A DNA stretch of 64,000 nt from an uncultured virus (IMG/VR IMGVR_UViG_3300015607_002766) (lineage: Duplodnaviria > Heunggongvirae > Uroviricota > Caudoviricetes). Below are positions 1 through 64,000 of this stretch, one piece after another. The stretch lies in the IMG/VR virus record IMGVR_UViG_3300015607_002766; one strand, written 5' to 3'. Position 1 is the stretch's first letter. Each line of letters begins with the position of its first letter. Position numbers and translations under genes: made by a program. The notes beneath the pieces were generated by a model. The model was not told where the DNA came from. It ran no database searches and worked only from the letters and a program-made list of their open reading frames with translations.

Positions 1-425
1 CTAAAGAGAATAAGCTATACTGGTTAAATTTTTGTAATTTAACTGGTATCTTACCAAAAGACTTACAAAAAGAAATAAAAAATCTTTCAGTAGAGATAAA
101 TTCAAAATATAAGGATGTTATCATAGTACCTATGGGTAATTCTATAATACCAGGCTGTATTACGATACCAGAATCTATTGAAGAGGTGTCAAACTCAATT
201 TATCAAGGAATGCTAGATATATTCAGAAGACTATCTGGTGATGAAAATTGTATTAGATTAGTTTATGGAGTTGGTGAGTTACCGGAAGAACATATGAATA
301 ATGTTAAATCAACTCATGAAGTTGGATCATTTCCAATAATGATTAAGATTGGTCACTTCTTAGACTATGGACCTGGTGGTAAAGGCTCAGGGTCCACATA
401 CGAACCTGGTTTATTTAAAATATAA
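1..425 (+). CDS. hypothetical protein (5'-partial)
   Basis: Frame of ORF 132..425 is open from position 3 (KENKLYWLNF...), so the gene starts upstream of the window. Confidence 0.6.
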   Translation, partial: KENKLYWLNFCNLTGILPKDLQKEIKNLSVEINSKYKDVIIVPMGNSIIPGCITIPESIEEVSNSIYQGMLDIFRRLSGDENCIRLVYGVGELPEEHMNNVKSTHEVGSFPIMIKIGHFLDYGPGGKGSGSTYEPGLFKI

Positions 426-451
426 AAAACCTCTCTTTGAGAGGTTTTTTA
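425..451. terminator. bidirectional rho-independent terminator
   Basis: aaaaacctctc-ttt-gagaggtttttt between convergent genes. Confidence 0.8.
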
Positions 452-452
452 A

Positions 453-707
453 TTAGTTTGACCAGTTAGGATTTGCTATGATTAGCTTTCCGTTTTCAAC
501 TCTAGGAATCTCACCTAAGTCTTGATTGTCAGCATACTCAATATCTTCATCATAGAATTTTTTACCATTGAACATAATATAGTTAGCTTCATCTTTTCCT
601 CTATGAGAATATCCTTGTCCTCTTAAAGAATCATGAGCCGCGTCTGAAACTTTATCATTACCAGACAACCAAGAAAATAAACCTTCAAATGTTTTAATGT
701 ATTTCAT
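453..707 (-). CDS. small protein with N-terminal MKYIKTFE (capsid-targeting-like) motif
   Basis: ORF; N-terminal motif shared with about 13 proteins; TTAATATATA upstream. Confidence 0.7.
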   Translation of the reverse strand: MKYIKTFEGLFSWLSGNDKVSDAAHDSLRGQGYSHRGKDEANYIMFNGKKFYDEDIEYADNQDLGEIPRVENGKLIIANPNWSN

Positions 708-742
708 TTAATTATTTTTATTTTTATAGAATATATATTAAA

Positions 743-1465
743 TTAATAATTCATAATTATTAACTCGGTTCCCATTATTGTCATTTTAGAATCGAATTTA
801 CAATTTGAGTAGAGTTCTTCTATTCCATCAAAGTAATAATAACTTAATAAGAATTTACCTTTAATATTATTTAAAACTTCTGCGAGCTCTTTATGTGTTT
901 CTTTATTAAAGTCGTGATTTATATAATACTCTTCCTTGCCAAAATAAGGCGGATCAACATAAAAGAATGTTGATTCAGAATCATACTTTTTAATAATATC
1001 TTTATAGTCTAAATTCTCAATGGATGTTATTTTACTTAAATGAAATTCATATGCTCGATACTTCATTTTGAAAATGTTAAACTCAGTGTTGTCTCTCCAA
1101 GAGTCTTTACCTATTTCATAAGGCGATGAACAACAAAGAATAACCAACCAGTAAAGACAAATAAGAAGTTCGTCTTTTTCTATTAAAAGATTTTTCAAAC
1201 AAAATTTATAATAGTCTTCATCTACCTCAGTTGATTTAACTAAATCAATAAATTTTGAGTTTTTAAGATTTTTAAACAGCAGGTAATTTAAGTGATTTTT
1301 ATCATTATAGATAAAATTTACATCCTTAAACTTTGTAAAATCAAGTGCAAAAAAAATACCAAACATTCCACCGAAAGGTTCTACATAAGTAGATATTTCT
1401 TTTGGAATGTTTGGTGTTATAAAATTAGCAAATTTAGATTTTTCTCCTAAATAAGGTACAAGCAT
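743..1465 (-). CDS. Dam-like DNA adenine methyltransferase (D12 class)
   Basis: YLGEKS, YVEPFGG, FYVDPPY motifs; paralog at 62649. Confidence 0.88.
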   Translation of the reverse strand: MLVPYLGEKSKFANFITPNIPKEISTYVEPFGGMFGIFFALDFTKFKDVNFIYNDKNHLNYLLFKNLKNSKFIDLVKSTEVDEDYYKFCLKNLLIEKDELLICLYWLVILCCSSPYEIGKDSWRDNTEFNIFKMKYRAYEFHLSKITSIENLDYKDIIKKYDSESTFFYVDPPYFGKEEYYINHDFNKETHKELAEVLNNIKGKFLLSYYYFDGIEELYSNCKFDSKMTIMGTELIIMNY

Positions 1466-1474
1466 CCAAACTTA

Positions 1475-1708
1475 TTAATTTTTAGACTTCACAGATTTCT
1501 TAATTTCTTTGTGAAGTTGCTTGAAGATAGACTTAACCTCTCCAAACTTGATTTCACCACTAATAGCCGACATATAAGCAGTCTCTAATTTGCTCATTTT
1601 CTCATGAACAGGTGATACTGCAACTGTTGCTTGTTTTGTGGTTCTTTTTCTGTTAGTAGTTTTAGTCGCTGAGGACATTTTTTCTACTTTGTTTTTATTT
1701 GTTTCCAT
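1475..1708 (-). CDS. hypothetical basic protein
   Basis: 77-aa ORF in operon context. Confidence 0.6.
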   Translation of the reverse strand: METNKNKVEKMSSATKTTNRKRTTKQATVAVSPVHEKMSKLETAYMSAISGEIKFGEVKSIFKQLHKEIKKSVKSKN

Positions 1709-1758
1709 ATAATTGTTGTTATATAGTTTATATACTTAAAATAAAAATTTGTTTAGAA

Positions 1759-2868
1759 CTATTTTTTAAATTCTTTTTTATCATTGGAAACATAAAAGTT
1801 GTCAAAGTTGTAGTATTTCTCATAAACTTCTTTAACCTTCTTCATATTTACTTCATCTAAAATATCATATACAGACCAGCCTTTTGGATTGATATATTGA
1901 TTTACATTTTTATAACGAAGAATTTCATCTTTTTGCATTCTTACATTATAGTAATCTTTAACCAAGTTAAATCTTTCTTTAGTTAAATACTTTTCAGGCT
2001 TTGTGATAACCTCTTTAACTGAATCAACAACAGCATTAAAGTTTTTATTTGATGTTTGAGTAGCAATCGTGTTAATACCTTGATTATTCATTCTACTTTG
2101 ATAACAATGAACATAATAAACTAATCCTTTTTTCTCACGAATTTCCTGATATAAAGGAGACATCAAACCAAGCGACAACATTGCATTAATGAAATGTACA
2201 TAAGCAAAATCTTCTTCAATAATAGGAGAAAGAATAGCAATAGATGTTTTATCTTTGAAATCATTATTTAGTTCTAAAGGAACATCATGATTTCCAAATG
2301 ACATATTTCTAACAATTTTTCTTTCAGCAAAGTCTAAAGAGTTATTCTTATATTTTTTGTTTTTAGAAACATTAATAATTTGAGTAGGTTTAGCATACTG
2401 AAGTTCAAAGAAGTTCAAACAATCCATAAACTTCATAGATTCTAAATCCTGTTTTAATCCAATTGGATCAAAATCACCAAATAATTTACGACTAAGATTT
2501 AACATATGTGATTGTGATTGATCATTGAAACAATCCATATATTCTTCAAGAACAATATTTCTTTCATTTTCAAATTGCTCTTTAGTAACATTAAATTGAC
2601 CAAGTAAGTCCATAAACTCACCTTTCCATTTATTTACTTTTTCATCAAGACCAGTTAGATAAAATACGATTTCGTTGTTTGAAGTGTAAGCATTCCAGTC
2701 AATACCATCTTTATCAAAGTCTTCTTGTAAATGGTCAAAGTTCTTACACATTAAATGTTCCATTAAGTGACTGATTCCGTACCAGCCTTTTTTCTCAAGG
2801 TTAGTTGAACCTTCATACACTACATAAAAACCAGAAAGATCGGTTTGAGATTTTAAATTAGTTATCAT
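1759..2868 (-). CDS. M16 (insulinase-family) zinc peptidase
   Basis: Inverted zinc motif HLMEH, NAYTS, SPLYQEIREKKGLVY. Confidence 0.92.
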   Translation of the reverse strand: MITNLKSQTDLSGFYVVYEGSTNLEKKGWYGISHLMEHLMCKNFDHLQEDFDKDGIDWNAYTSNNEIVFYLTGLDEKVNKWKGEFMDLLGQFNVTKEQFENERNIVLEEYMDCFNDQSQSHMLNLSRKLFGDFDPIGLKQDLESMKFMDCLNFFELQYAKPTQIINVSKNKKYKNNSLDFAERKIVRNMSFGNHDVPLELNNDFKDKTSIAILSPIIEEDFAYVHFINAMLSLGLMSPLYQEIREKKGLVYYVHCYQSRMNNQGINTIATQTSNKNFNAVVDSVKEVITKPEKYLTKERFNLVKDYYNVRMQKDEILRYKNVNQYINPKGWSVYDILDEVNMKKVKEVYEKYYNFDNFYVSNDKKEFKK

Positions 2869-2916
2869 TTATATACACTTTTATTTAGTGTTATATATTT
2901 AATATAGTGGAATGTT

Positions 2917-3294
2917 TTAGAAGTCAACTTTGAATTTACCCCAAATAACGACATCGCCTTCTACTTCTTGCATATCTACATCAATCCAGTTAAATTGTTT
3001 AATTAGATTTTTTGCGAAATCTTCGGCTTTTACTTCTGCTAATTCTTCTTTGATGAGAAATGAAACAATTTCAGTAGTGAATATAATCATTCTGTCTTCT
3101 TCAACTACTGTATATTCTTTTATATCAAGTGAAACTAATGTATCTCTTAAAGGTCTTGGTAAATTTACAACTCCAAGAGTTTTTTCCATGGCTCTTATTA
3201 GCGAAGAATCCCAATGTTCTTTAATATAGGTTTGTAAATATGCTAAAGCTTCTTCTCTAAATTCTTCAACAGTCATTCCTATTTGGTTTAACAT
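2917..3294 (-). CDS. hypothetical protein
   Basis: ORF with phage-like composition; start may lie further upstream. Confidence 0.6.
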   Translation of the reverse strand: MLNQIGMTVEEFREEALAYLQTYIKEHWDSSLIRAMEKTLGVVNLPRPLRDTLVSLDIKEYTVVEEDRMIIFTTEIVSFLIKEELAEVKAEDFAKNLIKQFNWIDVDMQEVEGDVVIWGKFKVDF

Positions 3295-3358
3295 TAATTG
3301 ACCATACTTAGTTTGATGATAACCAGAGATTTTTATATTTATGATAAATTAGTTGCCT

Positions 3359-3383
3359 ATTTGGAATACATTAACTATATTTG
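3359..3383 (+). promoter_or_regulatory. Bacteroidetes sigma-A-type promoter (TTTG...TAnnTTTG)
   Basis: tttgg...tatatttg upstream of coaE; the same element recurs about 18 times. Confidence 0.7.
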
Positions 3384-3405
3384 TAGAAATTATATATTAA
3401 AATAA

Positions 3406-4047
3406 ATGATAAAAGTTGGACTTTCTGGTAATAGATTTTCAGGTAAAGATGAGATATCTAACATCTTTAGAAGAATATCTATTCCTGTTTTTGAAGCAGA
3501 TGTTGTTTTAAGATTTATCATTCATCATGATATGCATGTTAATAAGCAGATAAGAGATAAACTTAGCAAGCTTTATGGTACATCTGGTAATTATTTTTCT
3601 CCAAGTTTTGCTAAGACAAAAGAAGAGATTGATATTATATTAGAGTGTGCTCAACATGATTTATTTCGTGCCTATGAATCTTTTTCTGAAAAACATAAAT
3701 CTTCAATTTATACTATTTTTAATTCTTCAATATTATTTGAAAGAGGTTGGGATAAGTTAATGAATTATAATATTAACGTATTTGCTCCAAAAATAACAAG
3801 AATGGAAAGATTTCAAGAACTTACTAAGAAGAAAGTATCAGATATTGCTTATCTACTAAGAAACGAAATTGATGATTTGGACAAAAATAAAATGGCTAAC
3901 TTTGTAGTACATAGTTACCAAGGCAGAGATACAAGAAGGCAAGTTCATGAAATCGATCAATTTGTAATTGATTCATATTTAAGATTTGAACAAACATCTA
4001 CTGAACTAACACAGGACGGTCAAGGTATAATATTAAAACATTTTTAA
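3406..4047 (+). CDS. coaE: dephospho-CoA kinase-like protein
   Basis: VGLSGNRFSGKD P-loop, IPVFEADVV, SSILFERGW. Confidence 0.8.
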   Translation: MIKVGLSGNRFSGKDEISNIFRRISIPVFEADVVLRFIIHHDMHVNKQIRDKLSKLYGTSGNYFSPSFAKTKEEIDIILECAQHDLFRAYESFSEKHKSSIYTIFNSSILFERGWDKLMNYNINVFAPKITRMERFQELTKKKVSDIAYLLRNEIDDLDKNKMANFVVHSYQGRDTRRQVHEIDQFVIDSYLRFEQTSTELTQDGQGIILKHF

Positions 4048-4419
4048 ATGAAGACTGTTAAAATAAAATTAATTGAGCCTACTACCGAGAAATTAGCTTT
4101 TGTAAAGTTAATAAAAGATTGTAGTGGTCTTGGCTTGAAAGAATCTAAAGATTTGTGTGACAGCCTACATAGTTATCCTGAAAGAGTGTTTGAAATGCCT
4201 ATTCGTGATTGGGAAACTAAAGACTGGAATACTGGCACAACTACTTCCACTTCAACGGATTATCGTAAGAAGTTTGTCACTGAAATTAAAAATATTCAAG
4301 GTAAGTTTATAGTTAATGGTGGTGTTCAATGGGAGCGAGACGTTAAAATGTTGAAGCTTGGAATAGCTGAAAAATCTGACTATGGCGATGTAGAAGATAC
4401 TTCTTACGAGCATCTTTAG
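4048..4419 (+). CDS. protein with ribosomal L7/L12 C-terminal-like domain; 3' end disrupted
   Basis: EKLAFVKLIKDCSGLGLKESKDLCD matches the L7/L12 CTD pattern; collides with the opposite-strand gene near 4390-4410. Confidence 0.7.
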   Translation: MKTVKIKLIEPTTEKLAFVKLIKDCSGLGLKESKDLCDSLHSYPERVFEMPIRDWETKDWNTGTTTSTSTDYRKKFVTEIKNIQGKFIVNGGVQWERDVKMLKLGIAEKSDYGDVEDTSYEHL

Positions 4420-5068
4420 CAAAATCATAAGTAGCTTTATAAGCATTAGTAAATTGTTCTAATTCAGTGTCTGTTACAGGCATCTTAGCTGATGCTAATA
4501 ATGCTCTTACAAATCTACCAATTTTTATATTATTTCTTGATGTTGTCCAAATTCTCTGGTCTTCTGCTTCTTTAGGCTCCATTGCATCTTTGTTAATAAC
4601 ACCAATTCTTTCACCTTGATATTCTTTAAACATAACATAAACCTTACCTGAAGTTCTACTAACAGTTTCTGCTAAAATAATACCTATAGAACCAGTATCA
4701 GGTGCCCAGCAATTGTATGTTTCTTTGTCATAACCAAGTGCTTCAAATATTTTATTATTTTTATCACTTTTAGTTAGATATCTACCAGACTCAGTTATAA
4801 CCCAAGTTTCTGGTTTATCTTTTGTTAATTCTTGAACTTTTCTATCAGGAGTAAAACTAACAGCATCTTTCTGGTCGGTTATATCAATATAGTTCTGAGT
4901 AACACCATCAACATCTTTTGAATATAAATTCAAAACATCTGAAGCTATTTTATTAGATTTCATTTTATTTAAAAGATTAATGAAATTCTTTGAAAATACT
5001 ACTTTTGATTCAAGTAGAATTTCATAAACTTTTTGCTCAGAAATATAATCGCCGTATTTGAGAATCAT
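4343..5068 (-). CDS. hypothetical protein with MILKYGDYISE N-terminus; probably truncated at ~4405
   Basis: Late promoter upstream; C-terminus runs into antisense sequence of the neighbouring gene. Confidence 0.65.
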   Translation of the reverse strand: MILKYGDYISEQKVYEILLESKVVFSKNFINLLNKMKSNKIASDVLNLYSKDVDGVTQNYIDITDQKDAVSFTPDRKVQELTKDKPETWVITESGRYLTKSDKNNKIFEALGYDKETYNCWAPDTGSIGIILAETVSRTSGKVYVMFKEYQGERIGVINKDAMEPKEAEDQRIWTTSRNNIKIGRFVRALLASAKMPVTDTELEQFTNAYKATYDFAKDARKKYLLHRHSQIFQLFQASTF

Positions 5069-5179
5069 TTTATTAAAATATTTTTATTAGAATATATATT
5101 AATTTTGAAATTTTCAATATTTAATTTTTAATCACTTTGATCGAATAATATATAAATTACAAAAAAATAATCAAAACAC

Positions 5180-5419
5180 ATGAAGGATAAAGTTGCTGAT
5201 TTAATCAGAATAATTGGCGTTGGTTTTAATGAGTTAGTATTTGACTTTGTTATTGACGGAGTAACATTCAATTCAATTGAATGGGATCCTATTGAAGATA
5301 GAGTTCTTCTTCACATATTTGATGAAGAAAATGAGTTAGACCACCACTGTGATTTTGAGGGAATCGATATAGATAAACAAATAAAAGTATATAAAGTACT
5401 TTCAGCTTTCTTAAATTAA
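5180..5419 (+). CDS. hypothetical protein
   Basis: 79-aa acidic ORF. Confidence 0.6.
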   Translation: MKDKVADLIRIIGVGFNELVFDFVIDGVTFNSIEWDPIEDRVLLHIFDEENELDHHCDFEGIDIDKQIKVYKVLSAFLN

Positions 5420-6396
5420 ATGCTATTTAGCATTTGAATCATTTCTTTCTGAGGGAAAATGTCAAATTTATCTCTTCTTACCTGGCTGTGACTTCTGATA
5501 CCACCAGTCTTAAACCAATTATCATCATATTCAAACCATTTTTCATTGTAGATTCTACCATCTAGTTGAATATTATTTTTATTAACTAAATAAACAATAA
5601 GTTTTCTAGCACTTTCTAATTGAGCATCTGTATATCTCTCAAAATATTCATAACCTCTAAATGGTCTATCTAACTTAACAACATCCTTATCATTTATTGG
5701 CTTATTGACCCAGTTATACAATCTATCATCTTTACCTAAAGTAAGTGGCCCATAATTACATATTTCTATAGCAATTGATTGTGAATTTAATTCTAAAGAG
5801 TTATTACTATTTATACCTAAGTGATATGCCCAATACTTATCATCAAAAGCTCTAAGTATTTTTCCATCCCAAATAGATTCATCCGAAGTCGAAGATTTTC
5901 TACCTATAATATAAGAAGTGCCAACTCTTAATGGTTGTGTTTTACCATTAATGTCTAAAACAGGCTTACCCGTCTTGTCTTTTAAGAAGTCTTTTTCCCA
6001 ACCATTTATACTCCAGTCTGGTCTTGAACCACCAGCAGTATGATGTAACCATATTGTATTTTTTTGAGTTATCTCTTTTATATATTCATCATCGCTAATA
6101 AGGTGATCATAAATAGTTAATCCATTTTGATCAGCATAAGATATTTTATGTGGTATTCCATCATTTAATACTGGTTCTAATCCATAATTATTTAATTTAC
6201 TCCAAGTTAAAGAACCCACAACACCATCAGCTTTAACACCAACGGATCTTTGAAAGTTTGTAACAGATATAAGAGTGTTTTGACCAAAGAATCCATCGAT
6301 TCTTTCATTAAAGAATCCATGTTGTTTTAGTTTTGTTTGTAAATAAGTAACGTCTTCACCAGACATTCTTAATGATATCACTCTTTTTAATTTCAT
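5416..6396 (-). CDS. N-acetylmuramoyl-L-alanine amidase with N-terminal peptidoglycan-binding domain (endolysin-like)
   Basis: PG_binding_1 pattern (DGFFGQNT...FQ...DGVVG..TW); Amidase_2 motifs LHHTAG, AYHLG, SIAIEICN, HSQVRRDKFD. Confidence 0.9.
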   Translation of the reverse strand: MKLKRVISLRMSGEDVTYLQTKLKQHGFFNERIDGFFGQNTLISVTNFQRSVGVKADGVVGSLTWSKLNNYGLEPVLNDGIPHKISYADQNGLTIYDHLISDDEYIKEITQKNTIWLHHTAGGSRPDWSINGWEKDFLKDKTGKPVLDINGKTQPLRVGTSYIIGRKSSTSDESIWDGKILRAFDDKYWAYHLGINSNNSLELNSQSIAIEICNYGPLTLGKDDRLYNWVNKPINDKDVVKLDRPFRGYEYFERYTDAQLESARKLIVYLVNKNNIQLDGRIYNEKWFEYDDNWFKTGGIRSHSQVRRDKFDIFPQKEMIQMLNSI

Positions 6397-6399
6397 ATC

Positions 6400-6918
6400 T
6401 TATATATTATTATTGTTCTTATATCTTTCTGCATTTTGCTTTTCTAAGAAAGCTTTTAAGTCTTCGTATCTAACAGCACCTGGGTTAAATGTAACCAACT
6501 CAGCATTTCCACTTGGTTTAGGCTCCATCTTCTTCTGTGTATTTTCTTCAATTCTTTTTTCATGTTCTTCTTCAACATATTTAAGAATATGACCTAAATA
6601 AAAATCAATTCCCTTTTCCTTGATTATGTTAAAATCAACATCTATAAGAAATTCTTCATTTTCAGGACCTACATAGATAGCCATTACTGGATCTTTAATA
6701 AAAACATCTGTATAGAATTTTATGTCACCGACATTTCCTTGTGCGTAAATAGTGGTTTTATATTGAGAGTTATAATAAAATGCAAACTTATCAGCATCAT
6801 TAAATAACCTCTGTCCATTTTTATCAACAGTAGCAGCAAGACCTAGATTGGTCTTGAAGTATCTACATTTTTTAACTTCATAAACAACAAGTGAATTAGT
6901 TACAACGTTATATGCCAT
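6400..6918 (-). CDS. hypothetical protein
   Basis: 172-aa ORF. Confidence 0.7.
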   Translation of the reverse strand: MAYNVVTNSLVVYEVKKCRYFKTNLGLAATVDKNGQRLFNDADKFAFYYNSQYKTTIYAQGNVGDIKFYTDVFIKDPVMAIYVGPENEEFLIDVDFNIIKEKGIDFYLGHILKYVEEEHEKRIEENTQKKMEPKPSGNAELVTFNPGAVRYEDLKAFLEKQNAERYKNNNNI

Positions 6919-6959
6919 AGTACTATATTTATTAAAAAATAAGATGTTCCTTAAAAATA

Positions 6960-6990
6960 AAAAACCCTATATCTCTATAGGGTCTTTTTT
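6960..6990 (-). terminator. rho-independent terminator
   Basis: accctata-tctc-tatagggt flanked by A/T runs. Confidence 0.7.
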
Positions 6991-7552
6991 ATTCAGTTTC
7001 GATTTTAAATTCTTCTTCATCACCAAACTTATCATCTATTTCAATCTTTAGATCGATTAGGAAGTCTTCATCTATTTTCTTTATATCGACATTTTTAGTT
7101 ATTTGACCTACAACATCATCTGAGTTTTTATCATATTTCTTGAACTTAATAAAACATTTTTCAATGTCTTCATATGAAAAATCTTTAGTTGCATCCTTTG
7201 GTAAGGCATCTTTCAAATCAATTGCTATATAAAGATTATACCAAGCATCTGGATCTGAGAATTTAACAGTTAAATTATCATACATCTTAGAGTATTTTGA
7301 TATTTCAGAACTTTCTATTCTAACACCTAAGTCTCTAAAAGACATTTTAGATTTACCTTTTGATTCAGCTTTAGCTCTTTTAATAGACTTTTGATTTTCC
7401 TCTGACTCCTCCGATTCTTCTTCGTTCTCTTGAAACTCAAACATTTTATCAATCTTCTTCTTTAGTTGTTTAAGTGCAAGCTCAACATATGACTCTGGTG
7501 TATCATTTATTAGTTCTTCATTAATGAACTCTGTAAATTTTCTAATCTTCAT
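6989..7552 (-). CDS. hypothetical protein with MKIRKFTEFINEE N-terminus
   Basis: ORF; late promoter immediately upstream. Confidence 0.7.
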   Translation of the reverse strand: MKIRKFTEFINEELINDTPESYVELALKQLKKKIDKMFEFQENEEESEESEENQKSIKRAKAESKGKSKMSFRDLGVRIESSEISKYSKMYDNLTVKFSDPDAWYNLYIAIDLKDALPKDATKDFSYEDIEKCFIKFKKYDKNSDDVVGQITKNVDIKKIDEDFLIDLKIEIDDKFGDEEEFKIETE

Positions 7553-7585
7553 AATGTATATATTAAAAAATTAATTCTATTATTA

Positions 7586-8536
7586 TTAAATCTTACTACG
7601 CAAAGATTCTATAAATAAATCACCAGATAAAACATGGGAATCATTCTTTCCCAATAGCTCAGTTTTCATAAATCCTTCTTCATCCGCATATAAATCCATG
7701 CAGTTAAGATAAGTTATATTACCTAATAAACTTTCATTATAAAAGAAAGAGTTGAATCTTTTATATAACATCATTCTATCCGACTCATTAGACCATATAC
7801 CTAAATAAGAATCAGGTCTTAAAACACCATCTCGAATAGGTGGGTTAGGAGCCATTACTATAACTTCACAATTATACAATTCTTTTACATCTTTAATAAT
7901 ATTATAATATTTATTTATGATTCTATCTAAGTTATGTTCAGCTGATATTCCTTTTAAACCGGCATTTCTACCACACGAAACTCTTAAATCAATTTCACCT
8001 AACATAAAAGCAATAATATCACCCTTTTGAATAGGTAGGGTTTTTAAGAATGATTTGTAATCTGATTTTATGAATCTATTAATCGATAAGAATAAGTGTG
8101 ATGCCCAGTTAATAACTTTATTATTAATTAATAGTGATTTATCTTTCATCATAACACCAATATTTGAATCACCTATAATCCAAAAATTGGGTATAGAATT
8201 TGAATAATTACCAAGTGATCTTCTTTTAATATCTGTCGTAATAAAAGGTAATTCTTGACTATGTACAGTATTATTATATTCATCTATAAATGCAACAAAG
8301 ACACCCATTGTGAATTGTGTCGTGTATCCTATATCAACTGTATTAAAAGTTACCCAATAATTACAATTAGGATGAATATCTTGAAAATTAAAGTTGTAAT
8401 TCGTGGTTCTAAATATTAAATCTTCCATTAATATTTTCAATTTAAGTACAGTATCAGATTTATTACTGTAGTATAATTTAAATGTCTGACTACCATCTTG
8501 ATTATTTATAATCTCATATTTGTCTATAGATATCAT
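7586..8536 (-). CDS. SGNH/GDSL-like hydrolase domain protein
   Basis: IIGDSN, LGEIDLR and DSHV resemble SGNH blocks. Confidence 0.6.
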   Translation of the reverse strand: MISIDKYEIINNQDGSQTFKLYYSNKSDTVLKLKILMEDLIFRTTNYNFNFQDIHPNCNYWVTFNTVDIGYTTQFTMGVFVAFIDEYNNTVHSQELPFITTDIKRRSLGNYSNSIPNFWIIGDSNIGVMMKDKSLLINNKVINWASHLFLSINRFIKSDYKSFLKTLPIQKGDIIAFMLGEIDLRVSCGRNAGLKGISAEHNLDRIINKYYNIIKDVKELYNCEVIVMAPNPPIRDGVLRPDSYLGIWSNESDRMMLYKRFNSFFYNESLLGNITYLNCMDLYADEEGFMKTELLGKNDSHVLSGDLFIESLRSKI

Positions 8537-8601
8537 ATTGTTTATATATAATTATAAACACTTTTCTTTAAAAAATAAAATATTTTTCATATATTTGTAA
8601 A

Positions 8602-9386
8602 ATGATGAAGAATATTGGATATTGTTGTATTCCTATGGGATGCAATGTAGGTAAGCCTAAAAAAGAACATATAACTGTAAATAGAGGTATGGTTCGTAAA
8701 ACATTTGATACCAAAGGTTTGCCTTATGTATCTGAGTTAGTAATTGAAAATCTTAAAGACACACTTAAAGTTCTTGACTGGAACTTGAAGAATCATATCT
8801 ATGTCTATCGTTTGAGCTCAGACTCTTTTCCTTGGATGTCTGAATATGAGTTTTCTGATATGCCTAAGTTTCCGGCTATTCAAACTTATATGCGTTTGAT
8901 TGGTGAAAAAATCAAATCAAATGATATTCGTGTCAGCTATCACCCAGGTCCATTCAATGTTTTAGCAAGTGAGAATCCATCAGTTGTTGAAAAAACAATC
9001 AAAGAACTAAACAAACATGCAGAGTTGATGGATTTAATGGGCTTAGACCAAACTACATTTTATCCAATCAATATTCATATCAACACTACTCAACCAACAA
9101 GAGAAGAAGCGGCNNNNNNNNNNNNNNNNNNNNNNNNNNNNNNNNNNNNNNNNNNNNNNNNNNNNNNNNNNNNNNNNNNNNNNCAACTTGGAATACACGA
9201 GCAATGACTCATATGAGTTCGCCAAAAACATTAGAAGATAACTCTGGAAAACAAACTGCACATGCTGACTATATTTATGAAGAAATTAAAACGTTCGGTC
9301 TTGACTTTGATACAGAAATTGAAGCCAAAGCAAAAGACTTGGCAGTATTCAAATACAGAGAGCAATTTAAAGTTCTCAAAGGGTGA
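8602..9386 (+). CDS. uvsE: UV DNA damage endonuclease (spans N gap 9114-9183)
   Basis: IGYCCI, YRLSSDSFPW, SYHPGPFNVLAS, INIHI; C-terminal part HMSS...AHADY...EAKAKDLA in ORF 9204..9386. Confidence 0.9.
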
Positions 9387-9621
9387 TCGTGTTGTAATTA
9401 TGACACGAGCATATGAAGATCTTAAATACAGAACTGGTAACATAGTTGCTGGTGGAGAGAGAACGCCTGATCTAAATGTGTATAGAGTTGCATTGGATTT
9501 ATATCCAAGTGGTTATCAACTACAACAACATTTGATACCTATTATCTTTGCTGAAGAAGAACTTCAGTTTGAAGATAATGCTAAAGAAAGAGATTGGAAG
9601 TTAAAACAAGTTTTGAAATGA
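9262..9621 (+). CDS. small SH3-like protein with C-terminal tag (ERDWKLKQVLK)
   Basis: KFSKGDRVV beta-barrel-like start; true start uncertain. Confidence 0.6.
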   Translation: MLTIFMKKLKRSVLTLIQKLKPKQKTWQYSNTESNLKFSKGDRVVIMTRAYEDLKYRTGNIVAGGERTPDLNVYRVALDLYPSGYQLQQHLIPIIFAEEELQFEDNAKERDWKLKQVLK

Positions 9622-9959
9622 TAAAGAAGTTACTTTCTATATTCAAAAAGAAAGAAGAAGATAAGACCTATGGTTTTATTAAATATGACCGAGGTGATGA
9701 AGTCAAAGTAACTATTTACTCTGAAGTGCCAGAATTTTGGTATAAAGGTAAAGTATTAGATATCAATGCTAGATATGTAATACCTTCAATCGAATCAAGT
9801 TGGAAAGTAGAATACTATGTTTCTTTTCCTAATAGTAAGGGTAATGAATTAAGATACTGGTTCTCAGAATCAGAGTTAAGAAAATACTCTTTACAAGAAG
9901 AAAGAAATTCAAGAATAGAACAAATATTAAATTATGAGAATACAACAGATACAAGATAA
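9618..9959 (+). CDS. small protein with C-terminal tag (ERNSRIEQILN)
   Basis: KYDRGDEVKV; coupled ATGA start. Confidence 0.65.
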   Translation: MIKKLLSIFKKKEEDKTYGFIKYDRGDEVKVTIYSEVPEFWYKGKVLDINARYVIPSIESSWKVEYYVSFPNSKGNELRYWFSESELRKYSLQEERNSRIEQILNYENTTDTR

Positions 9960-10431
9960 AATTTTAGAGAATAATAACTTGATTAAGGCTTTGCAGAATC
10001 AGGTTGCTCAGTTGAGTAGAGAAAACTCTGAACTAGCTCATCAACGTGAAATGAAACTAATTGAATATTTCAAAGATTATATTGAATTAGGTACAAGTTA
10101 TAAGGTAACTAATTGGATGTATTTGACGGGTGTTCAAACTAGTCTTAAAAAAGATGAGAAGTCACATTCTCCAAATTTTCAAACTGATGATGTTTTTGAG
10201 TTTGTTAAAAAGAATGCTAAATCTATAGTTATTAAATGTACCAATAAAGTTAAAAGTACATATAATTCTAATAATTCATCAAGAACAATTGAGATTATAG
10301 AAAATCCAGGTTGGATGTTTCGTATTGAGACACTAAGTCTTTATCAGTCCTTACTAAAAGATCCAAACTTTGCTGAGCCATTCAAGAAATATGTAGCCAG
10401 AAAAGAAGCATTAGATATGCTTGGTATATAA
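9934..10431 (+). CDS. hypothetical protein with degenerate C-terminal tag (RKEALDMLGI)
   Basis: 165-aa ORF. Confidence 0.7.
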   Translation: MRIQQIQDKILENNNLIKALQNQVAQLSRENSELAHQREMKLIEYFKDYIELGTSYKVTNWMYLTGVQTSLKKDEKSHSPNFQTDDVFEFVKKNAKSIVIKCTNKVKSTYNSNNSSRTIEIIENPGWMFRIETLSLYQSLLKDPNFAEPFKKYVARKEALDMLGI

Positions 10432-10433
10432 AA

Positions 10434-10463
10434 GAAAAGAGAGTCATATGACTCTCTTTTTTA
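10434..10463. terminator. bidirectional terminator
   Basis: aaaagagagtc-atat-gactctctttt between convergent genes. Confidence 0.8.
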
Positions 10464-10484
10464 TTGCTAGACTATTTTATTTGC

Positions 10485-10862
10485 TTACTTTTTAAGACCT
10501 AAAGCTTGTCTTGTCATTTCTCTAAGATGTTCAATACTTTCATCTCTTTTTTGTAGATCTTGATAAACATTTGCTACTTCTTTATTATATCCATCATATA
10601 GTTTATCACATCGACTATCTATTTTTCTATCTAATTCATTTTGAACATTAGACATAGAGCTATCAAACTCATTAAATCTATTGTTTATGTTCAATATTTC
10701 ACCATTTAAGGCATTTTGTAGATCTATAATATCTACTTCGTTTTGTTTAACAACACGTCTTAACTTTCTCACAACCGCAACCAAATAAGCTATAGAGCCT
10801 ACGACCGCAACTGACACAAGAGTAATCAAAACTGTTACTAAAATTAATTGTAAATTTTCCAT
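10485..10862 (-). CDS. membrane-anchored coiled-coil protein
   Basis: N-terminal hydrophobic helix followed by a heptad-rich region. Confidence 0.7.
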   Translation of the reverse strand: MENLQLILVTVLITLVSVAVVGSIAYLVAVVRKLRRVVKQNEVDIIDLQNALNGEILNINNRFNEFDSSMSNVQNELDRKIDSRCDKLYDGYNKEVANVYQDLQKRDESIEHLREMTRQALGLKK

Positions 10863-10863
10863 T

Positions 10864-11346
10864 TTAATTATTTATTTTTTGTTGTCTAGCAATTTCTTTT
10901 TCTTTTATTTCTTTTTCAAGCTCTTCTGGATGAAGTAGACCTCTGCCATACTTCTTAAATCTTTCTTGATATCTTAGTTTAACTCTATCTGAAATAGGTA
11001 TTGGTGACCCTTCTTCATCAAGTTTAACAAATACCATTTTAGTTGAGCAAACTATTTCTTGTCTACCTGTGTGAACATTATGCTTTCTGGCTTCAAGTTT
11101 TATAGTAACTGATGTGTTACCAAACTTATCAACTGATGCGTATATCTTAATAAGATTACCTACCTTAACCGGACTTTCAAAAACAACCTCTTCAATCTTT
11201 TTAGTTACCATTTTTGATGAGTCACATATTTGACAAGCATATGCCGCCGCTGATTCATCTAAAAATGAGAGCATGTGTCCACCAAATAATGAATCATTTA
11301 CTCCGATATCCAACACCATGCATATTCTAGTTGTTATTAATTCCAT
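10864..11346 (-). CDS. acyl-CoA thioesterase (hotdog fold)
   Basis: DIGVNDSLFGGHMLSFLDESAA, FESPVKVG, GNTSVT. Confidence 0.85.
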   Translation of the reverse strand: MELITTRICMVLDIGVNDSLFGGHMLSFLDESAAAYACQICDSSKMVTKKIEEVVFESPVKVGNLIKIYASVDKFGNTSVTIKLEARKHNVHTGRQEIVCSTKMVFVKLDEEGSPIPISDRVKLRYQERFKKYGRGLLHPEELEKEIKEKEIARQQKINN

Positions 11347-12097
11347 AATCTAATTCCTCCCATACCCACTTATATGTTTTTTTATTCACTATTTCTGAAA
11401 TACAACTTAATGATAAACCAAACATTTCTTTTAATTCAGAATAGCTCTTTTGTTTTGTTTTTGATAGATTGTATATCGCTAACACATCATACTTAGATAG
11501 TGATGCATTATGCTTGGATAGTTTATCTCTTTTTTCCTTTGAAATGGATGGTTCTCTACTCTCGGTATTATTACTTTTCTTCATATTATTTTTATGCTCT
11601 TCAGAAAATTCACGACCTATAAGCGAGTTTCTTATTTTCATTTTTGTTTCATCTGAATGATTTCTACCCATATTATGTGATATATTATTTTCATAAAAAA
11701 GTTTAAGACCATGACTTATACCTATTTTATTTTTCTCAGATAAAGGAATACCCTTTCTAATACCAACCCTACCTATACTTATATTCTTTTTCCATTCTGA
11801 AATTTCGTCATTGTTCATAAAAATTCTAATATCACCACCCTGTCCACCTTCTCTTATATTATAAAATTTTCTATCTTTATCTGCGTTAAAAAATGAAATC
11901 CAGTATTTTTCAGCTTTAATTAGTTCTTCCTTCGAAGAGCACACTTGTAATATCTCTTTTTTGAAATTTACCCGACCATATTTTTTTATGGCTTTTTTTA
12001 TATAAAGACCTGATCCTAAATAGTAAGGACAATTACTTGAATCCATACCTATATACTTTTTATTATTGATTAAATTAGTTACAAGATAAATAACCAT
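11327..12097 (-). mobile_element. GIY-YIG homing endonuclease with NUMOD-type repeats
   Basis: IYLVTNLINNKKYIG, YLGSG, KYGRVNFKKEIL, HSDETKMKI. Confidence 0.88.
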
Positions 12098-12156
12098 AGT
12101 TATAATTTTTTATTTATATATTAAAAATTATATTCTTCCACCGAAAAGGTTAGTTA

Positions 12157-12654
12157 TTATTGTAATATTTCTTCTAATTTATTATCTCTTTCTTCGTATT
12201 TTTCGGTTATATCAGCACATCTCAACCTATAAGATGTTTTTAGATTAGTTAAATCTACATACTTCATAATTGAAAATAAAACAAATTTTTTCCATCTGTT
12301 TTTGTTAAAGAACTCATCCATTTCAATGTCTGATTCAAACTCATGAGTTACTGTATTATATTGTCTTGATACAATCTTATTACCTTCAACTTTAATTATC
12401 TGAAACGATGGTAGATTTGATACATATGAAATTTTATTCCAATGCTTATCTAAAAAGTCACCTAACCAAAGTGTTGGGTCAACAGTAGCCATTCTAACAT
12501 TAGAATTTTCGCTACCCATTCTAAAACAGTTTTCAATTAAAACCTTTAATCCTTCTAAATTATTCTCACCAATTGGATAAACTGAAATTGATTTTGAATC
12601 AATAGTTCCACCAGTTTGTTGATTTATATTTGATATGAAATCTTTAAATATCAT
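12157..12654 (-). CDS. hypothetical protein with C-terminal tag (ERDNKLEEILQ)
   Basis: 165-aa ORF. Confidence 0.7.
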   Translation of the reverse strand: MIFKDFISNINQQTGGTIDSKSISVYPIGENNLEGLKVLIENCFRMGSENSNVRMATVDPTLWLGDFLDKHWNKISYVSNLPSFQIIKVEGNKIVSRQYNTVTHEFESDIEMDEFFNKNRWKKFVLFSIMKYVDLTNLKTSYRLRCADITEKYEERDNKLEEILQ

Positions 12655-12663
12655 ACTTTTACT

Positions 12664-13338
12664 TTATTTTATATAATAAAAGAGATTAAGTTTAGATCCC
12701 CAGGAGGCATCAACCGTAAACTCTTCTTTTAGTATTTTACACTCTGGAATCTCAATAGCGGATATTAAGTGACAGCCTTTAGATAACTTATCATATACAC
12801 TTTTAATTAAAGTGTAATCAAAGCAAATATTATTCATGAATACTATAGTAGCAACAGATAGGTCAAAGTTATTTATGTCTTTTTCTATAAAAAAAATAGA
12901 ACTATCCGGTGATATTTTTTCTTTAATCCACTTTGAATAAGCTACTCTTTGAGGAACTATCTCAACTCCAACAAGTGTTTTGATATCTGACTTTATTGAC
13001 ATGTGTATTACTAACTTACCTGTACCACTTCCAATGTCAACAAAAACATCTTTATCTGTAATTCTTTTATATTTGTTAATCTTTTGTATTATAGTTTCAA
13101 CACCACTTCTTAATACTTCACCGTAAACATAATTCATATTATAAACACCTTTATAATCAAAGTGTTTATTTATAATCGTATCTCTTTTTGTAAAATTCTC
13201 TAACTGAAATTTTTGTTCAGGTGTGTAGTTATCCCAGACACCTAATAATTGACATATGGATTTTAGGCTAAATAAATTATTCTTATAAAGTAAATCAAGC
13301 TTGTGGTTTTCTGCTAGTAATTTAAGTTCCTTGTCCAT
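12664..13338 (-). CDS. DOT1-like class I SAM-dependent methyltransferase
   Basis: YVYGEV, DVFVDIGSGTGK, GVEI, ATIVFMNNICF match DOT1-family motifs. Confidence 0.75.
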   Translation of the reverse strand: MDKELKLLAENHKLDLLYKNNLFSLKSICQLLGVWDNYTPEQKFQLENFTKRDTIINKHFDYKGVYNMNYVYGEVLRSGVETIIQKINKYKRITDKDVFVDIGSGTGKLVIHMSIKSDIKTLVGVEIVPQRVAYSKWIKEKISPDSSIFFIEKDINNFDLSVATIVFMNNICFDYTLIKSVYDKLSKGCHLISAIEIPECKILKEEFTVDASWGSKLNLFYYIK

Positions 13339-13744
13339 ATTTAACAATCTCAATTTTAGCCTCTCTTAGAAAATCTAAACCTGAGGTATCTTTATAGTCT
13401 TCTAAATAAACTAATCTTTTTATTCCAGATTGTAGTATAAGTTTAGAACAATCTTTACAAGGAGAGTGTGTTTGATATAAAGTTGCACCATCACAAGAGT
13501 GTCCGTGCTTAGCACATTTCAAAATAGCATTTGCTTCACCATGTATAACATACCAGTTTGTATCACCATCTGAATTTTCACAAGAGTTATCAAAACCAGT
13601 TGGTGTGCCATTATAACCATCAGAAATAATCATACCATTCTTAACTATTAAAGCACCAACTTGCTTTCTGGTGCAGTGTGAAAGTTTGGCCCATTCTTTA
13701 GCCATATTCAAATAAGTTCTATCATATCTCTCTTTCTTCGTCAT
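13322..13744 (-). CDS. dCMP deaminase
   Basis: SHCTRKQVGA, GYNGTP, HGEANAI, SPCKDC. Confidence 0.93.
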   Translation of the reverse strand: MTKKERYDRTYLNMAKEWAKLSHCTRKQVGALIVKNGMIISDGYNGTPTGFDNSCENSDGDTNWYVIHGEANAILKCAKHGHSCDGATLYQTHSPCKDCSKLILQSGIKRLVYLEDYKDTSGLDFLREAKIEIVKYGQGT

Positions 13745-13904
13745 TGAATATTCTATTTATTTTACTCTTTCTAATATCGTTTTTATTTAAGTTAAACATC
13801 TTCATAAGATAATCTTTTGAAAAATACAAATTATCATAAGTATTGATTTGTTCAGTTAATACTTTTATTCTATCTTGATAAATTTCTATTTTTTCTTTAT
13901 ACAT
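13722..13904 (-). CDS. micro-protein: portal (gp20-like) C-terminal fragment plus tag RKSKINRIFN
   Basis: EKIEIYQDRIKVL...YFSKDYLMKMFNLNKNDI resembles the T4-type portal crown region. Confidence 0.55.
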   Translation of the reverse strand: MYKEKIEIYQDRIKVLTEQINTYDNLYFSKDYLMKMFNLNKNDIRKSKINRIFNDEEREI

Positions 13905-14055
13905 TGAATATGCTCATTATTTTAATTCTTCTAAGATATTTTCTAAAGGATTTACGATATACTTTTTCATCATAAATTCTACCATTACCTGGATATGTAT
14001 TATCAAATATTTGTAAAACACCGGTTAGTTTAATTATATCTTTACCTTTATACAT
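13897..14055 (-). CDS. micro-protein: prohead protease (gp21-like) N-terminal fragment plus tag RRIKIMSIFN
   Basis: KLTGVLQIFDNTYPGNGRIYDEKV resembles gp21 GxxQxxDxxNxNGRIY; ATG overlaps the upstream stop. Confidence 0.65.
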   Translation of the reverse strand: MYKGKDIIKLTGVLQIFDNTYPGNGRIYDEKVYRKSFRKYLRRIKIMSIFNV

Positions 14056-14269
14056 TGAATATCTTTTGAATTGAATTTTTTCTTCTTTTATTTCTATCTG
14101 GTTCAAATCCTAAATTTCTTAAAATATCTCTGTCAATTTCTCTTGCTATCTGATTAGATAACATAGCAGATAATTGATCAGCTATGTCAATTCCGTAAGC
14201 ACTGCTTAGTTTATCAGCCTCAGAGTTTGAATATATCTCTCCACCAGCCCCTGTCTTAATTTTTTTCAC
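14048..14269 (-). CDS. micro-protein: major capsid (gp23-like) fragment plus tag RKNSIQKIFN
   Basis: YGIDIADQLSAMLSNQIAREIDRDILRNL resembles gp23-type HxxDAEAELxxxLSxQIxxEIDREILxxL. Confidence 0.75.
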   Translation of the reverse strand: MKKIKTGAGGEIYSNSEADKLSSAYGIDIADQLSAMLSNQIAREIDRDILRNLGFEPDRNKRRKNSIQKIFNV

Positions 14270-14447
14270 CGAATATTCTAATTATTTTTTCTTTTCTATA
14301 AGAGGATCTTTGATCGCTATAAACATCTTGTATCATTTGAGCAACACTAGGTGATGTCACCATGTAATTACCATATCCTCTTTTAGAACTTTTATTTATA
14401 ACATTTGAGACTTTTAATAGCTTATCAATTAGATCTTTGTTATCCAT
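14256..14447 (-). CDS. micro-protein: second major capsid (gp23-like) fragment plus tag RKEKIIRIFG
   Basis: KVSNVINKSSKRGYGNYMVTSPSVAQMI resembles gp23-type IxxxTxRGxGNxxVxSPxVAxxL. Confidence 0.72.
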   Translation of the reverse strand: MDNKDLIDKLLKVSNVINKSSKRGYGNYMVTSPSVAQMIQDVYSDQRSSYRKEKIIRIFGEKN

Positions 14448-15211
14448 ATCTTATTTTTAATATTCCAATTTTCAGGCAGATGCTTACAATCATTATTGGT
14501 AATAAAGTGTTCTCTCCACATTTCAACAAATTTTTGAATATTATCTACTTGTGAAATAACCATCTCACCGTGAGTCTTTCTAAGAACAGTTGATTTTATC
14601 TCAGATATTTTTAATAGTCTTTGATATGTTAGTCTTTTGATTCCAAAATATGACTTAATTTCTTTCTTTAATGATACTATTCTATCTTTTGGAATATTAG
14701 AAGTATCACCAGCTAATGTACCTGCAATCTTTACATATTTAACTAAGTCACTACGAGTATCTACTTCTCCATTAACTGGTGCATTATATATCTGAGCTAT
14801 TTTATTTTTAAGTTCATCTGCCTTTCTCTCATATGAATCATGACAATCAGCACAAAGTGAAAGAACATCATGAAAATTATGAGATTTAAGTTCCATTGGA
14901 AAGTATCTTCTGTAACAATAAGGCACAACGTGGTGTCTGGTAAGATATTCTTCATTACCACAAGTAACACACTTATTACCCATTTCAGATAAACCAAATG
15001 ATTTATTATGATTTCCAAGTCCTTTTGGTTTGAAGTTTAACTTAACAGTTAGTGGTGATTCATTAACTATTTCTCCTAAGTTTCTATTTAAATACCAATT
15101 GGCTTTTTTTTCATCACATCTAAACATCAAAATCCCATCCGGAGATAAGACTTGACAGTTTCCATAAATCTTACGGTCTTTATCTACACCATATGATTTG
15201 TATATAGGCAT
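14429..15211 (-). CDS. HNH-like Zn-binding protein similar to the C-terminal domain of eukaryotic EXD2
   Basis: IYGNCQVLSPDG..FRCDEKKANWYL, CVTCG, RHHVVPYCYRRYFP..LKSHNFHDVLSLCADCH. Confidence 0.7.
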   Translation of the reverse strand: MPIYKSYGVDKDRKIYGNCQVLSPDGILMFRCDEKKANWYLNRNLGEIVNESPLTVKLNFKPKGLGNHNKSFGLSEMGNKCVTCGNEEYLTRHHVVPYCYRRYFPMELKSHNFHDVLSLCADCHDSYERKADELKNKIAQIYNAPVNGEVDTRSDLVKYVKIAGTLAGDTSNIPKDRIVSLKKEIKSYFGIKRLTYQRLLKISEIKSTVLRKTHGEMVISQVDNIQKFVEMWREHFITNNDCKHLPENWNIKNKIWITKI

Positions 15212-15213
15212 AT

Positions 15214-15768
15214 TTAATTTATTCTATCAATTTGATTTAATTCCAAATCAACCATTGTTTTTCTACCAAAAATCAAAACAGATATTTTAACTCTTTGTTC
15301 ATTGATTGCTTCTACTATACCAGTAAATGTTGTGAAAGGACCGTCAGTTATTTTAATCTCTTGACCAACAATATATCTACTTGTTAATTCTTGCTCAACT
15401 GCTACTTTTTCTTGAATACCAATCATTCTTTCAACTTCTTTATAAGATAGAACTTGAGGCTTTTTAGATCTATCTGAAAGTAAGCCAGTTGCGCCATCAC
15501 AACCTTTAACAAAGTGTGCTAATTCACCAATTGATTTTGTTTCAACAAAAATATAACCAGGATACATAACTTTTTCTCTGGTAAATTTCTTACCATTTTT
15601 TAGATGAAAACTTTTTTCAGTGGGTACTAAAACTCTACCGATAGCACCCATTAAGTCACCTTTTTCGGCTTCCTTTCTTAACTTTTCAGATACAGAACGT
15701 TCACGATTAGATTGAGCTCTAACGATATACCAATTCATTGTTGTTTCTTTTTCCATTGTTGTATTCAT
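15214..15768 (-). CDS. nusG: transcription antitermination factor NusG
   Basis: WYIVRAQSNRE, YPGYIFVE, KOW motif ITDGPF..FTGIVE, VLIFGRKT. Confidence 0.92.
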   Translation of the reverse strand: MNTTMEKETTMNWYIVRAQSNRERSVSEKLRKEAEKGDLMGAIGRVLVPTEKSFHLKNGKKFTREKVMYPGYIFVETKSIGELAHFVKGCDGATGLLSDRSKKPQVLSYKEVERMIGIQEKVAVEQELTSRYIVGQEIKITDGPFTTFTGIVEAINEQRVKISVLIFGRKTMVDLELNQIDRIN

Positions 15769-15778
15769 ATTTATTTTT

Positions 15779-16174
15779 TTAATTTCCTTTTTCTATTTGT
15801 TTATAATATTTGAGTTCCTCTTTAACGAAGTCTAAATGATTTTCTATTAAATAATCTAAATCAATATCTTTTAATCTTAGTTTCTGTAAAAGAAGTTTAT
15901 ATTCCTTCTCACTTAAATCTGACTTTTCAGATTTTTCAGATTTAGACCAAAACCATTTTGGGTATGGTTTGTTTAGCATAAAATAATACCAAGTATTGAA
16001 AGCTGATACTTTATCTATGTTTTTAAGATTCAAAAGTTGAGATTGTTCAGGGTATTTTTTAGAAAAATAACGGTTAAAGATAAAAAAGTATTTTTCTTTA
16101 TCTTCATCCGTTATATTTTTCCAGTTTTGTTTATTAGTAAATAAAGCGTTAGCTACATCTGTTATCTCAGCCAT
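15779..16174 (-). CDS. putative clamp-loader small subunit-like (gp62-like) protein
   Basis: FIFNRYFS...LLN...YPKWFW pattern; adjacent to the 5' exonuclease. Confidence 0.4.
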   Translation of the reverse strand: MAEITDVANALFTNKQNWKNITDEDKEKYFFIFNRYFSKKYPEQSQLLNLKNIDKVSAFNTWYYFMLNKPYPKWFWSKSEKSEKSDLSEKEYKLLLQKLRLKDIDLDYLIENHLDFVKEELKYYKQIEKGN

Positions 16175-17138
16175 TATTATACTTGTTTTCCATTTTCTCA
16201 ACAATCTCATCAGGAAAATTATGAATTCTTAAATCAATTAGCTTCATATTTCCTTTAATGTTTTCTACGATAGATTCTATCTGTGTCTTACTTACTTTTT
16301 TCTTCTCACAGATTAAGTCAGCTATATTTTCATATAAATCTGGATCGTGTAAGTTTATCTCACCAAATTCTTGTAGATAGTTATCATAAATACCTTTAGC
16401 TCCTTTTTCACCTATGCCTCTTTTCTTACCATTCTTTACTTGTGACCAAACTGAACCAATATTATCAGAAGTATCACCTGATATGATTTTAATAATCAAG
16501 GACTCTATTGGATCAATTTCATTAATATCGTATCTATTTAGAAACCTATTCATTAATAATAAGAAATCATTATTATCATTCAAATTAAAAATATCATCAT
16601 TTGGTAATTTTGAAACTTTATTCAAAAATACTTGATAGTTTCTTGGCATAAATAGTTTCTCTTTATTATACATCTCATTTGTCATGATGTTTATGTATAA
16701 AGGATCTAAACCATATCCTACTATTTGTTTTATATCATAGTCATTTGATACTATAATTGTTGATCTTCCTTCTTTATTAGCCTTAGTTACCAAAAAAGAT
16801 ATCCAATCATCACCTTCAACATGAGGCGCTTCTAAAATTTTAACTAAGCCTCTCATTGATTCTTTGAACTCACCGTAAGCATTATAAACAAACTGCCAGT
16901 CAATATCAGAATCTTTTTTACGAGTTGCTTTATAGCCTGTAGTTAATTGTTTTCTCCAAGATTTTTCTTTAGAGTCAGAAACAAGATAAACATTAGCAAA
17001 TGGGTACCACTTTCTATAATTATTTACAGTGTTTTCTAGTGATTTGTGCAAAGCACCGAACAATAAATTGTTCTTATGTAAAGTAAATGTATTCTTACTT
17101 AAAATGTAATTTCCGTCTATTATTAAGTCACATACCAT
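16167..17138 (-). CDS. 5'-3' exonuclease / T4 RNase H-like flap nuclease
   Basis: IIDGN, SWRK...YKATR, EGDD, SNDYDIKQ, GDTSDNI. Confidence 0.88.
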   Translation of the reverse strand: MVCDLIIDGNYILSKNTFTLHKNNLLFGALHKSLENTVNNYRKWYPFANVYLVSDSKEKSWRKQLTTGYKATRKKDSDIDWQFVYNAYGEFKESMRGLVKILEAPHVEGDDWISFLVTKANKEGRSTIIVSNDYDIKQIVGYGLDPLYINIMTNEMYNKEKLFMPRNYQVFLNKVSKLPNDDIFNLNDNNDFLLLMNRFLNRYDINEIDPIESLIIKIISGDTSDNIGSVWSQVKNGKKRGIGEKGAKGIYDNYLQEFGEINLHDPDLYENIADLICEKKKVSKTQIESIVENIKGNMKLIDLRIHNFPDEIVEKMENKYNNG

Positions 17139-17192
17139 TGGGATTTTCTTATTTTTTATTTTATACTAAAAAACCCCAACTAAGTTTTTTAA

Positions 17193-17621
17193 TTATTTCA
17201 ATACTTCGTTGATTTTTCTATCTCGTTCTAAAACTCTGAACTTAATCTTTAAGTATTCTTCTATTTCATCTGGGAGAGAAATATTATTCTTTTTCAACTC
17301 ATTATAGAATGGTTTTCCTAAAACATTTAATGTTGAAATGGCAACAGCTAAGTGGGGATCTGCATAACCATCAACTTCAATATCTTCACCTAGAACATGA
17401 TAAGTGGTTTTTTGTAGAGTATAATTTATGGTGCTTCCACCATAAACTAAATATGAACCATTAGTAGTTGCTGTTGTAATTGTAGAGTTTGTACCAGATA
17501 TAGAAATAACTCCAGAACTACCAGTTAGACCCAATGAACCTGAAACAGAAGGTGTGCCATAAATAGGAGAACCTATTGCACTTGTATGAACTGTCTGACC
17601 GCCTATATTTACAAAACCCAT
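17193..17621 (-). CDS. hypothetical protein, Ser/Gly/Thr-rich N-terminus, C-terminal tag (ERDRKINEVLK)
   Basis: 142-aa ORF. Confidence 0.7.
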   Translation of the reverse strand: MGFVNIGGQTVHTSAIGSPIYGTPSVSGSLGLTGSSGVISISGTNSTITTATTNGSYLVYGGSTINYTLQKTTYHVLGEDIEVDGYADPHLAVAISTLNVLGKPFYNELKKNNISLPDEIEEYLKIKFRVLERDRKINEVLK

Positions 17622-17651
17622 ATAGGATTATATAAATGCAATAACAAAAGT

Positions 17652-18139
17652 TTATATAATCTTACTAATTTGAATATGTCTGTATAAAGATTGGAACTCG
17701 TCTCTTATTTCTTTACAGTAATCAAAATGTTTTTTATTGGAATAATAATCCCAAGACTGATGGTTTATTTTTTTCAAAACACTTTCATAGACACCCTTAA
17801 CTAAATTAAAACAGTTTTCTCTATCAGTCCATTTAACTAAATTATCAACTAAGTCAAAATCAATCTTCTTAAACTCATTAAAGAAAGTGTCTTTTGCGTA
17901 AGAAAGTAAATAGTGACGTATAACTTTTCATGGTAATCAAAAACACCTTTTGGATTAGAAAACTCAGGTGTTGTAAGATAAAACTCAACCTTTAGCTAAA
18001 TGTGTAGTTCATTATGTCTGATGCCATTTACATCCTCGAAACCACGCCACCAATTATTAGTTTGAGTATTTCTCTTCAAACGTCTAACTAAATGCTTTTC
18101 TTTAATATGTCTGCGCCATGCGCGATCTCGGATCATCAT
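17652..18139 (-). pseudogene. disrupted coding region: N-terminal fragment MMIRDRAWRRH... plus a frameshifted C-terminal fragment ending YRHIQISKII
   Basis: Manual translation; breaks near 17995 and 17920; TAnnTTTG promoter just upstream. Confidence 0.55.
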
Positions 18140-18160
18140 GGCAAATATAATAAAACTAAA

Positions 18161-20005
18161 TTACTTTAACAATTCTGTTTTTCTTAAATCTGAGCTTTTA
18201 CCGAACCAAATATCAAGTGAATCAGCTGACATATCATCTTTTGTGATTAGTGTCATTTTTGGACTATTAATAATATCTTGATATTCATCATCAACAAGAG
18301 CCGCTAGACCTTTCTTATACTTAATCTCCCACTGCTTTAAGTCTGCTTTTTCTTCCCACTTATTATATTCATTTTGTGAATAAAATAGTATCTTCTTCTT
18401 TGTTTTTGATTTAGGTATAGCAACAACAATTGGTGTTTCTACTTTGTATATCATACGTCTATCAAACATATCCGGCCAGTACTTGTAAAAGAAATTTAGT
18501 AAAAGACCAGCGATTGAATTACCATCTACATCAGCATCTACATAGAAAAGTATTCTACCATATCTTAAATCTTTCAATTCAATTCTCTGACCCAATTTAA
18601 GACCAACTGCTGCCATAAGATTGACAACCTCATCATTTTGTACTAACTTCTGATTAGTCATCTCTGATACATTTACAAACTTACCTTTTAAGGCAAAGGC
18701 ACCCATTGTTTGTGGGTCACGATATTTTCTAAATGCCGAAATAGCCGAGTCACCTTCAAATAAACCAATAGAATATTTCCATCTATCACGACCTTTAGCA
18801 TCAATTAGCTTTTCAACTTTAAGTTTTGTTAGCTTCTTATTAAGGTCTCTTTGTAGCTTAGAATCCTCAGCACTCTTCTTCTGTTGAATCCAATCTAAAA
18901 TAGAATTAACAATCTCAGACTTCAAGATAGACTGTATTAGCTTATTAGAAATTTCAAAAGTAGATCCAAAGTCTTTGACTTCGGTGATTAACTTTTCTTT
19001 TGTCTGAGATGAGAATGATGGATTAATTACAGTGGAGTCTAAAAATAAAAACATATGATTTTTTAGTTCAGATGGTTTAACATCAACTTTATGTTTTCTA
19101 GAAAAGAATTCTCTAAGTTGTGTAATAATTTGATTCATAACATAATCAACGTGAGTTCCACCATCATATGTATCTGTTGAGTTAGCAAATGATACTTGTT
19201 GAAATCCACTTTCTGAAAGAGCTACACCAATTGACCAAGACTTATCTTTTTTAGACTCATAGAAATAGTCAGTTACATAAAGCTTAATATAATCCTCAAA
19301 TGATTTAATATTAATTAAACTACCGTTGAAATATATCTTCAAATTTGGATTACAAGCCGCGATATCATAAACTCTCTTCTCAATCATAGAAAAGTGAGAA
19401 TCATCTATTCCAGTTAAAGCAAACTTTTCAAAATCAACTAAGTAACTAATCTCTGTAAATCCTTTAGTGCTTTTTTTAACCTTAGCTGGTGTTCTTTTTC
19501 TCATATTATTAGAAAAAGTCTGAGTATAATGATTAGCACCATCACAAGTAGTTACTGTAAATTCTTTTGAATAAATATTAGTAAGAGTAGAACCTACACC
19601 ATTTGTACCAGCCCAAGAACGAGCCTCAGAATCATCAAAGTTAGAGCCTGCTTTTAAATTCGAGAAAATCATTTCAGGAATCCACTCTTTGTGTTGCGTG
19701 TGTTTAATAACAGGAATACCACCGTTATCCCATATAGTTATGTAATTGTTACCTCTATCAACTTCTACTTTAATAGTGTTAAGTTTTGAGCCTTTTCTTT
19801 TACTCTCATCAACAGAGTTAGTAACAATCTCATCAAATATTTTAAGAAATCCTGGATTATAGGTTATTTCTTTTTGAGTCATTTTGCCATCTTCAATTAA
19901 CCACTTAGTTGCCTTATGTGGTTTAATTGATCCAATATACATACCAGGTCTTAATATAACGTGGTCAATATCATCAAGCTTTTTGAATTTCTTATCTACC
20001 GACAT
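18161..20005 (-). CDS. type II DNA topoisomerase, ATPase/TOPRIM subunit (T4 gp39+gp60-like)
   Basis: HVILRPGMYIGS, EIVTNSVDE, GTNGVG, EGDSA, LKGKFVNV, DADVDG, YKKGLA. Confidence 0.95.
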   Translation of the reverse strand: MSVDKKFKKLDDIDHVILRPGMYIGSIKPHKATKWLIEDGKMTQKEITYNPGFLKIFDEIVTNSVDESKRKGSKLNTIKVEVDRGNNYITIWDNGGIPVIKHTQHKEWIPEMIFSNLKAGSNFDDSEARSWAGTNGVGSTLTNIYSKEFTVTTCDGANHYTQTFSNNMRKRTPAKVKKSTKGFTEISYLVDFEKFALTGIDDSHFSMIEKRVYDIAACNPNLKIYFNGSLINIKSFEDYIKLYVTDYFYESKKDKSWSIGVALSESGFQQVSFANSTDTYDGGTHVDYVMNQIITQLREFFSRKHKVDVKPSELKNHMFLFLDSTVINPSFSSQTKEKLITEVKDFGSTFEISNKLIQSILKSEIVNSILDWIQQKKSAEDSKLQRDLNKKLTKLKVEKLIDAKGRDRWKYSIGLFEGDSAISAFRKYRDPQTMGAFALKGKFVNVSEMTNQKLVQNDEVVNLMAAVGLKLGQRIELKDLRYGRILFYVDADVDGNSIAGLLLNFFYKYWPDMFDRRMIYKVETPIVVAIPKSKTKKKILFYSQNEYNKWEEKADLKQWEIKYKKGLAALVDDEYQDIINSPKMTLITKDDMSADSLDIWFGKSSDLRKTELLK

Positions 20006-20062
20006 TTTTGCTTACATCAAATTTATTGTATATATAGCAAAGTTTTCGGTTTGTTTAAATAA

Positions 20063-20245
20063 TTATAATTCAGACTTCTTGAAACCTAACTTTTCAAATA
20101 ACCATTTAGAGGGGCAAAATTTAGTCCAAACTCCTACTTGTAGCATAGTTGCAACAAATAAAATAATGTTCCAATTATCTAATGCAAATCCTGTTAAAAG
20201 TACCAAGGACATTAAAAGATATACAGCTCTTACAGATGTGATGTT
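20063..20245 (-). pseudogene. small membrane protein (DUF2892-like) lacking its start codon
   Basis: NITSVRAVYLLMSLVLLTGFALDNWNIILFVATMLQVGVWTKFCPSKWLFEKLGFKKSEL*; in-frame stop and no ATG just upstream of the junction at ~20246. Confidence 0.55.
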
Positions 20246-20529
20246 GAATATTCTTTATCTCCTGACCAAATTTTTAATTCGAGTAATTTATCTGTTATGG
20301 AATTATAAATATTATTGGTTATAGGGGCGAACTTATCAGTTATTTCTTTTTGAATTTCCTCATATTGTTGCTTGTCTTTATAGTTGTTTAGAGGTGATAA
20401 CTCATTTCTTTGTTCATCAAGACTTTTTAATTCTTCGCATAGCGGAAGGTAATCTTTTATTAATATTTCTTTTTTCTCATAAAGAAAGTCTATGAATTTA
20501 AAAAGGTTTTCTATTCTATTGGGTATCAT
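20230..20529 (-). CDS. bacterial-type hypothetical protein, C-terminally truncated at the junction
   Basis: The ORF's last codons run into the previous gene fragment. Confidence 0.5.
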   Translation of the reverse strand: MIPNRIENLFKFIDFLYEKKEILIKDYLPLCEELKSLDEQRNELSPLNNYKDKQQYEEIQKEITDKFAPITNNIYNSITDKLLELKIWSGDKEYSTSHL

Positions 20530-20842
20530 AGTAATTATCTTTTGTTTAACAAAGTTAAACTTTTATCTATTTCCTTTTGCTCGATTATGTGTTTTACAAA
20601 GCATTTGACAGTTCTTATATCTGTTTCTCTGCCGTTGCTCCAAGCAGTACGTGGTCAGTATCCATATCTTTTTTTATTATTTATCCCGTCTGCCTTGTTG
20701 CTAACGGCAGTCCGTCTAAAAATCTAGCAGCAATACGAGTATTTAATTTTGCGATTGAAAATTTATTTTGAAAAATAGATAGGCTGTTTTTGGCTTTAAA
20801 TGAGATGTATTATGACAAAAATAATGGTATTGGCAGCCGCAA

Positions 20843-21180
20843 GTTATGGTGTTGATATTACGCAATGTAGCATTTGTAAGGTGGGTAAATTGGTGCTTGT
20901 AGCTACATATATGAACATAGCCAAAGAAGGTATTCATTTGGTAAATGCCAATGAGCTGCACAGTCGTGGTTCGCCCCGCAAAATACCGATAGCCGTATGA
21001 CAAACACTCAACACATATCAAAGCAAAAGAAGACTCCAAACTTTTGAGTAGGGGAGCTATGCTAAGAGGTATTAGAAAGCTATCCTACGGACTGAACAAC
21101 GAATAGCAAAAAGCCCTGAGACCTACGCTCAGGGCTTTCGCTTCCTCAGGACTTTCTTCTATTCGTCATAATGTTAGCAG
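20843..21180 (+). mobile_element. remnant of IS91-family transposase C-terminus and its downstream end
   Basis: GVDITQCSICKVGKL...RGSP resembles the C-terminus of Bacteroidetes IS91-type transposases; followed by GC-rich hairpin aaagccctgag...ctcagggcttt. Confidence 0.5.
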
Positions 21181-21186
21181 AAGTGT

Positions 21187-21597
21187 TTATTTATCTGGCT
21201 TGTATGTCCAATTTCTTTTTACAGCGTAATCCCTTAATTTACCTGCTTTTTTAGTTTTTTGATTTTTACTAGTTACTTTACTAAAATCAATGTGAGAATG
21301 TCCTTCAAAAGGGAAATTGTCATCATTTGTGGTTAAAGGATCAATAGAAAGCACTTCTTCTTCGGTTAAAGATAAAACACCATATGAAGTATAGTTAGTT
21401 GTGAAATGTTCATATGCTTCCTTTGCAGAAAATATGTTACTATTATATACTGATAATTTATCGTCGTCTTTTTTGGTTGGATTGAACGCACCAGAAGATA
21501 CAGTAAGGGAATTTTCAGTAAAGGCTTGACTAGAGACAATATCATTGACAACAAATGACGGATTTATTTGTCTTTGTAATAACTTTTTATTTTCCAT
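21187..21597 (-). CDS. bacterial-type hypothetical protein
   Basis: 136-aa ORF coupled to 21597..22244. Confidence 0.7.
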   Translation of the reverse strand: MENKKLLQRQINPSFVVNDIVSSQAFTENSLTVSSGAFNPTKKDDDKLSVYNSNIFSAKEAYEHFTTNYTSYGVLSLTEEEVLSIDPLTTNDDNFPFEGHSHIDFSKVTSKNQKTKKAGKLRDYAVKRNWTYKPDK

Positions 21598-22244
21598 TAA
21601 ACAATCGATTTTATTAAATTATTTAATTGAATCCACCCTTTATTTTCGCTTAATTCGATTGTTTCTTCCTTTTCATCAGAGTCATCAATGTCATTGTAAT
21701 AAAAATATTCAGACATCAAGGTATCTAAATTAATTTCGATTACAACATTTTTATTTTCATTTTTCCATTCCAATTGTATATTTCCATCTACTTTTGGGAA
21801 TATAGCAGGGAGTGGTAGTTTATTTTCGAAATATGAGTTGAATAAATTTTCAAAACTATTTAATCCTTTCTTATTTAAAGCTTTACCATGACCTTCATAC
21901 CAATTGTCTTCTAATTTTGAAAGGTTATTTATGCGTAGGGATACATCTAATGGATCTAATATATCCAAAGATTCTATTTCTGTAATTTCTTGAATTTTGT
22001 CGTTCCAATTATATTGCGCAGTACCTTTTATTGCTACATAAGTTTTATTTACATATTCATTAAATGCAATAAATACAGAATCTTTAATTGTTTCTGTCAA
22101 AGGACATTTAATGTTACCAAATTCTGTTTCGATTTGAAATGTATTGTTTTTCTGATCTATTTCAGGAATTAAGGCAAATAATTTAATGCTATCAGCGTAT
22201 TCTGTCTTTTGCTCACTAGATAATAAGATTTTTTTTCTAGTCAT
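21597..22244 (-). CDS. bacterial-type hypothetical protein (N-terminus possibly chimeric)
   Basis: 215-aa ORF with LEDNWYEG...PAIFPKVDGNIQLEW. Confidence 0.65.
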   Translation of the reverse strand: MTRKKILLSSEQKTEYADSIKLFALIPEIDQKNNTFQIETEFGNIKCPLTETIKDSVFIAFNEYVNKTYVAIKGTAQYNWNDKIQEITEIESLDILDPLDVSLRINNLSKLEDNWYEGHGKALNKKGLNSFENLFNSYFENKLPLPAIFPKVDGNIQLEWKNENKNVVIEINLDTLMSEYFYYNDIDDSDEKEETIELSENKGWIQLNNLIKSIV

Positions 22245-22249
22245 AGTGA

Positions 22250-22921
22250 TTAATTATTTTTTAACGGTATCTCTGGATCAATACCATAGTGATCATTTAA
22301 ATACTTTTTAAGTTCATTCTCGATATAGTGTTCAGGAACTTCTTCATCTGGGTTCATTAGACTCATCTTTTCAGATAAGAACAGTGAGAATCTCTGAAGA
22401 ACTTCTGGCTTTATAGCATCTACTATTCTATCAGAAACAACGAATGCCCTTGTGAATCTATCTTTAGGTGAAGTTAAATCACCTTCAGCAACTCTCATTG
22501 TCGCATCAATAACTTTTTTAAGAAAAGATGGATAATCGTGACCAGGTTCTGCTAAAATAGGGGCAATAACTTTATTAAATGCCCTTGATGAACCAAGTAC
22601 ATAACCAACTATAGCAATAATTGGAAAGAAAGGAGCAAGTGCCATTGGTAATATTCTATGTACTGCTTTTATAACACCTACTTTAATATCAGTTCTTCTC
22701 TTGGCATCTCTCGCATCTTTAAATAATGCATTTAACATACCAAACGTAAAGCTTTTTCCATTTTGATTTAGATATTCTGCTAAATGCCCTCTATGTGCAT
22801 AATATAAATGTCTATTTATCTCATCTTGGTCAGTTACACCAAGACGCTTTAACTCAGCAATAATATTATCATCAAACTTCTCTAAAATTAGAAAATCATT
22901 GTAATTCTTAATTTTACCCAT
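22250..22921 (-). CDS. hypothetical protein with MGKIKNYNDFLILE N-terminus
   Basis: Start reassigned to ATG 22921; hydrophobic central segment. Confidence 0.7.
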   Translation of the reverse strand: MGKIKNYNDFLILEKFDDNIIAELKRLGVTDQDEINRHLYYAHRGHLAEYLNQNGKSFTFGMLNALFKDARDAKRRTDIKVGVIKAVHRILPMALAPFFPIIAIVGYVLGSSRAFNKVIAPILAEPGHDYPSFLKKVIDATMRVAEGDLTSPKDRFTRAFVVSDRIVDAIKPEVLQRFSLFLSEKMSLMNPDEEVPEHYIENELKKYLNDHYGIDPEIPLKNN

Positions 22922-22958
22922 TCTTAAACAAAAGAAACTTTTTACTATATATAAAAAT

Positions 22959-24302
22959 ATGATGACAGAAAAAAGCATATCAGATTTCCTATCTAACGAA
23001 TATAAAGAGTTCGCTATGTACTCTATTGAGGGTAGAGCTATACCTTCTGTTATTGACGGTTTTAAACCTACTCAAAGAAAAATTATTCATATTTCAAATC
23101 AAATTTGGAAAACAGGTAATGAAAAAACTAAGAAGGTTTTCCAGTTAGCTGGTGTTGTTGCTGACCAGGCTTATTACCATCACGGTAATGCCTCTCTTGA
23201 AAATGCTATTATCACAATGGCTCAACGTTTTAAGAACAATGCTCCTCTTTTAGAAGAGGATGGTCAATTTGGCTCTTTGAGGTCACCACAAGCCGGAGCA
23301 CCTCGTTATATTGGTACTAAACTATCTGAAAACTTCGCTTTAATTTATAAAGACTTTGAATTACTAGACTATAAAGAAGAAGAAGGTGAAAAAATTGAGC
23401 CTAGATTTTTCTTACCAATTATACCAACTGTTTTATTAAATGGTTCTTCTGGTATTGCGGTTGGTTTTGCTTCTAACATTCTAAATAGAGATGTTAAAGA
23501 TTTAATTGATGCTTGTGTAAAAGTTCTTAGTGGTAAAAATCCAGGTGAAGTGAAACCATCATTAAATGGCTTTACAGGTGAATTTATTCAAGATAAAGAT
23601 AATAATAAAAGATGGGTTATTCGTGGTAAGTTTGTAAGAGCTAATACATCAACAGTTAAGATAAGTGAGCTACCTCCATCAATGACATACGAAAAGTATG
23701 AAGAGCTTTTAGATAAATTAGTAGAAGATAAATCAATTGTTTCTTATGATGACAACTGTAAAGATAATATTGATTATACAATTAAATTTACTAGAGCTGA
23801 CTTAGACAAATTAGATGATGAGAAGTTAATTAAGTTACTAAAGCTGGAAGAAGCATCTACCGAAATATACTCAACACTTGATGAAAGTGGTAAATTAAAA
23901 ATATTTGATTACACAACTGATATTATTAAATACTTTGTTGAATTTAGATTAAGTTATTATCATAAAAGAAAACAATTCCTTTTAGATAAAATGAATAGAG
24001 AGTTAAAGATACTTTCTAATCGAGGTAGATTCATTAAAGCAATAATAGATGGAAAATTGAAAGTTAATAATGTTGCCAAAGCTCAAATTGTTGAAGGAAT
24101 TGAAGCAATGGGTCTTGATAAGATTGATGATTCTTATGACTACCTATTAAGAATGCCTATCTACTCTTTGACAAAAGAGATGTATGAGAAACTAAAAGAA
24201 GATTTTAAATTAAAAAAAGAAGAGATTGCTAAATTAGAAGCAACTGATCCTAAAGATATGTACTTATTGGATTTAACTGAATTAAAAAAGAAATTTAAGT
24301 AA
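22959..24302 (+). CDS. type II DNA topoisomerase, breakage-reunion subunit (T4 gp52-like)
   Basis: RAIPSVIDGFKPTQRK, YHHG, GQFGS, APRYI catalytic Tyr, NGSSGIAVGFA. Confidence 0.95.
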   Translation: MMTEKSISDFLSNEYKEFAMYSIEGRAIPSVIDGFKPTQRKIIHISNQIWKTGNEKTKKVFQLAGVVADQAYYHHGNASLENAIITMAQRFKNNAPLLEEDGQFGSLRSPQAGAPRYIGTKLSENFALIYKDFELLDYKEEEGEKIEPRFFLPIIPTVLLNGSSGIAVGFASNILNRDVKDLIDACVKVLSGKNPGEVKPSLNGFTGEFIQDKDNNKRWVIRGKFVRANTSTVKISELPPSMTYEKYEELLDKLVEDKSIVSYDDNCKDNIDYTIKFTRADLDKLDDEKLIKLLKLEEASTEIYSTLDESGKLKIFDYTTDIIKYFVEFRLSYYHKRKQFLLDKMNRELKILSNRGRFIKAIIDGKLKVNNVAKAQIVEGIEAMGLDKIDDSYDYLLRMPIYSLTKEMYEKLKEDFKLKKEEIAKLEATDPKDMYLLDLTELKKKFK

Positions 24303-24683
24303 GTGAATGATGATAGGAATCATTTTATAATTAAAAATCAAATAGTTAAACTTGATGATGTTATTGAAGTCAAAGAAGGCTTTTTTGAATCACAATCAAA
24401 AACTATTGCTGGTAAATACAAACTTCAATTAGTTAATCTAAAAGATATAGATGTTTTTATTAAAGGTATTGCAAAACGAGAATTCTTTCATTGGGAAGAT
24501 GGTGCTCATTTAGATTTAATTAAAAAACATTTTCAAAAAACACCACCGGTTATTCTTGAAGAATTTAACGGTAAATATTATTCAGTTGATGGTCATCATC
24601 GAATAACAGTTGCCAATGAATTAGGTCTAAACAATATACTATCATTTGTTATAAAAGTAAATAAACTAACCTATACAAGATGA
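24303..24683 (+). CDS. ParB/Srx-like domain protein
   Basis: PPVIL...YSVDGHHRITVA. Confidence 0.7.
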   Translation: MNDDRNHFIIKNQIVKLDDVIEVKEGFFESQSKTIAGKYKLQLVNLKDIDVFIKGIAKREFFHWEDGAHLDLIKKHFQKTPPVILEEFNGKYYSVDGHHRITVANELGLNNILSFVIKVNKLTYTR

Positions 24684-25033
24684 ATCAGAGAATGATAAAC
24701 CTCTCGCCTTATAAAGAGATATCAATTACTTATAGAACTATACACCATACTTTAGTAAATGAAGCCACTATTATAATTGAAGATGGTGATGAATACTATG
24801 TAATCCAAGATGATCGAGAAAAGATTGAGGATGTTTCTCAGATGCCTAATTATATTAAAGAAGATTGGATAAAGTATAATAAAAAAGAACTAACTAATCA
24901 AATATTAGATTGGCATATTTTAAAATACACAGATGACTATGAGGCGCAGTGGCCCAGAGATAAAGAAGTCGAGGAAGTATTAAATTTACTAAAGTCTATA
25001 AAAAGACATCAAATAATTAAAAAGATAATATAA
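24680..25033 (+). CDS. hypothetical protein with C-terminal tag (KRHQIIKKII)
   Basis: 117-aa ORF. Confidence 0.65.
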   Translation: MNQRMINLSPYKEISITYRTIHHTLVNEATIIIEDGDEYYVIQDDREKIEDVSQMPNYIKEDWIKYNKKELTNQILDWHILKYTDDYEAQWPRDKEVEEVLNLLKSIKRHQIIKKII

Positions 25034-25052
25034 TTTTTACTATATTTGTAAA

Positions 25053-25220
25053 ATGAAACATCTAAAACCTCGCAAAGAAGATCCATTAAAAGACTTTGTA
25101 CCAGTTGGTAAGAAAGACTGTCAAGGTGTTTGCGATCGTGAGGTTGTTATGACAAAAGATGGTCCAGTAATTATTTGTCACGGATGTATGAGAATTGTAA
25201 TGGATAATCGTAAAAAATAA
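25053..25220 (+). CDS. small Cys-rich protein (55 aa; not in ORF track)
   Basis: MKHLKPRKEDP...CQGVC...CHGC...; directly after TATATTTG; stop overlaps the rhomboid ATG. Confidence 0.65.
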   Translation: MKHLKPRKEDPLKDFVPVGKKDCQGVCDREVVMTKDGPVIICHGCMRIVMDNRKK

Positions 25221-25777
25221 TGGAACTTACTAAAACAGTAAAAAGCTTACTACTTGTTAATATTGCTTTATTTCTTTTAACCTATTTATTCAGTATAACA
25301 CAAATTCCATTTATTAGAGAGTTTGTTTTATACTCAATAAAATCTGAAGAGTTCCAAGTTCATCAGTTATTAACATATATGTTTTTACATAGTTCAATTA
25401 CTCATATTGTTTTTAACATGATAGGATTGGCAGTGTTTGGTCCAGAAGTAGAAAGACGTTTTGGCAGTACTAAATTTCTAAAAATATATCTATTATCCGG
25501 TGCAGTAGCTGGTTTATTTCATATTTTATTTATTGATAATCCAGTTGTTGGTGCCTCTGGTGCTGTTTGGAGTTTAATGGTTATATACGCCTTATTTAAT
25601 CCTGAACATATATTTCATATCTATTTTTTCATTCCTGCCAAGATAAAATATATTGTTAGTGTATTTTTCATAATTGAGTTGTATTTAGCATTCGTTGGAA
25701 ACGATGGGGTTAGTCATATAGCTCATATAGGAGGAGCTATAACCGGGTTTATGATATACACGTTCGGTAGAAAGTAG
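25220..25777 (+). CDS. rhomboid intramembrane serine protease
   Basis: YMFLH..HIVFNM, VGASGA, SHIAHIGG. Confidence 0.92.
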   Translation: MELTKTVKSLLLVNIALFLLTYLFSITQIPFIREFVLYSIKSEEFQVHQLLTYMFLHSSITHIVFNMIGLAVFGPEVERRFGSTKFLKIYLLSGAVAGLFHILFIDNPVVGASGAVWSLMVIYALFNPEHIFHIYFFIPAKIKYIVSVFFIIELYLAFVGNDGVSHIAHIGGAITGFMIYTFGRK

Positions 25778-25943
25778 TATTTGATAATTGATTTTAAGTA
25801 AATGCTCATTTATTAAATAGAGATTTATTTAACTTGATATATAATATAATATGTTATCTGGGCTAATATTCTAACACATTGGTTGTTAGTCACCCAATTT
25901 AAGATAACTTGAATTGTTTTTATTAAAAATTTATTTATTGCTT

Positions 25944-28181
25944 ATGAGAAAGTTGGTAATTATACTATTCTCTGTGATTAACCTTATTGCATTTTCACAG
26001 AATTGTCCTTATTTAGGACCAAACCAAATTCTACCTTGTGGTGTTAATACAACAACATTAACTGCTGATTTAACACAATGCGGTCCTGGTGGCTCAAACC
26101 CAAACCAAACAACTAATTATGGAGTTACTAATATTCCATATTCACCAGATTCATACACATCTGGAACACAAATAAATACTTTCTATTCTCAACTTGGTGG
26201 TGTTAATAATGATGATGGTATAAGTAATGCCATACCTATACCATTCAACTTTTGTTTTTTTGGACAAACAGTAACTTCTTTCTATGTTTCTTCGAATAAT
26301 TGGGTTGGTTTTTCAGCCGGGCAAGCAAGTACTTGGATAACTACAACAATTCCAAATGTTGGTACAGGAACACCAAAAAATTGCATTATGGGTCCTTGGC
26401 AAGACATCAATCCTAGCATTGGTGGAACTGTAACTTGGGCAGTATATGGAACAGCTCCTTGTCGTAGATTAGTTATATCTTACTATAACGTTCCTATGTT
26501 TTCTTGCACTAACCAATTATACAGTAGTCAAATAAAGATATACGAAAGTACAAATGTTATAGAAACTCATATTCAGAATAAACCACTATGTGCAACTTGG
26601 AATTCAGGAAATGCTGTACATGGCTTACACAATTCTACTGGAACATTAGCTGTTGTTGTTGGTACTAGAAATAATAATCAATGGTCAACTTCAAATGAAG
26701 GAACAAGATTTACACCAAGTGGCCCAACTGTTACACCCATACTAACTTGGTATCAAGTTGGTAATCCAAACCCGATTGGAACAGGAACAACAATAACAGT
26801 TAGTCCAACGTCACCAACACAATATACTTGCCATTTTGTTTATCCAAGTTGTAATGCTGGTTGGGCATCTTGTAACTTAAATGGTAGTAACATAGGACCA
26901 GATACTGTATTAGTTGTGCCTGGGCCACCAAATCTACCTAGTCCAACAATAACATCTTTTAATCCAACCTGTGCTGGAAACTGCGATGGTATTATTAATT
27001 TAGTTCCAAATGGAGGTAATGGTATAACAACAATTTCTTGGAACGGACAACCAAATAACTTTACAATTAACAATCTATGTTCTGGCGTTTATAATTATAC
27101 AATAACTGATGCTGCTGGATGTAATATATCCGGATCTGTCACTTTAACTAATCCACCCATTCCTGTTATTGGCCCTATGGCATTTAATGATACGGTATGT
27201 TATAACTCAACAAGTGAGATTTACTCTGTACCTCAACAGCCTGGATATACATATCAATGGTCTTCGGTTGGTAATATAATTAGTGGTCAAGGAAGTAATA
27301 CTATTAATGTTGATTGGAGTTCAATAAGCAGTGGTTATATACCAGGTGCTGTTATGGTGACTGGTTATGATGCTAATAACTGTTTTAGCACACCAATTTC
27401 TATTGACTTGGATATTTTTAATGTTTTACCAGTAATTACACCAGTTGGCCCATTTTGCTCATATGATGAATTTACAACACTTCAAGCGACTCCTGTTGGT
27501 GGTGTATTTAGTGGATTAGGTGTTGTTGATCCTAATTTTTATCCATCTAATGCTATTGGTAGCAATACAATAACTTATACTTATACACAAAGTAATTGTA
27601 TTTTTGATACAACAACATCTATTATAGTTTATCCACAACCAACGATTGACTCAATAACACCTTATAATCCTTTCTATGAAATATGTGAAGGTGATTCAGT
27701 TGTTACACTATTTAGTGTTACTTCAAATCTACCAGGATATAACGAATGGACTTTTTCAAATATAATTTATCAACAAGATAATATTTCAATTCCATTTAGT
27801 ACAGTTGGGATGTTTCCTTTATCTGTAATTCACTACTCAAATGGTTGCGCATCTCCTGAACAACAAACTGTTATAACAGTTGCTCGTTGCCCTGAACTTT
27901 TATTTTATGTTCCTAATTCATTCACACCAAATGGTGATGAATTTAATAATACTTGGACACCTATATTTACATCTGGTTATGATGAATACAATTACAAACT
28001 ATCCATATTTAATAGATGGGGTGAAGTTATTTTTGAATCTAATTCTCCAAATGTTGGTTGGGATGGTACTTATGATAATACTATGTGTCCTCAAGGTATT
28101 TATATTTGGAAAGTCACATATGATATAAAATATAATGCTGGTAGAAAAGAAATAACTGGTAATGTAAATCTTATAAGATAG
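25944..28181 (+). CDS. secreted beta-rich protein with T9SS type-B (gliding-motility-associated) C-terminal sorting domain
   Basis: Signal peptide MRKLVIILFS...AFSQ; SprB-like repeat; C-terminal YVPNSFTPNGDEFN...IFNRWGE...WDG...GIYIW...GNVNLIR. Confidence 0.88.
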   Translation: MRKLVIILFSVINLIAFSQNCPYLGPNQILPCGVNTTTLTADLTQCGPGGSNPNQTTNYGVTNIPYSPDSYTSGTQINTFYSQLGGVNNDDGISNAIPIPFNFCFFGQTVTSFYVSSNNWVGFSAGQASTWITTTIPNVGTGTPKNCIMGPWQDINPSIGGTVTWAVYGTAPCRRLVISYYNVPMFSCTNQLYSSQIKIYESTNVIETHIQNKPLCATWNSGNAVHGLHNSTGTLAVVVGTRNNNQWSTSNEGTRFTPSGPTVTPILTWYQVGNPNPIGTGTTITVSPTSPTQYTCHFVYPSCNAGWASCNLNGSNIGPDTVLVVPGPPNLPSPTITSFNPTCAGNCDGIINLVPNGGNGITTISWNGQPNNFTINNLCSGVYNYTITDAAGCNISGSVTLTNPPIPVIGPMAFNDTVCYNSTSEIYSVPQQPGYTYQWSSVGNIISGQGSNTINVDWSSISSGYIPGAVMVTGYDANNCFSTPISIDLDIFNVLPVITPVGPFCSYDEFTTLQATPVGGVFSGLGVVDPNFYPSNAIGSNTITYTYTQSNCIFDTTTSIIVYPQPTIDSITPYNPFYEICEGDSVVTLFSVTSNLPGYNEWTFSNIIYQQDNISIPFSTVGMFPLSVIHYSNGCASPEQQTVITVARCPELLFYVPNSFTPNGDEFNNTWTPIFTSGYDEYNYKLSIFNRWGEVIFESNSPNVGWDGTYDNTMCPQGIYIWKVTYDIKYNAGRKEITGNVNLIR

Positions 28182-28217
28182 TTTTTAATATTTAATTTTT
28201 ATTCCTATATTTGTAAA

Positions 28218-28586
28218 ATGAAAAAAGAAAGTATAGTTAATATGATAGACAAGAGGATAATTTCCTCCATGGCTGAAGGTCATGCTATACGATCTATCCA
28301 AAATGACTTAGATGAGAAAATGCATAAGTTTGCCGGTAATATAAGAGAGAATAATAAAAACATTGACCTCTTAAAGTTGCTTGCGATGAATGAGGAAAAT
28401 ATTACCCCAACTAAAGTAAGATATCAAATAATCTACATAAAGGAATGTCAGCGAAGAATTAAAGACTTAGATTGGTTAGTAGAAAATAAATATAAATTTC
28501 CGAAACTGAGTAATTCTCAAGTTTTTAATTTGATTAAATTAAAAGAGAAACTTTCTTTTGAAAATGCTGTATTGATGCCGTTTTAA
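28218..28586 (+). CDS. hypothetical protein
   Basis: ORF after TATATTTG. Confidence 0.65.
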   Translation: MKKESIVNMIDKRIISSMAEGHAIRSIQNDLDEKMHKFAGNIRENNKNIDLLKLLAMNEENITPTKVRYQIIYIKECQRRIKDLDWLVENKYKFPKLSNSQVFNLIKLKEKLSFENAVLMPF

Positions 28587-28622
28587 TTTGGCAAATTAAG
28601 GATTTATCCTTATATTTGTTAT

Positions 28623-28856
28623 ATGAAAATCACTACAGAAAATAAAGCAATCCTTTGGTCAATTCTTGAAAAATATGACGGTATTTCAGAATATTCAAAA
28701 TTCTGTGATGCCATCTCTAACCTTATTCAAGGTAAAGGAATTAATAGCGAGTTTTTAGTGGTTTATTCTACACTATATAAGCTTGATTTAGATGATAAGA
28801 AAAAAATCGATTCTACGATAGGTGCTGACATTGATGCTTGCTTGTTTTCAATTTAA
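28623..28856 (+). CDS. hypothetical protein
   Basis: ORF after tttg...tatatttg promoter. Confidence 0.65.
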   Translation: MKITTENKAILWSILEKYDGISEYSKFCDAISNLIQGKGINSEFLVVYSTLYKLDLDDKKKIDSTIGADIDACLFSI

Positions 28857-28927
28857 ACATGTAACATCATGATGCCTAATCAAAAATAAAATACTTGATT
28901 TCGTTTGATTTTTCGAGGCTGGATTAA

Positions 28928-29662
28928 TTATAGTTTAATCCAGTTTTTGAATTTTAAAATAGACTCTTGTAGAGTTTCAACGAAGTTAAACTCTTTTAAG
29001 AACTTAGAATAGTCTTCTTTATAACCAGATTTACTTTCATCATTTTTATCATTTGTATATTGATAATTAAATGATAACTGACTTGGAGTTTTGAAACCAA
29101 AGAAACTTAAAACTTGTTTTTCTAAATCAACAGCTTCTTCACCATTCCAGTTGTGACCAACTGCTATAATACCTGCTTCTTTGTCTTTTAATAAGTTAGA
29201 CTCACCTAAAGTTGTATGTCTGTTTTCTAACCAAGTTAATCTTTCAACTAACTGAGTATAAACAGCATTCATTTTACCCCAACGAATAGAACCAAAGAAT
29301 ATAACTACATCTGCTTCAAAAATAGCATTTGCTACTTTATACATTTCATCTGATGGATTATTTACAGATGCCCAACATCTAATATCGCCAGTTGGATTCT
29401 TTTTATCATCTTTAAGTTTAGCTTCTTTTAGACCACAAGTGTTTCCTCTTTTAGTTGAAACGTTACCTTCACAAGAATAAATCTTTAATTTAGAAACATT
29501 GATAACTTGACAATTATCTAATCTCTTTTGTAATTCATCAGCAATAATAGAAGATTTAGGGAGTTCTTTATCACCTTCCCAACGATTAGAAGTTGTTAAA
29601 AATACTATCTTAGCATCTTTCTTCTTTTTAAGATAATTGTAGAGTTTTTTTAAGTTATCCAT
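28928..29662 (-). CDS. NADPH-dependent FMN reductase / iron-sulfur flavoprotein-like
   Basis: TTSNR, IYSCEGNVS...C...CW...DEM, ADVVIFFGSIRWG. Confidence 0.8.
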   Translation of the reverse strand: MDNLKKLYNYLKKKKDAKIVFLTTSNRWEGDKELPKSSIIADELQKRLDNCQVINVSKLKIYSCEGNVSTKRGNTCGLKEAKLKDDKKNPTGDIRCWASVNNPSDEMYKVANAIFEADVVIFFGSIRWGKMNAVYTQLVERLTWLENRHTTLGESNLLKDKEAGIIAVGHNWNGEEAVDLEKQVLSFFGFKTPSQLSFNYQYTNDKNDESKSGYKEDYSKFLKEFNFVETLQESILKFKNWIKL

Positions 29663-29673
29663 TAAGGTATATA

Positions 29674-30300
29674 TTAAATTTTAACCTTACACAAATTGAT
29701 AAAGTTATCTAAAATAGTAAAAGTTTTATTAATATTTTCAGGATGAAAAAGAGTTCCAAATCTATTATCACCATTTGAAATACCAGCAATTTTACCATCT
29801 ATTTCAGAAATAACTTTGAAACCATTTGGCACCTCTAATGGAAAATCATGAAAACAAAAAGATACTTCAGTATTATCTAAATCAATGCCTTGGAACATAG
29901 GTTCAGACTTATCATAAAAATCTAAAATCACATTACCACAAACCTCATCTTCCGATCCTATTTCAGATCCATAATATTTAGCAATTGATTGGAATCCATA
30001 ACAGATTCCATAGATTGGGCAATTTAATAACTCAAGAGCTTTGAAACTTAATTCATTTGTCTCAATATCATTAACTCTAAAATCAGAACCAGTAGATATA
30101 GCACCAACAATATTATATTTATTTATAGCCTCTAATAACTCATCTACTGTTTCAACTATTTTATAATTAACATCAGTTGTATCTAAATACTTTAGAACAT
30201 TATTCAAATACTTGTGCTTTGGTGGTTTTGAATTATCAATCACCAAAAAGTGATCTTCTTTGTAAGTATTGAATTCGTTAAATAATATCAAATGTTTCAT
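29674..30300 (-). CDS. class I glutamine amidotransferase-like protein
   Basis: PIYGICYGFQ nucleophile Cys and FHPE; N-terminal MKHLILFNEF. Confidence 0.85.
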   Translation of the reverse strand: MKHLILFNEFNTYKEDHFLVIDNSKPPKHKYLNNVLKYLDTTDVNYKIVETVDELLEAINKYNIVGAISTGSDFRVNDIETNELSFKALELLNCPIYGICYGFQSIAKYYGSEIGSEDEVCGNVILDFYDKSEPMFQGIDLDNTEVSFCFHDFPLEVPNGFKVISEIDGKIAGISNGDNRFGTLFHPENINKTFTILDNFINLCKVKI

Positions 30301-30338
30301 AAAACTATATATAAAAAAATAGATTTAATATATACCTT

Positions 30339-30926
30339 ATGAGATATTTAAAATATTTTGAATCAAGAGAAACTTCTCAAGAACTATTAGATAAGTATGC
30401 TGATGATATTGTAAAGGTTATAACAACTTATTATTCAACTCATACTGGTGACTTATGTGACCAAATTGATGAGATACTTTGGAATAGTTCAAATGTTGAT
30501 TTAGATGGTTGGGAAAACGATGGTGTTTTAACTGAAGAGATGATGAGAGGAGTAGTTGAAGATTACAAAGGCGCTTCTAATCGACTTATAGATAATTTAC
30601 TTGATGTTTATTATGATTGTAGATATTTTGTTAAACATATAAGTAAAGATTTAGTTGAAGATATAAAAGAAGTATTCTTAGAATATTCTGATATGGGCAA
30701 GGTTGAAGTATCTAAAACATCTAAATTTAATGATGATAGATATTCAGTTACTATAACAATGAAAGATATTTTCTTTAAGATTAATTTTGAAGAAGTGTTT
30801 GGTAGAATAAAAGATTTAGGCTTTGAAAGTTACGCTGTTAATGGTGTTAAAAACGGTAGTTCTGAGAATATGACTATTGAGTTCTGGAAACCTTTACCTA
30901 AAGATGATGAAGATGATGATGAATAA
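30339..30926 (+). CDS. hypothetical protein with MRYLKYFES N-terminus
   Basis: Late promoter ttaatatata upstream. Confidence 0.7.
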   Translation: MRYLKYFESRETSQELLDKYADDIVKVITTYYSTHTGDLCDQIDEILWNSSNVDLDGWENDGVLTEEMMRGVVEDYKGASNRLIDNLLDVYYDCRYFVKHISKDLVEDIKEVFLEYSDMGKVEVSKTSKFNDDRYSVTITMKDIFFKINFEEVFGRIKDLGFESYAVNGVKNGSSENMTIEFWKPLPKDDEDDDE

Positions 30927-30950
30927 AAAACCCACTCGAAAGTGGGTTTA
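30926..30950. terminator. bidirectional terminator
   Basis: aaacccact-cgaa-agtgggttt. Confidence 0.8.
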
Positions 30951-30956
30951 ATTTTT

Positions 30957-31928
30957 TTAATCTATTAGGTTGTTATCAACTCTATCTTTTAATTGTTTAA
31001 TTGCTCTTATCAATTCAGAGCCTGCTTGTGCAACAACTGGGTGACTAAATCCATTTAGAGTATTTGCTATATCATCCAATCTTCTGATATCACTTTCTAT
31101 TCCTTTTAATTCATTTTCAAGATCAGAGTAAATTTTACTCTTAGATGCTTCAACTAATTGATTTACGTTATTTTCAAGTCTTTCTTCTAATTCTTTAACT
31201 CTTTTACTATTAGCTTCTAACTCTTTTTCTCTCTTAGAAAGATTTGCTAAATCACTATCAATTTTAGATTGGAGGTCAGCGTACTTAGAATCAATCTCTT
31301 TAGCAGACATTAAAGCCGTCTTATCGAGATTTCTCTCTCTTTCATTTAATTCTTGAGATTTTTCTTGTATATCAATTTCCTTTTCAGTTAAAGCTCTGTT
31401 TTTAGCACGAATTTCATCATCTTTCTTTTCAAGTGTTTTAAGATCTAATTTAAATTCTTCTTCTCTTTTTTCAACACGTTTCATTCTGATTTCAATTTCA
31501 TCTTCTCTATCTTTGATTCTTCTATCTCTTGAATCAAGATCAGACTCTCTTCTATCTAAATCTCTTTTAAATGAGTTTAATTCTGATTCTCTTTTCTCAA
31601 CTTCTCTAAGTAAGTTTGGATCTGAAGAACCAGATGTTTGTTGAATAGATGACATCACCATCTCTTCAAAAAACGGTATTAGTTTTTTACCTAACTGTGC
31701 AGGTTGAGGCATTTTTTCAGCTCTCATAAATGTTAGTAATTCGGCTTTCCAGTCGATTACTTCAAAGAACTCAGGATTATTATCAATAATATCTTTGTCA
31801 ATAGGAATTAATTCAGTCTTTACACGATAGATATATTCTTCGAGGATAGTTCCAACTTTAAGAATAAATATCTTCTTATCAGGGCTTAAATACTGAAATT
31901 CCTTAACTACTTTATGTTTAATTTTCAT
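30957..31928 (-). CDS. long coiled-coil protein
   Basis: E/K/R-rich heptads. Confidence 0.75.
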   Translation of the reverse strand: MKIKHKVVKEFQYLSPDKKIFILKVGTILEEYIYRVKTELIPIDKDIIDNNPEFFEVIDWKAELLTFMRAEKMPQPAQLGKKLIPFFEEMVMSSIQQTSGSSDPNLLREVEKRESELNSFKRDLDRRESDLDSRDRRIKDREDEIEIRMKRVEKREEEFKLDLKTLEKKDDEIRAKNRALTEKEIDIQEKSQELNERERNLDKTALMSAKEIDSKYADLQSKIDSDLANLSKREKELEANSKRVKELEERLENNVNQLVEASKSKIYSDLENELKGIESDIRRLDDIANTLNGFSHPVVAQAGSELIRAIKQLKDRVDNNLID

Positions 31929-32000
31929 ATCTTGAAAAAAGAATTTACTCTATATATTAAAAATCTTTGTTTTTGTTTTTATTTTTGGTATATTTGTGAA

Positions 32001-32474
32001 ATGGTATATTTGAATAAAGAATATAATCAAATAGTTAACTTAGTTAAATTCAATGTGAATTTTAGTAAGTTTGTTCGTGGTAATGACCCATTGAGTCAAA
32101 GCCCAGACTATATTCTTGAAAAATATCAACACTGGATTGGATTTGAACCAACGGTTGATCATAAGATGTACACACCAGATGATATGACTGACTTTTTCAA
32201 TAAATATTGGAAAATTTGGAGACCAGATACAAAAAGTATAAATAATAAATTCAAAAATATTTTAATGTATCTTTACTCAACTCAAAATATGAACCTTTTA
32301 ACAATGGTTGAGAAATTTGAAGAGTATATTGGACCAGTGAATATGATATGTGATGTACCAGATAAAAGAGGATTACACCAACTAATGGATAAGTTTGTTG
32401 ATGAAGTTTTAGAAAAAAATAAAGACAATGTAAAAGTTGTTTTACGAGATATGAAAATTGGAAATATAATATAA
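32001..32474 (+). CDS. hypothetical protein with C-terminal tag (LRDMKIGNII)
   Basis: Start reassigned to the ATG after TATATTTG. Confidence 0.7.
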   Translation: MVYLNKEYNQIVNLVKFNVNFSKFVRGNDPLSQSPDYILEKYQHWIGFEPTVDHKMYTPDDMTDFFNKYWKIWRPDTKSINNKFKNILMYLYSTQNMNLLTMVEKFEEYIGPVNMICDVPDKRGLHQLMDKFVDEVLEKNKDNVKVVLRDMKIGNII

Positions 32475-32684
32475 GTAAGAGAACCTATCGCTGGTAGAAA
32501 TACTGGAGGAAGTTCGCGACTACAGAACCTAACACGGGAGAACAAGTAAAGAAATTGAAAGTTCATTTGTACCGAGGAAGTAGCAACACATACAGACTTA
32601 GGGTGTCGGTTCCCCTTTTATAGTCGGGTTGTGGCATAGATAAATGATAGGATAGAACAGAATCGCGGCTAAGCTCAACTTATT
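32471..32684 (+). ncRNA. rnpB: minimal RNase P RNA
   Basis: GGAGGAAGTTCGCGAC (CR-I), AGATAAATGAT (CR-IV), AACAGAATCGCGGCTAA (CR-V); terminal pairing ataagt..gag / ctc..acttat; about 210 nt. Confidence 0.8.
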
Positions 32685-32706
32685 ATTTTCCACTAATAAA
32701 ATATAA

Positions 32707-33246
32707 ATGGAACAAAAGTTAAAAGACTACACTAAAGGTAAAACTCATTATACTCCTATAATGAATATTATGATGAACAATCGTTCAGAGAATTGGTATG
32801 CTGAATTAGGTAAGTATATCACAGAAACATTAGATATTGAAAAAATTCCTTATCTAAGTTTCCTTGTTGATAAGATAAAAGAAAGAAAAGGTTTAATTAC
32901 AAAAATCAAAGACTTTATTAGCCCAGAAAGTAGAACTTATACATCTGTTGCTATTAACTTCTTAACAGGTGTTTTAGATGAAAAGGCTTTAGAAAATATG
33001 TTTGGTAAGCCAATTTTTCACGATGAATTTGGTGAAGGATTTGATGGTGAATATGACGAAGAGACTGATGAATATGCTGAACCAGAAATAAAAGAATCTT
33101 ACGCTTCCTACTTTGTAAATGTCCCTACTAAATTTTTACAACGTATATTTGCAAAGAATGATGATAACTTTTCGGATGAAGATGCAAAAAAATGTTTTGA
33201 GTCATTAAAAAAACTCGTAGATTTGTATAAAATTAAAAATAAATAA
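32707..33246 (+). CDS. hypothetical protein
   Basis: 179-aa ORF. Confidence 0.65.
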   Translation: MEQKLKDYTKGKTHYTPIMNIMMNNRSENWYAELGKYITETLDIEKIPYLSFLVDKIKERKGLITKIKDFISPESRTYTSVAINFLTGVLDEKALENMFGKPIFHDEFGEGFDGEYDEETDEYAEPEIKESYASYFVNVPTKFLQRIFAKNDDNFSDEDAKKCFESLKKLVDLYKIKNK

Positions 33247-33249
33247 AAA

Positions 33250-33717
33250 ATGAAATCAATTAAATTTTTGATGTTGGCTCTTGTAGTAACTATGTTAATG
33301 ACTTCTTGTAGTCAGAATTATTCTAATGGTGAGCGTGTTGGTATGATTACCAAATTCACAAAGAAAGGTATTGTTTGGAAATCCTGGGAGGGGCATTTGA
33401 ACGCCACTCAAACTGGTATGAACTCTGCTGAAGGCTTTGACTTCTCAGTTGATAACGATATCAATGATCCTGTTGTTATTGCAACATTGGATAGTGCTGC
33501 TAGTCTTGGTTGGAAAGTTAAATTAGAATACCACGAAGTGGCTGGCTATAACTGGTTTGGTAATCGTGGTGAAACAGATTACTTTGTTAATAAAGTTGAT
33601 GTGTTAGATAGAAATCCAGTTGGTAGTTTATTCGGAAGTGGTAAGTCTGATAATACTGGTAAAGTTATTGATACAATCTATGTTGTGATTGTACCAAAAG
33701 AAAAAGTTATTAAGTAA
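33250..33717 (+). CDS. lipoprotein
   Basis: Lipobox MLMTSC; YSNGERVGMITKF..KG..WKSWEG. Confidence 0.75.
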   Translation: MKSIKFLMLALVVTMLMTSCSQNYSNGERVGMITKFTKKGIVWKSWEGHLNATQTGMNSAEGFDFSVDNDINDPVVIATLDSAASLGWKVKLEYHEVAGYNWFGNRGETDYFVNKVDVLDRNPVGSLFGSGKSDNTGKVIDTIYVVIVPKEKVIK

Positions 33718-33930
33718 ATGGCTATAAGAAAAGGCGACAAGTTTTTATGTACCGAGGATGTAAATAATGTCTTCGGTATGCCTTTATTTAAAAAAGGAGA
33801 AACATATGAGGTTCTATGTGTTGATAACGAAAAGGTTAAAACATACATAACACTCAATCATATACTTTATGCCAATGAGTATATGGAACACGAATTACAA
33901 TGGATATTAAAAAGATTTAAACAACTATGA
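33718..33930 (+). CDS. small SH3-like protein
   Basis: IRKGDKFLC...FKKGETYEV. Confidence 0.65.
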   Translation: MAIRKGDKFLCTEDVNNVFGMPLFKKGETYEVLCVDNEKVKTYITLNHILYANEYMEHELQWILKRFKQL

Positions 33931-34382
33931 TAAACGATAAAGTCATAATGATTGTAGAAAATCTAATTCAATCAACTAAAAATGGAGAATTGGATTGGAT
34001 TGATAAAGGTAATCCTGATAAAAGAAGTTATCATCGTGAATATTATGCTGTTGCTGAAGATGGTACAAAATACGAGTCAGAGGTTAAATACACACTAAGT
34101 AACAGTGGTAATTGGGTATTAGAATCTTCTCCTTCTATATGGGTTAGAAGTGAGAAGCTACCAAATGGTGTTTTCTATATTTATGGAGGTCAGGCTGAAC
34201 TAAAAGAAATAATTTCTGAGTTTAGAAAAGTAATCATGGATAAATATTGTAAAGATATGAAACCATCTGAAAAAGTAGTTGAAGATGCTTTAGATAACAT
34301 TGCTAGAGGTATTAGTATATCAACTTATCGTGATAATAAGTTAAACAAGATATTAAATGTATTCGGATTATCTGGTAAATAA
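33927..34382 (+). CDS. hypothetical protein with C-terminal tag (YRDNKLNKILN)
   Basis: 151-aa ORF. Confidence 0.7.
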   Translation: MINDKVIMIVENLIQSTKNGELDWIDKGNPDKRSYHREYYAVAEDGTKYESEVKYTLSNSGNWVLESSPSIWVRSEKLPNGVFYIYGGQAELKEIISEFRKVIMDKYCKDMKPSEKVVEDALDNIARGISISTYRDNKLNKILNVFGLSGK

Positions 34383-34638
34383 TAGACTTTATCTTAAAGA
34401 AGAAATTAGTATTCAGTGTGCTGAGTATTCTGAACACAATGTCACTTGGTCAGGTATTCATGAATGGGTTCCGATAAAAGATTATATTGATATATTTTCT
34501 TTTGTTAAAGGTGGTTTTGTTTTTAACTATTATGGAAAACATTTTATCTACTGGTGTGATATGTCAATTTTTTTACAACTTAGATGTAAAACTAAATCTG
34601 AAGTAAGAGACGAAAGCATTGATAAACTTCTACAATAA
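34357..34638 (+). CDS. hypothetical protein with C-terminal tag (VRDESIDKLLQ)
   Basis: 93-aa ORF. Confidence 0.65.
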   Translation: MYSDYLVNNRLYLKEEISIQCAEYSEHNVTWSGIHEWVPIKDYIDIFSFVKGGFVFNYYGKHFIYWCDMSIFLQLRCKTKSEVRDESIDKLLQ

Positions 34639-35069
34639 TGGACTACAAACAAATACTTGAAGATATACTTGAACTTGATGAAAAAGTAACAATCATCAGA
34701 GGTTTTGGTGATGTTATTATAGATCCATCAAAGGCAAGAACACTTGGTTATTTACCAGAGGAAATGATTTTTAAAGAGTTCAAATCAGATAACTATTGGA
34801 TTGTAATGGGTAGAGGAACTGATGAACTAATAGTTGAAGCAATGTCAGAGGCTGTTTGTGAAGTTGAAAGAGAAGGTGAGTATGAGTTCAAAGCTATTCT
34901 TAAATGGGTGCCTGGTGACTACGATGAGCGTGGTTGTCCTACTATGAGAGATTATTTAGAAGTAGAACATATTGAGTTTGATTTTATACAAACATTTCAA
35001 CAAAGAGAAAGACAAGAAAAGTTAGATTTAGTATTATCTAAAGAATTAGAAGATTTATTTAAGTTTTAA
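34638..35069 (+). CDS. hypothetical protein with C-terminal tag (ERQEKLDLVL)
   Basis: 143-aa ORF. Confidence 0.7.
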   Translation: MDYKQILEDILELDEKVTIIRGFGDVIIDPSKARTLGYLPEEMIFKEFKSDNYWIVMGRGTDELIVEAMSEAVCEVEREGEYEFKAILKWVPGDYDERGCPTMRDYLEVEHIEFDFIQTFQQRERQEKLDLVLSKELEDLFKF

Positions 35070-35071
35070 TT

Positions 35072-35434
35072 ATGGCAAAAAATAGAAACGCAAAATACGA
35101 ATTTTTAAGTCATATCTCTAACAGAGAAGTGCTTTGTGCGCAAATACAAAAAGGTGAAGACTATGGTGATGATACAAATTTTGAATTTAATCTAACCACC
35201 GGTTGGACTAAAGAAGATTGGGACCAATTCTTATCTGATTTAGATTTTGAATATGATTCTGGTTATGGTGGTCAAAATTTGTTTGGTACTATCTGGTATG
35301 TAGATGGTACTTGGTCCGATCGTGGAGAGTATGACGGCAGTGAATGGTATGAATATCACATATGTCCTCAAATCCCTAAGGAACTAGATCGTTTAGATAA
35401 AGTTCGTGAAAAGAAATTAAATCAGATTTTATAA
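35072..35434 (+). CDS. hypothetical phage protein with C-terminal tag (VREKKLNQIL)
   Basis: YDSGYGGQNLFGTIW...RGEYDGSEW. Confidence 0.75.
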   Translation: MAKNRNAKYEFLSHISNREVLCAQIQKGEDYGDDTNFEFNLTTGWTKEDWDQFLSDLDFEYDSGYGGQNLFGTIWYVDGTWSDRGEYDGSEWYEYHICPQIPKELDRLDKVREKKLNQIL

Positions 35435-35488
35435 ATCCACCATTCTTGACCTTTTAATTTTAATATATAAATAAAAATTAAATTTAAA

Positions 35489-36085
35489 ATGGAAGAGAAT
35501 GAGAAAAAAGAGAAAAAGAGAAAGTACTATCTTGAGAATAAAGAAAAGTATAAAAAGTGGAGAAAAAAATGGCACGATAATCCAGATAATGAATCATATA
35601 AAAAAGAGAAACTCAAAGAGTGGAGAGAAAACAATGTAGAACACTTAAAAGAATATTCAAAGAAAAGGTATGATGAAAATAAAGAATCAATAAGCGAGAA
35701 TAAAAAAGTTTGGAGGCAAAAGAATAAAGATAAAATAAATGAATATAGAAGAAACTACCAAAAAGAAAGACTGAAAAATGATCCTTTGTTTAAGTTAAAA
35801 TCTTCTATTAGAAATAGGATAAATTTAAGCTTCAAAAGAGGTGGATTTACTAAGAAATCAAAAACAGGAGATATACTTGGTTGTAGTTTTGAAGAGTTTA
35901 GATTATATTTAGAACCTTTATTCACAGAAAACATGAATTGGGAGAATCAAGGAGAGTGGCATTTAGACCATATAATTCCAGTTAGTTTGGCTGAGACTGA
36001 AGAAGAGGTTATTAAACTTAATCACTATACGAATTTTCAACCATTATGGGCTGAAGATAACATAAGAAAAAGCAATAAAATATGA
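35489..36085 (+). mobile_element. HNH homing endonuclease
   Basis: K/E-rich helical repeats; ILGCS, MNWEN, WHLDHIIP, NHYTNFQPLWAEDN. Confidence 0.85.
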
Positions 36086-36351
36086 GTAAAGACAAAGCAC
36101 TTGTAAAAGAAACAGGTGAAATAAAAGAAGTAGAAAGTAAATATAGTGTTCAATATATCACTATGAGTTTTAATTTTGAGCTTGATGATAAACAAATGGA
36201 AGACATCAAAGAAATGACATTTGTTCATGATTCAGAGCCTCAAGAAGAAGGAGACTACTACACTCTTGATGATGGTAAAATATATCACCAAAAAGATGTT
36301 ATCGTTGGTACTGATGAAATTAGAGATCACAAATTGAAAAAAATTATATGA
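36082..36351 (+). CDS. hypothetical protein with C-terminal tag (IRDHKLKKII)
   Basis: 89-aa ORF. Confidence 0.7.
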   Translation: MSKDKALVKETGEIKEVESKYSVQYITMSFNFELDDKQMEDIKEMTFVHDSEPQEEGDYYTLDDGKIYHQKDVIVGTDEIRDHKLKKII

Positions 36352-36419
36352 GCACAAAATTATACAACGGAATAAAATTCAAATCAAACAATATTAAAGA
36401 GGTTTTAGACCAATTAATA

Positions 36420-37108
36420 TAGAATCAAAGTCCTCTAAAAAATACAAATATTATGATAATATATTTGAAATAATTGATAATGAAGAAAAAGCATATTGGC
36501 TTGGATTTTTATATGCTGATGGTTATGTAAGAGATAGAAGGTCAAGTAGTGAATTAAGATTAAAACTATCAATAAAGGATAAAGATCATCTTATAAGGTT
36601 CAAGACTTTCATATCACCGGATGATATACCTATTGTTAATGATTTGAGTGGTAATAGTAAGTGTGTTAAAGTATCTATCAATTCAAGAAAGATGGTTAGA
36701 GATTTAATCAAATTAGGTTGTACGAGCAGAAAATCAAAAACTATTAAGATGCCGAAAATACCAGATGATTTATTAAATCACTTTATAAGAGGATATTTTG
36801 ACGGTGATGGGTGGGTGTTAATTGATAAAAATAATAAACCATCTTTTGGTATAGTATCTGGGTCTAAAGAGATGTTGGAGTCGCTAAATAATGTAATAAC
36901 TAAAAATTCTATTATAAACAAAAACAAAGTATATGACTATACAACATATTATAACTTCTGCTATAAGTCATATACTGATATAATAAAAATATCAACTTTT
37001 TTATATAAACAAAGTAATATTTATTTAATAAGAAAGAAGGATAAGTTTGATGAAATATTAAACTTATATGAGAATCACAAAAACAAAAACTCAAAAAGAT
37101 GGAACTAA
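36420..37108 (+). mobile_element. LAGLIDADG-type homing endonuclease, 5' end lost or fused
   Basis: EEKAYWLGFLYADG upstream of the tracked ORF and HFIRGYFDGDG within it; preceded by an unrelated gene start MSTKLYNGIKF at 36348. Confidence 0.75.
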
Positions 37109-37899
37109 ACAATATATATCAAGGCGATTCGCTAGATTTGTTAAAAAAAATACCTGATAATTCAATTGATTTAGTTATTACATCACCTCCATACTCAACA
37201 CTTAAAACGTATATAAACGATGGAGGCATCTTAGCTGATGATTATGTTAAATGGTTTATACCTTATTGCCAAGAGATATGTCGTGTTATCAAGCCTACTG
37301 GCTCATTCATACTGAATATCAATGATAAGGTAGAAAATGGATTCAGACATCCTTATGTTTTTGATTTAATATCAGAGTTACACAAGCAAACAGAATTAAA
37401 AATGTTTGAAAGATTATTCTGGAACAAATTAAAAAGTCTTCCTAACAGAGCCAGATTTGGTGATAGAGTTGAGTATCTTTTTTGGTTTGCTAAAGAAAAA
37501 GGATTCAAGTTTAATCTTGATGAGATGAGAACTGAATACTCTGAGAAGTCTATCAAAAGAATGACTAAACCTTTGAAGAAGAGATTTGCCAGAACAGAAG
37601 GTGATGACAATATTGACTACAAAGACTGGGCTCCAAATCCTAAAGGTGCTTTACCAACAACTCTTATTAATATTTCATCTGAGTCTAAGAGAATTGCTGA
37701 TAATCACGTTGCTGTTTATCCAGTTGATTTAGTTGAATACTTTATCAAAGGTGCTACTGATAAAGGTGATTTAGTTTTAGATCCTTTTATGGGAACTGGT
37801 ACAACTGCGGTTGCTGCTAAGAAGTTAGGTAGAAACTGGATTGGCTTTGAACTACAACAAGATTATATCGATGTTGCGAATATAAGAATTGGTGATTAA
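37099..37899 (+). CDS. N4-C/N6-A DNA methyltransferase (beta class)
   Basis: DLVITSPPY...HVAVYP...VLDPFMGTGTT. Confidence 0.9.
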   Translation: MELNNIYQGDSLDLLKKIPDNSIDLVITSPPYSTLKTYINDGGILADDYVKWFIPYCQEICRVIKPTGSFILNINDKVENGFRHPYVFDLISELHKQTELKMFERLFWNKLKSLPNRARFGDRVEYLFWFAKEKGFKFNLDEMRTEYSEKSIKRMTKPLKKRFARTEGDDNIDYKDWAPNPKGALPTTLINISSESKRIADNHVAVYPVDLVEYFIKGATDKGDLVLDPFMGTGTTAVAAKKLGRNWIGFELQQDYIDVANIRIGD

Positions 37900-38181
37900 G
37901 TGGAAATAAAAAAGGTTTATTGTAAAAGAACTTACTTTGAAAAAAACACAAATGCTTATCCTGTAAATGGAAAAGAATATGGACAGGACTATGTTAAGTG
38001 GGCTTGGGGTAAAATCTATCAATGTCGTGAACCTAAAGACTATGAGAAATTTTCAACTTATTTGATAATAGAATCAGAAGTAAAAAATAGTTGGTGGCCC
38101 ATAAGTGAGCAAAACTTTAAGATATATTTTACGACTTTAGAAGATCAACGTGATAAGAAATTAGAACAAATATTAAAATGA
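37900..38181 (+). CDS. small protein with C-terminal tag (QRDKKLEQILK)
   Basis: 93-aa ORF. Confidence 0.7.
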   Translation: MEIKKVYCKRTYFEKNTNAYPVNGKEYGQDYVKWAWGKIYQCREPKDYEKFSTYLIIESEVKNSWWPISEQNFKIYFTTLEDQRDKKLEQILK

Positions 38182-38921
38182 AATATTTATCAGATACAGA
38201 AATACTTAATTGGAATAAAAGGTTAGAAAAGAGTGACTATAGTGTTTATCCAGCTACTTCTTACAGAAGTGGTCACCCAGATATTGTCTTTAGACAGAAT
38301 ATAAATAATGGTTATGGATTAGGTACTCAATTTGTTGAAACGGTTGAGCCTTTTATTCGCTATAAATTTACATTCTCAATAGCTTCTAATAGAAAATCAA
38401 CATTCTTTGATTTATTTGAAAAATTATCAAAAGAAGCACTTGGTACTAAATCTGTTTATCTTGATAAAGGCAATGAGAGAAAAGTATATGATATTGCTTT
38501 TAACGACACCGTTATTGAAAGTAAAAGTGAAGATAAACATATGGTTTATGAAAAAGAGTATATTAGATATACTTACAACTTTGCTGGTAAATTAGGCTCT
38601 ATCATGGCTTATATTTCTTACTTAGAAGATACTATCAATTATGTTTCAGAAATGTGGGGTTATAATGAAGATGGATCTGAAGTTTGTTTGTTAAAATATC
38701 CAATTGGTACAATCGTTTCTTTACCAGAAGATAAGTCTAAAGATTATTTAGTTTTAGATTATAGTTATAATAAATTAGATGGTAAATACTACATTGATTT
38801 TGTTGTTAGTGAAATGATGAATAGTAAAGGTGCTGTTATAAAATATGGTGAGATTTATACCTTTAATGAGTCTCAGTTATGTTACAGTCGTAACAGCAGA
38901 ATTGATGATATTTTAAATTAA
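38178..38921 (+). CDS. hypothetical protein with C-terminal tag (SRNSRIDDILN)
   Basis: 247-aa ORF. Confidence 0.7.
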   Translation: MKYLSDTEILNWNKRLEKSDYSVYPATSYRSGHPDIVFRQNINNGYGLGTQFVETVEPFIRYKFTFSIASNRKSTFFDLFEKLSKEALGTKSVYLDKGNERKVYDIAFNDTVIESKSEDKHMVYEKEYIRYTYNFAGKLGSIMAYISYLEDTINYVSEMWGYNEDGSEVCLLKYPIGTIVSLPEDKSKDYLVLDYSYNKLDGKYYIDFVVSEMMNSKGAVIKYGEIYTFNESQLCYSRNSRIDDILN

Positions 38922-38964
38922 TATTTGACAATTAAAAAAGTTTTACTATCTTTGTAAAACAATT

Positions 38965-39044
38965 GCGGGTAGAGTCTAATGCGGCGTGGAAGTCGCGGGC
39001 GCCTCTAAAACGTCTGGCACCGGGTTCAAATCCTGCTACCCGCA
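38965..39044 (+). tRNA. atypical tRNA with CTA anticodon (putative amber suppressor), no encoded CCA
   Basis: Acceptor GCGGGTA/TACCCGC; loop CT-CTA-AA; T arm GGG-TTCAAAT-CCT; enlarged D region; promoter tttg...tatctttg immediately upstream. Confidence 0.7.
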
Positions 39045-39047
39045 CAA

Positions 39048-39491
39048 ATGATAATTAAACGAGACGAAAAATTAATGGGTGACTTATACTGGTTTTGGGA
39101 TAAGTATGTTCATTATAAAACTAAAAGTCTTAGTGGAATGCCCAAAAGATTTGAGACTCAGTTTAATATAATGATAGCAATTTTTGAAGCAAAATATTCA
39201 GATATGTCAGGTAGATGGAATGGTCAAACCAAAGCTGAGTTTGAAAAAAATTACAAACGAGTTCAAGACATCGTTGATAAATCAGCTGGTGATAAAGACA
39301 AAGCAATTGCCTTATCACAAACTCAAGCCAATCGTATTTCAGATGAATTTAAAGCCATTAATCGTGCTATGGCGGCTAAAGCTCTTAATCAAGAACATAT
39401 TTTTGAAGTGTTCTTTCAAAGAGCATATGAACTTGGTTCAGTAAGTAAGCAAGAGTACCGTGAGTACAAATTAGAAAAGTTAGGTATTTAA
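39048..39491 (+). CDS. hypothetical protein with C-terminal tag (YREYKLEKLGI)
   Basis: 147-aa ORF. Confidence 0.7.
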   Translation: MIIKRDEKLMGDLYWFWDKYVHYKTKSLSGMPKRFETQFNIMIAIFEAKYSDMSGRWNGQTKAEFEKNYKRVQDIVDKSAGDKDKAIALSQTQANRISDEFKAINRAMAAKALNQEHIFEVFFQRAYELGSVSKQEYREYKLEKLGI

Positions 39492-39787
39492 TGAATCAGA
39501 TTATTAAAACTAAATTTCTTTGTAAGAATGGTAATAGAACTGCTCCGAGAGGACCACTTGATAGTATTAAATGGGAAGATAGATTTATCGAAGGTAAGTG
39601 GTATGATGGTGAATATGAAGTCTGGTCATTTGACCAAGGATATGAAATTAACGGTGGTTGGAGAAGATACTGGGTTATAAACGAGAAGGGCGTAAAAGAA
39701 GAAATATCAAGAGCTCGATTTAAGGTTATTTTTGAAACTGAAACACAACAATTAAGAGATAGAAAAATAGAAGATTTATTAAAGTAA
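39491..39787 (+). CDS. small protein with C-terminal tag (LRDRKIEDLLK)
   Basis: 98-aa ORF. Confidence 0.7.
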   Translation: MNQIIKTKFLCKNGNRTAPRGPLDSIKWEDRFIEGKWYDGEYEVWSFDQGYEINGGWRRYWVINEKGVKEEISRARFKVIFETETQQLRDRKIEDLLK

Positions 39788-39796
39788 AATAAAAAT

Positions 39797-40207
39797 ATGT
39801 ACGATTACGAAAACACACAATCATCAACCGCTAATATCCAAGTTTCAAAGGAATTTGTTGATATATTTTCAAACTTTAACGTGGTTTCTCAGGTTGAGAA
39901 AATGAAACAACTTACTAAACGTGAGTTGTATTTGCTATTAACAGTTTGCTTAGACAAGTTTTCTGATGAAGACCCGGTTGTTAAACATAATTTAATTCCT
40001 TTCAGAGACGAGTGCTTAGCCATCTTTGATGTTCAAGATGATAAAGAAGCAACTGACCAAGTATTAATTGATTTGATTGAAGAAACTGGCGATAAGTACA
40101 TCGAGACTGATAACATTGTTTATAATGACGAGAAGTTACCAGAGCCTCTAACTAAAGAGCAAGTTCGTGATGCGAAAATTAATATCATCAATGATGATGA
40201 TAATTAA
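39797..40207 (+). CDS. hypothetical protein with C-terminal tag (VRDAKINII)
   Basis: 136-aa ORF. Confidence 0.7.
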   Translation: MYDYENTQSSTANIQVSKEFVDIFSNFNVVSQVEKMKQLTKRELYLLLTVCLDKFSDEDPVVKHNLIPFRDECLAIFDVQDDKEATDQVLIDLIEETGDKYIETDNIVYNDEKLPEPLTKEQVRDAKINIINDDDN

Positions 40208-40246
40208 TATTTTTTACCTATATTTGTAGAATCTAAATAAAAAAAT

Positions 40247-41989
40247 ATGCAAGAAACATTGAATACTGAACAAGAAGTAAAAGAACCAATAATTGGTGAG
40301 TTCAAACCTAAGCGTAAGTTCTTGAGCTTCGTCTCGGCTGTTAATGGCGCGAGAGTTCGCTTTATCCGCGATGTTGCCTTTGTTAAAGGTGAAAAACTTT
40401 CGGGTACTCTTGAAGGTGTTGTTTTCAAAATAACTATTTGTGATGAAGGTACAATTAACTTTGAAGAAGTTGATACTAATGTAACTGATGCGGCTCAACG
40501 TAAGCGTTTAATTGATGAAATTGATTCTCTTGACGTTACTGGCTATGCTCAGAAGTTTATTGCTTCTGGTATTCAATTTGCTGATGTTAATGGTGACCTT
40601 TGCTATCTTGAAGTTGAACACCAAAAACCAATTGATAAGTTGAAATCATTATTTGATGAAGAAGAAGTTCCTACTTTGTCTAATAAAGGTATGAGTTTTC
40701 TTGACGATTTACTAAGTGGCTCTGATGAAGTTGAACCATTGGTTCTTTCCGAAGAAGATGCAAAAGTATTCGTTGATGCTATTGAAAATCCAGCAGAACC
40801 AAATGAAAAATTAAAAGAAGCTGGTAGTACATACCAATCATATATGGAAGAACAATTCCGTAAAATGAACGAAGATAAAATCAATGAGTTGAAAAAACGC
40901 ATTGAAGATGCTGAAAAAGAATCTGAAAGACTTCGTAGAGAAATCTCTATGAATGAGTCTAAGTTGAAAAAACAAACCGAAGATTTAGGTGTATTAGAAA
41001 CTCGTTTAGATAGTTTCAATGCTAATGATGAATCTACTGGTTATGTATTCTATGTTTCAGAAGAACAAAAGCCAGAAGATATTGGTTTGACTGAAGAAAA
41101 CCGTGCGATGGCTGATAAGATCGCTGATATTGTTGGTCTTAAAAAAGATGTTCTCTTCAAGATGCTTACTGAAGGATATTACAAAATCCGTATTGCTGAG
41201 AAATCAGATATGACTGCTGAGAAAGTAAAAGTTACTAATGAAATCTTAGAAAAGATTAAGTCTTTAGTTAATGGTGACACCTCACTTGAAGCTAAAGTAA
41301 CTATGACTGAACCTGGTCAGTTTGAGTATCGTGGTAGTATGACTTGGCATCAAATTGTTGGTAAGATGATTCGTAAAGGATTTGAACAAGAGCCAGAGTT
41401 TGATAAATTATGTCAATCTAATTCTTACGACTCACACGAAGAAGAAAAAGAAGTTGAAGTTACCGAAACTGAAAAGGTAGAAGTTGTAGAAAAAACTAAA
41501 ACGCCTTCAATTGAAATCAAATCTAAAACGGTAAGAACATACAATGAAGAAACTACATTAGTGGTTATGGGTACAATCGACCACAATGACAATCGTGATG
41601 TTGAAATCACTGACGACTATACCGGATTTGAAGTTTATGTTGGTAATAAAAAGATGAAGGGTGGTTATGAGTCAGATGGTTTTATTTCAATTATGACTTT
41701 ACCAGAGTTTGCTAAATGGCAAAAACAATACCCAAATGCTATGAAAGATGGTGGTGGAGTAGATTCATTCTTACTTCCTAACTTCAAAAGAACTATTGGT
41801 GTAACTGCTATGGTTGATGGTGAATTCACAAATGACTTTGATTTGAGTGATTACATTCAACATCAATTAGAAGATGCTGAAGTGTTCTTAACACTTCCAG
41901 AGGGAACTGAAATTGTGAAGATGGATGATTATCATAAAGTTCCAGTTGCTGCAATGAGAGATTCAAAAATTAATAAGATTATAAAATAA
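40247..41989 (+). CDS. large acidic multidomain protein with C-terminal tag (MRDSKINKIIK)
   Basis: 580-aa ORF; central coiled coil. Confidence 0.8.
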   Translation: MQETLNTEQEVKEPIIGEFKPKRKFLSFVSAVNGARVRFIRDVAFVKGEKLSGTLEGVVFKITICDEGTINFEEVDTNVTDAAQRKRLIDEIDSLDVTGYAQKFIASGIQFADVNGDLCYLEVEHQKPIDKLKSLFDEEEVPTLSNKGMSFLDDLLSGSDEVEPLVLSEEDAKVFVDAIENPAEPNEKLKEAGSTYQSYMEEQFRKMNEDKINELKKRIEDAEKESERLRREISMNESKLKKQTEDLGVLETRLDSFNANDESTGYVFYVSEEQKPEDIGLTEENRAMADKIADIVGLKKDVLFKMLTEGYYKIRIAEKSDMTAEKVKVTNEILEKIKSLVNGDTSLEAKVTMTEPGQFEYRGSMTWHQIVGKMIRKGFEQEPEFDKLCQSNSYDSHEEEKEVEVTETEKVEVVEKTKTPSIEIKSKTVRTYNEETTLVVMGTIDHNDNRDVEITDDYTGFEVYVGNKKMKGGYESDGFISIMTLPEFAKWQKQYPNAMKDGGGVDSFLLPNFKRTIGVTAMVDGEFTNDFDLSDYIQHQLEDAEVFLTLPEGTEIVKMDDYHKVPVAAMRDSKINKIIK

Positions 41990-42468
41990 TGTCTAAAAAG
42001 ACCCTACTTAGAAAATTAAAATACAAGTATTTACGACTTTTAATTAGTTGGAGAAACTGGAGAAGAAATCTTAGTGATAAAGTAATGGCTGAGCCTAGTA
42101 AGATCAGTCCTTATGAAGAAAAGGCAATTAGATTGTGGAAAATTCTTGTAAAAGATGAAGAAACAAAACTATCTTATAACTCACTTGGTGTAAGACAAAT
42201 TGAAAAAAACAATATCTTCATGATTCTTCAACCAGGTTACAACAATGATTTCATTATCACGCTAATGGATGTTGCTTCTGATAGAAGAAATCTATATGAG
42301 TTGAGAATACCATTTAGATTTGCTGAAGTTGCCACAGACCATTTTGATTATGAACTTGAGAAGAGAATGAAAAAGGCTGAGAAGAATAAAAGAGTCCTAA
42401 TTGAGAACGATATTGACAAGCTTCTTGAAGAAGAAGAAAAGTCAATGATTCAAAAAATGCAAAAATAA
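41989..42468 (+). CDS. hypothetical protein
   Basis: 159-aa ORF. Confidence 0.7.
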   Translation: MSKKTLLRKLKYKYLRLLISWRNWRRNLSDKVMAEPSKISPYEEKAIRLWKILVKDEETKLSYNSLGVRQIEKNNIFMILQPGYNNDFIITLMDVASDRRNLYELRIPFRFAEVATDHFDYELEKRMKKAEKNKRVLIENDIDKLLEEEEKSMIQKMQK

Positions 42469-42519
42469 ATTTGAAGATTGAGAAAAAATTCATATCTTTG
42501 TATAAATAAATAGAAAAAG

Positions 42520-44058
42520 ATGATTTTAAAGAATATTCACGAAAAACTATTGGCTGGTATCCAAACGATGTTGATTGATACCAAAATTAACTTGCCTTAC
42601 TATGGTGAGTTTAACCTTCATATCAACTTTGTTGAGCAAGATTCTATTGGTACTTGCGCAGTCAATGTTACATCAAAAGGTATGAACTTCTTCTATTCAC
42701 CTAAGTTTTTAGAAGATATGTCTAACAAAGAAGTGAATTTCATCACTCTTCATGAAGACTTTCACTTACTTTTCAATCACCCTAAACGTACTATAACTGG
42801 TCAATACGACCACAAACTTTCGAATATCGCTCAAGACATGATTATCAATCACGTTATTTGGGAGGATATTCCACACGCTTTCGTTGAAATCCCTAAGAAC
42901 AAAGATGGTAAGAACATGGCTCTATTCGTTCCGAAAGAGTACCAAGGAAAACTTATCTTTGAAGAATTGTATGAGTGGTTGAAAGACGAGAAAGAAAAGT
43001 GGCAGAAAGAACGTAAGAAGCAAGACGGTCAAGGACAAAAACAAGACCAAAAAGGTCAAGGACAACAACCTGGTGATGGTCAAGGACAAGGTGAAAAACA
43101 AGAAGGTCAAGGAAAAGGACAACAACCTGGTGATGGTCAAGGCGAAGGTCAAGACCAACAAGACGGTCAAGGACAAGGCGAAAGTCAAGGTCAGGGACAA
43201 GGTCAAGGAAATGGTGGTGGTCACGGACACGGTGAAGGTGAGTCTTGCCCAGATTGTCAAGGTACTGGTAACGAAGGTGGTAAAGACTCTACCGGTAAGC
43301 CATCATATGGTCCTTACGGTAAGAACCCATCTAAAGATGGTGAATCATTAGACACTTGGTCTAAAGAGCAAATCTTCCAAGATATGGAAAACGGTAACGG
43401 TGAGTACATGGATAAACACATCGGTGATGATGTACCAGAAGATATGCGTGAAGCAATGGTAAAAGACGTTATGGAGCGTTTAGCGGCTCGTGGCTTGTCT
43501 GCGGGTAATGTTGAGACTACTCTTAACAAACTTCGTAAGAAGCGTAAAGATTACCTTCGTGAAATCAAGAGAGCTGTATCAAATATGATTTTCGGTACAG
43601 TTAAACAAAAGACTATTGTTAAACCTAACCGTCGTCAAATCTCTGGTTTGAAAGGTAACCGTAAAGTAAAAACCAAAATCAACTGTATCTTAGATACATC
43701 TGGTTCAATGGGTGGTACTTTTGAGCGTGTTCTTTCTTATATCTACCGTAATGATATTGAAATCAACTTGATTGAAGCTGATACCGAAGTTAAGTGGATT
43801 GAAAATATCAAGAACAAACGTAAGTTGGAAACAATGGTAATCAAAGGTCTTGGTGGTACAATCCTTCAACCTGCGATTGACTTAGTTGCTGACCAGTTCA
43901 ACGAGTACAATACTGTAGTCTTGACTGATGGTTACTGTGACTCACTTGACCTTTCTAAAATCAAAGGTAAAGTCTTGATGGTCTCAATTGGTGTGAAAGT
44001 ACCAATCTCAAGAAGTAACGGTAAAGTGAAGCAGATTATGGTTGAGAAAGAAAACTAA
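42520..44058 (+). CDS. VWA-like domain metallopeptidase (DUF2201-type), MoxR partner
   Basis: HEDFH zinc motif, NIAQDMIIN, Q/G-rich linker, DTSGSM MIDAS, GLGGT, LTDGY. Confidence 0.88.
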   Translation: MILKNIHEKLLAGIQTMLIDTKINLPYYGEFNLHINFVEQDSIGTCAVNVTSKGMNFFYSPKFLEDMSNKEVNFITLHEDFHLLFNHPKRTITGQYDHKLSNIAQDMIINHVIWEDIPHAFVEIPKNKDGKNMALFVPKEYQGKLIFEELYEWLKDEKEKWQKERKKQDGQGQKQDQKGQGQQPGDGQGQGEKQEGQGKGQQPGDGQGEGQDQQDGQGQGESQGQGQGQGNGGGHGHGEGESCPDCQGTGNEGGKDSTGKPSYGPYGKNPSKDGESLDTWSKEQIFQDMENGNGEYMDKHIGDDVPEDMREAMVKDVMERLAARGLSAGNVETTLNKLRKKRKDYLREIKRAVSNMIFGTVKQKTIVKPNRRQISGLKGNRKVKTKINCILDTSGSMGGTFERVLSYIYRNDIEINLIEADTEVKWIENIKNKRKLETMVIKGLGGTILQPAIDLVADQFNEYNTVVLTDGYCDSLDLSKIKGKVLMVSIGVKVPISRSNGKVKQIMVEKEN

Positions 44059-44083
44059 GAAAGTCCCGAAAGGGACTTTTTTA
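44059..44083 (+). terminator. rho-independent terminator
   Basis: aaagtccc-gaaa-gggacttttt. Confidence 0.85.
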
Positions 44084-44111
44084 TTTTAAATACTTTCATT
44101 ATCTTTGTAAA

Positions 44112-44396
44112 ATGACTGAAGTAGATATTTGGATTAAAGTATTTGATAAACTCCATTTTAAGTTTATAGAAGAATATTGCTCTCAAAGTAAAATAAACTT
44201 TTTGGTTTATCGTAATGATTATAGAGGTGACGGTAATTACACAGGTGACTATAGATTGTACTTTAATAGAGAAACTGATGAAGTTTTATCTTTGTTTATT
44301 AATAATAGCACTGAAAATCAAACTACTAAGCAGTTATTTGTAGAAGAAAACAAAAGCCTATTCAGAGAAGTGAAATTATTGTCCATCATGAACTAA
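44112..44396 (+). CDS. hypothetical protein with C-terminal tag (FREVKLLSIMN)
   Basis: ORF 4 nt after TATCTTTG. Confidence 0.7.
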   Translation: MTEVDIWIKVFDKLHFKFIEEYCSQSKINFLVYRNDYRGDGNYTGDYRLYFNRETDEVLSLFINNSTENQTTKQLFVEENKSLFREVKLLSIMN

Positions 44397-44444
44397 AAAT
44401 AATACTTTTAATTTTTAATATATAAATAAAATTTATGTAATAAA

Positions 44445-45266
44445 ATGAAGTATTGTTTAAGATGTGGTGAAGAACATGATGGTAGCTATGGTACTGGAAG
44501 ATATTGTTGTAAGAAATGTGCATTTACTAAAAATGAAAATCAGATTAGATCTGTTAGTGGTCCAAAATCAGAAGAAGTTAAAATTAAAATGAGAAAACCA
44601 AAGAAAGACTCTTCTAAAATGGGTAAGTATGATAAATCTGGATCAAATAATCCAAACTCAATATCTAAAAATGGCTATCTAAAAGATAGAACTGGAGATC
44701 AGTATAAAAATATATGTATATCAAATAAAAAAAATGGACTTGGTTGGAGTGAAGAGAATAGAATTAGACATTCTATTTTAATGCGAGGTGATTCAAATTG
44801 GATGAGGAATAAAAAACATAGCGACGAAACAAAGTTGAAAATATCAAATGCTAAGTTAGAACAGTATAAAAATGGGTTAGTCAATTTAAATAGAAACTTT
44901 ATGTCAGATGGTGAATATGCCATAGCTAATTTTTTGAAAGATAAGAAAATAGAGTTCAAACAACAATTTCAGATAGATAAAATTAGTTTTATCTATGACT
45001 TTTACTTACCTTTGTATAATATAATAATAGAATATAACGGTGATTATTGGCATGTTAATCCTGAAATATACAATGAAGATAAAGTCATAGTGGATGGAAA
45101 AACAGCTAATGAAATATGGGAAAAAGACAATCTTAAAAAGAAAATAGCTGAGGAGAATGGTTATAAATTCTATACAATATGGGAAAAGGACTACAATCCT
45201 GGTTATAAAAAAGTCTATAATAATAAATTAATAGTTGAAATTTTAAATGAAAATACTTTTTCTTGA
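44445..45266 (+). mobile_element. homing endonuclease with Zn finger, NUMOD3 and Vsr/DUF559-like nuclease domain
   Basis: CLRC...CCKKC, HSDETKLKIS, YDFYLP..IIIEYNGDYWH, IWEKD. Confidence 0.8.
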
Positions 45267-45813
45267 TTTTGATGGAGTGATGTGTCTATCCACTGAATGG
45301 GGTGGTAGAAGCAAAAAGAAGGCAAAGTACTCAAAGGAGTTTCCAGGTACTTATGATGAAAATATGCCTGCTTGGGTAAAGATGGATAACTTTAATGATA
45401 AAGCAGTTAAAGTATTAAACTCAATCTTAGAACAAACTGGTGCTGAGATCGTTGTTAGTTCAGATTGGAAGTTATATTGTACTTTAGATGAACTAAAAGA
45501 AATGTTTACTAAGTATGGTGTTATTAAGCAACCAATTGATACTACTCCTAATATTACTTTGAAGTATGATAAGAGCTATTATACAAAAGGTGAATTAGCT
45601 GAGTATAGAACCATGGAAGTTAAACAATGGTTAAAGGAGCATCCAGAAGTAACTCATTGGGTTGCTGTTGATGATTTGCCTTTAGGTGAGTTATATGGTC
45701 CTATCTCTGGTAACTTTCTTGGTGGATTGAAAAACTTTGTCTTAACACCAAAAAGTTCTGAAGGTATTAAACAATCCGGTATTAAAGAAAAAATATTAAA
45801 GTTCTTACTGTGA
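45247..45813 (+). CDS. HAD-domain protein (Swiss-Army-Knife RNA-repair-like)
   Basis: ILFLDFDGVM, IVVSSDWK, WVAVDDL. Confidence 0.85.
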   Translation: MKILFLDFDGVMCLSTEWGGRSKKKAKYSKEFPGTYDENMPAWVKMDNFNDKAVKVLNSILEQTGAEIVVSSDWKLYCTLDELKEMFTKYGVIKQPIDTTPNITLKYDKSYYTKGELAEYRTMEVKQWLKEHPEVTHWVAVDDLPLGELYGPISGNFLGGLKNFVLTPKSSEGIKQSGIKEKILKFLL

Positions 45814-46277
45814 TATACAGATTAGATTTTCCTACACTACATGAATGGAATAACTGTAACTCTTCTAATACAAAGATATTAGAGTCAGTTCATAAGTTAG
45901 TTCAAGATTCATTATTGCTCTATAGATATAGAGTTAAGAAGTCTATTGAAAATAAATTTGGTGTAAATGATCCAGAGAAGATAAACTTTGATTTGATAAA
46001 ACAGAAATCAATTATTGTTTATCATTTAGATATCTTCAAGGAAAAGCCTACTTTGATTAATGACTTAATTAAGTTTTGTTTAGAAACGAATAGAGACTTA
46101 TTTATACCAACTCAACAAAATAGATACTATGGAACTGATGGTAATTACAGAAAGAAACACGAATATAAATTTGATATAGCACTTGAGTTAGATGCTTATG
46201 ATTATCAATACTATGATATGTCTAACGATAGTTCCTTAGTGCAATTAAAAAGGGAGTTAGTTCTTAACTCCCTTTAA
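45810..46277 (+). CDS. hypothetical protein with degenerate C-terminal tag (LKRELVLNSL)
   Basis: 155-aa ORF. Confidence 0.65.
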   Translation: MIYRLDFPTLHEWNNCNSSNTKILESVHKLVQDSLLLYRYRVKKSIENKFGVNDPEKINFDLIKQKSIIVYHLDIFKEKPTLINDLIKFCLETNRDLFIPTQQNRYYGTDGNYRKKHEYKFDIALELDAYDYQYYDMSNDSSLVQLKRELVLNSL

Positions 46278-46278
46278 T

Positions 46279-47313
46279 TTATTTACTTAAAATTGCTGAA
46301 TTTTGATAGTTGTGATTTAAGGTAATTCTTAAAAATGTTCTACGCTTACCTTTATTGATTAACAATGTTTCATGAGGTGTGTTACTTGACATAAAGTATA
46401 ATTGATTCTTTTCAAAAACAATTTTTCTATCATCAGTTAATTGGTCTTCCATTTTTTCAAATGAACCTTCTGACATAATTTCACCGTGGAAATCACCAGT
46501 CCAAGCTTGACATCCAACTTCAGTTGATACTGTTAAGATACCACCTTTTGTAGATGAAACATATTCAGATACAGGAATAACAATATCATAAGGTAAAACC
46601 CAATCCATTTTAACGTGTGAGTTATCTGGATGTGCTTCAAATTGTGATTCTCTTACTAAAGAGTAAATATCATTATCACCTTTAACTAAAGAGTATTGAG
46701 GTGTATTTGAAACAGACTCATAAGAGGCACCACCCCAAGATGATCTTGGTGAAGCACCACCCCAAGAAGATTTAGAAGGAGCAGGTGAAGCACCGCCCCA
46801 ACTTGATTTAGGACTCGCACCACCCCAAGAAGATTTAGCAACTGGAGGAGCTTGATATTTAGCACCACCCCAAGATGAACCACCGTAAGAAGCGCCTCCC
46901 CAAGAAGCTTTTTCTGTAATAGATGATGAGAAATAAGGATCAACACAGAAGTTACCATCCATATGAACTCCTTCTCTTCTCAAGAACTCATCTGTTGTAA
47001 AGAATTTTGTATCTATTGTAACATAGTGTGTATTAGCACCTTCTTGTAAAGGAATATATTTAAGAATTTCATTGAATGATTCTTCCCATTGTTTGAATCC
47101 TTCTGGTAAAGAAACCCATTCACCTGTATTTTCAAAAGGCATAACGCTTAATTTGAAATCTCCAGTTGCTGGATCTGGTAAAACAACTTCACCTAAATTT
47201 TTAACACTAGTTCTATGATAATTTACATTCTCAATAAGAACTTCACTTTTTTTATTTTCAGTTCTCTGAGTTAAACTTTCTTTGAACTTTAGTAAATTTT
47301 TTAGATATTTCAT
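46279..47313 (-). CDS. putative 2OG-Fe(II) dioxygenase-fold protein with SSWGGA repeats
   Basis: RREGVHMDG (HxD), TPHET (distal His), RTFLRIT; six (S/A)SWGGA units. Confidence 0.6.
   Translation of the reverse strand: MKYLKNLLKFKESLTQRTENKKSEVLIENVNYHRTSVKNLGEVVLPDPATGDFKLSVMPFENTGEWVSLPEGFKQWEESFNEILKYIPLQEGANTHYVTIDTKFFTTDEFLRREGVHMDGNFCVDPYFSSSITEKASWGGASYGGSSWGGAKYQAPPVAKSSWGGASPKSSWGGASPAPSKSSWGGASPRSSWGGASYESVSNTPQYSLVKGDNDIYSLVRESQFEAHPDNSHVKMDWVLPYDIVIPVSEYVSSTKGGILTVSTEVGCQAWTGDFHGEIMSEGSFEKMEDQLTDDRKIVFEKNQLYFMSSNTPHETLLINKGKRRTFLRITLNHNYQNSAILSK
46722..46908 (-). repeat. imperfect coding repeat encoding SSWGGA
   Basis: Repeated gcaccaccccaaga(a/t)ga on the + strand. Confidence 0.85.
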
Positions 47314-47343
47314 TCTTGAATAATTATTTTTATTGTTTATATA

Positions 47344-47598
47344 TTACATTTCTATTTTTTCAACATCGTTTAAGTCTATGTTGTATTGTTTGTCATCAAC
47401 TTCAACAGTTATTAAACCATCATTATCTATATCTATAGGTTTCATTCCTACTTTAGGATCATTTTCTGGATAATCATGAACAATAGTAGAGAATACTAGA
47501 CCACCTTTCTTAATACAATTGATTATATCTTCTTGTGTAATAAGAGTACCTTCCTCATTATTTTTCTTAAAATCCTCGAATAATTTTATCCATTTCAT
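47344..47598 (-). CDS. small protein with MKWIKLFEDF N-terminus
   Basis: 84-aa ORF; late promoter. Confidence 0.7.
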   Translation of the reverse strand: MKWIKLFEDFKKNNEEGTLITQEDIINCIKKGGLVFSTIVHDYPENDPKVGMKPIDIDNDGLITVEVDDKQYNIDLNDVEKIEM

Positions 47599-47631
47599 AA
47601 TTGTATATATTAAAAATAATATATAAAGAGT

Positions 47632-48501
47632 ATGAAATACTTAAAATCATTTAATGAAGAATTAAAGCCTGAGACTTATAGAAGTGCTGCTGGTAAATTT
47701 GACTATTATAACAAGTCAGCAAAGGCTCGTAATTTATATGATTTTGCAGATGAGAGACAATTTGGCTTTTATAAAATGCACCTTGCTAACACAAGTGTTA
47801 TAGTTGATAAAGACGCTACTTTTACCGATCCTAAACTAATAGGTGTATATTACGGCTCTGCTGATAATTTGAATACAAATGTTTTATCTTACGGTGTTGA
47901 TGCAGATAAAGTAGTAAATCAAGCCGTTAAAAATTGGGAAAATGGTAATGATACATTATCAGTAGTTTTTGAATTTGGTTTTAGACCAACTAAAGAAACT
48001 ATTTCTAAAAAAGATTTTACTCACTATAAAAATCCACAGAGACCTAATGGTGTTGGTGGTTATTTATCTGGATATGTACCAGCATTCTGTATCGAATTAG
48101 AATTGAGTGAATGGTATGATGGTATTAAGGAATGGGATTCTGATGCTAAATGGGAAGCTGAAAATAATGGCGAAGAATTTACACCATCAACAATGGATAA
48201 ATTTTATGATTGGACAAAATGTAATAATTTAAGAATTGAAGCTCCTAATTCTGGCTACTTTGCAATATTTAGCAATAGACAGTCCGCACAAAAGTTTAAG
48301 AATTATTTACTAAGCATCATAGATGATAAAATTAAAGAAAAAATAGTAGATCTTTTAACAATTGTAAGTAATGATTCTAACGATATTGATGAGGCTATAA
48401 ATAAGCTTAAAAACATATCAATACATGGACTATATGACACTGAAGTTGATAAATCAAAACAAGATCAGCTAAAATCAAAATGGTACGGAAAACACATATG
48501 A
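47632..48501 (+). CDS. paralog family member 1 (MKYLKSFNEELKPETYRSAA)
   Basis: Shares the N-terminus and FSNRQSAQKFK motif with the next three ORFs. Confidence 0.75.
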   Translation: MKYLKSFNEELKPETYRSAAGKFDYYNKSAKARNLYDFADERQFGFYKMHLANTSVIVDKDATFTDPKLIGVYYGSADNLNTNVLSYGVDADKVVNQAVKNWENGNDTLSVVFEFGFRPTKETISKKDFTHYKNPQRPNGVGGYLSGYVPAFCIELELSEWYDGIKEWDSDAKWEAENNGEEFTPSTMDKFYDWTKCNNLRIEAPNSGYFAIFSNRQSAQKFKNYLLSIIDDKIKEKIVDLLTIVSNDSNDIDEAINKLKNISIHGLYDTEVDKSKQDQLKSKWYGKHI

Positions 48502-49262
48502 AATACTTAAAGAGATTTAACGAGGAACTAAGACCAAGAACATATCTTTCAGCAGCAAAGAAATTGACTGCTATTGGTCATACAGATAGAGCCAAAGAAT
48601 TAAAAGACTGGGCTGAAGAAACTGAAAAAAGAGAAGAAGTGCAGAAATGGAAAGACCGCTTACAAGACTATGGTCTTTTTGGTACTTATAAAATGAATAT
48701 AGTTAATCCAGAGACTGGGGAAAAACTAACAGCTGATTTTTACTTAGATGTTAATTTTGATGAGTTAGGCTTTGAAGATAACTTTGAGTATGAAAAAGAG
48801 AAAGATCCTAATAATATTAAAGATGTTAGTATATTTTTCTTTCTTGGTCTAATTCCTACATCAGAAGAAACTTTAAGAAAATGTATAGAGATTATGCCTG
48901 AAGCAGAGTTTGGTAATGGTTTCTTCTGGGGAATGACTTGTGGTGTAGATTTCAAGGTCGAAAAGGGACAAGTTGTACTTGAAAAATTCACATTAGACGA
49001 TTATGATGATAATTTATCTGGCAATGTTTCATTTGCTGATAGAAGTTCTGCTAATAAGTTTAAAACTTTATTAAAGAATATCTTTAGTAATCCGGAATTA
49101 AACTATCCAAGTGGCTATACTGATGTGGAATATATGTACCAAAAGTTAGAACAAGTTATTTTAGTTCAACAAGGATTCTCATCTGAATATGGATTTGAAT
49201 TAAAAGATGTTGCTGATTTCATTAATCAACAATCACCAAATACAATGTATAAAACAATATAA
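48498..49262 (+). CDS. paralog family member 2
   Basis: MKYLKRFNEELRPRTYLSAA...FADRSSANKFK. Confidence 0.75.
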   Translation: MKYLKRFNEELRPRTYLSAAKKLTAIGHTDRAKELKDWAEETEKREEVQKWKDRLQDYGLFGTYKMNIVNPETGEKLTADFYLDVNFDELGFEDNFEYEKEKDPNNIKDVSIFFFLGLIPTSEETLRKCIEIMPEAEFGNGFFWGMTCGVDFKVEKGQVVLEKFTLDDYDDNLSGNVSFADRSSANKFKTLLKNIFSNPELNYPSGYTDVEYMYQKLEQVILVQQGFSSEYGFELKDVADFINQQSPNTMYKTI

Positions 49263-49263
49263 T

Positions 49264-50040
49264 ATGAGATACTTAAAGAGATTTAATGAAGAATTAAAAG
49301 GTTCTACTTTTAGAAGTGCTGCTACTAAGTTAAAACAACTTGGTCACATTAGAAGAAGTCAGGAGATTGAACAAAGAACCAAATGGTTAAAAGAACAAGC
49401 TCCTTTTCAATTACAATATTATAAAACAAGATATAATTCAGCTACTAAATCACATGATAGTGATTTATTATGTGAGGGTCTATTTTATATAGAACCTTCT
49501 TTCGATAATAGTTGGTTCTCAGATTCAGTTTATGATTATATTCATGATAGTCGTCAGTATGGTTTATTTATGTTCTTTGATTTTGGAACTACACCAGCTG
49601 ATGTTGAAACTGAACATAAGTGGAAAGAAATAGAATCAAAATTATCAGAAGAGACTTATAACGGAATGTATTATGGTACAAGAATGGGTGTTAAGATAAT
49701 ACCAGAGGAAAGTGCTGTAGTTGTTTCAAATGGTAAATGTTATTGGGAAAGTAGAGATAATGATATTTTTATTTTTGCTAATAGAAGTGAAGCTATGAGA
49801 TTTAAGAAACTTCTAATAGAAGCTCTTGAAGGTAAGATTAAATGGGGTAGAAACGAATGGAATAAAGATGGTATTATATCTTGCTTTGATAGATACTTTA
49901 TAAGTGATGAAAATTGGAGACAACAAAAGATAAACAAAGGCGAAGAGCCATCTGAACAAGTATTCACAAAAGAAGATATGCCTAAATTAGTTAGTTCAAT
50001 TAGAACAGGTTTATCAGTAAATCAATTATATAGACACTAA
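49264..50040 (+). CDS. paralog family member 3
   Basis: MRYLKRFNEELKGSTFRSAA...FANRSEAMRFK. Confidence 0.75.
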   Translation: MRYLKRFNEELKGSTFRSAATKLKQLGHIRRSQEIEQRTKWLKEQAPFQLQYYKTRYNSATKSHDSDLLCEGLFYIEPSFDNSWFSDSVYDYIHDSRQYGLFMFFDFGTTPADVETEHKWKEIESKLSEETYNGMYYGTRMGVKIIPEESAVVVSNGKCYWESRDNDIFIFANRSEAMRFKKLLIEALEGKIKWGRNEWNKDGIISCFDRYFISDENWRQQKINKGEEPSEQVFTKEDMPKLVSSIRTGLSVNQLYRH

Positions 50041-51176
50041 TGAAATACTTAAAGAAATATAATGAGGCTATTGCTTATGTCGGTAACTCACCAATGAAGT
50101 CTGATATTCAAGATATTCTTCTTGAGTTAAAAGATGAAGGCTTTGAAGCTTTTGTTCAAATAGGAGTTGAAGGTAAAAACGAGTGGTGTAAAGTTGAAAT
50201 AGCAAAAGAAAATAAATTTGATTATTCTCAAATTGAAGAAACAGTTGAGAGAATAAAAGACTATATGACCGATAACAATTTCTATATTTATGAATACACA
50301 AGTTTTTTAAGAGGTGATGAAAATATACCAGATATAAAAGTTGATTTAAGAAGACAATTTAATAGATTTGGTAATGGAAGATGGTCAGAAAGAGCTTATT
50401 ACTTTGAAATAAAGTTCAAGAATATACCAGATGCCAATGAAGAATTAAAATCAGATGTTTATAAATCTGCTGCTGATAAGTTAAAAAAATTAGGTCACAT
50501 TAAAAGACCTGAAGAGCTAATGAAATGGCATGAAATTACTAAGCAAAAAGAAATTGAAGCAACAAAATTAGCAGTTCTTAATGATTGTAAGCAATTAGGT
50601 ATTTATCAACTCTATATTTCATATAGAAAAGATGGAAAGACATATGACTACAAAGGAGATTTCTATATCAATTTAGCCTTTGATTTTTATAATTTAGATG
50701 ATAACTATCCGGAATGGAAAGATGGTGGTAACACTCTTTGGATTAGTTTCTCATTTGGTGTTATACCAGTTAATGAAGACGGTAAGAAATTCTGTAAAGA
50801 AGTTACCGAACCTATAATAGGATTGGGTGGTGATAAACTAACTTATTGGTTAGGTTCTTTCTGGCTAAATATAAGTAGAGCTATAGATCCATCTAATGAA
50901 CAATTAAGATTTCAACCAGAAGGAAAAGGATATTTTGAAGAGTATGAAGGAAATTGGTACTTAACTAATAGAGCTTCTGCTATGAGATTCAAAGATACTT
51001 TATATAGAATATTCTCTGGTGATATTATAGTAAGAGAAACTTCTGAAAGACCAGGTGGAATGAAAGAAGAAATAATAGATGAACTTTGTAATGAAAGACC
51101 TCATGATATTGATGAATATGAAGATATTATGAACTCTATTAAGAAAATGAATCTAAATAAGTTATATAAAGACTAA
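50040..51176 (+). CDS. paralog family member 4 (extra N-terminal domain)
   Basis: MKYLKKYNEA; internal NEELKSDVYKSAA...LTNRASAMRFK. Confidence 0.75.
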   Translation: MKYLKKYNEAIAYVGNSPMKSDIQDILLELKDEGFEAFVQIGVEGKNEWCKVEIAKENKFDYSQIEETVERIKDYMTDNNFYIYEYTSFLRGDENIPDIKVDLRRQFNRFGNGRWSERAYYFEIKFKNIPDANEELKSDVYKSAADKLKKLGHIKRPEELMKWHEITKQKEIEATKLAVLNDCKQLGIYQLYISYRKDGKTYDYKGDFYINLAFDFYNLDDNYPEWKDGGNTLWISFSFGVIPVNEDGKKFCKEVTEPIIGLGGDKLTYWLGSFWLNISRAIDPSNEQLRFQPEGKGYFEEYEGNWYLTNRASAMRFKDTLYRIFSGDIIVRETSERPGGMKEEIIDELCNERPHDIDEYEDIMNSIKKMNLNKLYKD

Positions 51177-51232
51177 AACCGAGACTAACCTTTCGGTTTT
51201 TTTTATTATCTTTGCTGAATATATAGACATAT

Positions 51233-51808
51233 ATGAAATTAAAAAGATACAATCAATTTTTAGAATCTAAATCTGATATGTGGGACATTATTCCACAATC
51301 AGTTAAAGATTTACATACTTTATTCCAATCAGCTGGTAAGAAACTTTACTTAGTTGGTGGATCAGTTCGTGACTTCTTAACTGGCGATAAACCAAAAGAT
51401 TTTGACTTGGCAACTAACGCACTACCTGATGAGGTTTTAGAAATCATCGGTGATAAATTCAGAACTAACCTTCAAGGTAAAGCCTTTGGAGTTGTTGTAG
51501 TTTATACTAAAGAAGTTCCAGAAGGAATGGAAATTGCTACATTCAGATCCGATATTTATGATGATAAATTAGGAAAAACTAGAAACCCTGATGTTAAATT
51601 TACAACAATTGATCAAGATGTTTTGAGAAGAGATCTTCGAATTAATGGTCTTTTTTATGATTTGGATAAAAGAGAAATAGTCGATCTAGTTGGTGGTGTA
51701 GAAGATATAAAAAATAAAAAAATAAATATGATAGGTGATCCTGATTTAAGAATCAAAGAGGATCCTCTAAGAATTTTAAGAGCTATAAGGATGGCTTGTA
51801 GATTATAG
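51233..51808 (+). CDS. cca: tRNA nucleotidyltransferase (CCA-adding/poly(A) polymerase family), N-terminal half
   Basis: YLVGGSVRD, PKDFDLAT, EIATFRSD, DVLRRDLRING, EDPLRILRAIR. Confidence 0.9.
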   Translation: MKLKRYNQFLESKSDMWDIIPQSVKDLHTLFQSAGKKLYLVGGSVRDFLTGDKPKDFDLATNALPDEVLEIIGDKFRTNLQGKAFGVVVVYTKEVPEGMEIATFRSDIYDDKLGKTRNPDVKFTTIDQDVLRRDLRINGLFYDLDKREIVDLVGGVEDIKNKKINMIGDPDLRIKEDPLRILRAIRMACRL

Positions 51809-51858
51809 TATAGATAAATCTCGTCAGATATACACTTTTTTAATTTAATATATATTAT

Positions 51859-52902
51859 ATGAATAATTGGATAAAATTAAATACTAAAGAATGTGATATT
51901 TGTAGAGAAATATACTCATATGATTCTAGACAAAAAAATTCAAAGTATTGTTCACAAAGATGTAGATCTGTGTCCTCAAAACAAAAAAAAATAAATGGTG
52001 TTGAAAACATAGACTTTGTTATTTGTAAAATATGTGGTTTAAAATTTAAAGAAATAAATAATGATCATATGAAAATTCATAATATCACCTGTGATGATTA
52101 TGATAAAATTTACAAATCACAAAGAACATCTGAGAAAACAAGACATAATAAAAATACACTTTCGTCTATGATGAACGAAGAACTTTCAAAAAAGTTATCA
52201 AATTCACATACTATAGAAAATTATAAATCTAAATATGGTGAGGAAGAAGGTGTTTTAAGATTTAATTTAATGTTGGATAGAAAGAGATATAAAAATAGCA
52301 GACAATCATACAAGGATAAATATTCGGATGATTGGGAAAAGATTTATAGTGAAGTTCAGAATAAAAAGAAAATAACACTAGATAATTTAATTATTAAATA
52401 TGGACAAGAGGAGGGTAATAGAAGATTTGAAGAATTTAAACATAAAAGAAAAGTTAAAAATTTATTATCAACATACATTAATAAACATGGATATGAAATG
52501 GGTCTAGAAAAGTGGTTAGATAAAAATAATAAAATATCAATTTCAAATTCAAAAATAGAAATAGAAGATAGGGATAACTTTAAGTATTATATTTCCGAAG
52601 TAAATAAATATACAAGAGTTTCATTAGAAATGAATAATTTAGATAAATTAGAGTTAAGAGGAAAGGAAAATGGATATGACTTAGATCATATTGTATCAAA
52701 AGTCAATGGTTTTAAAAATAAAATACCAGCATATATAATTGGACATATATCTAATTTAAGAATAATAGAATCTTCGTATAATAGAAAAAAACAACATAAA
52801 TCAGAATTACCAATTGAATTTATTATTAATAGATTTGAGTCTGATGATTTATATAAAAAATTAATACTTGATATAATCAATTTAAAAAATGGCAATAATT
52901 GA
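51859..52902 (+). mobile_element. HNH-type homing endonuclease inserted in the cca gene
   Basis: Zn fingers, KYGEEEG repeats, YDLDHIVS...IGHISNL...N. Confidence 0.8.
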
Positions 52903-53473
52903 AAATAAGACCGCAGAATCCATAAAAAATAATGGTGAATTACTACTTACTATATCCAGTGAAAGAATATGGGATGAGTTTAAAAAGTCATGGGTTCAAT
53001 CGAAAGACTTTAGAGACTATCTTGGTTATTTAAAATCTTTTGAATTATATAAATATATATTTCCTGGTGCTAACATCAACACTAACTTAGTTGATTCAAA
53101 AGACTTTGTAGTTGTGATTGCTAACTTATTTAAGAATGAGAACACAACTGGTTTAGCTGATAGACTTGCTCAAGATTATAAGATTGAATTAGAGACTGCT
53201 ACTAAAGTAACTTTCTTAATCTCTTTATTATCTTTCAAAGTTGAAGATGTATTTGACATCTACAAGAAAAGACAACAATGTGCTATCACTGATGCTACTA
53301 TTTTAGAGTGGTTGAAAGTTGAAGGTATTGATACTGACACTTTAGTTAAGTTTGTTGAATACAGACCAAGTGTATCTGCTCAAGAACTTATGTCTCAAGG
53401 ATTCAAGGGTCGTGAGTTGGGTATTAAGATTAAAGAAATTGAAGTAGAAAAATTCAAAGAGACTCTTAAATAG
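52889..53473 (+). CDS. tRNA nucleotidyltransferase, C-terminal half
   Basis: ISSERIWDEFKK, YIFPG, ELMSQGFKGRELG match the body/tail of class II CCA enzymes. Confidence 0.85.
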   Translation: MAIIENKTAESIKNNGELLLTISSERIWDEFKKSWVQSKDFRDYLGYLKSFELYKYIFPGANINTNLVDSKDFVVVIANLFKNENTTGLADRLAQDYKIELETATKVTFLISLLSFKVEDVFDIYKKRQQCAITDATILEWLKVEGIDTDTLVKFVEYRPSVSAQELMSQGFKGRELGIKIKEIEVEKFKETLK

Positions 53474-54130
53474 AGTCTCTTTTAATATCTCTATTTATGT
53501 GGCTACAAAGCGGCTGTAGATTAGTATAATGATTTAATCTTATTACATCTTCTTCTGTAACAGCTGAAGATATTGGTATTATATGGTCAATATCCCAACC
53601 ATAATTTAATTGACCGTTATAGAGACCTCTATTTTCCCATGTCATCCAATCCTCAAATCTACTTTCTAAGTGTAATTTGAATTCCTCAAATGAACATCCT
53701 AATATTTCAAAGGTTTTTGATTTTCTACTAAAACCTCCTCTATTAAATGATTTTCTTATCATTCCTCTATAGTAGTGTGAAATTTTAAATATTATATCGT
53801 TTTTTAACCTTTTACTGAGGTAGAATCTTTGATACTCATTAACACTATCTTTGTTATTTTCACGATAGTTCTTCTTTTTAGTAGATAAATCTTCTTTGTT
53901 ATTCAGGTAATACTTAGACCTATATAATTTTAATTTCTCCTTGTTGTTCCCTCTGTATTTTTTACCATATTCTAACTTTTTTTCTTTATCTCTTTCTTTA
54001 TTTTTATAATAGTAAGCAAGACCATCAGATTTCAATTTTTCTCTATTTGAATCTTTATATCTTTTTTTACTATTTTTAAGATTTTCCGGATTATTTTCTT
54101 TATATTTAATATCATACTCTTTTCTACTAA
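53466..54130 (-). mobile_element. HNH homing endonuclease lacking its N-terminus
   Basis: ILGCS, MTWEN, WDIDHIIP, NHYTNLQPL; 5' end abuts the opposite-strand gene. Confidence 0.8.
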
Positions 54131-54132
54131 GT

Positions 54133-54771
54133 ATGAGAAACATTAAAGACGTAGTAGATTATTTAAACACTTTTGATAACTACAGAATATCCAGTGATAG
54201 TGATGATGGTAGAATTAACTCTCTTAGATCAGAAGATAGTTTAGTTAATTCCATTATGGAAAATCTCTCAAATCTACCAAATGTTAAAGTGGTAGGTAAG
54301 ACCGCAAACAGAGACGAGAACGACTTTTCATTAGTTATAAGTGATGATTCAGGCAACGAAATATTCTCAGAAGGTACTGATATAAAAATTGTAGATCCTC
54401 AAAACTTTACAAACACCGTAAGCTTTGTAAAGCTTTCAAAAATGATTAACCTTTCCGGTAATTCATACGAAACTGTTATCAACTCATACAATAAACAAGA
54501 AGATATTAAGTTAGTATCAGACTATTCAATACTATTTTTTGATAAGAGTAAAAATAAATTTGTACATGTTTATTTGTCAGAAATGACAACTACTGATGTT
54601 ACAACAAACCCTTCAAACTGCATTCAAACTAAAATACCAACATCTATTGTTAGTAGAACAGAAAAAGAAAAGTTTGATTTTATCCACTCTTTGTGGAAAA
54701 GCTATATTTACAAAAGAGTTGTTGCTCCTGCTAAGTTGTGTGAGTCAATAGACTTTTCTGATATAGTGTAA
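54133..54771 (+). CDS. putative restriction endonuclease (PD-(D/E)xK-like)
   Basis: DGRINS...NDF...DIK; directly upstream of an MTase. Confidence 0.5.
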   Translation: MRNIKDVVDYLNTFDNYRISSDSDDGRINSLRSEDSLVNSIMENLSNLPNVKVVGKTANRDENDFSLVISDDSGNEIFSEGTDIKIVDPQNFTNTVSFVKLSKMINLSGNSYETVINSYNKQEDIKLVSDYSILFFDKSKNKFVHVYLSEMTTTDVTTNPSNCIQTKIPTSIVSRTEKEKFDFIHSLWKSYIYKRVVAPAKLCESIDFSDIV

Positions 54772-54799
54772 CTTATTTGATTTTTCCGATATAATATTT

Positions 54800-55948
54800 A
54801 TGAGTAAGTATAAAGTAGAAGACTTAGGTCAAGTATTCACACCATTAAACATTGTTGATAGAATGATATCTCTTATCAAGAATGGTAATAGAGTGCTTGA
54901 GCCATCTTGTGGAGATGGTGCTTTCTCTGATGAACTTAATAAAAAGTTCAAAGATGTTGTCTCGATTGAATTTGACGAAGATCATTGTCCAGCTTACGGC
55001 TTAAATATGGATTTTTTTGATTACAGTCAAGATGAAAAATTTGACACGATTGTAGGAAATCCACCTTATGTTAGTGGTAAGAAAATCATAAAAGAAACTT
55101 TATCTAAAATTAATAGCAAGCTTATCACACACGGTAAGTCAAATCTATACCTATACTTTATTGAGAAGTGCATCAATCAACTAACAGATAATGGTGAGAT
55201 AGTTTTTATCACACCAAGAGAGTTTATAAAAAACACATCATCATATGGTCTTAATAAGTTCATCTATGATTCTGGTACAATAACTGATTGGTATGAATTT
55301 GGCGATGAAGTAATATTCAAAGGTTATTCACCTTCTGTTGTTATCTTTAGATTTGAGAAAGGAAACTTTACAAGAAAGACAAACACTAACAAAGGTGAAA
55401 TGAATTTCATTCATTCTAATGGTCAGCTTTTCTTTTTAGAAGAACAATTAACTGGTAAAAGACTTGGAGATTTGTTTCATATTAAGGTTGGTGGTGTTAG
55501 TGGTATGGATGAAGTCTTTGCTGAAGAAGGTGGTAACGAACAATTTGTTTGTTCATATACTGCTCAAACTGGTCAGTTAAAAACATTTCACTATAATATT
55601 ATAAATGATTACATAACTTCTAAAAAAGACATTATTATCAAAAGAAAGATTAAGAAGTTTGATGAAAATAATTGGTGGTTGTGGGGTAGAGACTTTTATA
55701 AGTCAGATAGAAGAAGAATATATGTTAATTCAAAAACAAGAAATACCAATCCTTTCTTTATACATGAGTGTAGAAACTATGATGGTTCTGTTTTAGCACT
55801 AATACCTAAAAATGATGAAGTTGAGGCTAATTTAGAAACATATCTTGAGAAACTCAACTCAACTGATTGGGCTAAATTAGGCTTTAAAGTTGGTGGTAGA
55901 TTTATATTCTCACAAAAAACACTTGAAAATATTACACTCGATATTTAA
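54800..55948 (+). CDS. N6-adenine DNA methyltransferase (gamma class, TaqI/Eco57I-like)
   Basis: GQVFTP, VLEPSCGDGAF, IVGNPPY, NLYLYFIEK. Confidence 0.9.
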   Translation: MSKYKVEDLGQVFTPLNIVDRMISLIKNGNRVLEPSCGDGAFSDELNKKFKDVVSIEFDEDHCPAYGLNMDFFDYSQDEKFDTIVGNPPYVSGKKIIKETLSKINSKLITHGKSNLYLYFIEKCINQLTDNGEIVFITPREFIKNTSSYGLNKFIYDSGTITDWYEFGDEVIFKGYSPSVVIFRFEKGNFTRKTNTNKGEMNFIHSNGQLFFLEEQLTGKRLGDLFHIKVGGVSGMDEVFAEEGGNEQFVCSYTAQTGQLKTFHYNIINDYITSKKDIIIKRKIKKFDENNWWLWGRDFYKSDRRRIYVNSKTRNTNPFFIHECRNYDGSVLALIPKNDEVEANLETYLEKLNSTDWAKLGFKVGGRFIFSQKTLENITLDI

Positions 55949-55951
55949 TTT

Positions 55952-56085
55952 AATTTGTAAATTTAAAATATCTTCCGTATCTTTGTATTCACAAACGATG
56001 AGAAACTAAGTAAGAAAAGTTAAAAAAAATCTCTAAAAAGATTTGACAAATCAGAAAACGTTCCTTATCTTTGTATAACAAAAGA
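55952..56085 (+). repeat. tandem double-promoter module, copy 1
   Basis: tttg..tatctttgta.tcacaaa...actaagtaag...aaaaatctct..aaagatttg..aaatcagaaaa...ccttatctttgtataacaaa; near-identical copy at 56962-57094. Confidence 0.8.
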
Positions 56086-56092
56086 GATAAAG

Positions 56093-56335
56093 ATGAAAAA
56101 AATTGATATTAAATCTATCGTTATTAATGAGGAAAACATCAATGGTCTACAAGACAAAAATGATGATTCATTTAATATTAAAAAACTTCTTGGTGTTAGT
56201 TTAACACAATCTCAGTCTATTAAGTTCGGTAACACCTTTCAAAATATTATTAAAGATATAGCTACTAGTGTTGGTGCTGAAGTTCTAACTCAACAATTTG
56301 CTGATTTCTTTTTTATGATATCTTTATTATTTTGA
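56093..56335 (+). pseudogene. truncated gene
   Basis: Runs into antisense sequence of the HNH fragment at ~56300. Confidence 0.55.
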
Positions 56336-56601
56336 TACTTTAATTTTCTTTGTTCTCTCATTCTATCTTCATTTTCAATTCTCCATCTTCTAGTATATTC
56401 ATTCATTTTTTCTTTATTTTTCTCTCTATAATATTTATTATACTCAATTTTAGTCATATTTAACTTATCATTCTCCCTTGATGTTTTTTTGATACAGCTT
56501 TTACAATTGTGTGAATATCCAGCTAAACCTTCACCTCTGTTAATCTTTTTATAGAATTCAGAGAACTCTTTTTCAATTTTACATTTATTACATACTTTCA
56601 T
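56300..56601 (-). pseudogene. N-terminal fragment of an HNH homing endonuclease
   Basis: MKVCNKCKIEKEFSEFYK...CKSC plus helical repeats; nuclease domain missing. Confidence 0.7.
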
Positions 56602-56689
56602 AAACGAACTTTATTTTAGTTATATATTAAAAAGTTCGTATCTCCTCCTATATTTTTAAAACTTTTTTTAATTAAAGTATAAAATAGTT

Positions 56690-56884
56690 ATGAAAATAGA
56701 TGTTGACTTTATAGAATTTTATATAAAAAAGAAGTATAGCCAGAAATTAGAAGAATACTTTAGTGTGACTAAATCAGTATCGTCTGCTTGGCGTAACGAT
56801 CGTTTTCCTGAAAAAAGATTACATGAGTTTGTATATAAGGAAGGAACCTCAGATATAATTGAACTGCTTAAAAGAATTTACTAA
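56690..56884 (+). CDS. small HTH-like protein
   Basis: LEEYFSVTKSVSSAWR. Confidence 0.55.
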   Translation: MKIDVDFIEFYIKKKYSQKLEEYFSVTKSVSSAWRNDRFPEKRLHEFVYKEGTSDIIELLKRIY

Positions 56885-56976
56885 TGACTATAAGAGATTA
56901 TCAAATAAAAGTTATTAAACATTTTAGAAAAAGTCTAAGACATAGAAAAATATCAAAAATTTTTGGTTTATCTTAA
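56884..56976 (+). CDS. 30-aa micro-protein MTIRDYQIKVIKHFRKSLRHRKISKIFGLS with C-terminal tag
   Basis: ATG overlaps the upstream TAA; ends RHRKISKIFG. Confidence 0.5.
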   Translation: MTIRDYQIKVIKHFRKSLRHRKISKIFGLS

Positions 56977-57094
56977 AATACTCCTTATCTTTGTAATCAC
57001 AAAGGACGGATACTGAGTAAGAGAAAAATAAAATAAAAAAATCTCTGAAAAGATTTGGTAAATCAGAAAAGTCTCCTTATCTTTGTATAACAAA
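56962..57094 (+). repeat. tandem double-promoter module, copy 2
   Basis: Near-identical to 55952-56085. Confidence 0.8.
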
Positions 57095-57117
57095 TAACGA
57101 AATAAAAATCACTACAT

Positions 57118-57738
57118 ATGTCAAATCTCTTTAATAAAGCCAAAAAAGCCGCTCCTGCTAAAACTACTAAAGCTAAAGACCAAAAAGTTCGTCTTACAGT
57201 TGAAGACGCTAACTTCTTCTCTAACGTTCAGAAACTTGAAGAACTTCAAGACCAAATGAAAGCGGCAAAAGCTAAAGCTGATATGATTTCTGACGAAATC
57301 CGTGATGTTGCTAAACAAGCTTGGCTTGCTCAATACGAAACAACTGGTAAAAACCCTGAGTCTGTAATGGTTTGCCAAGAAAATGGCGAAGATGTGGCTC
57401 AACTTATGTTTGTCCCTACTGACAAGTATATTACAATCACTGAAGCTCGTGCTGAAGAACTTCGTGAAACATATGGCGATGAAATCGTTACAGAAGAAAC
57501 GACTTTCGGATTTGATGCCACTATGATTGAGAAGTACGGAGAAATCCTTTCTCGCCTTATCGAAGAGTCTAACGAAATTGACGAAAAAGATAAGGAAAAA
57601 ATTATCACCGCTAAAACTACTTACGCTGTTGCTAAAGGCACCATCGACAACTTCACTAAATATGGTAACGTAAATGAAGTGATGGAAGCCGTAAAACCAG
57701 TAGTTGCACTTAAAAACGTAGAAATTATCAAAGGATAA
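57118..57738 (+). CDS. hypothetical protein, probably highly expressed early
   Basis: 206-aa ORF with strong codon bias (cgt, ctt, gct) behind the double promoter. Confidence 0.8.
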   Translation: MSNLFNKAKKAAPAKTTKAKDQKVRLTVEDANFFSNVQKLEELQDQMKAAKAKADMISDEIRDVAKQAWLAQYETTGKNPESVMVCQENGEDVAQLMFVPTDKYITITEARAEELRETYGDEIVTEETTFGFDATMIEKYGEILSRLIEESNEIDEKDKEKIITAKTTYAVAKGTIDNFTKYGNVNEVMEAVKPVVALKNVEIIKG

Positions 57739-57817
57739 TAAACTTTCCGAGAGTTAGTGAATATATAGTAAACACACTGACTCTCACACCTGTATATTTG
57801 TATAAAATATGAAATTA

Positions 57818-57936
57818 GTCACGAGTTAAGTTGAGTAGCTCACTTTTTTGAAGTAAAAGTGACCCGTGGGCTCCGTTAAGCCTCTTATCCTTGTGATAAC
57901 GTAACGGATGGGAGTAGGGTAAAACCGACGCCTCCC
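57818..57936 (+). ncRNA. candidate structured ncRNA
   Basis: GC-richer non-coding stretch with nested helices cacg/cgtg, tcactttt/aaaagtga, tccgtta/taacgga, gggag/ctccc. Confidence 0.45.
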
Positions 57937-57943
57937 AAAATTT

Positions 57944-58017
57944 GGTCCCTTAGCTCAGTTGGTTAGAGCAACGGTCTCATAAACCGTGGGTCACTGGTTC
58001 GAACCCAGTAGGGACCA
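57944..58017 (+). tRNA. tRNA with CAT anticodon (Ile2- or Met-type), no encoded CCA
   Basis: GGTCCCT/AGGGACC acceptor, TAGCTCAGTTGGTTAGAGC D arm, ACGGT-CTCATAA-ACCGT, CTGG-TTCGAAC-CCAG. Confidence 0.93.
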
Positions 58018-58070
58018 CAAATTATGAAGAAGGACATAATTTATATATAGTATAAAATAAATATACTACT

Positions 58071-58472
58071 ATGAAAAATTGTGTCATTTGTAATAATGAA
58101 ATCTCAGGTCAGAAAAAAATGTACTGTTCAAATAAATGTAAACAGAAGCATCACTATGACAGAGTAAAAGAGCAAACAAATACCTATCACTCACAGACAA
58201 TAAGGTCCTATAAAAGAAAACTTTATTTAATTGAAATGTTAGGTGGTTCTTGTAGAAATTGTGGTTATGATAAAAACTTATCAGCCTTAGAGTTTCATCA
58301 CAGAGATCCAAATGGAAAAGACTCTCAATTAGACATGAGAACACTTTCAAATAGATCTATGGAGTTCATAATGAAAGAAGTTGAAAAGTGTGACTTACTA
58401 TGTTCAAATTGTCATAGAGAAGTACATAACCCTGAAACTGAAGTTTTAAAATTAAAAGAAATAATAAAATAA
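58071..58472 (+). mobile_element. HNH endonuclease adjacent to the tRNA
   Basis: CVIC...CSNKC, CRNCGY, ALEFHHRDP, CSNCHREVH. Confidence 0.85.
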
Positions 58473-58480
58473 AAACAGTT

Positions 58481-58660
58481 ATGTTATTCTTTTTTAGTAA
58501 AGAAAAGATTGAAGAAATCAAACAGTTAGAATATAAACTACCAAACGATATGGAGTTTGGAGAGACTTTAAGGTCAAAGTTTGGAAGTGAAAAGTTCATC
58601 ATGGATATACCTAATGATCAAGAACTTGGGAAAAAAATCCGAAAAATGGTAAAAATCTAA
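58481..58660 (+). CDS. 59-aa protein with duplicated PNDxExGxxxR motif (not in ORF track)
   Basis: LPNDMEFGETLR...IPNDQELGKKIR. Confidence 0.6.
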   Translation: MLFFFSKEKIEEIKQLEYKLPNDMEFGETLRSKFGSEKFIMDIPNDQELGKKIRKMVKI

Positions 58661-58725
58661 AAATAATTTTGCCGAATAAAAAAAAGTAACTACATTTGTA
58701 TAAATAATAAGATAAAAAATCAGAT

Positions 58726-59862
58726 ATGGCTGACATTAAAAACAAAACAATGCCTGCTTTCATAGCAGAGAAACTCTCAACTCTCACTGATAAAGAGCGT
58801 AAGTATTTCGCTATCATGTGGGCGAAGTATGGTGTATTGAATATCACATCTAAACCAGGTGTTGCTAAATCCACTATCGGTAGATCAATTGCCGAGAAGA
58901 TGAATTTCCGATACATGGATATTCGTTTGTCAATGGTTGACGAAACTGACGTAGGTCTTTATCCAAACGTTAGTGAAGTTGAAGTTGACGGTAAAATGGT
59001 GAAGTGTTTGGACTTCGTTGTTCCTCGTTGGGCGATTGAGGCTAACAAGCAACCAACCATCATTCACTTTGAAGAGTTGAACCGTGCTTCCCAGCAAGTT
59101 CGTAATGCTGCTCTTCAAATCCTTCTTGAGCGTCAGATTGGTACTGACTTCCGTTTCAACGAAAACGTTCTGATGATGTCGTCAGGTAACCTTGGTGACG
59201 AAGACGGTACAGACGTTGAAGAATTTGACTCCGCTCTTAACAACCGTTTGGTTCATATTAACCACACTTTGAGTGTTGATGAATGGATTAAAGACTTCGC
59301 TATGACTAACTGTCACAAGTTAATCACAAGCTTCATCAAAGCTCACCCAGAGCAGATGTACAAAAATGCCACTGACAACGTTAAGGCATATGCTACACCA
59401 CGTTCTTGGACTATGTTGTCTGAGTTCATCGTAGCCAACTATGGTCAAGATGCATCACCTCGTGAGTTCTTGCCTTTGTTGAAAGAAGTTGCTTCTGGTT
59501 ACATTGGTAACTCTGCTGTGAAGTTTGTTCAGTACTGCGAAGATATGTTGAATATCTCTATCCAAGACGTAATCAACAACTACGACGGTATCAAGAAAGA
59601 CCTTGAGAAGTACAACCGTGATAAGAACTCTGAATTGATTCAATCTTTGAAAGAGATCGATATCACCAAGTTGAATAAGAAACAACTTGACAACGTTGTG
59701 AAGTTCTTGAACAACGTGGGTGATGATGAAAAGACCGCCTACTTACTTTACATCCTTGATAACATCGCGGATGTTACAAACCCAACCTTGAAGTCTTTCT
59801 TGCTTCAGTTCGAAGACCTTCTTCGTACTATCAAGAAAATCAACAAGCCTGGTAGTAAGTAA
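58726..59862 (+). CDS. MoxR-like AAA+ ATPase
   Basis: Walker A SKPGVAKST, IHFEELNRA, LQILLER, SGN, ALNNR, ATPRSW. Confidence 0.88.
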   Translation: MADIKNKTMPAFIAEKLSTLTDKERKYFAIMWAKYGVLNITSKPGVAKSTIGRSIAEKMNFRYMDIRLSMVDETDVGLYPNVSEVEVDGKMVKCLDFVVPRWAIEANKQPTIIHFEELNRASQQVRNAALQILLERQIGTDFRFNENVLMMSSGNLGDEDGTDVEEFDSALNNRLVHINHTLSVDEWIKDFAMTNCHKLITSFIKAHPEQMYKNATDNVKAYATPRSWTMLSEFIVANYGQDASPREFLPLLKEVASGYIGNSAVKFVQYCEDMLNISIQDVINNYDGIKKDLEKYNRDKNSELIQSLKEIDITKLNKKQLDNVVKFLNNVGDDEKTAYLLYILDNIADVTNPTLKSFLLQFEDLLRTIKKINKPGSK

Positions 59863-59883
59863 TCAGACAGCCATCTGATTAGA

Positions 59884-59918
59884 TAAGGGGATGTCAGAAT
59901 TGATATCCCCTTTTTTTC
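59884..59918 (+). terminator. rho-independent terminator
   Basis: aagggga.gtca-gaat-tgata.cccctttttttt. Confidence 0.75.
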
Positions 59919-59952
59919 TAAACAAATTATTCATATATAGATATAACCTTAT

Positions 59953-60229
59953 TATGATGTATGAGATTCAGTTGGTTGTTAAAAACAAGTTCGGTGAGTT
60001 TTTAGGTAATAAAAACATCATCAGCAAAGATCAGCACGACGCATTGATAAAAATGTCAAAAACATTTTACAATTCTGGTGGTTTTGAATTAACTTGTGAA
60101 GATAATTCATTTGTTATTTTTCCACCAGACATAGTAAAAGAATCCATATTAATAATAAATAGAAAAGAAATTACTGAGAAATCAGAAGAAGTAGAACAAG
60201 AAAATAATAATAACGATGTTCAAGAGTAA
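59953..60229 (+). CDS. hypothetical protein
   Basis: ORF; start reassigned to MMYEIQ. Confidence 0.6.
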
Positions 60230-60866
60230 GTTTAAGAAGTTTGGTGGGGAATATATCCCAGACATCATACAATATCTCAAGGATTACCTTGAGACAGATC
60301 CGAGCGCAACTATCACGGTTGGATGTGACTCTATTCAAAAGAGACGCAGAACTGTTTATGCGATAACTATTATGATGTACAATACAGACTTGAGACATGG
60401 TGCTCACGTTGTATTCTTCCGTGAGTCTTGTGATAAGATTAGAGATAATAACGATAGGCTTTATAGAGAAGCTCAATATCTACATGATGTTGCAACTTAC
60501 CTTGATAAAGAACTTTCAGAATTCTATATCAGAAAAGACTTGACAGATATTGAAAGAAAAAGATATAAGTTTCACTTGGCTAAGTGTAACCAAGAGTATG
60601 ACCATGTACCATATCATTTAGAAGAAGGTGTTATGAATGGTATGTCTCTTTCAGCTTCTGATAGAATGGATTTCAGATTGGTTGATATACATATTGACTT
60701 TAATCCATCTGAAGGTAGAAAGAATGAGAAAGGTATGAGTAGAAATAAATCTCATGCTGCTTATAAGGCTTATGTTCCTTGGTTAAGAGGTATGGGGTTT
60801 CGTGTATGGGCGAAGCCCAATGGCCATGCTGCCACAAATGTGTCAGATCTACTTCTTCAAGATTAA
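60216..60866 (+). CDS. RNase H-like protein (YkuK/DUF458 family)
   Basis: ITVGCDS, RLYREA, DIHIDFN, KPNGHAATNVSD. Confidence 0.75.
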   Translation: MFKSKFKKFGGEYIPDIIQYLKDYLETDPSATITVGCDSIQKRRRTVYAITIMMYNTDLRHGAHVVFFRESCDKIRDNNDRLYREAQYLHDVATYLDKELSEFYIRKDLTDIERKRYKFHLAKCNQEYDHVPYHLEEGVMNGMSLSASDRMDFRLVDIHIDFNPSEGRKNEKGMSRNKSHAAYKAYVPWLRGMGFRVWAKPNGHAATNVSDLLLQD

Positions 60867-60928
60867 TTCCATCAGGAGCAAAGGAAAGAGCATTAATTTA
60901 ATATATAAGAAAATTAATGCTCTTTTTT

Positions 60929-61690
60929 ATGATATATTATATTTTATATGAAACAACAAACCTAATAAATGGTAAAAAATATAGAGGTATTCACAAAACG
61001 GATAAATTGGAAGATGGTTATTTAGGTAGCGGATATGCTTTAATAGAATCTATTGAGAAATATGGCAAAGAAAACTTTCAAAGAGAGATATTAGAATTTT
61101 GCGATTCTTATGATGAACTAATTGAATTAGAAAAAATTTATGTTGATAAAGAATGGGTTAAAGATAGATCAAATTACAATTTAAAAACTGGTGGACAAAG
61201 TTCTGGTATATTATCGGAAGAATCTAAAAGAAAAATATCAGATACTTTGAAAGAAAAATATCAAAATGGTGAATTAGACAGAAGAGAAGGTATAATACCT
61301 TATGAGACAACAGATGAAATAAAAGAAAAGATATCAAAGACATTAAAAGAGAAATATAAAAGTAAAGAACATCATTTAAAGGGATGCATCCCATGGAATA
61401 AAGGTAAAAAAGGTTCACAAGTAGCATGGAACAAGGGTAAAAAAATGGGTAATATGTCTGATGAAGAAAAGAAAAAAAGATCGAACACATTGAAAGAAAG
61501 GTATAAAAATGAAGAACATCATGCTAAAGGTAAATCACCTTGGAATAAAGGTAAAAAAGGAGTTCAAGTACCTTGGAATAAAGGAAAAGAAATGAAAAAA
61601 GATAAATGTAAATACTGTGATAAAGAAATGGATATTTTAAATCTGAATAAATATCACAATGAAAATTGTAAGTTAAAAATACTTATCTAA
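60929..61690 (+). mobile_element. GIY-YIG homing endonuclease with PWNKGKKG repeats
   Basis: LYETTNLINGKKYRGIH, DGYLGSG, KYGKENFQREIL; four (P/A)WNKGK repeats. Confidence 0.88.
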
Positions 61691-61691
61691 T

Positions 61692-62048
61692 ATGTTTGAG
61701 ATAAATAAGATGTTTATTTCAAAAATTGGCTGGTCTACATACACAAGTTCTATGTGGAGACCGCCCATTTCTATTAAAAACGTTTTAGATACTGAGAATA
61801 TTATTTATTATATTCAACCTGTAAGTTCTGAAAAAACATTTTTAATTAGTGAGTTTAGTGATAAACAAAATAAAATTAAACAATATAAATTTATAATAGT
61901 AAACAATAATCAGTCTCAAATTGATATATTAGGTTCAATTCAAATTGAAATTAAATCAAACTTAGATTTAATGAAATTAGTAAGAGATTTTGAAGCTTGT
62001 AATGAAGAATATAAAAGGCACTTTAAATTAAATAAATTATTAAAATGA
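61692..62048 (+). CDS. hypothetical protein with C-terminal tag (YKRHFKLNKLLK)
   Basis: 118-aa ORF. Confidence 0.65.
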   Translation: MFEINKMFISKIGWSTYTSSMWRPPISIKNVLDTENIIYYIQPVSSEKTFLISEFSDKQNKIKQYKFIIVNNNQSQIDILGSIQIEIKSNLDLMKLVRDFEACNEEYKRHFKLNKLLK

Positions 62049-62647
62049 AAAAAGAAGTAAAAGTTCTAGGTCTATCCTACAGTCAATCAAACTCTGGTTC
62101 ATATGTTGTAGTTCTTTCAGAAAAGAAAGGTAAAAGAAAACTACCTATTGTTATCAAGCCATCTGATGCTCAACAAATTGCCTTAAAGATTGAAGGTGTT
62201 AAATCACCAAGACCTTTAACACACGACTTGTTTAGATCAATCACTGATTCATATCAAATTGATGTTCAAGAGGTTTATATCTATGCGATTCTTGAAGGAA
62301 TTTTCTACACAAAGTTAGTAACCACTAATGGTGTTGAAGAAGCTGAAGTAGATTGTACTGCTGGTGATGGTATTGCTCTTTCTATTGTCTATGATTGTCC
62401 ATTATATGTAGCTAAAGAAGTTTTAGAAATATCAGGCGTTTATATTAATGACGATGGTTCTTCTATGGCTCCTACAGAAGTTGAAGAAGAAGAGGAATAC
62501 GAAGAAGTTGAAGAAGTTCCTGTTAAACGAGTTGTTTCTATTGAAGACTTAGAGCATATGATTGAAGATGCTATTCGTAATGAGGAATATGAAATTGCTG
62601 CTGAGATTCGTGATAGAATTGAGCAATTAAAAAAAGAAAATAAGTAA
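62045..62647 (+). CDS. bifunctional nuclease (DUF151) with C-terminal UVR domain
   Basis: LPIVI, PRPLTHDL, DGIAL, AIRNEEYEIAAEIRD. Confidence 0.88.
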   Translation: MKKEVKVLGLSYSQSNSGSYVVVLSEKKGKRKLPIVIKPSDAQQIALKIEGVKSPRPLTHDLFRSITDSYQIDVQEVYIYAILEGIFYTKLVTTNGVEEAEVDCTAGDGIALSIVYDCPLYVAKEVLEISGVYINDDGSSMAPTEVEEEEEYEEVEEVPVKRVVSIEDLEHMIEDAIRNEEYEIAAEIRDRIEQLKKENK

Positions 62648-62648
62648 A

Positions 62649-63485
62649 ATGGCATTAAGTTATATCGGTGGTAAAAGTAAAATAGGAACTTGGATTAGAA
62701 ATTACATTCCAAATAACATAGAAACTTATGTAGAACCATTCTCAGGGATGTTCTGGGTATTCTTTAAATTGAATACACCAAGTTTCAAAAATCTAAAAAG
62801 AGTTGTTTATAATGATGTTAATCCCTTAAACGTAAATCTTTATCTTTGTCTTAAAGACTATAAGAAGTTTTGGGAAATGACTCAAAACACACCGATTGAA
62901 AGTAAAGAGTTGTTTGACAAATGTAAGTCAGATTTATTTGATACAGAATTTGTGTTAGATAAAGAAAATCCAAACTTTGATATTGCTTTCAAATATGCTT
63001 ATGTTCTAAGCCAAGTTTGGTCTGGTACAGACCCTCGAAAAGGTAACCTTATCTTAAAAGGTGGCTACGAAGGTAAAGATGGTGTTTATAAATCTAAGTT
63101 TGAAATCTTTAGAAGTAAGTTAATTGATCCAAAATGGCAGAAGCTACTTGACTCGATTACTCACATCGAGAATTTAGACTTTGAAGAGGTTATTAAGAAA
63201 TATGATTCACCGACTACTTACTTTTATTGTGACCCACCATACTTCAAAACCGAAGACTATTATATAAACCACGACTTTGGTGTTCAAACACACGAAAGAT
63301 TAGCTAACAGCTTAAAGTCTATTCAAGGTAAGTTTTCACTAAGTTATTATCATTTTGATTTATTGGATGATTGGTTTCCTCAAGATACCTACAACTGGAA
63401 GACAAAAGAATTTGCTAAGACGGCAATGGCTGTTCCAGGTAAAGCTCAAACTAAAGGTACGGAGCTTCTAATAATGAATTACTGA
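62649..63485 (+). CDS. Dam-like DNA adenine methyltransferase
   Basis: YIGGKS, YVEPFSG, FYCDPPY. Confidence 0.9.
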   Translation: MALSYIGGKSKIGTWIRNYIPNNIETYVEPFSGMFWVFFKLNTPSFKNLKRVVYNDVNPLNVNLYLCLKDYKKFWEMTQNTPIESKELFDKCKSDLFDTEFVLDKENPNFDIAFKYAYVLSQVWSGTDPRKGNLILKGGYEGKDGVYKSKFEIFRSKLIDPKWQKLLDSITHIENLDFEEVIKKYDSPTTYFYCDPPYFKTEDYYINHDFGVQTHERLANSLKSIQGKFSLSYYHFDLLDDWFPQDTYNWKTKEFAKTAMAVPGKAQTKGTELLIMNY

Positions 63486-63486
63486 T

Positions 63487-63837
63487 ATGATACTATTAAC
63501 ATGTCAGTTATTATTTGAAGGTGGTACAGGTGATAGAATACTAACATCTATTGTTTATGATGAAAATAAAAGTAGATTTGTCAAAATAAGTCAAAAGATA
63601 TCACCAGAGCTAGTACAAGATCTATCAGCATCAAATCCAATGGTTGATATAATGGATGTAATTAGTTTAGATTATATGGATTATGTTTTCAAAGAGGAAG
63701 AGTTAGAAGATATATTTGAAATGATTGAGGATGGACCGGACAATGATATAGTTAATAAAGCAAAAGAATTTATCAAATCATATAGAAGAGATATTAAAAT
63801 AAAAAAAATAGTCAATGAAATACAAAAAGATAATTAA
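63487..63837 (+). CDS. hypothetical protein with C-terminal tag (YRRDIKIKKIVN)
   Basis: 116-aa ORF. Confidence 0.65.
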   Translation: MILLTCQLLFEGGTGDRILTSIVYDENKSRFVKISQKISPELVQDLSASNPMVDIMDVISLDYMDYVFKEEELEDIFEMIEDGPDNDIVNKAKEFIKSYRRDIKIKKIVNEIQKDN

Positions 63838-64000
63838 GGAGTGGAAAGATGCTACTGCTAAAGAAGTCTGGGAAGGTGTTAGAGATAACTTTCTTTTTGG
63901 ATTTATCGGAGCTACTTTAGTTGTTTTCATTGCTACAAAAATAGATATAGCTGTTTTACTAGGATATCTTACTTATTACTCATTTATGGGTAAGATTGTA
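63815..64000 (+). CDS. membrane protein (3'-partial)
   Basis: MKYKKIIKEW...FLFGFIGATLVVFIATKIDIAVLLGY. Confidence 0.6.
   Translation, partial: MKYKKIIKEWKDATAKEVWEGVRDNFLFGFIGATLVVFIATKIDIAVLLGYLTYYSFMGKIV

What the first reader, a model, noticed from the sequence alone, without database searches (positions are those of the whole stretch)
4048..63837. Shared C-terminal helix tag R-[DENKH]-x-K-[IL]-x-x-[IL]-[ILF] on about 28 unrelated proteins
Seen at or near the C-termini (ORF start coordinates): ERDWKLKQVLK (9262), ERNSRIEQILN (9618), ERDNKLEEILQ (12157), ERDRKINEVLK (17193), YRHIQISKII (17652), KRHQIIKKII (24680), LRDMKIGNII (32001), YRDNKLNKILN (33927), VRDESIDKLLQ (34357), ERQEKLDLVL (34638), VREKKLNQIL (35072), IRDHKLKKII (36082), QRDKKLEQILK (37900), SRNSRIDDILN (38178), YREYKLEKLGI (39048), LRDRKIEDLLK (39491), VRDAKINII (39797), MRDSKINKIIK (40247), FREVKLLSIMN (44112), KRHFKLNKLLK (61692) and RRDIKIKKIVN (63487). 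It is also on the micro-proteins, in degenerate form at 9934 and 45810, and internal at 4048 (ERDVKMLKLGI). The protein bodies are unrelated (30-580 aa). The tag is absent from recognisable enzymes and from the MKYLKxFNE class. Inference: a docking helix for one common partner, giving a library of variable N-terminal baits with a constant C-terminal box, conceptually like poxviral ANK/F-box adaptors. The partner could be a protease/chaperone, RNA polymerase or an intracellular compartment. I do not know of a description of this motif.
Basis: partly seen in the sequence, partly recalled or inferred. Interest (0 to 1): 0.9.

Follow-up and report, generated by a model that had tools for sequence, protein, structure and literature searches.

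The report
Shared C-terminal address tag, huge phage
About one protein in five on this piece of an uncultured huge phage of Bacteroidota, all small and otherwise unrelated, ends in the same short arginine-containing helix, which looks like an undescribed address label whose reader is still unknown.

Summary
In 113 ORFs of the window, 22 carry R-[DENHQK]-x-[KRQS]-[ILM]-x-x-[ILV]-[ILFM] within 12 residues of the C-terminus against 1 internal hit; shuffles give 0.08-0.13. The closest record, the 634-kb phage LR745206, carries it on 104 of 1014 ORFs. Nine tag-less phage genomes give only background.

Selection acts mainly on the peptide. Bodies are unrelated (99 singletons among 121) and 0 of 94 reach a Pfam cut-off. 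In 12 of 13 ortholog pairs both members keep the tag.

Related 636-kb and 735-kb phages carry the same kind of tag in their own genome-wide "dialects", R-K-x-x-I-x-x-L and R-T-K-L-[IM]-D-x-M-L. That argues for one co-evolving reader.

The MoxR/vWA-metallopeptidase pair and a phage Hsp70 both occur in tag-less phages. A phage M16 peptidase fits the phyletic pattern, but so do 24 other proteins.

This scan had already noted the same tag on other DNA (e1-5675155, e1-5924823, e1-6007390, e1-5758617). Five full-text searches and passages of five papers showed no description of it.

The parts
9262..9621 (+). tagged ORF, 119 aa, ...KERDWKLKQVLK
   Evidence: strict motif, tag at 9589-9615, 1 residue after it
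9594..9959 (+). tagged ORF, 121 aa, ...EERNSRIEQILNYENTTDTR
   Evidence: strict, tag 9903-9929
9934..10431 (+). degenerate tag, 165 aa, ...ARKEALDMLGI
   Evidence: loose motif; LR745206 homolog ends ...ARNSALKKLLDI
12157..12654 (-). tagged ORF, 165 aa, ...EERDNKLEEILQ
   Evidence: strict, tag 12163-12189
13722..13904 (-). mini-ORF, 60 aa, R-K variant ...IRKSKINRIFNDEEREI
   Evidence: strict
14048..14269 (-). mini-ORF, 73 aa, Gp23 fragment plus ...RRKNSIQKIFNV
   Evidence: Pfam Gp23 26.2 bits over profile positions 161-196; tag 14057-14083
14256..14447 (-). mini-ORF, 63 aa, Gp23 fragment plus ...YRKEKIIRIFGEKN
   Evidence: Pfam Gp23 22.9 bits, below the cut-off; tag 14271-14297
17193..17621 (-). 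tagged ORF, 142 aa, ...LERDRKINEVLK
   Evidence: strict; ortholog in LR745206 keeps the tag
17652..17777 (-). tagged micro-ORF, 41 aa, ...YRHIQISKII
   Evidence: strict; homolog in LR745206 ends ...YRDIQINMIL
24680..25033 (+). tagged ORF, 117 aa, ...KRHQIIKKII
   Evidence: loose motif
31914..32474 (+). tagged ORF, 186 aa, ...LRDMKIGNII
   Evidence: strict
33927..34382 (+). tagged ORF, 151 aa, ...YRDNKLNKILNVFGLSGK
   Evidence: strict; the ortholog's tag is identical at the protein level, with 6 synonymous codon changes
34357..34638 (+). tagged ORF, 93 aa, ...VRDESIDKLLQ
   Evidence: strict
34638..35069 (+). tagged ORF, 143 aa, ...RERQEKLDLVLSKELEDLFKF
   Evidence: strict
35072..35434 (+). tagged ORF, 120 aa, ...VREKKLNQIL
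   Evidence: strict; body matches phrog_3972, function unknown
36082..36351 (+). tagged ORF, 89 aa, ...IRDHKLKKII
   Evidence: strict
37900..38181 (+). tagged ORF, 93 aa, ...QRDKKLEQILK
   Evidence: strict
38178..38921 (+). tagged ORF, 247 aa, ...SRNSRIDDILN
   Evidence: strict; ortholog 43% identical overall, tag 9 of 10 residues
39048..39491 (+). tagged ORF, 147 aa, ...YREYKLEKLGI
   Evidence: loose
39491..39787 (+). tagged ORF, 98 aa (P0002), ...LRDRKIEDLLK
   Evidence: R89 invariant in 93 homologs; AlphaFold2 puts the tag in helix 85-97
39797..40207 (+). variant tag, 136 aa, ...VRDAKINIINDDDN
   Evidence: read; spacing one residue shorter, not counted by my regexes
40247..41989 (+). largest tagged ORF, 580 aa, ...MRDSKINKIIK
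   Evidence: strict; the 731-aa ortholog keeps a tag
44112..44396 (+). tagged ORF, 94 aa, ...FREVKLLSIMN
   Evidence: strict
45810..46277 (+). degenerate tag, 155 aa, ...LKRELVLNSL
   Evidence: read; not counted by my regexes
56884..56976 (+). micro-ORF, 30 aa, ...LRHRKISKIFGLS
   Evidence: strict
61692..62048 (+). tagged ORF, 118 aa, ...YKRHFKLNKLLK
   Evidence: in 42 homologs the last 12 residues have 0.39 bits entropy against 1.45 for the body; helix 105-117
63487..63837 (+). tagged ORF, 116 aa, ...RRDIKIKKIVNEIQKDN
   Evidence: loose
4343..5068 (-). doubtful tag ...HRHSQIFQLFQASTF at a synteny breakpoint
   Evidence: strict regex hit, but the 418-aa LR745206 ortholog has none; homology to relatives starts at about 4404
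4048..4419 (+). ORF with internal tag-like ERDVKMLKLGI, 18 residues from the end
   Evidence: overlaps 4343-5068(-)
1759..2868 (-). candidate reader (unproven): M16 peptidase, HLMEH zinc motif
   Evidence: Pfam M16 and M16_C; HxxEH at residue 34; found in the 3 tag-bearing records, not in 10 tag-less ones
42520..44058 (+). candidate reader (unproven): zincin metallopeptidase-vWA protein (DUF2201)
   Evidence: Pfam; HEDFH and DTSGS read; lies inside the tagged gene array
58726..59862 (+). candidate reader (unproven): MoxR-type AAA+ ATPase
   Evidence: Pfam AAA_5/AAA_3, below the curated cut-offs; phrog_1297 E 1.4e-52

Best explanation
The motif is a portable C-terminal address or docking peptide. 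It is a short helix of about 14 residues, often N-capped: hydrophobic-[ST]-x-x-E-hydrophobic-R-[DEN]-x-K-[IL]-x-x-[IL]-[LIF], followed by 0-9 polar residues and the stop. It sits at the end of many unrelated, small, soluble, fast-evolving proteins of a clade of huge (Mahaphage-type) phages of Bacteroidota.

Shown: it is kept mainly as a peptide; it sits on unrelated bodies; it marks 10-20% of ORFs; and whole genomes shift together from one version to another (R-D in this lineage, R-K in LR756504, R-T-K-L in LR756501).

Inferred: one proteinaceous reader that co-evolves with the tag binds it, and so gathers, sorts, processes or times this whole class of accessory proteins. None exceeds about one in five.
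For: Enrichment: 22 C-terminal against 1 internal strict hits in 113 window ORFs; shuffles give 0.08-0.13. LR745206 has 104 C-terminal and 21 internal hits in 1014 ORFs. A tag profile finds 110 places in LR745206 and 28-65 in six related IMG/VR contigs of 313-508 kb.

Controls: a de novo scan for C-terminal gapped triplets gives top p values of 2e-59 (LR745206), 1e-75 (LR756504, first 400 kb) and 7e-18 (LR756501, first 320 kb). T4, T5, phiKZ, PA5oct, LIT1, nomine, K479, G012 and G013 give 1e-4 to 3e-8.

Peptide level: R is coded by AGA, CGT, CGA, CGC and AGG. Codon choice at R0, D1, K3 and I4 matches the genome (p 0.73, 1, 0.22, 0.72). In 12 ortholog pairs the tag is 68% identical against 49.5% for the body, and half of the changed tag codons are synonymous against 30% in the body. 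In 12 of 13 window-LR745206 pairs both members carry the tag. R89 is invariant in 93 homologs of one family. In a second family the tag is the most conserved part (0.39 against 1.45 bits).

Unrelated bodies: 99 singletons among 121 bodies, and one paralogous pair inside LR745206. 0 of 94 reach a Pfam cut-off. Two AlphaFold2 models have different secondary-structure layouts, each ending in the tag helix.

Dialects: R-K-x-x-I-x-x-L on 72 of 645 ORFs of LR756504, and R-T-K-L-[IM]-D-x-M-L on at least 18 of 470 ORFs of LR756501, on mostly unrelated bodies. The window-dialect profile finds only 3 and 0 places in those two records.

Tagged genes cluster: 22 adjacent pairs against 10.6 expected.
Against: No binding was shown and no reader was found.

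In one of the two families examined, the tag as a whole is not more conserved than the body (1.10 against 0.91 bits); only L88, R89 and K92 are fixed. In 3 of 12 ortholog pairs the tag is less identical than the body (34638, 39491, 40247).

Codon choice is not neutral at the 3' end of the tag. I7 is ATA in 58 of 71 cases, against 52% genome-wide and 56% in the last six codons of untagged genes (p 2e-5). L8 is mildly TTA-biased. I cannot explain this. It leaves room for a nucleotide-level component, or for recent spread of the tag-coding DNA.

The dialect argument rests on three lineages.

Mini-ORFs made of fragments of capsid, head and polymerase genes also carry a tag, which a pure 'functional effector' picture does not predict.

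My gene sets are longest-ORF calls, not curated annotations.
Confidence: 0.6

Rival explanations
1. The tag is a processing or degradation signal for a phage peptidase: the M16 (pitrilysin/MPP-like) peptidase at 1759-2868, or the zincin metallopeptidase-vWA protein at 42520-44058 working with the MoxR ATPase at 58726-59862. The enzyme recognises the arginine helix and removes the tag or destroys the protein, timing the action of accessory proteins.
For: Both peptidases keep their metal motifs: HLMEH; HEDFH plus a DTSGS MIDAS-like motif. M16 is found in the three tag-bearing records (two copies in LR756501) and not in tag-less LR756500, G012, G013 or seven control phages. From recalled knowledge, MPP-type M16 enzymes read basic targeting peptides through a key arginine. 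Kaur et al. 2020 (PMC7159879, section 'Peptide-processing systems', passages read) describe zincin peptidases that cut a conserved C-terminal peptide off small, rapidly diverging proteins, coupled to vWA-MoxR systems. Iyer et al. 2021 (PMC7824862, passage read) describe the phage pair and propose peptidolytic processing. The vWA gene lies inside the tagged array.
Against: 24 other LR745206 proteins share the M16 phyletic pattern, and two of the three tag-bearing records were only partly fetched. The DUF2201_N/MoxR pair is present in LIT1, nomine, PA5oct and K479 (4 of 4) without any C-terminal tag above background, and in tag-less LR756500. No conserved cleavage site is evident upstream of the tag. 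From recalled knowledge, MPP presequences are N-terminal.
Confidence: 0.22
2. The tag docks on a host machine, for example the N-domain of an unfoldase such as ClpX, Lon, the ribosome or RNA polymerase. The small proteins would then be degrons or adaptors that hand bound host targets to that machine. Dialects would follow the host.
For: Tagged proteins are small, orphan, fast-evolving and clustered, as host-takeover genes usually are. Only 7 of 104 tagged LR745206 proteins have any homolog in three related huge phages. The net charge is +1.5, with two or three aliphatic residues near the C-terminus. From recall, this is loosely like the C-terminal ClpX-binding peptide of SspB and the MuA-type ClpX signal.
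Against: Nothing was tested: the hosts are unknown beyond the phylum and no host protein was examined. The resemblance to ClpX signals is recalled, not measured.
Confidence: 0.15
3. The tag is a head-packaging signal: a C-terminal counterpart of the T4 capsid targeting sequence or of encapsulin cargo peptides. It would load many accessory proteins into the very large capsid for injection.
For: The phage is T4-like in its head gene (Pfam Gp23). T4 internal proteins are diverse and share only a targeting sequence (PMC3012670, passages read). Several tagged mini-ORFs are pieces of the capsid protein or of its neighbouring head gene.
Against: The tag is C-terminal, and no conserved L/I-x-E site precedes it (E at -2 in 20 of 104; L or I at -4 in 30 of 104). 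A separate N-terminal class MK[YH]LKxFNE, which from recall looks like the T4 targeting sequence, already exists on at least 29 LR745206 ORFs and overlaps the tag once. More than 100 packaged species would be without precedent.
Confidence: 0.1
4. The tag recruits the phage-encoded Hsp70 (or host DnaK), either as a client motif or as a docking helix.
For: A full-length Hsp70 (E 3e-251, ending ...SYEEV) is encoded in LR745206, LR756504 and LR756501 but not in tag-less LR756500. From recalled knowledge, DnaK prefers aliphatic cores flanked by basic residues.
Against: G012 and G013 (96% and 94% complete by CheckV) encode Hsp70 homologs 61-62% identical to that of LR745206 and have no C-terminal tag above background. 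The tag carries acidic or polar residues between its hydrophobic positions and needs an invariant arginine, unlike promiscuous DnaK sites. In this window the position where relatives carry Hsp70 holds other DNA, so its presence in this phage is unknown.
Confidence: 0.06
5. There is no dedicated reader. The helix is a generic structural ending (a cap that stabilises or solubilises small proteins), or the trace of common descent or repeated recombination of the 3' ends of genes.
For: AlphaFold2 models it as a regular helix of moderate confidence, with last-block pLDDT of 78 and 68. ATA is over-used at I7 and tagged genes cluster, as spread by local duplication or recombination would give. Junk-like gene fragments also carry it.
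Against: An invariant arginine and genome-wide concerted changes at +1 to +3 (D, K, T-K-L) are not expected of a generic cap. Synonymous turnover is high: 38 of 120 tag codons differ synonymously between orthologs. Bodies show no residual similarity.
Confidence: 0.1

Closest known systems
Capsid targeting sequence (CTS) of T4 internal proteins (PMC3012670, passages read)
   Same: A short conserved peptide is the only thing shared by a diverse, fast-evolving set of phage accessory proteins. It is read by one partner (the scaffolding core). The setting is a T4-like phage.
   Different: The CTS is N-terminal, marks only a handful of proteins, and is cut off by the prohead protease (recalled). The tag here is C-terminal, marks 10-20% of ORFs and has no evident cleavage site. 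Packaging is untested.
Peptide-processing modules coupled to vWA-MoxR systems (Kaur et al. 2020, PMC7159879) and the MoxR/metallopeptidase-vWA pair of group 2.2 jumbo phages (Iyer et al. 2021, PMC7824862)
   Same: A zincin peptidase, a vWA domain and a MoxR ATPase are encoded here. The published modules involve small, rapidly diverging proteins with a conserved C-terminal peptide.
   Different: The published systems have one or a few precursor genes next to the peptidase, with FxSxx, RxD, acidic or FtsH-associated motifs. Here there are about 100 scattered genes with a different motif. The pair also occurs in phages without any tag.
Encapsulin cargo-loading peptides; peroxisomal PTS1 and similar C-terminal sorting signals (recalled)
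   Same: A C-terminal portable peptide on unrelated cargo, read by one receptor.
   Different: There is no sequence likeness. No compartment or receptor is known here. The tag need not be at the very end: 0-12 residues follow it.
SspB C-terminal ClpX-binding peptide and MuA-type C-terminal ClpX signal (recalled)
   Same: Short, basic-plus-aliphatic C-terminal peptides that tether proteins to an unfoldase. This fits an adaptor reading of 'variable body plus constant box'.
   Different: The consensus is different.
   Same: The logic of a variable N-terminal part and a constant C-terminal box shared by many paralog-like genes of a large virus.
   Different: PRANC is a folded domain of about 40 residues on ankyrin-repeat proteins. 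Here the box is about 14 residues and the bodies share no fold or family.

Membership tests
T4-type capsid targeting sequence | N-terminal position | tested here: not met
   104 of 125 strict hits in LR745206 lie within 12 residues of the C-terminus
T4-type capsid targeting sequence | Adjacent prohead-protease site (L/I-x-E, recalled) | tested here: not met
   E at -2 in 20 of 104; L or I at -4 in 30 of 104
T4-type capsid targeting sequence | Carriers are packaged in the head | not testable with these tools
   no virion proteome for these uncultured phages
vWA-MoxR coupled peptide-processing system (Kaur 2020) | Zincin metallopeptidase, vWA and MoxR genes present | tested here: met
   Pfam DUF2201_N and DUF2201; AAA_5/AAA_3 below their curated cut-offs; phrog_1297 E 1.4e-52; HEDFH and DTSGS; present in all four huge-phage records
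vWA-MoxR coupled peptide-processing system (Kaur 2020) | Small, rapidly diverging precursor with a conserved C-terminal peptide of the FxSxx, RxD, acidic or FtsH type | tested here: inconclusive
   small diverging proteins with a conserved C-terminus: yes. The motif R-[DEN]-x-K-[IL]-x-x-[IL]-[LIF] is none of the four named types as worded in the passages read; I did not see their alignments
vWA-MoxR coupled peptide-processing system (Kaur 2020) | Tag and peptidase pair occur together | tested here: not met
   pair without tag in LIT1, nomine, PA5oct and K479 (4 of 4) and in LR756500
MinD/FtsA-type membrane-targeting amphipathic helix | Strongly amphipathic C-terminal helix | tested here: not met
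   mean helical hydrophobic moment 0.21 against 0.26 for all 14-mers; 59% of background 14-mers are at or above the tag mean; mean hydrophobicity -0.23
Sliding-clamp binding tail (PIP-box or T4 gp43 type) | Present on the replicative polymerase and co-varying with it | tested here: not met
   PolB C-terminal tails are ...VVMDIFGGFK...LTFTLSLF...LIYSSSLF and an acidic tail in the four records, unlike the local tag dialects
Sliding-clamp binding tail (PIP-box or T4 gp43 type) | A clamp gene is present | tested here: inconclusive
   Pfam gp45-slide_C not found in any of the four records at E<=1; other clamp families were not searched
M16/MPP targeting presequence | Basic peptide with a key arginine near the cleavage site | tested here: inconclusive
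   arginine fixed and net charge +1.5, but the position is C-terminal and no cleavage site is known
Poxviral PRANC/F-box-like adaptors | Folded F-box-like domain on repeat-domain proteins | tested here: not met
   no Pfam domain on 94 of 94 tagged proteins; the tag profile has 20 positions
Group I intron or other known RNA element at the gene ends | Rfam match | tested here: not met
   only one tRNA reaches a gathering score in the window

The most novel reading that the evidence does not exclude
The largest known phages run a genome-wide protein addressing code. One ORF in five to ten carries a lineage-specific C-terminal address helix, read by a dedicated phage-encoded machine. An M16-type or vWA-linked peptidase, or an unannotated protein among the 25 phyletic candidates, would be that machine. 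It would sort, process or time a whole arsenal of orphan effectors, much as organelles read targeting peptides. The tag would then be a computational handle on the effector set of huge phages.
Probability: 0.3. Interest if true: 0.9.

Novelty: new variant of a known kind. Interest (0 to 1): 0.75.

Why it matters
Most genes of huge phages are orphans with no handle for study. A tag shared by 10-20% of them defines a functional class from sequence alone. It also gives a simple experimental entry point: tag peptides, reporter fusions and dialect swaps.

Tried and rejected
1. Complex prediction of the vWA-metallopeptidase (alignment A2) with tagged protein P0002 (alignment A1) scored 0.01 and gave no verdict. 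It is evidence for nothing.

2. DNA-level motif: rejected on codon variety and synonymous turnover, except for the unexplained ATA excess at I7.

3. Nascent-peptide signal for termination-reinitiation: tagged genes are tightly coupled to a downstream start in 39 of 103 cases against 250 of 909 (p 0.04). 62% are not coupled, and 0-12 residues follow the tag. Rejected.

4. Membrane-targeting helix: not amphipathic beyond background. A TM-like segment occurs in 6 of 104 tagged against 115 of 910 untagged proteins.

5. Clamp-binding tail: polymerase tails differ from the tags.

6. Divergent paralog family: 99 of 121 bodies are singletons.

7. Pairing of the C-tag with the N-terminal MKYLKxFNE class: the two occur independently. 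LR756500 has the N-class and no tag. The fetched part of LR756501 has the tag and no N-class by my regex.

8. Tail-specific (S41) protease as reader: the only link was P0281, a short 854-base contig that reads from a tag into an S41 domain, probably a chimera. No S41 family match in the four records.

9. Introns behind the Gp23 fragments: no Rfam hit.

10. 'Pair implies tag' and 'Hsp70 implies tag': both fail.

11. A profile of the tag against PDB sequences: best E 1.3. Foldseek of both models against PDB: no match at E<=0.001.

12. TATAAATA as a class marker: within 60 nt upstream of 1 of 104 tagged genes and 37 of 910 others, and not upstream of the capsid gene. Uninformative.

13. The C-terminal ...NADDFGF[FL]DN of LR756500 is mostly one paralog family (8 of 15 linked), not a portable tag.

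Full report
WHAT THE WINDOW IS. The window has 28-35% G+C and is densely packed with ORFs. My greedy longest-ORF set has 114 ORFs covering 94% of it. Pfam finds T4-like and huge-phage functions: topoisomerase II subunits, dCMP deaminase, a 5'-3' exonuclease, NusG, several DNA methylases, homing endonucleases, a rhomboid protease, an M16 peptidase, a MoxR-type ATPase and a metallopeptidase-vWA protein. There is also a protein with a type IX secretion CHU_C domain, which points to a Bacteroidota host. The topoisomerase A subunit is 78% identical to those of the uncultured phages LR745206 (634,780 bp) and LR756502 (642,428 bp), 55-57% to LR756504 and LR756500, and 38% to LR756501 (735,411 bp). 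Al-Shayeb et al. 2020 (PMC7162821, passages read) state that their five genomes above 634 kb belong to the Mahaphage clade and are predicted to infect Bacteroidetes. No whole genome is held for the window, so I used these records as stand-ins.

THE OBSERVATION. With R-[DENHQK]-x-[KRQS]-[ILM]-x-x-[ILV]-[ILFM], 22 hits lie within 12 residues of the C-terminus of the 113 usable ORFs and 1 is internal. That is a per-position rate ratio of about 175. 1000 shuffles of each protein give 0.08 C-terminal hits (maximum 2). Shuffling only the last 25 residues, which keeps local composition, gives 0.13 (maximum 2). Reversed sequences give none. A looser pattern gives 26 C-terminal and 7 internal hits. The single strict internal hit lies in the PolyA_pol head domain of the CCA-adding enzyme. 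The hit in 4343-5068(-) and the internal copy in 4048-4419 both sit at a synteny breakpoint and are doubtful members.

EXTENT. I fetched LR745206 whole. Of 1014 ORFs, 104 carry the strict motif at the C-terminus and 21 carry it internally. The aligned instances extend the motif upstream to an N-capping pattern. The counts out of 104 are: F/T at -5; K at -4 (36); S at -3 (24); E at -2 (20); I/L/V at -1 (55); R at 0; D/E/N at +1 (88); K at +3 (91); I/L at +4 (103); N/K/D at +5; I/L/V at +7; L/I/F at +8. The stop most often follows one or two residues later. The positions that the regex fixes are of course biased, but independent support exists. In 93 homologs of the 98-aa protein P0002, taken from a 5.8-billion-protein collection, R89 is invariant and L88 and K92 are at least 90% conserved. 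In 42 homologs of the 118-aa protein 61692, down to 38% identity, E101, A102, Y107, R109, K112 and L117 are invariant. A 20-position profile of 75 tags finds 110 places in LR745206, 28-65 in six related IMG/VR contigs of 313-508 kb, and 1 in LR756500.

CONTROLS ON OTHER PHAGES. I wrote a de novo scan that compares gapped residue triplets in the last 16 residues with the rest of the proteome. Its best p value is 2e-59 in LR745206 (R..KI, 78 proteins). In nine genomes without a tag the best values are 1e-4 to 3e-8. These are T4 (35% G+C), PA5oct (33%), phiKZ, T5, LIT1, nomine, K479 and the IMG/VR contigs G012 and G013. Composition therefore does not produce such a signal.

PEPTIDE OR NUCLEOTIDE? 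In the window the arginine is coded by AGA, CGT, CGA, CGC and AGG, and leucine by TTA, TTG and CTT. In LR745206 the synonymous codon choice at R0, D1, K3 and I4 equals that of the genome (p 0.73, 1, 0.22, 0.72). In 12 ortholog pairs between window and LR745206, the ten tag codons are 68% identical at the protein level against 49.5% for the bodies. Among changed codons, half are synonymous in the tag against 30% in the body. In 12 of 13 pairs both members carry the tag.

Against a purely peptide-level account, three results must be stated. In 3 of the 12 pairs the tag is less conserved than the body. In the P0002 family the last 12 residues are not more conserved overall than the body (1.10 against 0.91 bits), whereas in the 61692 family they clearly are (0.39 against 1.45). 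And ATA is used for I7 in 58 of 71 cases, against 52% genome-wide and 56% in the last six codons of untagged genes (p 2e-5), with a milder TTA excess at L8. I have no explanation for the last point.

THE BODIES. After removing the tag, BLASTP at 1e-3 leaves 99 singletons among 121 bodies. Ten of the eleven linked pairs are window-LR745206 orthologs, and only one pair is paralogous within LR745206. None of 94 tagged LR745206 proteins of at least 60 aa reaches a Pfam cut-off; two have sub-threshold hits. Of 29 tagged or tag-like window ORFs, PHROGs names a function for none. One matches phrog_3972 of unknown function, and two are capsid-protein fragments. Tagged proteins are short (median 105 aa against 148.5) and rarely have a TM-like segment (6 of 104 against 115 of 910). 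They are also lineage-specific: only 7 of 104 have any BLASTP hit in LR756500 or in the fetched parts of LR756504 and LR756501. They cluster, with 22 adjacent pairs against 10.6 in shuffles (maximum 22 in 2000).

Two AlphaFold2 models were built with alignments. P0002 has pLDDT 81.6, with strands followed by helices 74-80 and 85-97. The 61692 protein has pLDDT 85.0, with a different order of strands and helices ending in helix 105-117. In both, the tag is a terminal helix after a short break, and the last block has lower confidence than the core in the second model (68). Neither model matches a PDB fold at E<=0.001. I had no coordinates, so I cannot say whether the helix packs on the body.

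DIALECTS. LR756504 (first 400 kb) has R...I..L in 72 of 645 ORFs (p 1e-75), mostly as R-K-x-[KR]-I-x-x-L-[LI]. Only 17 of its ORFs fit the window's strict pattern. LR756501 (first 320 kb) has [FL]-x-x-x-E-[FW]-K-N-[FWY]-x-R-T-K-L-[IM]-D-x-M-L-N on at least 18 of 470 ORFs. These lie in arrays at 215-223 and 274-278 kb, and only 3 body pairs are related. The window-dialect profile finds 3 and 0 places in these two records, so the versions are distinct and genome-wide. LR756500, fetched whole, has 1 strict hit in 732 ORFs. Its enriched C-terminal ...NADDFGF[FL]DN belongs mostly to one paralog family that also carries the MKY[IL]K N-terminus. A concerted change at +1 (D to K to T) across 20-100 unrelated genes is most simply explained by one reader that changed with them. 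This rests on three lineages.

(a) MoxR/vWA-metallopeptidase pair. This was proposed in earlier notes of this scan and described by Iyer et al. 2021. It is present in the window with intact HEDFH and DTSGS motifs, and in all four huge-phage records. But the family is also present in LIT1, nomine, PA5oct and K479, none of which has a tag above background, and in tag-less LR756500. MoxR homologs occur in 696 phage records. The pair is therefore not sufficient for a tag, and its co-occurrence with the tag carries little weight.

(b) Phage Hsp70. It occurs in the three tag-bearing records and not in LR756500. However, G012 and G013, which are near-complete by CheckV, have it without any tag.

(c) M16 peptidase (window 1759-2868, HLMEH). 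It occurs in the three tag-bearing records and in none of ten tag-less genomes. But 24 other LR745206 proteins share this pattern, including EF-G, aminoacyl-tRNA synthetases, a TPM phosphatase, a small putative phage metallopeptidase and unannotated proteins. Two of the three tag-bearing records were only partly fetched.

(d) A sliding clamp. This is unlikely, because the polymerase tails do not resemble the local dialects.

(e) A host reader could not be examined.

OTHER MECHANISMS. A membrane-targeting helix is unlikely: the helical moment is 0.21 against a background of 0.26. A nascent-peptide role in reinitiation is unlikely: 38% of tagged genes are tightly coupled against 28%, and the distance to the stop varies. 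A known RNA element is excluded at Rfam gathering scores.

LITERATURE. Full-text searches for vWA-MoxR peptide systems, huge-phage C-terminal motifs, phage MoxR/vWA early proteins, huge-phage Hsp70 and 'Mahaphage' returned nothing describing such a tag. I judged this from search listings and abstracts. I read passages only of PMC7824862, PMC7159879, PMC12619734, PMC3012670 and PMC7162821. The main texts of PMC7162821 and PMC12619734 contain no occurrence of 'C-terminal'. I opened no supplements, and they could hold motif tables. Resemblances to the T4 targeting sequence, MinD, ClpX signals, PIP boxes, MPP presequences and encapsulin peptides are recalled knowledge, apart from what the cited passages say.

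VERDICT. This is a real, strongly non-random and mainly peptide-selected C-terminal helix tag on a fifth of the window's ORFs. It is shared, with lineage-specific versions, by the largest known phages. The best reading is an address or docking label read by one co-evolving partner (0.6). The partner and the outcome of reading are unknown. Earlier windows of this scan reported the same tag.
- the quantitative controls;
- the three-dialect comparison;
- the finding that neither the MoxR/vWA pair nor Hsp70 is sufficient for a tag;
- the M16 peptidase and 24 other phyletic candidates;
- the unexplained ATA bias at I7.

Noticed in passing
window 453-707(-), 6989-7552(-), 29674-30300(-), 30339-30926, 46279-47313(-), 47344-47598(-), 47632-48501, 50040-51176, 51233-51808; LR745206 (29 ORFs): A second shared peptide, at the N-terminus: MK[YH][LI]Kx[FY]xE... 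on otherwise different proteins. From recall it resembles the T4 capsid targeting sequence with its protease site. In LR756500 most proteins of this class also end in ...NADDFGF[FL]DN.
   Followed up: partly
window 13722-14447(-), beside the HNH-like ORF 14432-15211; L009:3154-3390 and L015:7176-7904 (LR745206): Mini-ORFs made of fragments of conserved phage genes, each ending in an R-K type tag. They include major capsid protein Gp23 pieces, a PolB motif-A piece with DFASLYPS, and a 243-aa capsid-like paralog. The R-K form is the main dialect of LR756504, so these may be imported fragments.
   Followed up: partly
window 51233-53473: The CCA-adding enzyme is split into a head-domain ORF (51233-51808) and an RNA-binding ORF (52889-53473) by a 347-aa ORF (51859-52902). 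The LR745206 ortholog is one 390-aa gene.
   Followed up: no
window about 4.0-4.4 kb: Synteny breakpoint. To the right of about 4404 the window matches the DNA that in many relatives lies just downstream of a phage Hsp70 gene. To the left it matches LR745206 at 309-313 kb. ORF 4343-5068 is shortened to 241 aa against 418.
   Followed up: partly
L028:13636-15507 (LR745206 473636-475510): A full-length phage Hsp70/DnaK (624 aa) ending in ...SYEEV. From recall this is reminiscent of the eukaryotic EEVD tail. 247 IMG/VR contigs encode a relative.
   Followed up: partly
L016:12803-14341 and L011:10571-11992 (LR745206): The family B DNA polymerase is encoded as two genes about 100 kb apart on opposite strands. 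The N part ends, and the C part begins, in charged stretches that look like coiled coils on inspection only.
   Followed up: no
window 12110-12124(-), 35460-35474(+), 44415-44429(+): Three exact copies of TTAATATATAAATAA. Each lies between the stop of a tagged gene and a homing-endonuclease-like gene (GIY-YIG 11327-12097, 35489-36085, NUMOD3 44445-45266). With 2 mismatches there are 10 matches against 4.05 expected, and 3 of 100 shuffles reach 10.
   Followed up: partly
tag position I7 in LR745206: The ATA codon is used in 58 of 71 isoleucines at tag position +7, against 56% at the ends of untagged genes (p 2e-5). Unexplained.
   Followed up: partly
window 55989-56081(-) and 56968-57093(-): Two short ORFs that both start MLYKDKE[RT]FLI flank the 56.1-56.9 kb stretch, which suggests a repeated element.
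   Followed up: no
window 9114-9183: A run of 70 N inside ORF 8602-9207.
   Followed up: no
window 57944-58018: A single tRNA with anticodon CAT, called tRNA-Met by ARAGORN. In an ATA-rich genome it could be an isoleucine tRNA read after lysidine modification (recalled idea, not tested).
   Followed up: no
protein P0281: A 169-aa metagenomic protein reads from the 61692-type tag straight into a tail-specific protease (S41) domain on an 854-base contig. It is probably an assembly chimera.
   Followed up: yes

Follow-up and report, generated by a model that had tools for sequence, protein, structure and literature searches.

What could a phage gain from a row of very short genes, each resembling a small segment of a head protein and all ending in the same peptide? 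The question is raised by four ORFs in a 64-kb stretch of DNA (64,000 nt, analysed as a whole and hereinafter referred to as the window), whose source is an environmental relative of the Lak megaphages.

Layout of the array and of its tail-coding repeat

The four ORFs are encoded on the minus strand between an HNH-like nuclease gene (14429..15211, minus strand, 260 aa), which heads the array, and a gene for dCMP deaminase (13322..13744, minus strand; phrog_174, E 7.4e-57), the conserved gene that closes it. The conserved upstream flank is a NusG-like gene (15214..15768, minus strand) with matches to Pfam NusG (E 8.7e-17) and KOW. ORF4 (14256..14447; 63 aa, ATG start) resembles a capsid A-domain segment, ORF3 (14048..14269; 73 aa, GTG start) a capsid helix segment, ORF2 (13897..14055; 52 aa) the N-terminal segment of the prohead protease, and ORF1 (13722..13904; 60 aa) a C-terminal segment of the portal protein, each followed by the tail. 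For ORF2, the ATG to which relatives align was taken as the start, while the longest predicted form begins at TTG 14106. The overlaps were 19 nt (HNH/ORF4), 14 nt (ORF4/ORF3), 8 nt (ORF3/ORF2), 8 nt (ORF2/ORF1), and 23 nt (ORF1/dCMP deaminase). A preliminary description of this DNA had reported coupled ORFs of 52-73 aa at 13722..14447, and these were found as described, all on the minus strand and overlapping. The genes around the array belong to nucleotide metabolism and transcription, not to the head.

All four ORFs end in R-[KR]-x-[KS]-I-x-x-I-F, in accordance with the common near-terminal motif noted earlier. The strict motif matched four times in the six frames of the window, in each case at the array and 2-7 residues before the stop codon. 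With a looser regular expression for the tag near ORF ends, four matches were obtained in the window; its reversed DNA gave one, and 20 triplet shuffles averaged 0.05 (maximum 1). The tail comprises about 12 C-terminal residues and is rich in R and K, and the body of each mini-gene is about 25-40 residues long.

At the DNA level, the tails correspond to a 44-nt direct repeat in four minus-strand copies of 66-77% identity, every copy of which finishes at the next start codon. Copy 1 (14267..14310; family D1) finishes at the GTG of ORF3, copy 2 (14053..14096) at the ATG of ORF2, copy 3 (13902..13945) at the ATG of ORF1, and copy 4 (13742..13785) at the ATG of the dCMP deaminase gene. The same 17-nt sequence, ATATTCAATGTATAAAG, was present at two junctions, as had been claimed: 14046-14062, held by copy 2, and 13895-13911, held by copy 3. 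The exact 10-mer ATATTCAATG occurred three times in the 64 kb, only at the array; with up to one mismatch, 19 copies were counted against 17 expected, which is unremarkable. A genome-wide promoter or ribosome-site motif was rejected because the exact 10-mer is confined to this locus, and a promoter/terminator scan gave results at chance level (25 matches, 23.8 expected). A CRISPR-like or RNA element was also rejected, since the units are coding and Rfam returned no credible match (one sRNA, E 0.64).

Parentage of the bodies and the wider class

Two of the bodies were recognized by Pfam PF07068 (Gp23). ORF3 matched profile positions 161-196 with E 6.8e-6 and 26.2 bits, above the cut-off of 24.4, and ORF4 matched positions 222-260 with E 6.8e-5 and 22.9 bits, below that cut-off; the upstream ORF thus holds the later capsid segment. 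No protease or portal family was matched by ORF2 and ORF1 as single sequences. Family profiles of the four ORFs were also run against a database of five T4 head proteins, in which the top match was the parent named in the preliminary description for 4/4 families. In this 5-protein database, the ORF4 profile aligned to T4 gp23 363-389 (E 6.2e-6), the ORF3 profile to T4 gp24 190-220 and gp23 270-307, the ORF2 profile (family A3) to T4 gp21 53-73 (E 5.5e-5), and the ORF1 profile (family A5) to T4 gp20 479-498 (E 0.0055). Pfam and the family profiles therefore agree with the earlier assignment of two gp23-type segments in swapped order, and the profiles also place first the gp21-type motif proposed for ORF2 and the gp20-type C-terminal region proposed for ORF1.

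The lineage's own head proteins were consistent with these assignments. The ORF2 family aligned to residues 23-53 of the lineage's protease (hhalign P 0.0013), and one of its five members matched Peptidase_S77 (E 0.032). The ORF1 family aligned to residues 473-497 of the 577-residue portal protein (hhalign P 3.9e-4), and the syntenic ORF at the ORF1 position in the related genome LR745206.1 matched Pfam Portal_T4 385-425 (E 0.048). Judged from sequence similarity, the case for capsid parentage of two bodies is strong, that for a portal origin of the ORF1 body is moderate, and that for a protease origin of the ORF2 body is weak to moderate. The comparisons support the view that a single gp23-, gp21-, or gp20-type segment has been copied into each ORF as a stand-alone unit and joined to the shared tail.

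The bodies are conserved, yet they share only 24-31% identity with the lineage's capsid protein, and the pieces are equally distant from the lineage's own head proteins and from those of T4. Recent derivation from a complete capsid gene was rejected, as none of 95 candidate longer relatives scored; by tblastn, ORF3 matched only two small ORFs of related megaphages, and ORF4 had no match in the phage collection. The bodies align to single segments of T4 gp23/gp24 (PF07068), gp21 (PF03420), and gp20 (PF07230), but they contain only 20-40 residues per parent and no fold-sized domain; every piece has a start and a stop codon of its own and bears the extra tail. Of the 376 Gp23 profile positions that make up the HK97-type fold domain, only 161-196 and 222-260 are covered, and the capsid-derived ORFs are fragments, not capsid proteins. 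In contrast to a T4-type head operon, the pieces run in reverse order along transcription. No description of a phage-encoded stand-alone set of head-protein fragments was found in the literature searched.

The four genes belong to a genome-wide class of tail-tagged genes, the census of which was made in relatives of the window's phage. LR745206.1 (635 kb) contained at least 15 tail-tagged mini-ORFs; the tag regular expression near ORF ends matched 15 times there, while reversed DNA gave 0 matches and shuffles averaged 0.35. Matches to an HMM of the tag were 30-89 aa long, with the tag mostly 0-7 residues from the C-terminus. The parents of mini-ORFs in this genome included capsid 494-537 (E 1.8e-5), capsid 339-370 (E 0.021), protease-scaffold repeats (E 4.8e-41), protease 148-160 (E 0.027), and DNA polymerase (E 0.0047), the last piece including a polymerase motif. 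Larger proteins with looser tails had no informative PHROG annotation. Head-protein pieces were also scattered singly at other sites in relatives. Annotators should note that sub-threshold "capsid" or "portal" matches far from head genes can stem from such mini-ORFs, which are easily taken for pseudogenes.

Capsid, portal, and protease are phage protein classes sensed by known defence systems, and capsid-derived peptides or head proteins serve as ligands of host proteins (Gol peptide/Lit, CapRel, Avs). The preliminary description proposed that the pieces mimic the sensed parts as immune decoys, which would soak up or blunt host sensors, and we consider this quite unlikely. The parent classes are indeed among those sensed, the pieces are the signature segments that profiles detect, and many different pieces per genome would suit a broad set of sensors. 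However, nothing speaks directly for a decoy role, and PADLOC gave no match for the four ORFs and the HNH gene. The known triggers of defence are segments of full-length virion proteins, whereas stand-alone fragments are encoded here; neither the polymerase catalytic-motif piece nor the scaffold repeats are known to act as triggers, 25-40 residues are too few to present a fold, and the shared tail would have no role. The capsid pieces (gp23 270-307 and 363-389) also appear to lie outside the Gol region, which further argues against decoys.

A further idea is that the mini-proteins modulate head assembly or poison it in a dominant-negative way, either to control timing in the phage itself or to act on T4-type phages that infect the same cell; we consider this very unlikely. 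The capsid helix segment, the portal C-terminal segment, and the scaffold repeats come from oligomerising proteins, and the pieces are about equally close to the proteins of T4 and of the lineage itself. Further, the ORF2 profile gave 11.0 bits on T4 gp21 and 3.4 bits on the lineage's protease, so that generic T4-type targets are conceivable. However, a piece with a polymerase motif is out of place in this scheme, the common tail is left unexplained, and the array is located among nucleotide-metabolism and transcription genes, not among head genes.

Selection on the ORFs and exchange of units

The dN/dS values were 0.37 for ORF4 (103 pairs), 0.33 for ORF3 (21 pairs), 0.57 for ORF2 (6 pairs), and 0.38 for ORF1 (10 pairs), compared with 0.16 for the HNH gene (10 sequences), 0.03 for the dCMP deaminase gene, and 0.17 for the NusG-like gene. 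The ORF3 family comprised 286 clusters of 70-79 aa, in which the tail was the most conserved part. Its codons swap AGA/CGT and TCA/TCT/AGT synonymously, a sign that selection acts at the protein level. An intact ORF4-type gene directly followed the HNH gene in 17/22 loci. The four ORFs are thus real small genes under selection. A decaying contiguous head operon, which the preliminary description had already thought a poor fit, was rejected because the frames are open in relatives, dN/dS is 0.33-0.57, and each ORF has its own start and stop. Some units do decay, as remnants of ORF2 were found in two loci (L078 and L081).

Relatives gain or lose whole units precisely at the junction of tail and start codon, beside an HNH gene that is itself present or absent. 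One related contig joins 13894 to 14046, the 17 junction letters being common to both sides, and another join in a related contig leads from 14271 directly to 13745, in copy 4 of the repeat. ORF3 was found at this locus only in the window (1/22 loci), and LR745206.1 has the same NusG-like and deaminase flanks without the HNH gene. The HNH-like gene matched Pfam HNH and HNH_2 with E 0.006-0.007 (HNH, 16.9 bits, below the cut-off of 21.4) and PHROG HNH families with E 1.5e-4 and weaker. The array is modular, with the tail-coding repeat as the site of unit exchange beside a homing-endonuclease-like gene, a point that the preliminary description had not raised. Nuclease genes at boundaries of genetic exchange are reported in PMC10448857. 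As in free-standing homing endonuclease cassettes, conserved neighbours enclose an HNH-like gene that some genomes have and others lack, and the variable flanks are sharply bounded. The passengers here are not split halves of a local gene, as in T4-type "genes in pieces," but conserved tail-tagged mini-genes copied from distant head genes. Whatever the function, the locus illustrates a clear route to new genes: through a short coding repeat that finishes at a start codon, pieces of core genes can be captured, expressed, and shuffled in whole units.

Such exchange could also yield selfish or near-neutral by-products: repeat recombination near homing endonuclease genes would make chimeras of fragment and tail, which are harmless and kept open for translational coupling to the gene downstream. 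The endonuclease-rich window, the position beside a presence/absence HNH gene, the coming and going of units at the repeat, the remnant units, the other lineage genes in pieces, and a mini-gene dN/dS 2-3 times that of the neighbours are all in line with this explanation. We nevertheless regard it as rather unlikely, since all four families have dN/dS values clearly under 1, the amino acids of the tail are conserved despite synonymous swaps, and the bodies are ancient and diverged rather than recent debris. Moreover, for the ORF3 homologues, which are kept in 286 clusters, coupling would usually be impossible, as the gene that follows is convergently oriented.

The tail as a candidate clamp-docking peptide

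The likeness of the tail to the T4-type clamp-binding epitope was not considered in the preliminary description and is newly suggested here from residue pattern. The gp43 and gp55 tails of T4 and RB69, read from the genomes, and all four window tails fit [KS]-[ILVM]-x-x-[ILM]-[FY], and the RB69 gp43 tail fits the whole motif of the preliminary description position by position. In the window ORFs, the motif lies 2-7 residues from the C-terminus; within the last 14 residues, the pattern was present in 7 of 480 large ORFs of LR745206.1. The review PMC2988020 describes the T4 and RB69 gp43 and gp55 tails as freely interchangeable clamp-binding epitopes, calls the T4-type epitope "hydrophobic and acidic," and reports it also in the small T4 protein gp33 (112 aa). 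The window tail and these epitopes (and PIP-type peptides generally) are alike in being short, portable, near-C-terminal peptides with the same spacing of S/K, I/L, x, x, I/L/M, F/Y. In contrast, the window tails are hydrophobic and basic, and the tail, a candidate clamp binder, is carried by at least 15 mini-proteins with head- or replication-protein bodies. A short motif can also match through convergence.

The C-terminal part of the lineage's DNA polymerase ends in ...RLSVVMDIFGG (two genomes), which fits the pattern only after a one-residue shift and is below the listing threshold of the tag HMM. The gp55 homologue (121 aa; phrog_234 positions 10-123 of 181) has no such tail. The idea that the tail is the missing C-terminus of this truncated homologue was rejected, as the overlapping tagged ORF behind gp55 is a protease piece.

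The lineage encodes a clamp with a modelled gp45/PCNA fold. A 262-aa candidate was modelled with a pLDDT of 96.3 (43.5 in a first fold from a 4-row alignment), and its top Foldseek matches were PCNA and T4 gp45 (6drt_A, 3u61_F; E ~1e-10). A homologue of the clamp loader gp44 was also identified (phmmer E 4.8e-18). Both were found in relatives, and the window itself holds neither. Searches for a clamp with Pfam PF09116, PF02916, and PF00712 and a profile search of PDB sequences gave no match, and a PHROG scan of 150 of the 157 ORFs of 185-270 aa, a list without the later 262-aa candidate, gave no clamp at E 1e-6. A complex prediction of three clamp subunits with ORF3 residues 38-73 scored 0.19 (mark, 0.32), which counts neither for nor against binding.

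We give a probability of about 35% to the reading in which the ORFs are real modular tail-tagged genes and their tail serves as a portable docking peptide, with the gp45/PCNA-type clamp of the phage itself as the most likely dock ("bait plus dock"). The docking part is suggested by the residue pattern and near-C-terminal position, as in the T4/RB69 gp43 and gp55 epitopes, and by a lineage that has a related polymerase tail and encodes a clamp and clamp loader. The tail would dock each mini-protein on the phage's sliding clamp. There, mini-proteins might occupy clamp sites, competing with or regulating replication and late transcription, or they might hold binders of their head-protein segment at DNA-loaded clamps. 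The clamp reading itself gives no reason for head-protein bodies on clamp-docked proteins. If the tail does dock on the clamp, the client list would grow greatly, from polymerase and late-transcription factors to mini-proteins of capsid, portal, protease, scaffold, and polymerase origin. Such a list would amount to a previously unrecognised layer of control, or else of conflict, in the largest phages known.

A more far-reaching version is a long shot. Megaphages would keep a library of such docked baits, each with a signature peptide from a virion or replisome protein; clamps on the 0.6-Mb genome during its replication would recruit or titrate head-assembly and packaging components, physically coupling replication and late transcription to head assembly, and new baits would arise by recombination at the tail-coding repeat near homing endonuclease genes.

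T4 loads internal proteins into the head by a short peptide common to many small proteins, and its capsid targeting sequence is N-terminal and removed by gp21. By analogy, the tail might be an address: it could direct the mini-proteins to the prohead interior or act as a degron that hands them to a protease. One short peptide on many small proteins is indeed the arrangement of the T4 internal proteins (IPI-III, Alt), and two ClpP-like protease genes were present in a related genome. However, the shared peptide is basic and C-terminal in 4/4 window ORFs, whereas a targeting sequence of the T4 kind would be N-terminal with a protease site behind it, and no link was found between the tail and head genes. 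We rate this as the least probable explanation considered.

Endonuclease genes crowd the 64-kb window, and among them was a fifth ORF of 30 aa with a tail-like C-terminus (56884..56976, plus strand; tag HMM 13.1 bits, E 0.0018). In addition, a tRNA nucleotidyltransferase gene was in pieces within the window, and the DNA polymerase gene was in pieces in relatives.

Layout and genomic setting of the array

Four minus-strand mini-genes, numbered against the order of transcription, were located between an HNH-like gene (14429-15211) and a dCMP deaminase gene (13322-13744): ORF4 (14256-14447, 63 aa), ORF3 (14048-14269, 73 aa, GTG start), ORF2 (13897-14055, 52 aa), and ORF1 (13722-13904, 60 aa). From the HNH gene through ORF4, ORF3, ORF2, and ORF1 to the deaminase gene, each stop overlapped the next start, by 19, 14, 8, 8, and 23 nt. 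A 44-nt direct repeat was present in four copies (66-77% identity), each ending in the next start codon. Two ORF junctions had 17 nt in common, and the exact 10-mer ATATTCAATG had no occurrence in the 64 kb outside the array. A six-frame search of the window for the near-C-terminal motif R-[KR]-x-[KS]-I-x-x-I-F (hereafter the tail) gave four matches, each of them in the array; triplet shuffles of the window yielded a mean of 0.05 matches to a looser form of it near an ORF end. The overlaps, the 17-nt junctions, and the tail in all four ORFs confirmed the coupled ORFs, reused junction sequence, and common tail noted in the preliminary description. A fifth tail-like ORF (56884-56976, plus strand, 30 aa; tag HMM, 13.1 bits) was found among endonuclease genes.

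The window (G+C, 27-37%) had its best DNA matches in two uncultured megaphage genomes, LR745206.1 (635 kb) and LR756502.1 (642 kb); genome-wide statements below are drawn from related genomes, not from the window's own. Genes for T4-type topoisomerase II subunits, a NusG-like protein, dCMP deaminase, and several DNA methyltransferases were present, as were roughly a dozen homing-endonuclease-like genes (HNH, endonuclease VII-like, phrog_314) in the 64 kb, including those at 8602-9207, 11327-12097, 35489-37108, 42520-45266, 53466-54771, 56290-56601, 58071-58472, and 60917-61690. Wastewater runs from two studies contained DNA near-identical to the window, and contigs in estuary runs from a third agreed with portions of the array (0-1 differences), so the array cannot be put down to misassembly in a single sample.

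The tRNA nucleotidyltransferase gene of the window was split (51233-51808 and 52889-53473; phrog_2244 positions 2-148 and 153-307), with a 347-aa ORF (51859-52902) showing weak endonuclease-family matches between the two pieces, and looks like a "gene in pieces." Downstream of the deaminase gene, a DOT1-like methyltransferase was encoded (12664-13353; Pfam PF08123, E 4.9e-16; PADLOC mad2, E 1.1e-10).

Head-protein parents of the ORF bodies

As single sequences, ORF3 (E 6.8e-6, profile 161-196) and ORF4 (E 6.8e-5, profile 222-260) matched Pfam Gp23, and both matched PHROG 138, whereas ORF2 and ORF1 gave nothing relevant in Pfam or PHROG. Family profiles built from the collected relatives of each ORF were searched against the T4 head proteins gp20-gp24, a five-sequence database in which the E-values are individually modest. 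The top matches were gp23 363-389 for ORF4 (E 6.2e-6), gp24 190-220 for ORF3 (E 2.6e-5; gp23 270-307, E 3.3e-4), gp21 53-73 for ORF2 (E 5.5e-5), and gp20 479-498 for ORF1 (E 0.0055). With gp23 and gp24 taken together as capsid, the parents named earlier (gp23 twice, gp21, and gp20) were thus recovered as top T4 matches by all four family profiles, and the proposal that the ORFs are pieces of capsid, protease, and portal proteins was upheld.

In the megaphage lineage itself, the ORF1 family aligned with portal residues 473-497 of 577 (hhalign P 3.9e-4) and the ORF2 family with protease residues 23-53 (P 0.0013), and ORF3 and ORF4 shared 24-31% identity with the capsid protein. The pieces scored about equally on the lineage's and on T4 head proteins and are therefore old, diverged copies. 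No longer protein closely resembling ORF3 was found.

Read along the plus strand, the pieces came in the order of the head operon (portal, protease, capsid 270-307, capsid 363-389), and hence reversed in the direction of transcription; this was given no weight, the chance being 2 in 24 and related arrays not being independent. The linker and tail of ORF3 (14048-14269) resembled the Sas10 C-terminal domain (Pfam PF09368, E 0.024; PDB 7suk_NB, E 0.14), probably a chance match of basic segments.

Selection and variation among relatives

The ORF3 family comprised 286 clusters at E <= 0.01 (287 candidates), the 120 matches listed all measuring 70-79 aa, and the tail was its most conserved stretch. 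Across seven DNA copies, tail codons switched between AGA and CGT and among TCA, TCT, and AGT, which argues for selection on the peptide rather than the DNA. Nei-Gojobori dN/dS was 0.37, 0.33, 0.57 (only six pairs), and 0.38 for the ORF4, ORF3, ORF2, and ORF1 families, respectively, and 0.16, 0.03, and 0.17 for the neighboring HNH, deaminase, and NusG-like genes. Constraint on the mini-genes is real, yet weaker than that on the neighbors. We consider it unlikely that they are functionless by-products. The four mini-ORFs are genes, not debris; the dN/dS of 0.33-0.57 and the synonymous tail switches bore out the earlier view that a decayed head operon fits poorly.

Among 22 HNH-gene loci compared (the window, LR756502.1, 4 IMG/VR loci, and 16 metagenome loci, with three truncated loci left out), an ORF4-type gene directly followed the HNH gene in 17, was separated from it by one ORF in 1, and was absent from 4. 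Relatives carried ORF4-deaminase, ORF4-ORF1-deaminase, ORF4-ORF2-ORF1-deaminase, or ORF2-deaminase arrays. ORF3 occurred in the HNH locus only in the window (1/22); its homologues in other relatives were single genes after glycosyltransferase genes. LR745206.1 lacked the HNH gene at this locus and had an ORF1-type gene alone before the deaminase gene. The boundaries of units coincided with tail/start junctions: in a related contig, 14271 was joined straight to 13745 within a common ATATTC, and another contig lacked 13895-14045, with 17 common letters on both sides. Truncated ORF2 remnants at two loci (L078 and L081) indicate turnover of units. The array locus is a modular hot spot.

Genome-wide tails and their likeness to clamp-binding epitopes

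Tail-tagged mini-ORFs form a class spread across the genome. LR745206.1 had 15 matches to the tail regex close to an ORF end, whereas its reversed DNA had 0 and shuffles averaged 0.35 (maximum 2). The tail HMM picked out 25 ORFs at >= 7 bits; all but one were 30-89 aa long, and in most the tail lay 0-7 residues before the C-terminus. Among these ORFs were segments of capsid (Pfam positions 132-163, 164-194, and 308-356) and one resembling a tail fibre; within-genome searches added copies of protease-scaffold repeats (E 4.8e-41), one protease piece, and one ORF with a family-B polymerase motif. For most other tagged ORFs of this genome no parent was detectable, detection being biased towards conserved motifs.

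The C-terminal tails of gp43 and gp55 of both T4 and RB69, taken from the genomes, fit [KS]-[ILVM]-x-x-[ILM]-[FY], and that of the RB69 polymerase matched the motif of the preliminary description position by position. This core lay within the last 14 residues of only 7 of 480 large ORFs in LR745206.1. A review of T4 late transcription treats such tails as the sliding-clamp-binding epitopes of gp43, gp55, and gp33, reports them to be freely interchangeable, and mentions an 11-residue RB69 peptide crystallised on the clamp (PMC2988020). The polymerase was split in both megaphage genomes, and its C-terminal portion ended in a related tail. The lineage also encoded a gp44 homologue and a 260-aa protein; the model of the latter, built from a 103-row alignment (pLDDT 96.3), matched PCNA and T4 gp45 (6drt_A, 3u61_F; E about 1e-10, TM 0.64-0.74). 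Against a clamp-related role, the mini-gene tail is basic whereas the T4 epitope is acidic, the lineage polymerase tail fits the motif only after a one-residue shift, and the lineage gp55 homologue (121 aa) has no tail. We tentatively propose, at roughly one chance in three, that the tail is a putative portable docking peptide of the clamp-binding type and that the array is a recombination-built set of head-protein segments, each joined to a docking tail, beside a homing-endonuclease-like gene. The roles suggested in the preliminary description, as decoys for defence sensors or as poisons of head assembly, would be less likely alternatives. No published description of such a tail-tagged mini-gene design was found among the abstracts searched or in PMC12619734.

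The gp55 late-sigma homologue of LR745206.1 (L028:9151-9649) covered phrog_234 positions 10-123 of 181. A tail-tagged ORF with a prohead-protease piece ran across its end in a different frame in three genomes (L028, L062, and L063); a hairpin and a run of T came next. The two parts of the family-B DNA polymerase of LR745206.1 (130568-131992 and 232803-234344) were about 100 kb apart, and a 79-aa tagged ORF (83154-83393) repeated a polymerase motif. Two ClpP/S49-like protease genes of this genome (L022:15119-15859 and L025:3556-4221; phrog_94, E about 1e-37) were not located near the head genes. A 90-aa ORF (L018:3854-4126) of a more distant huge phage carried the tail motif internally rather than terminally and resembled the capsid C-terminal segment, as judged by eye against a piece from L005.
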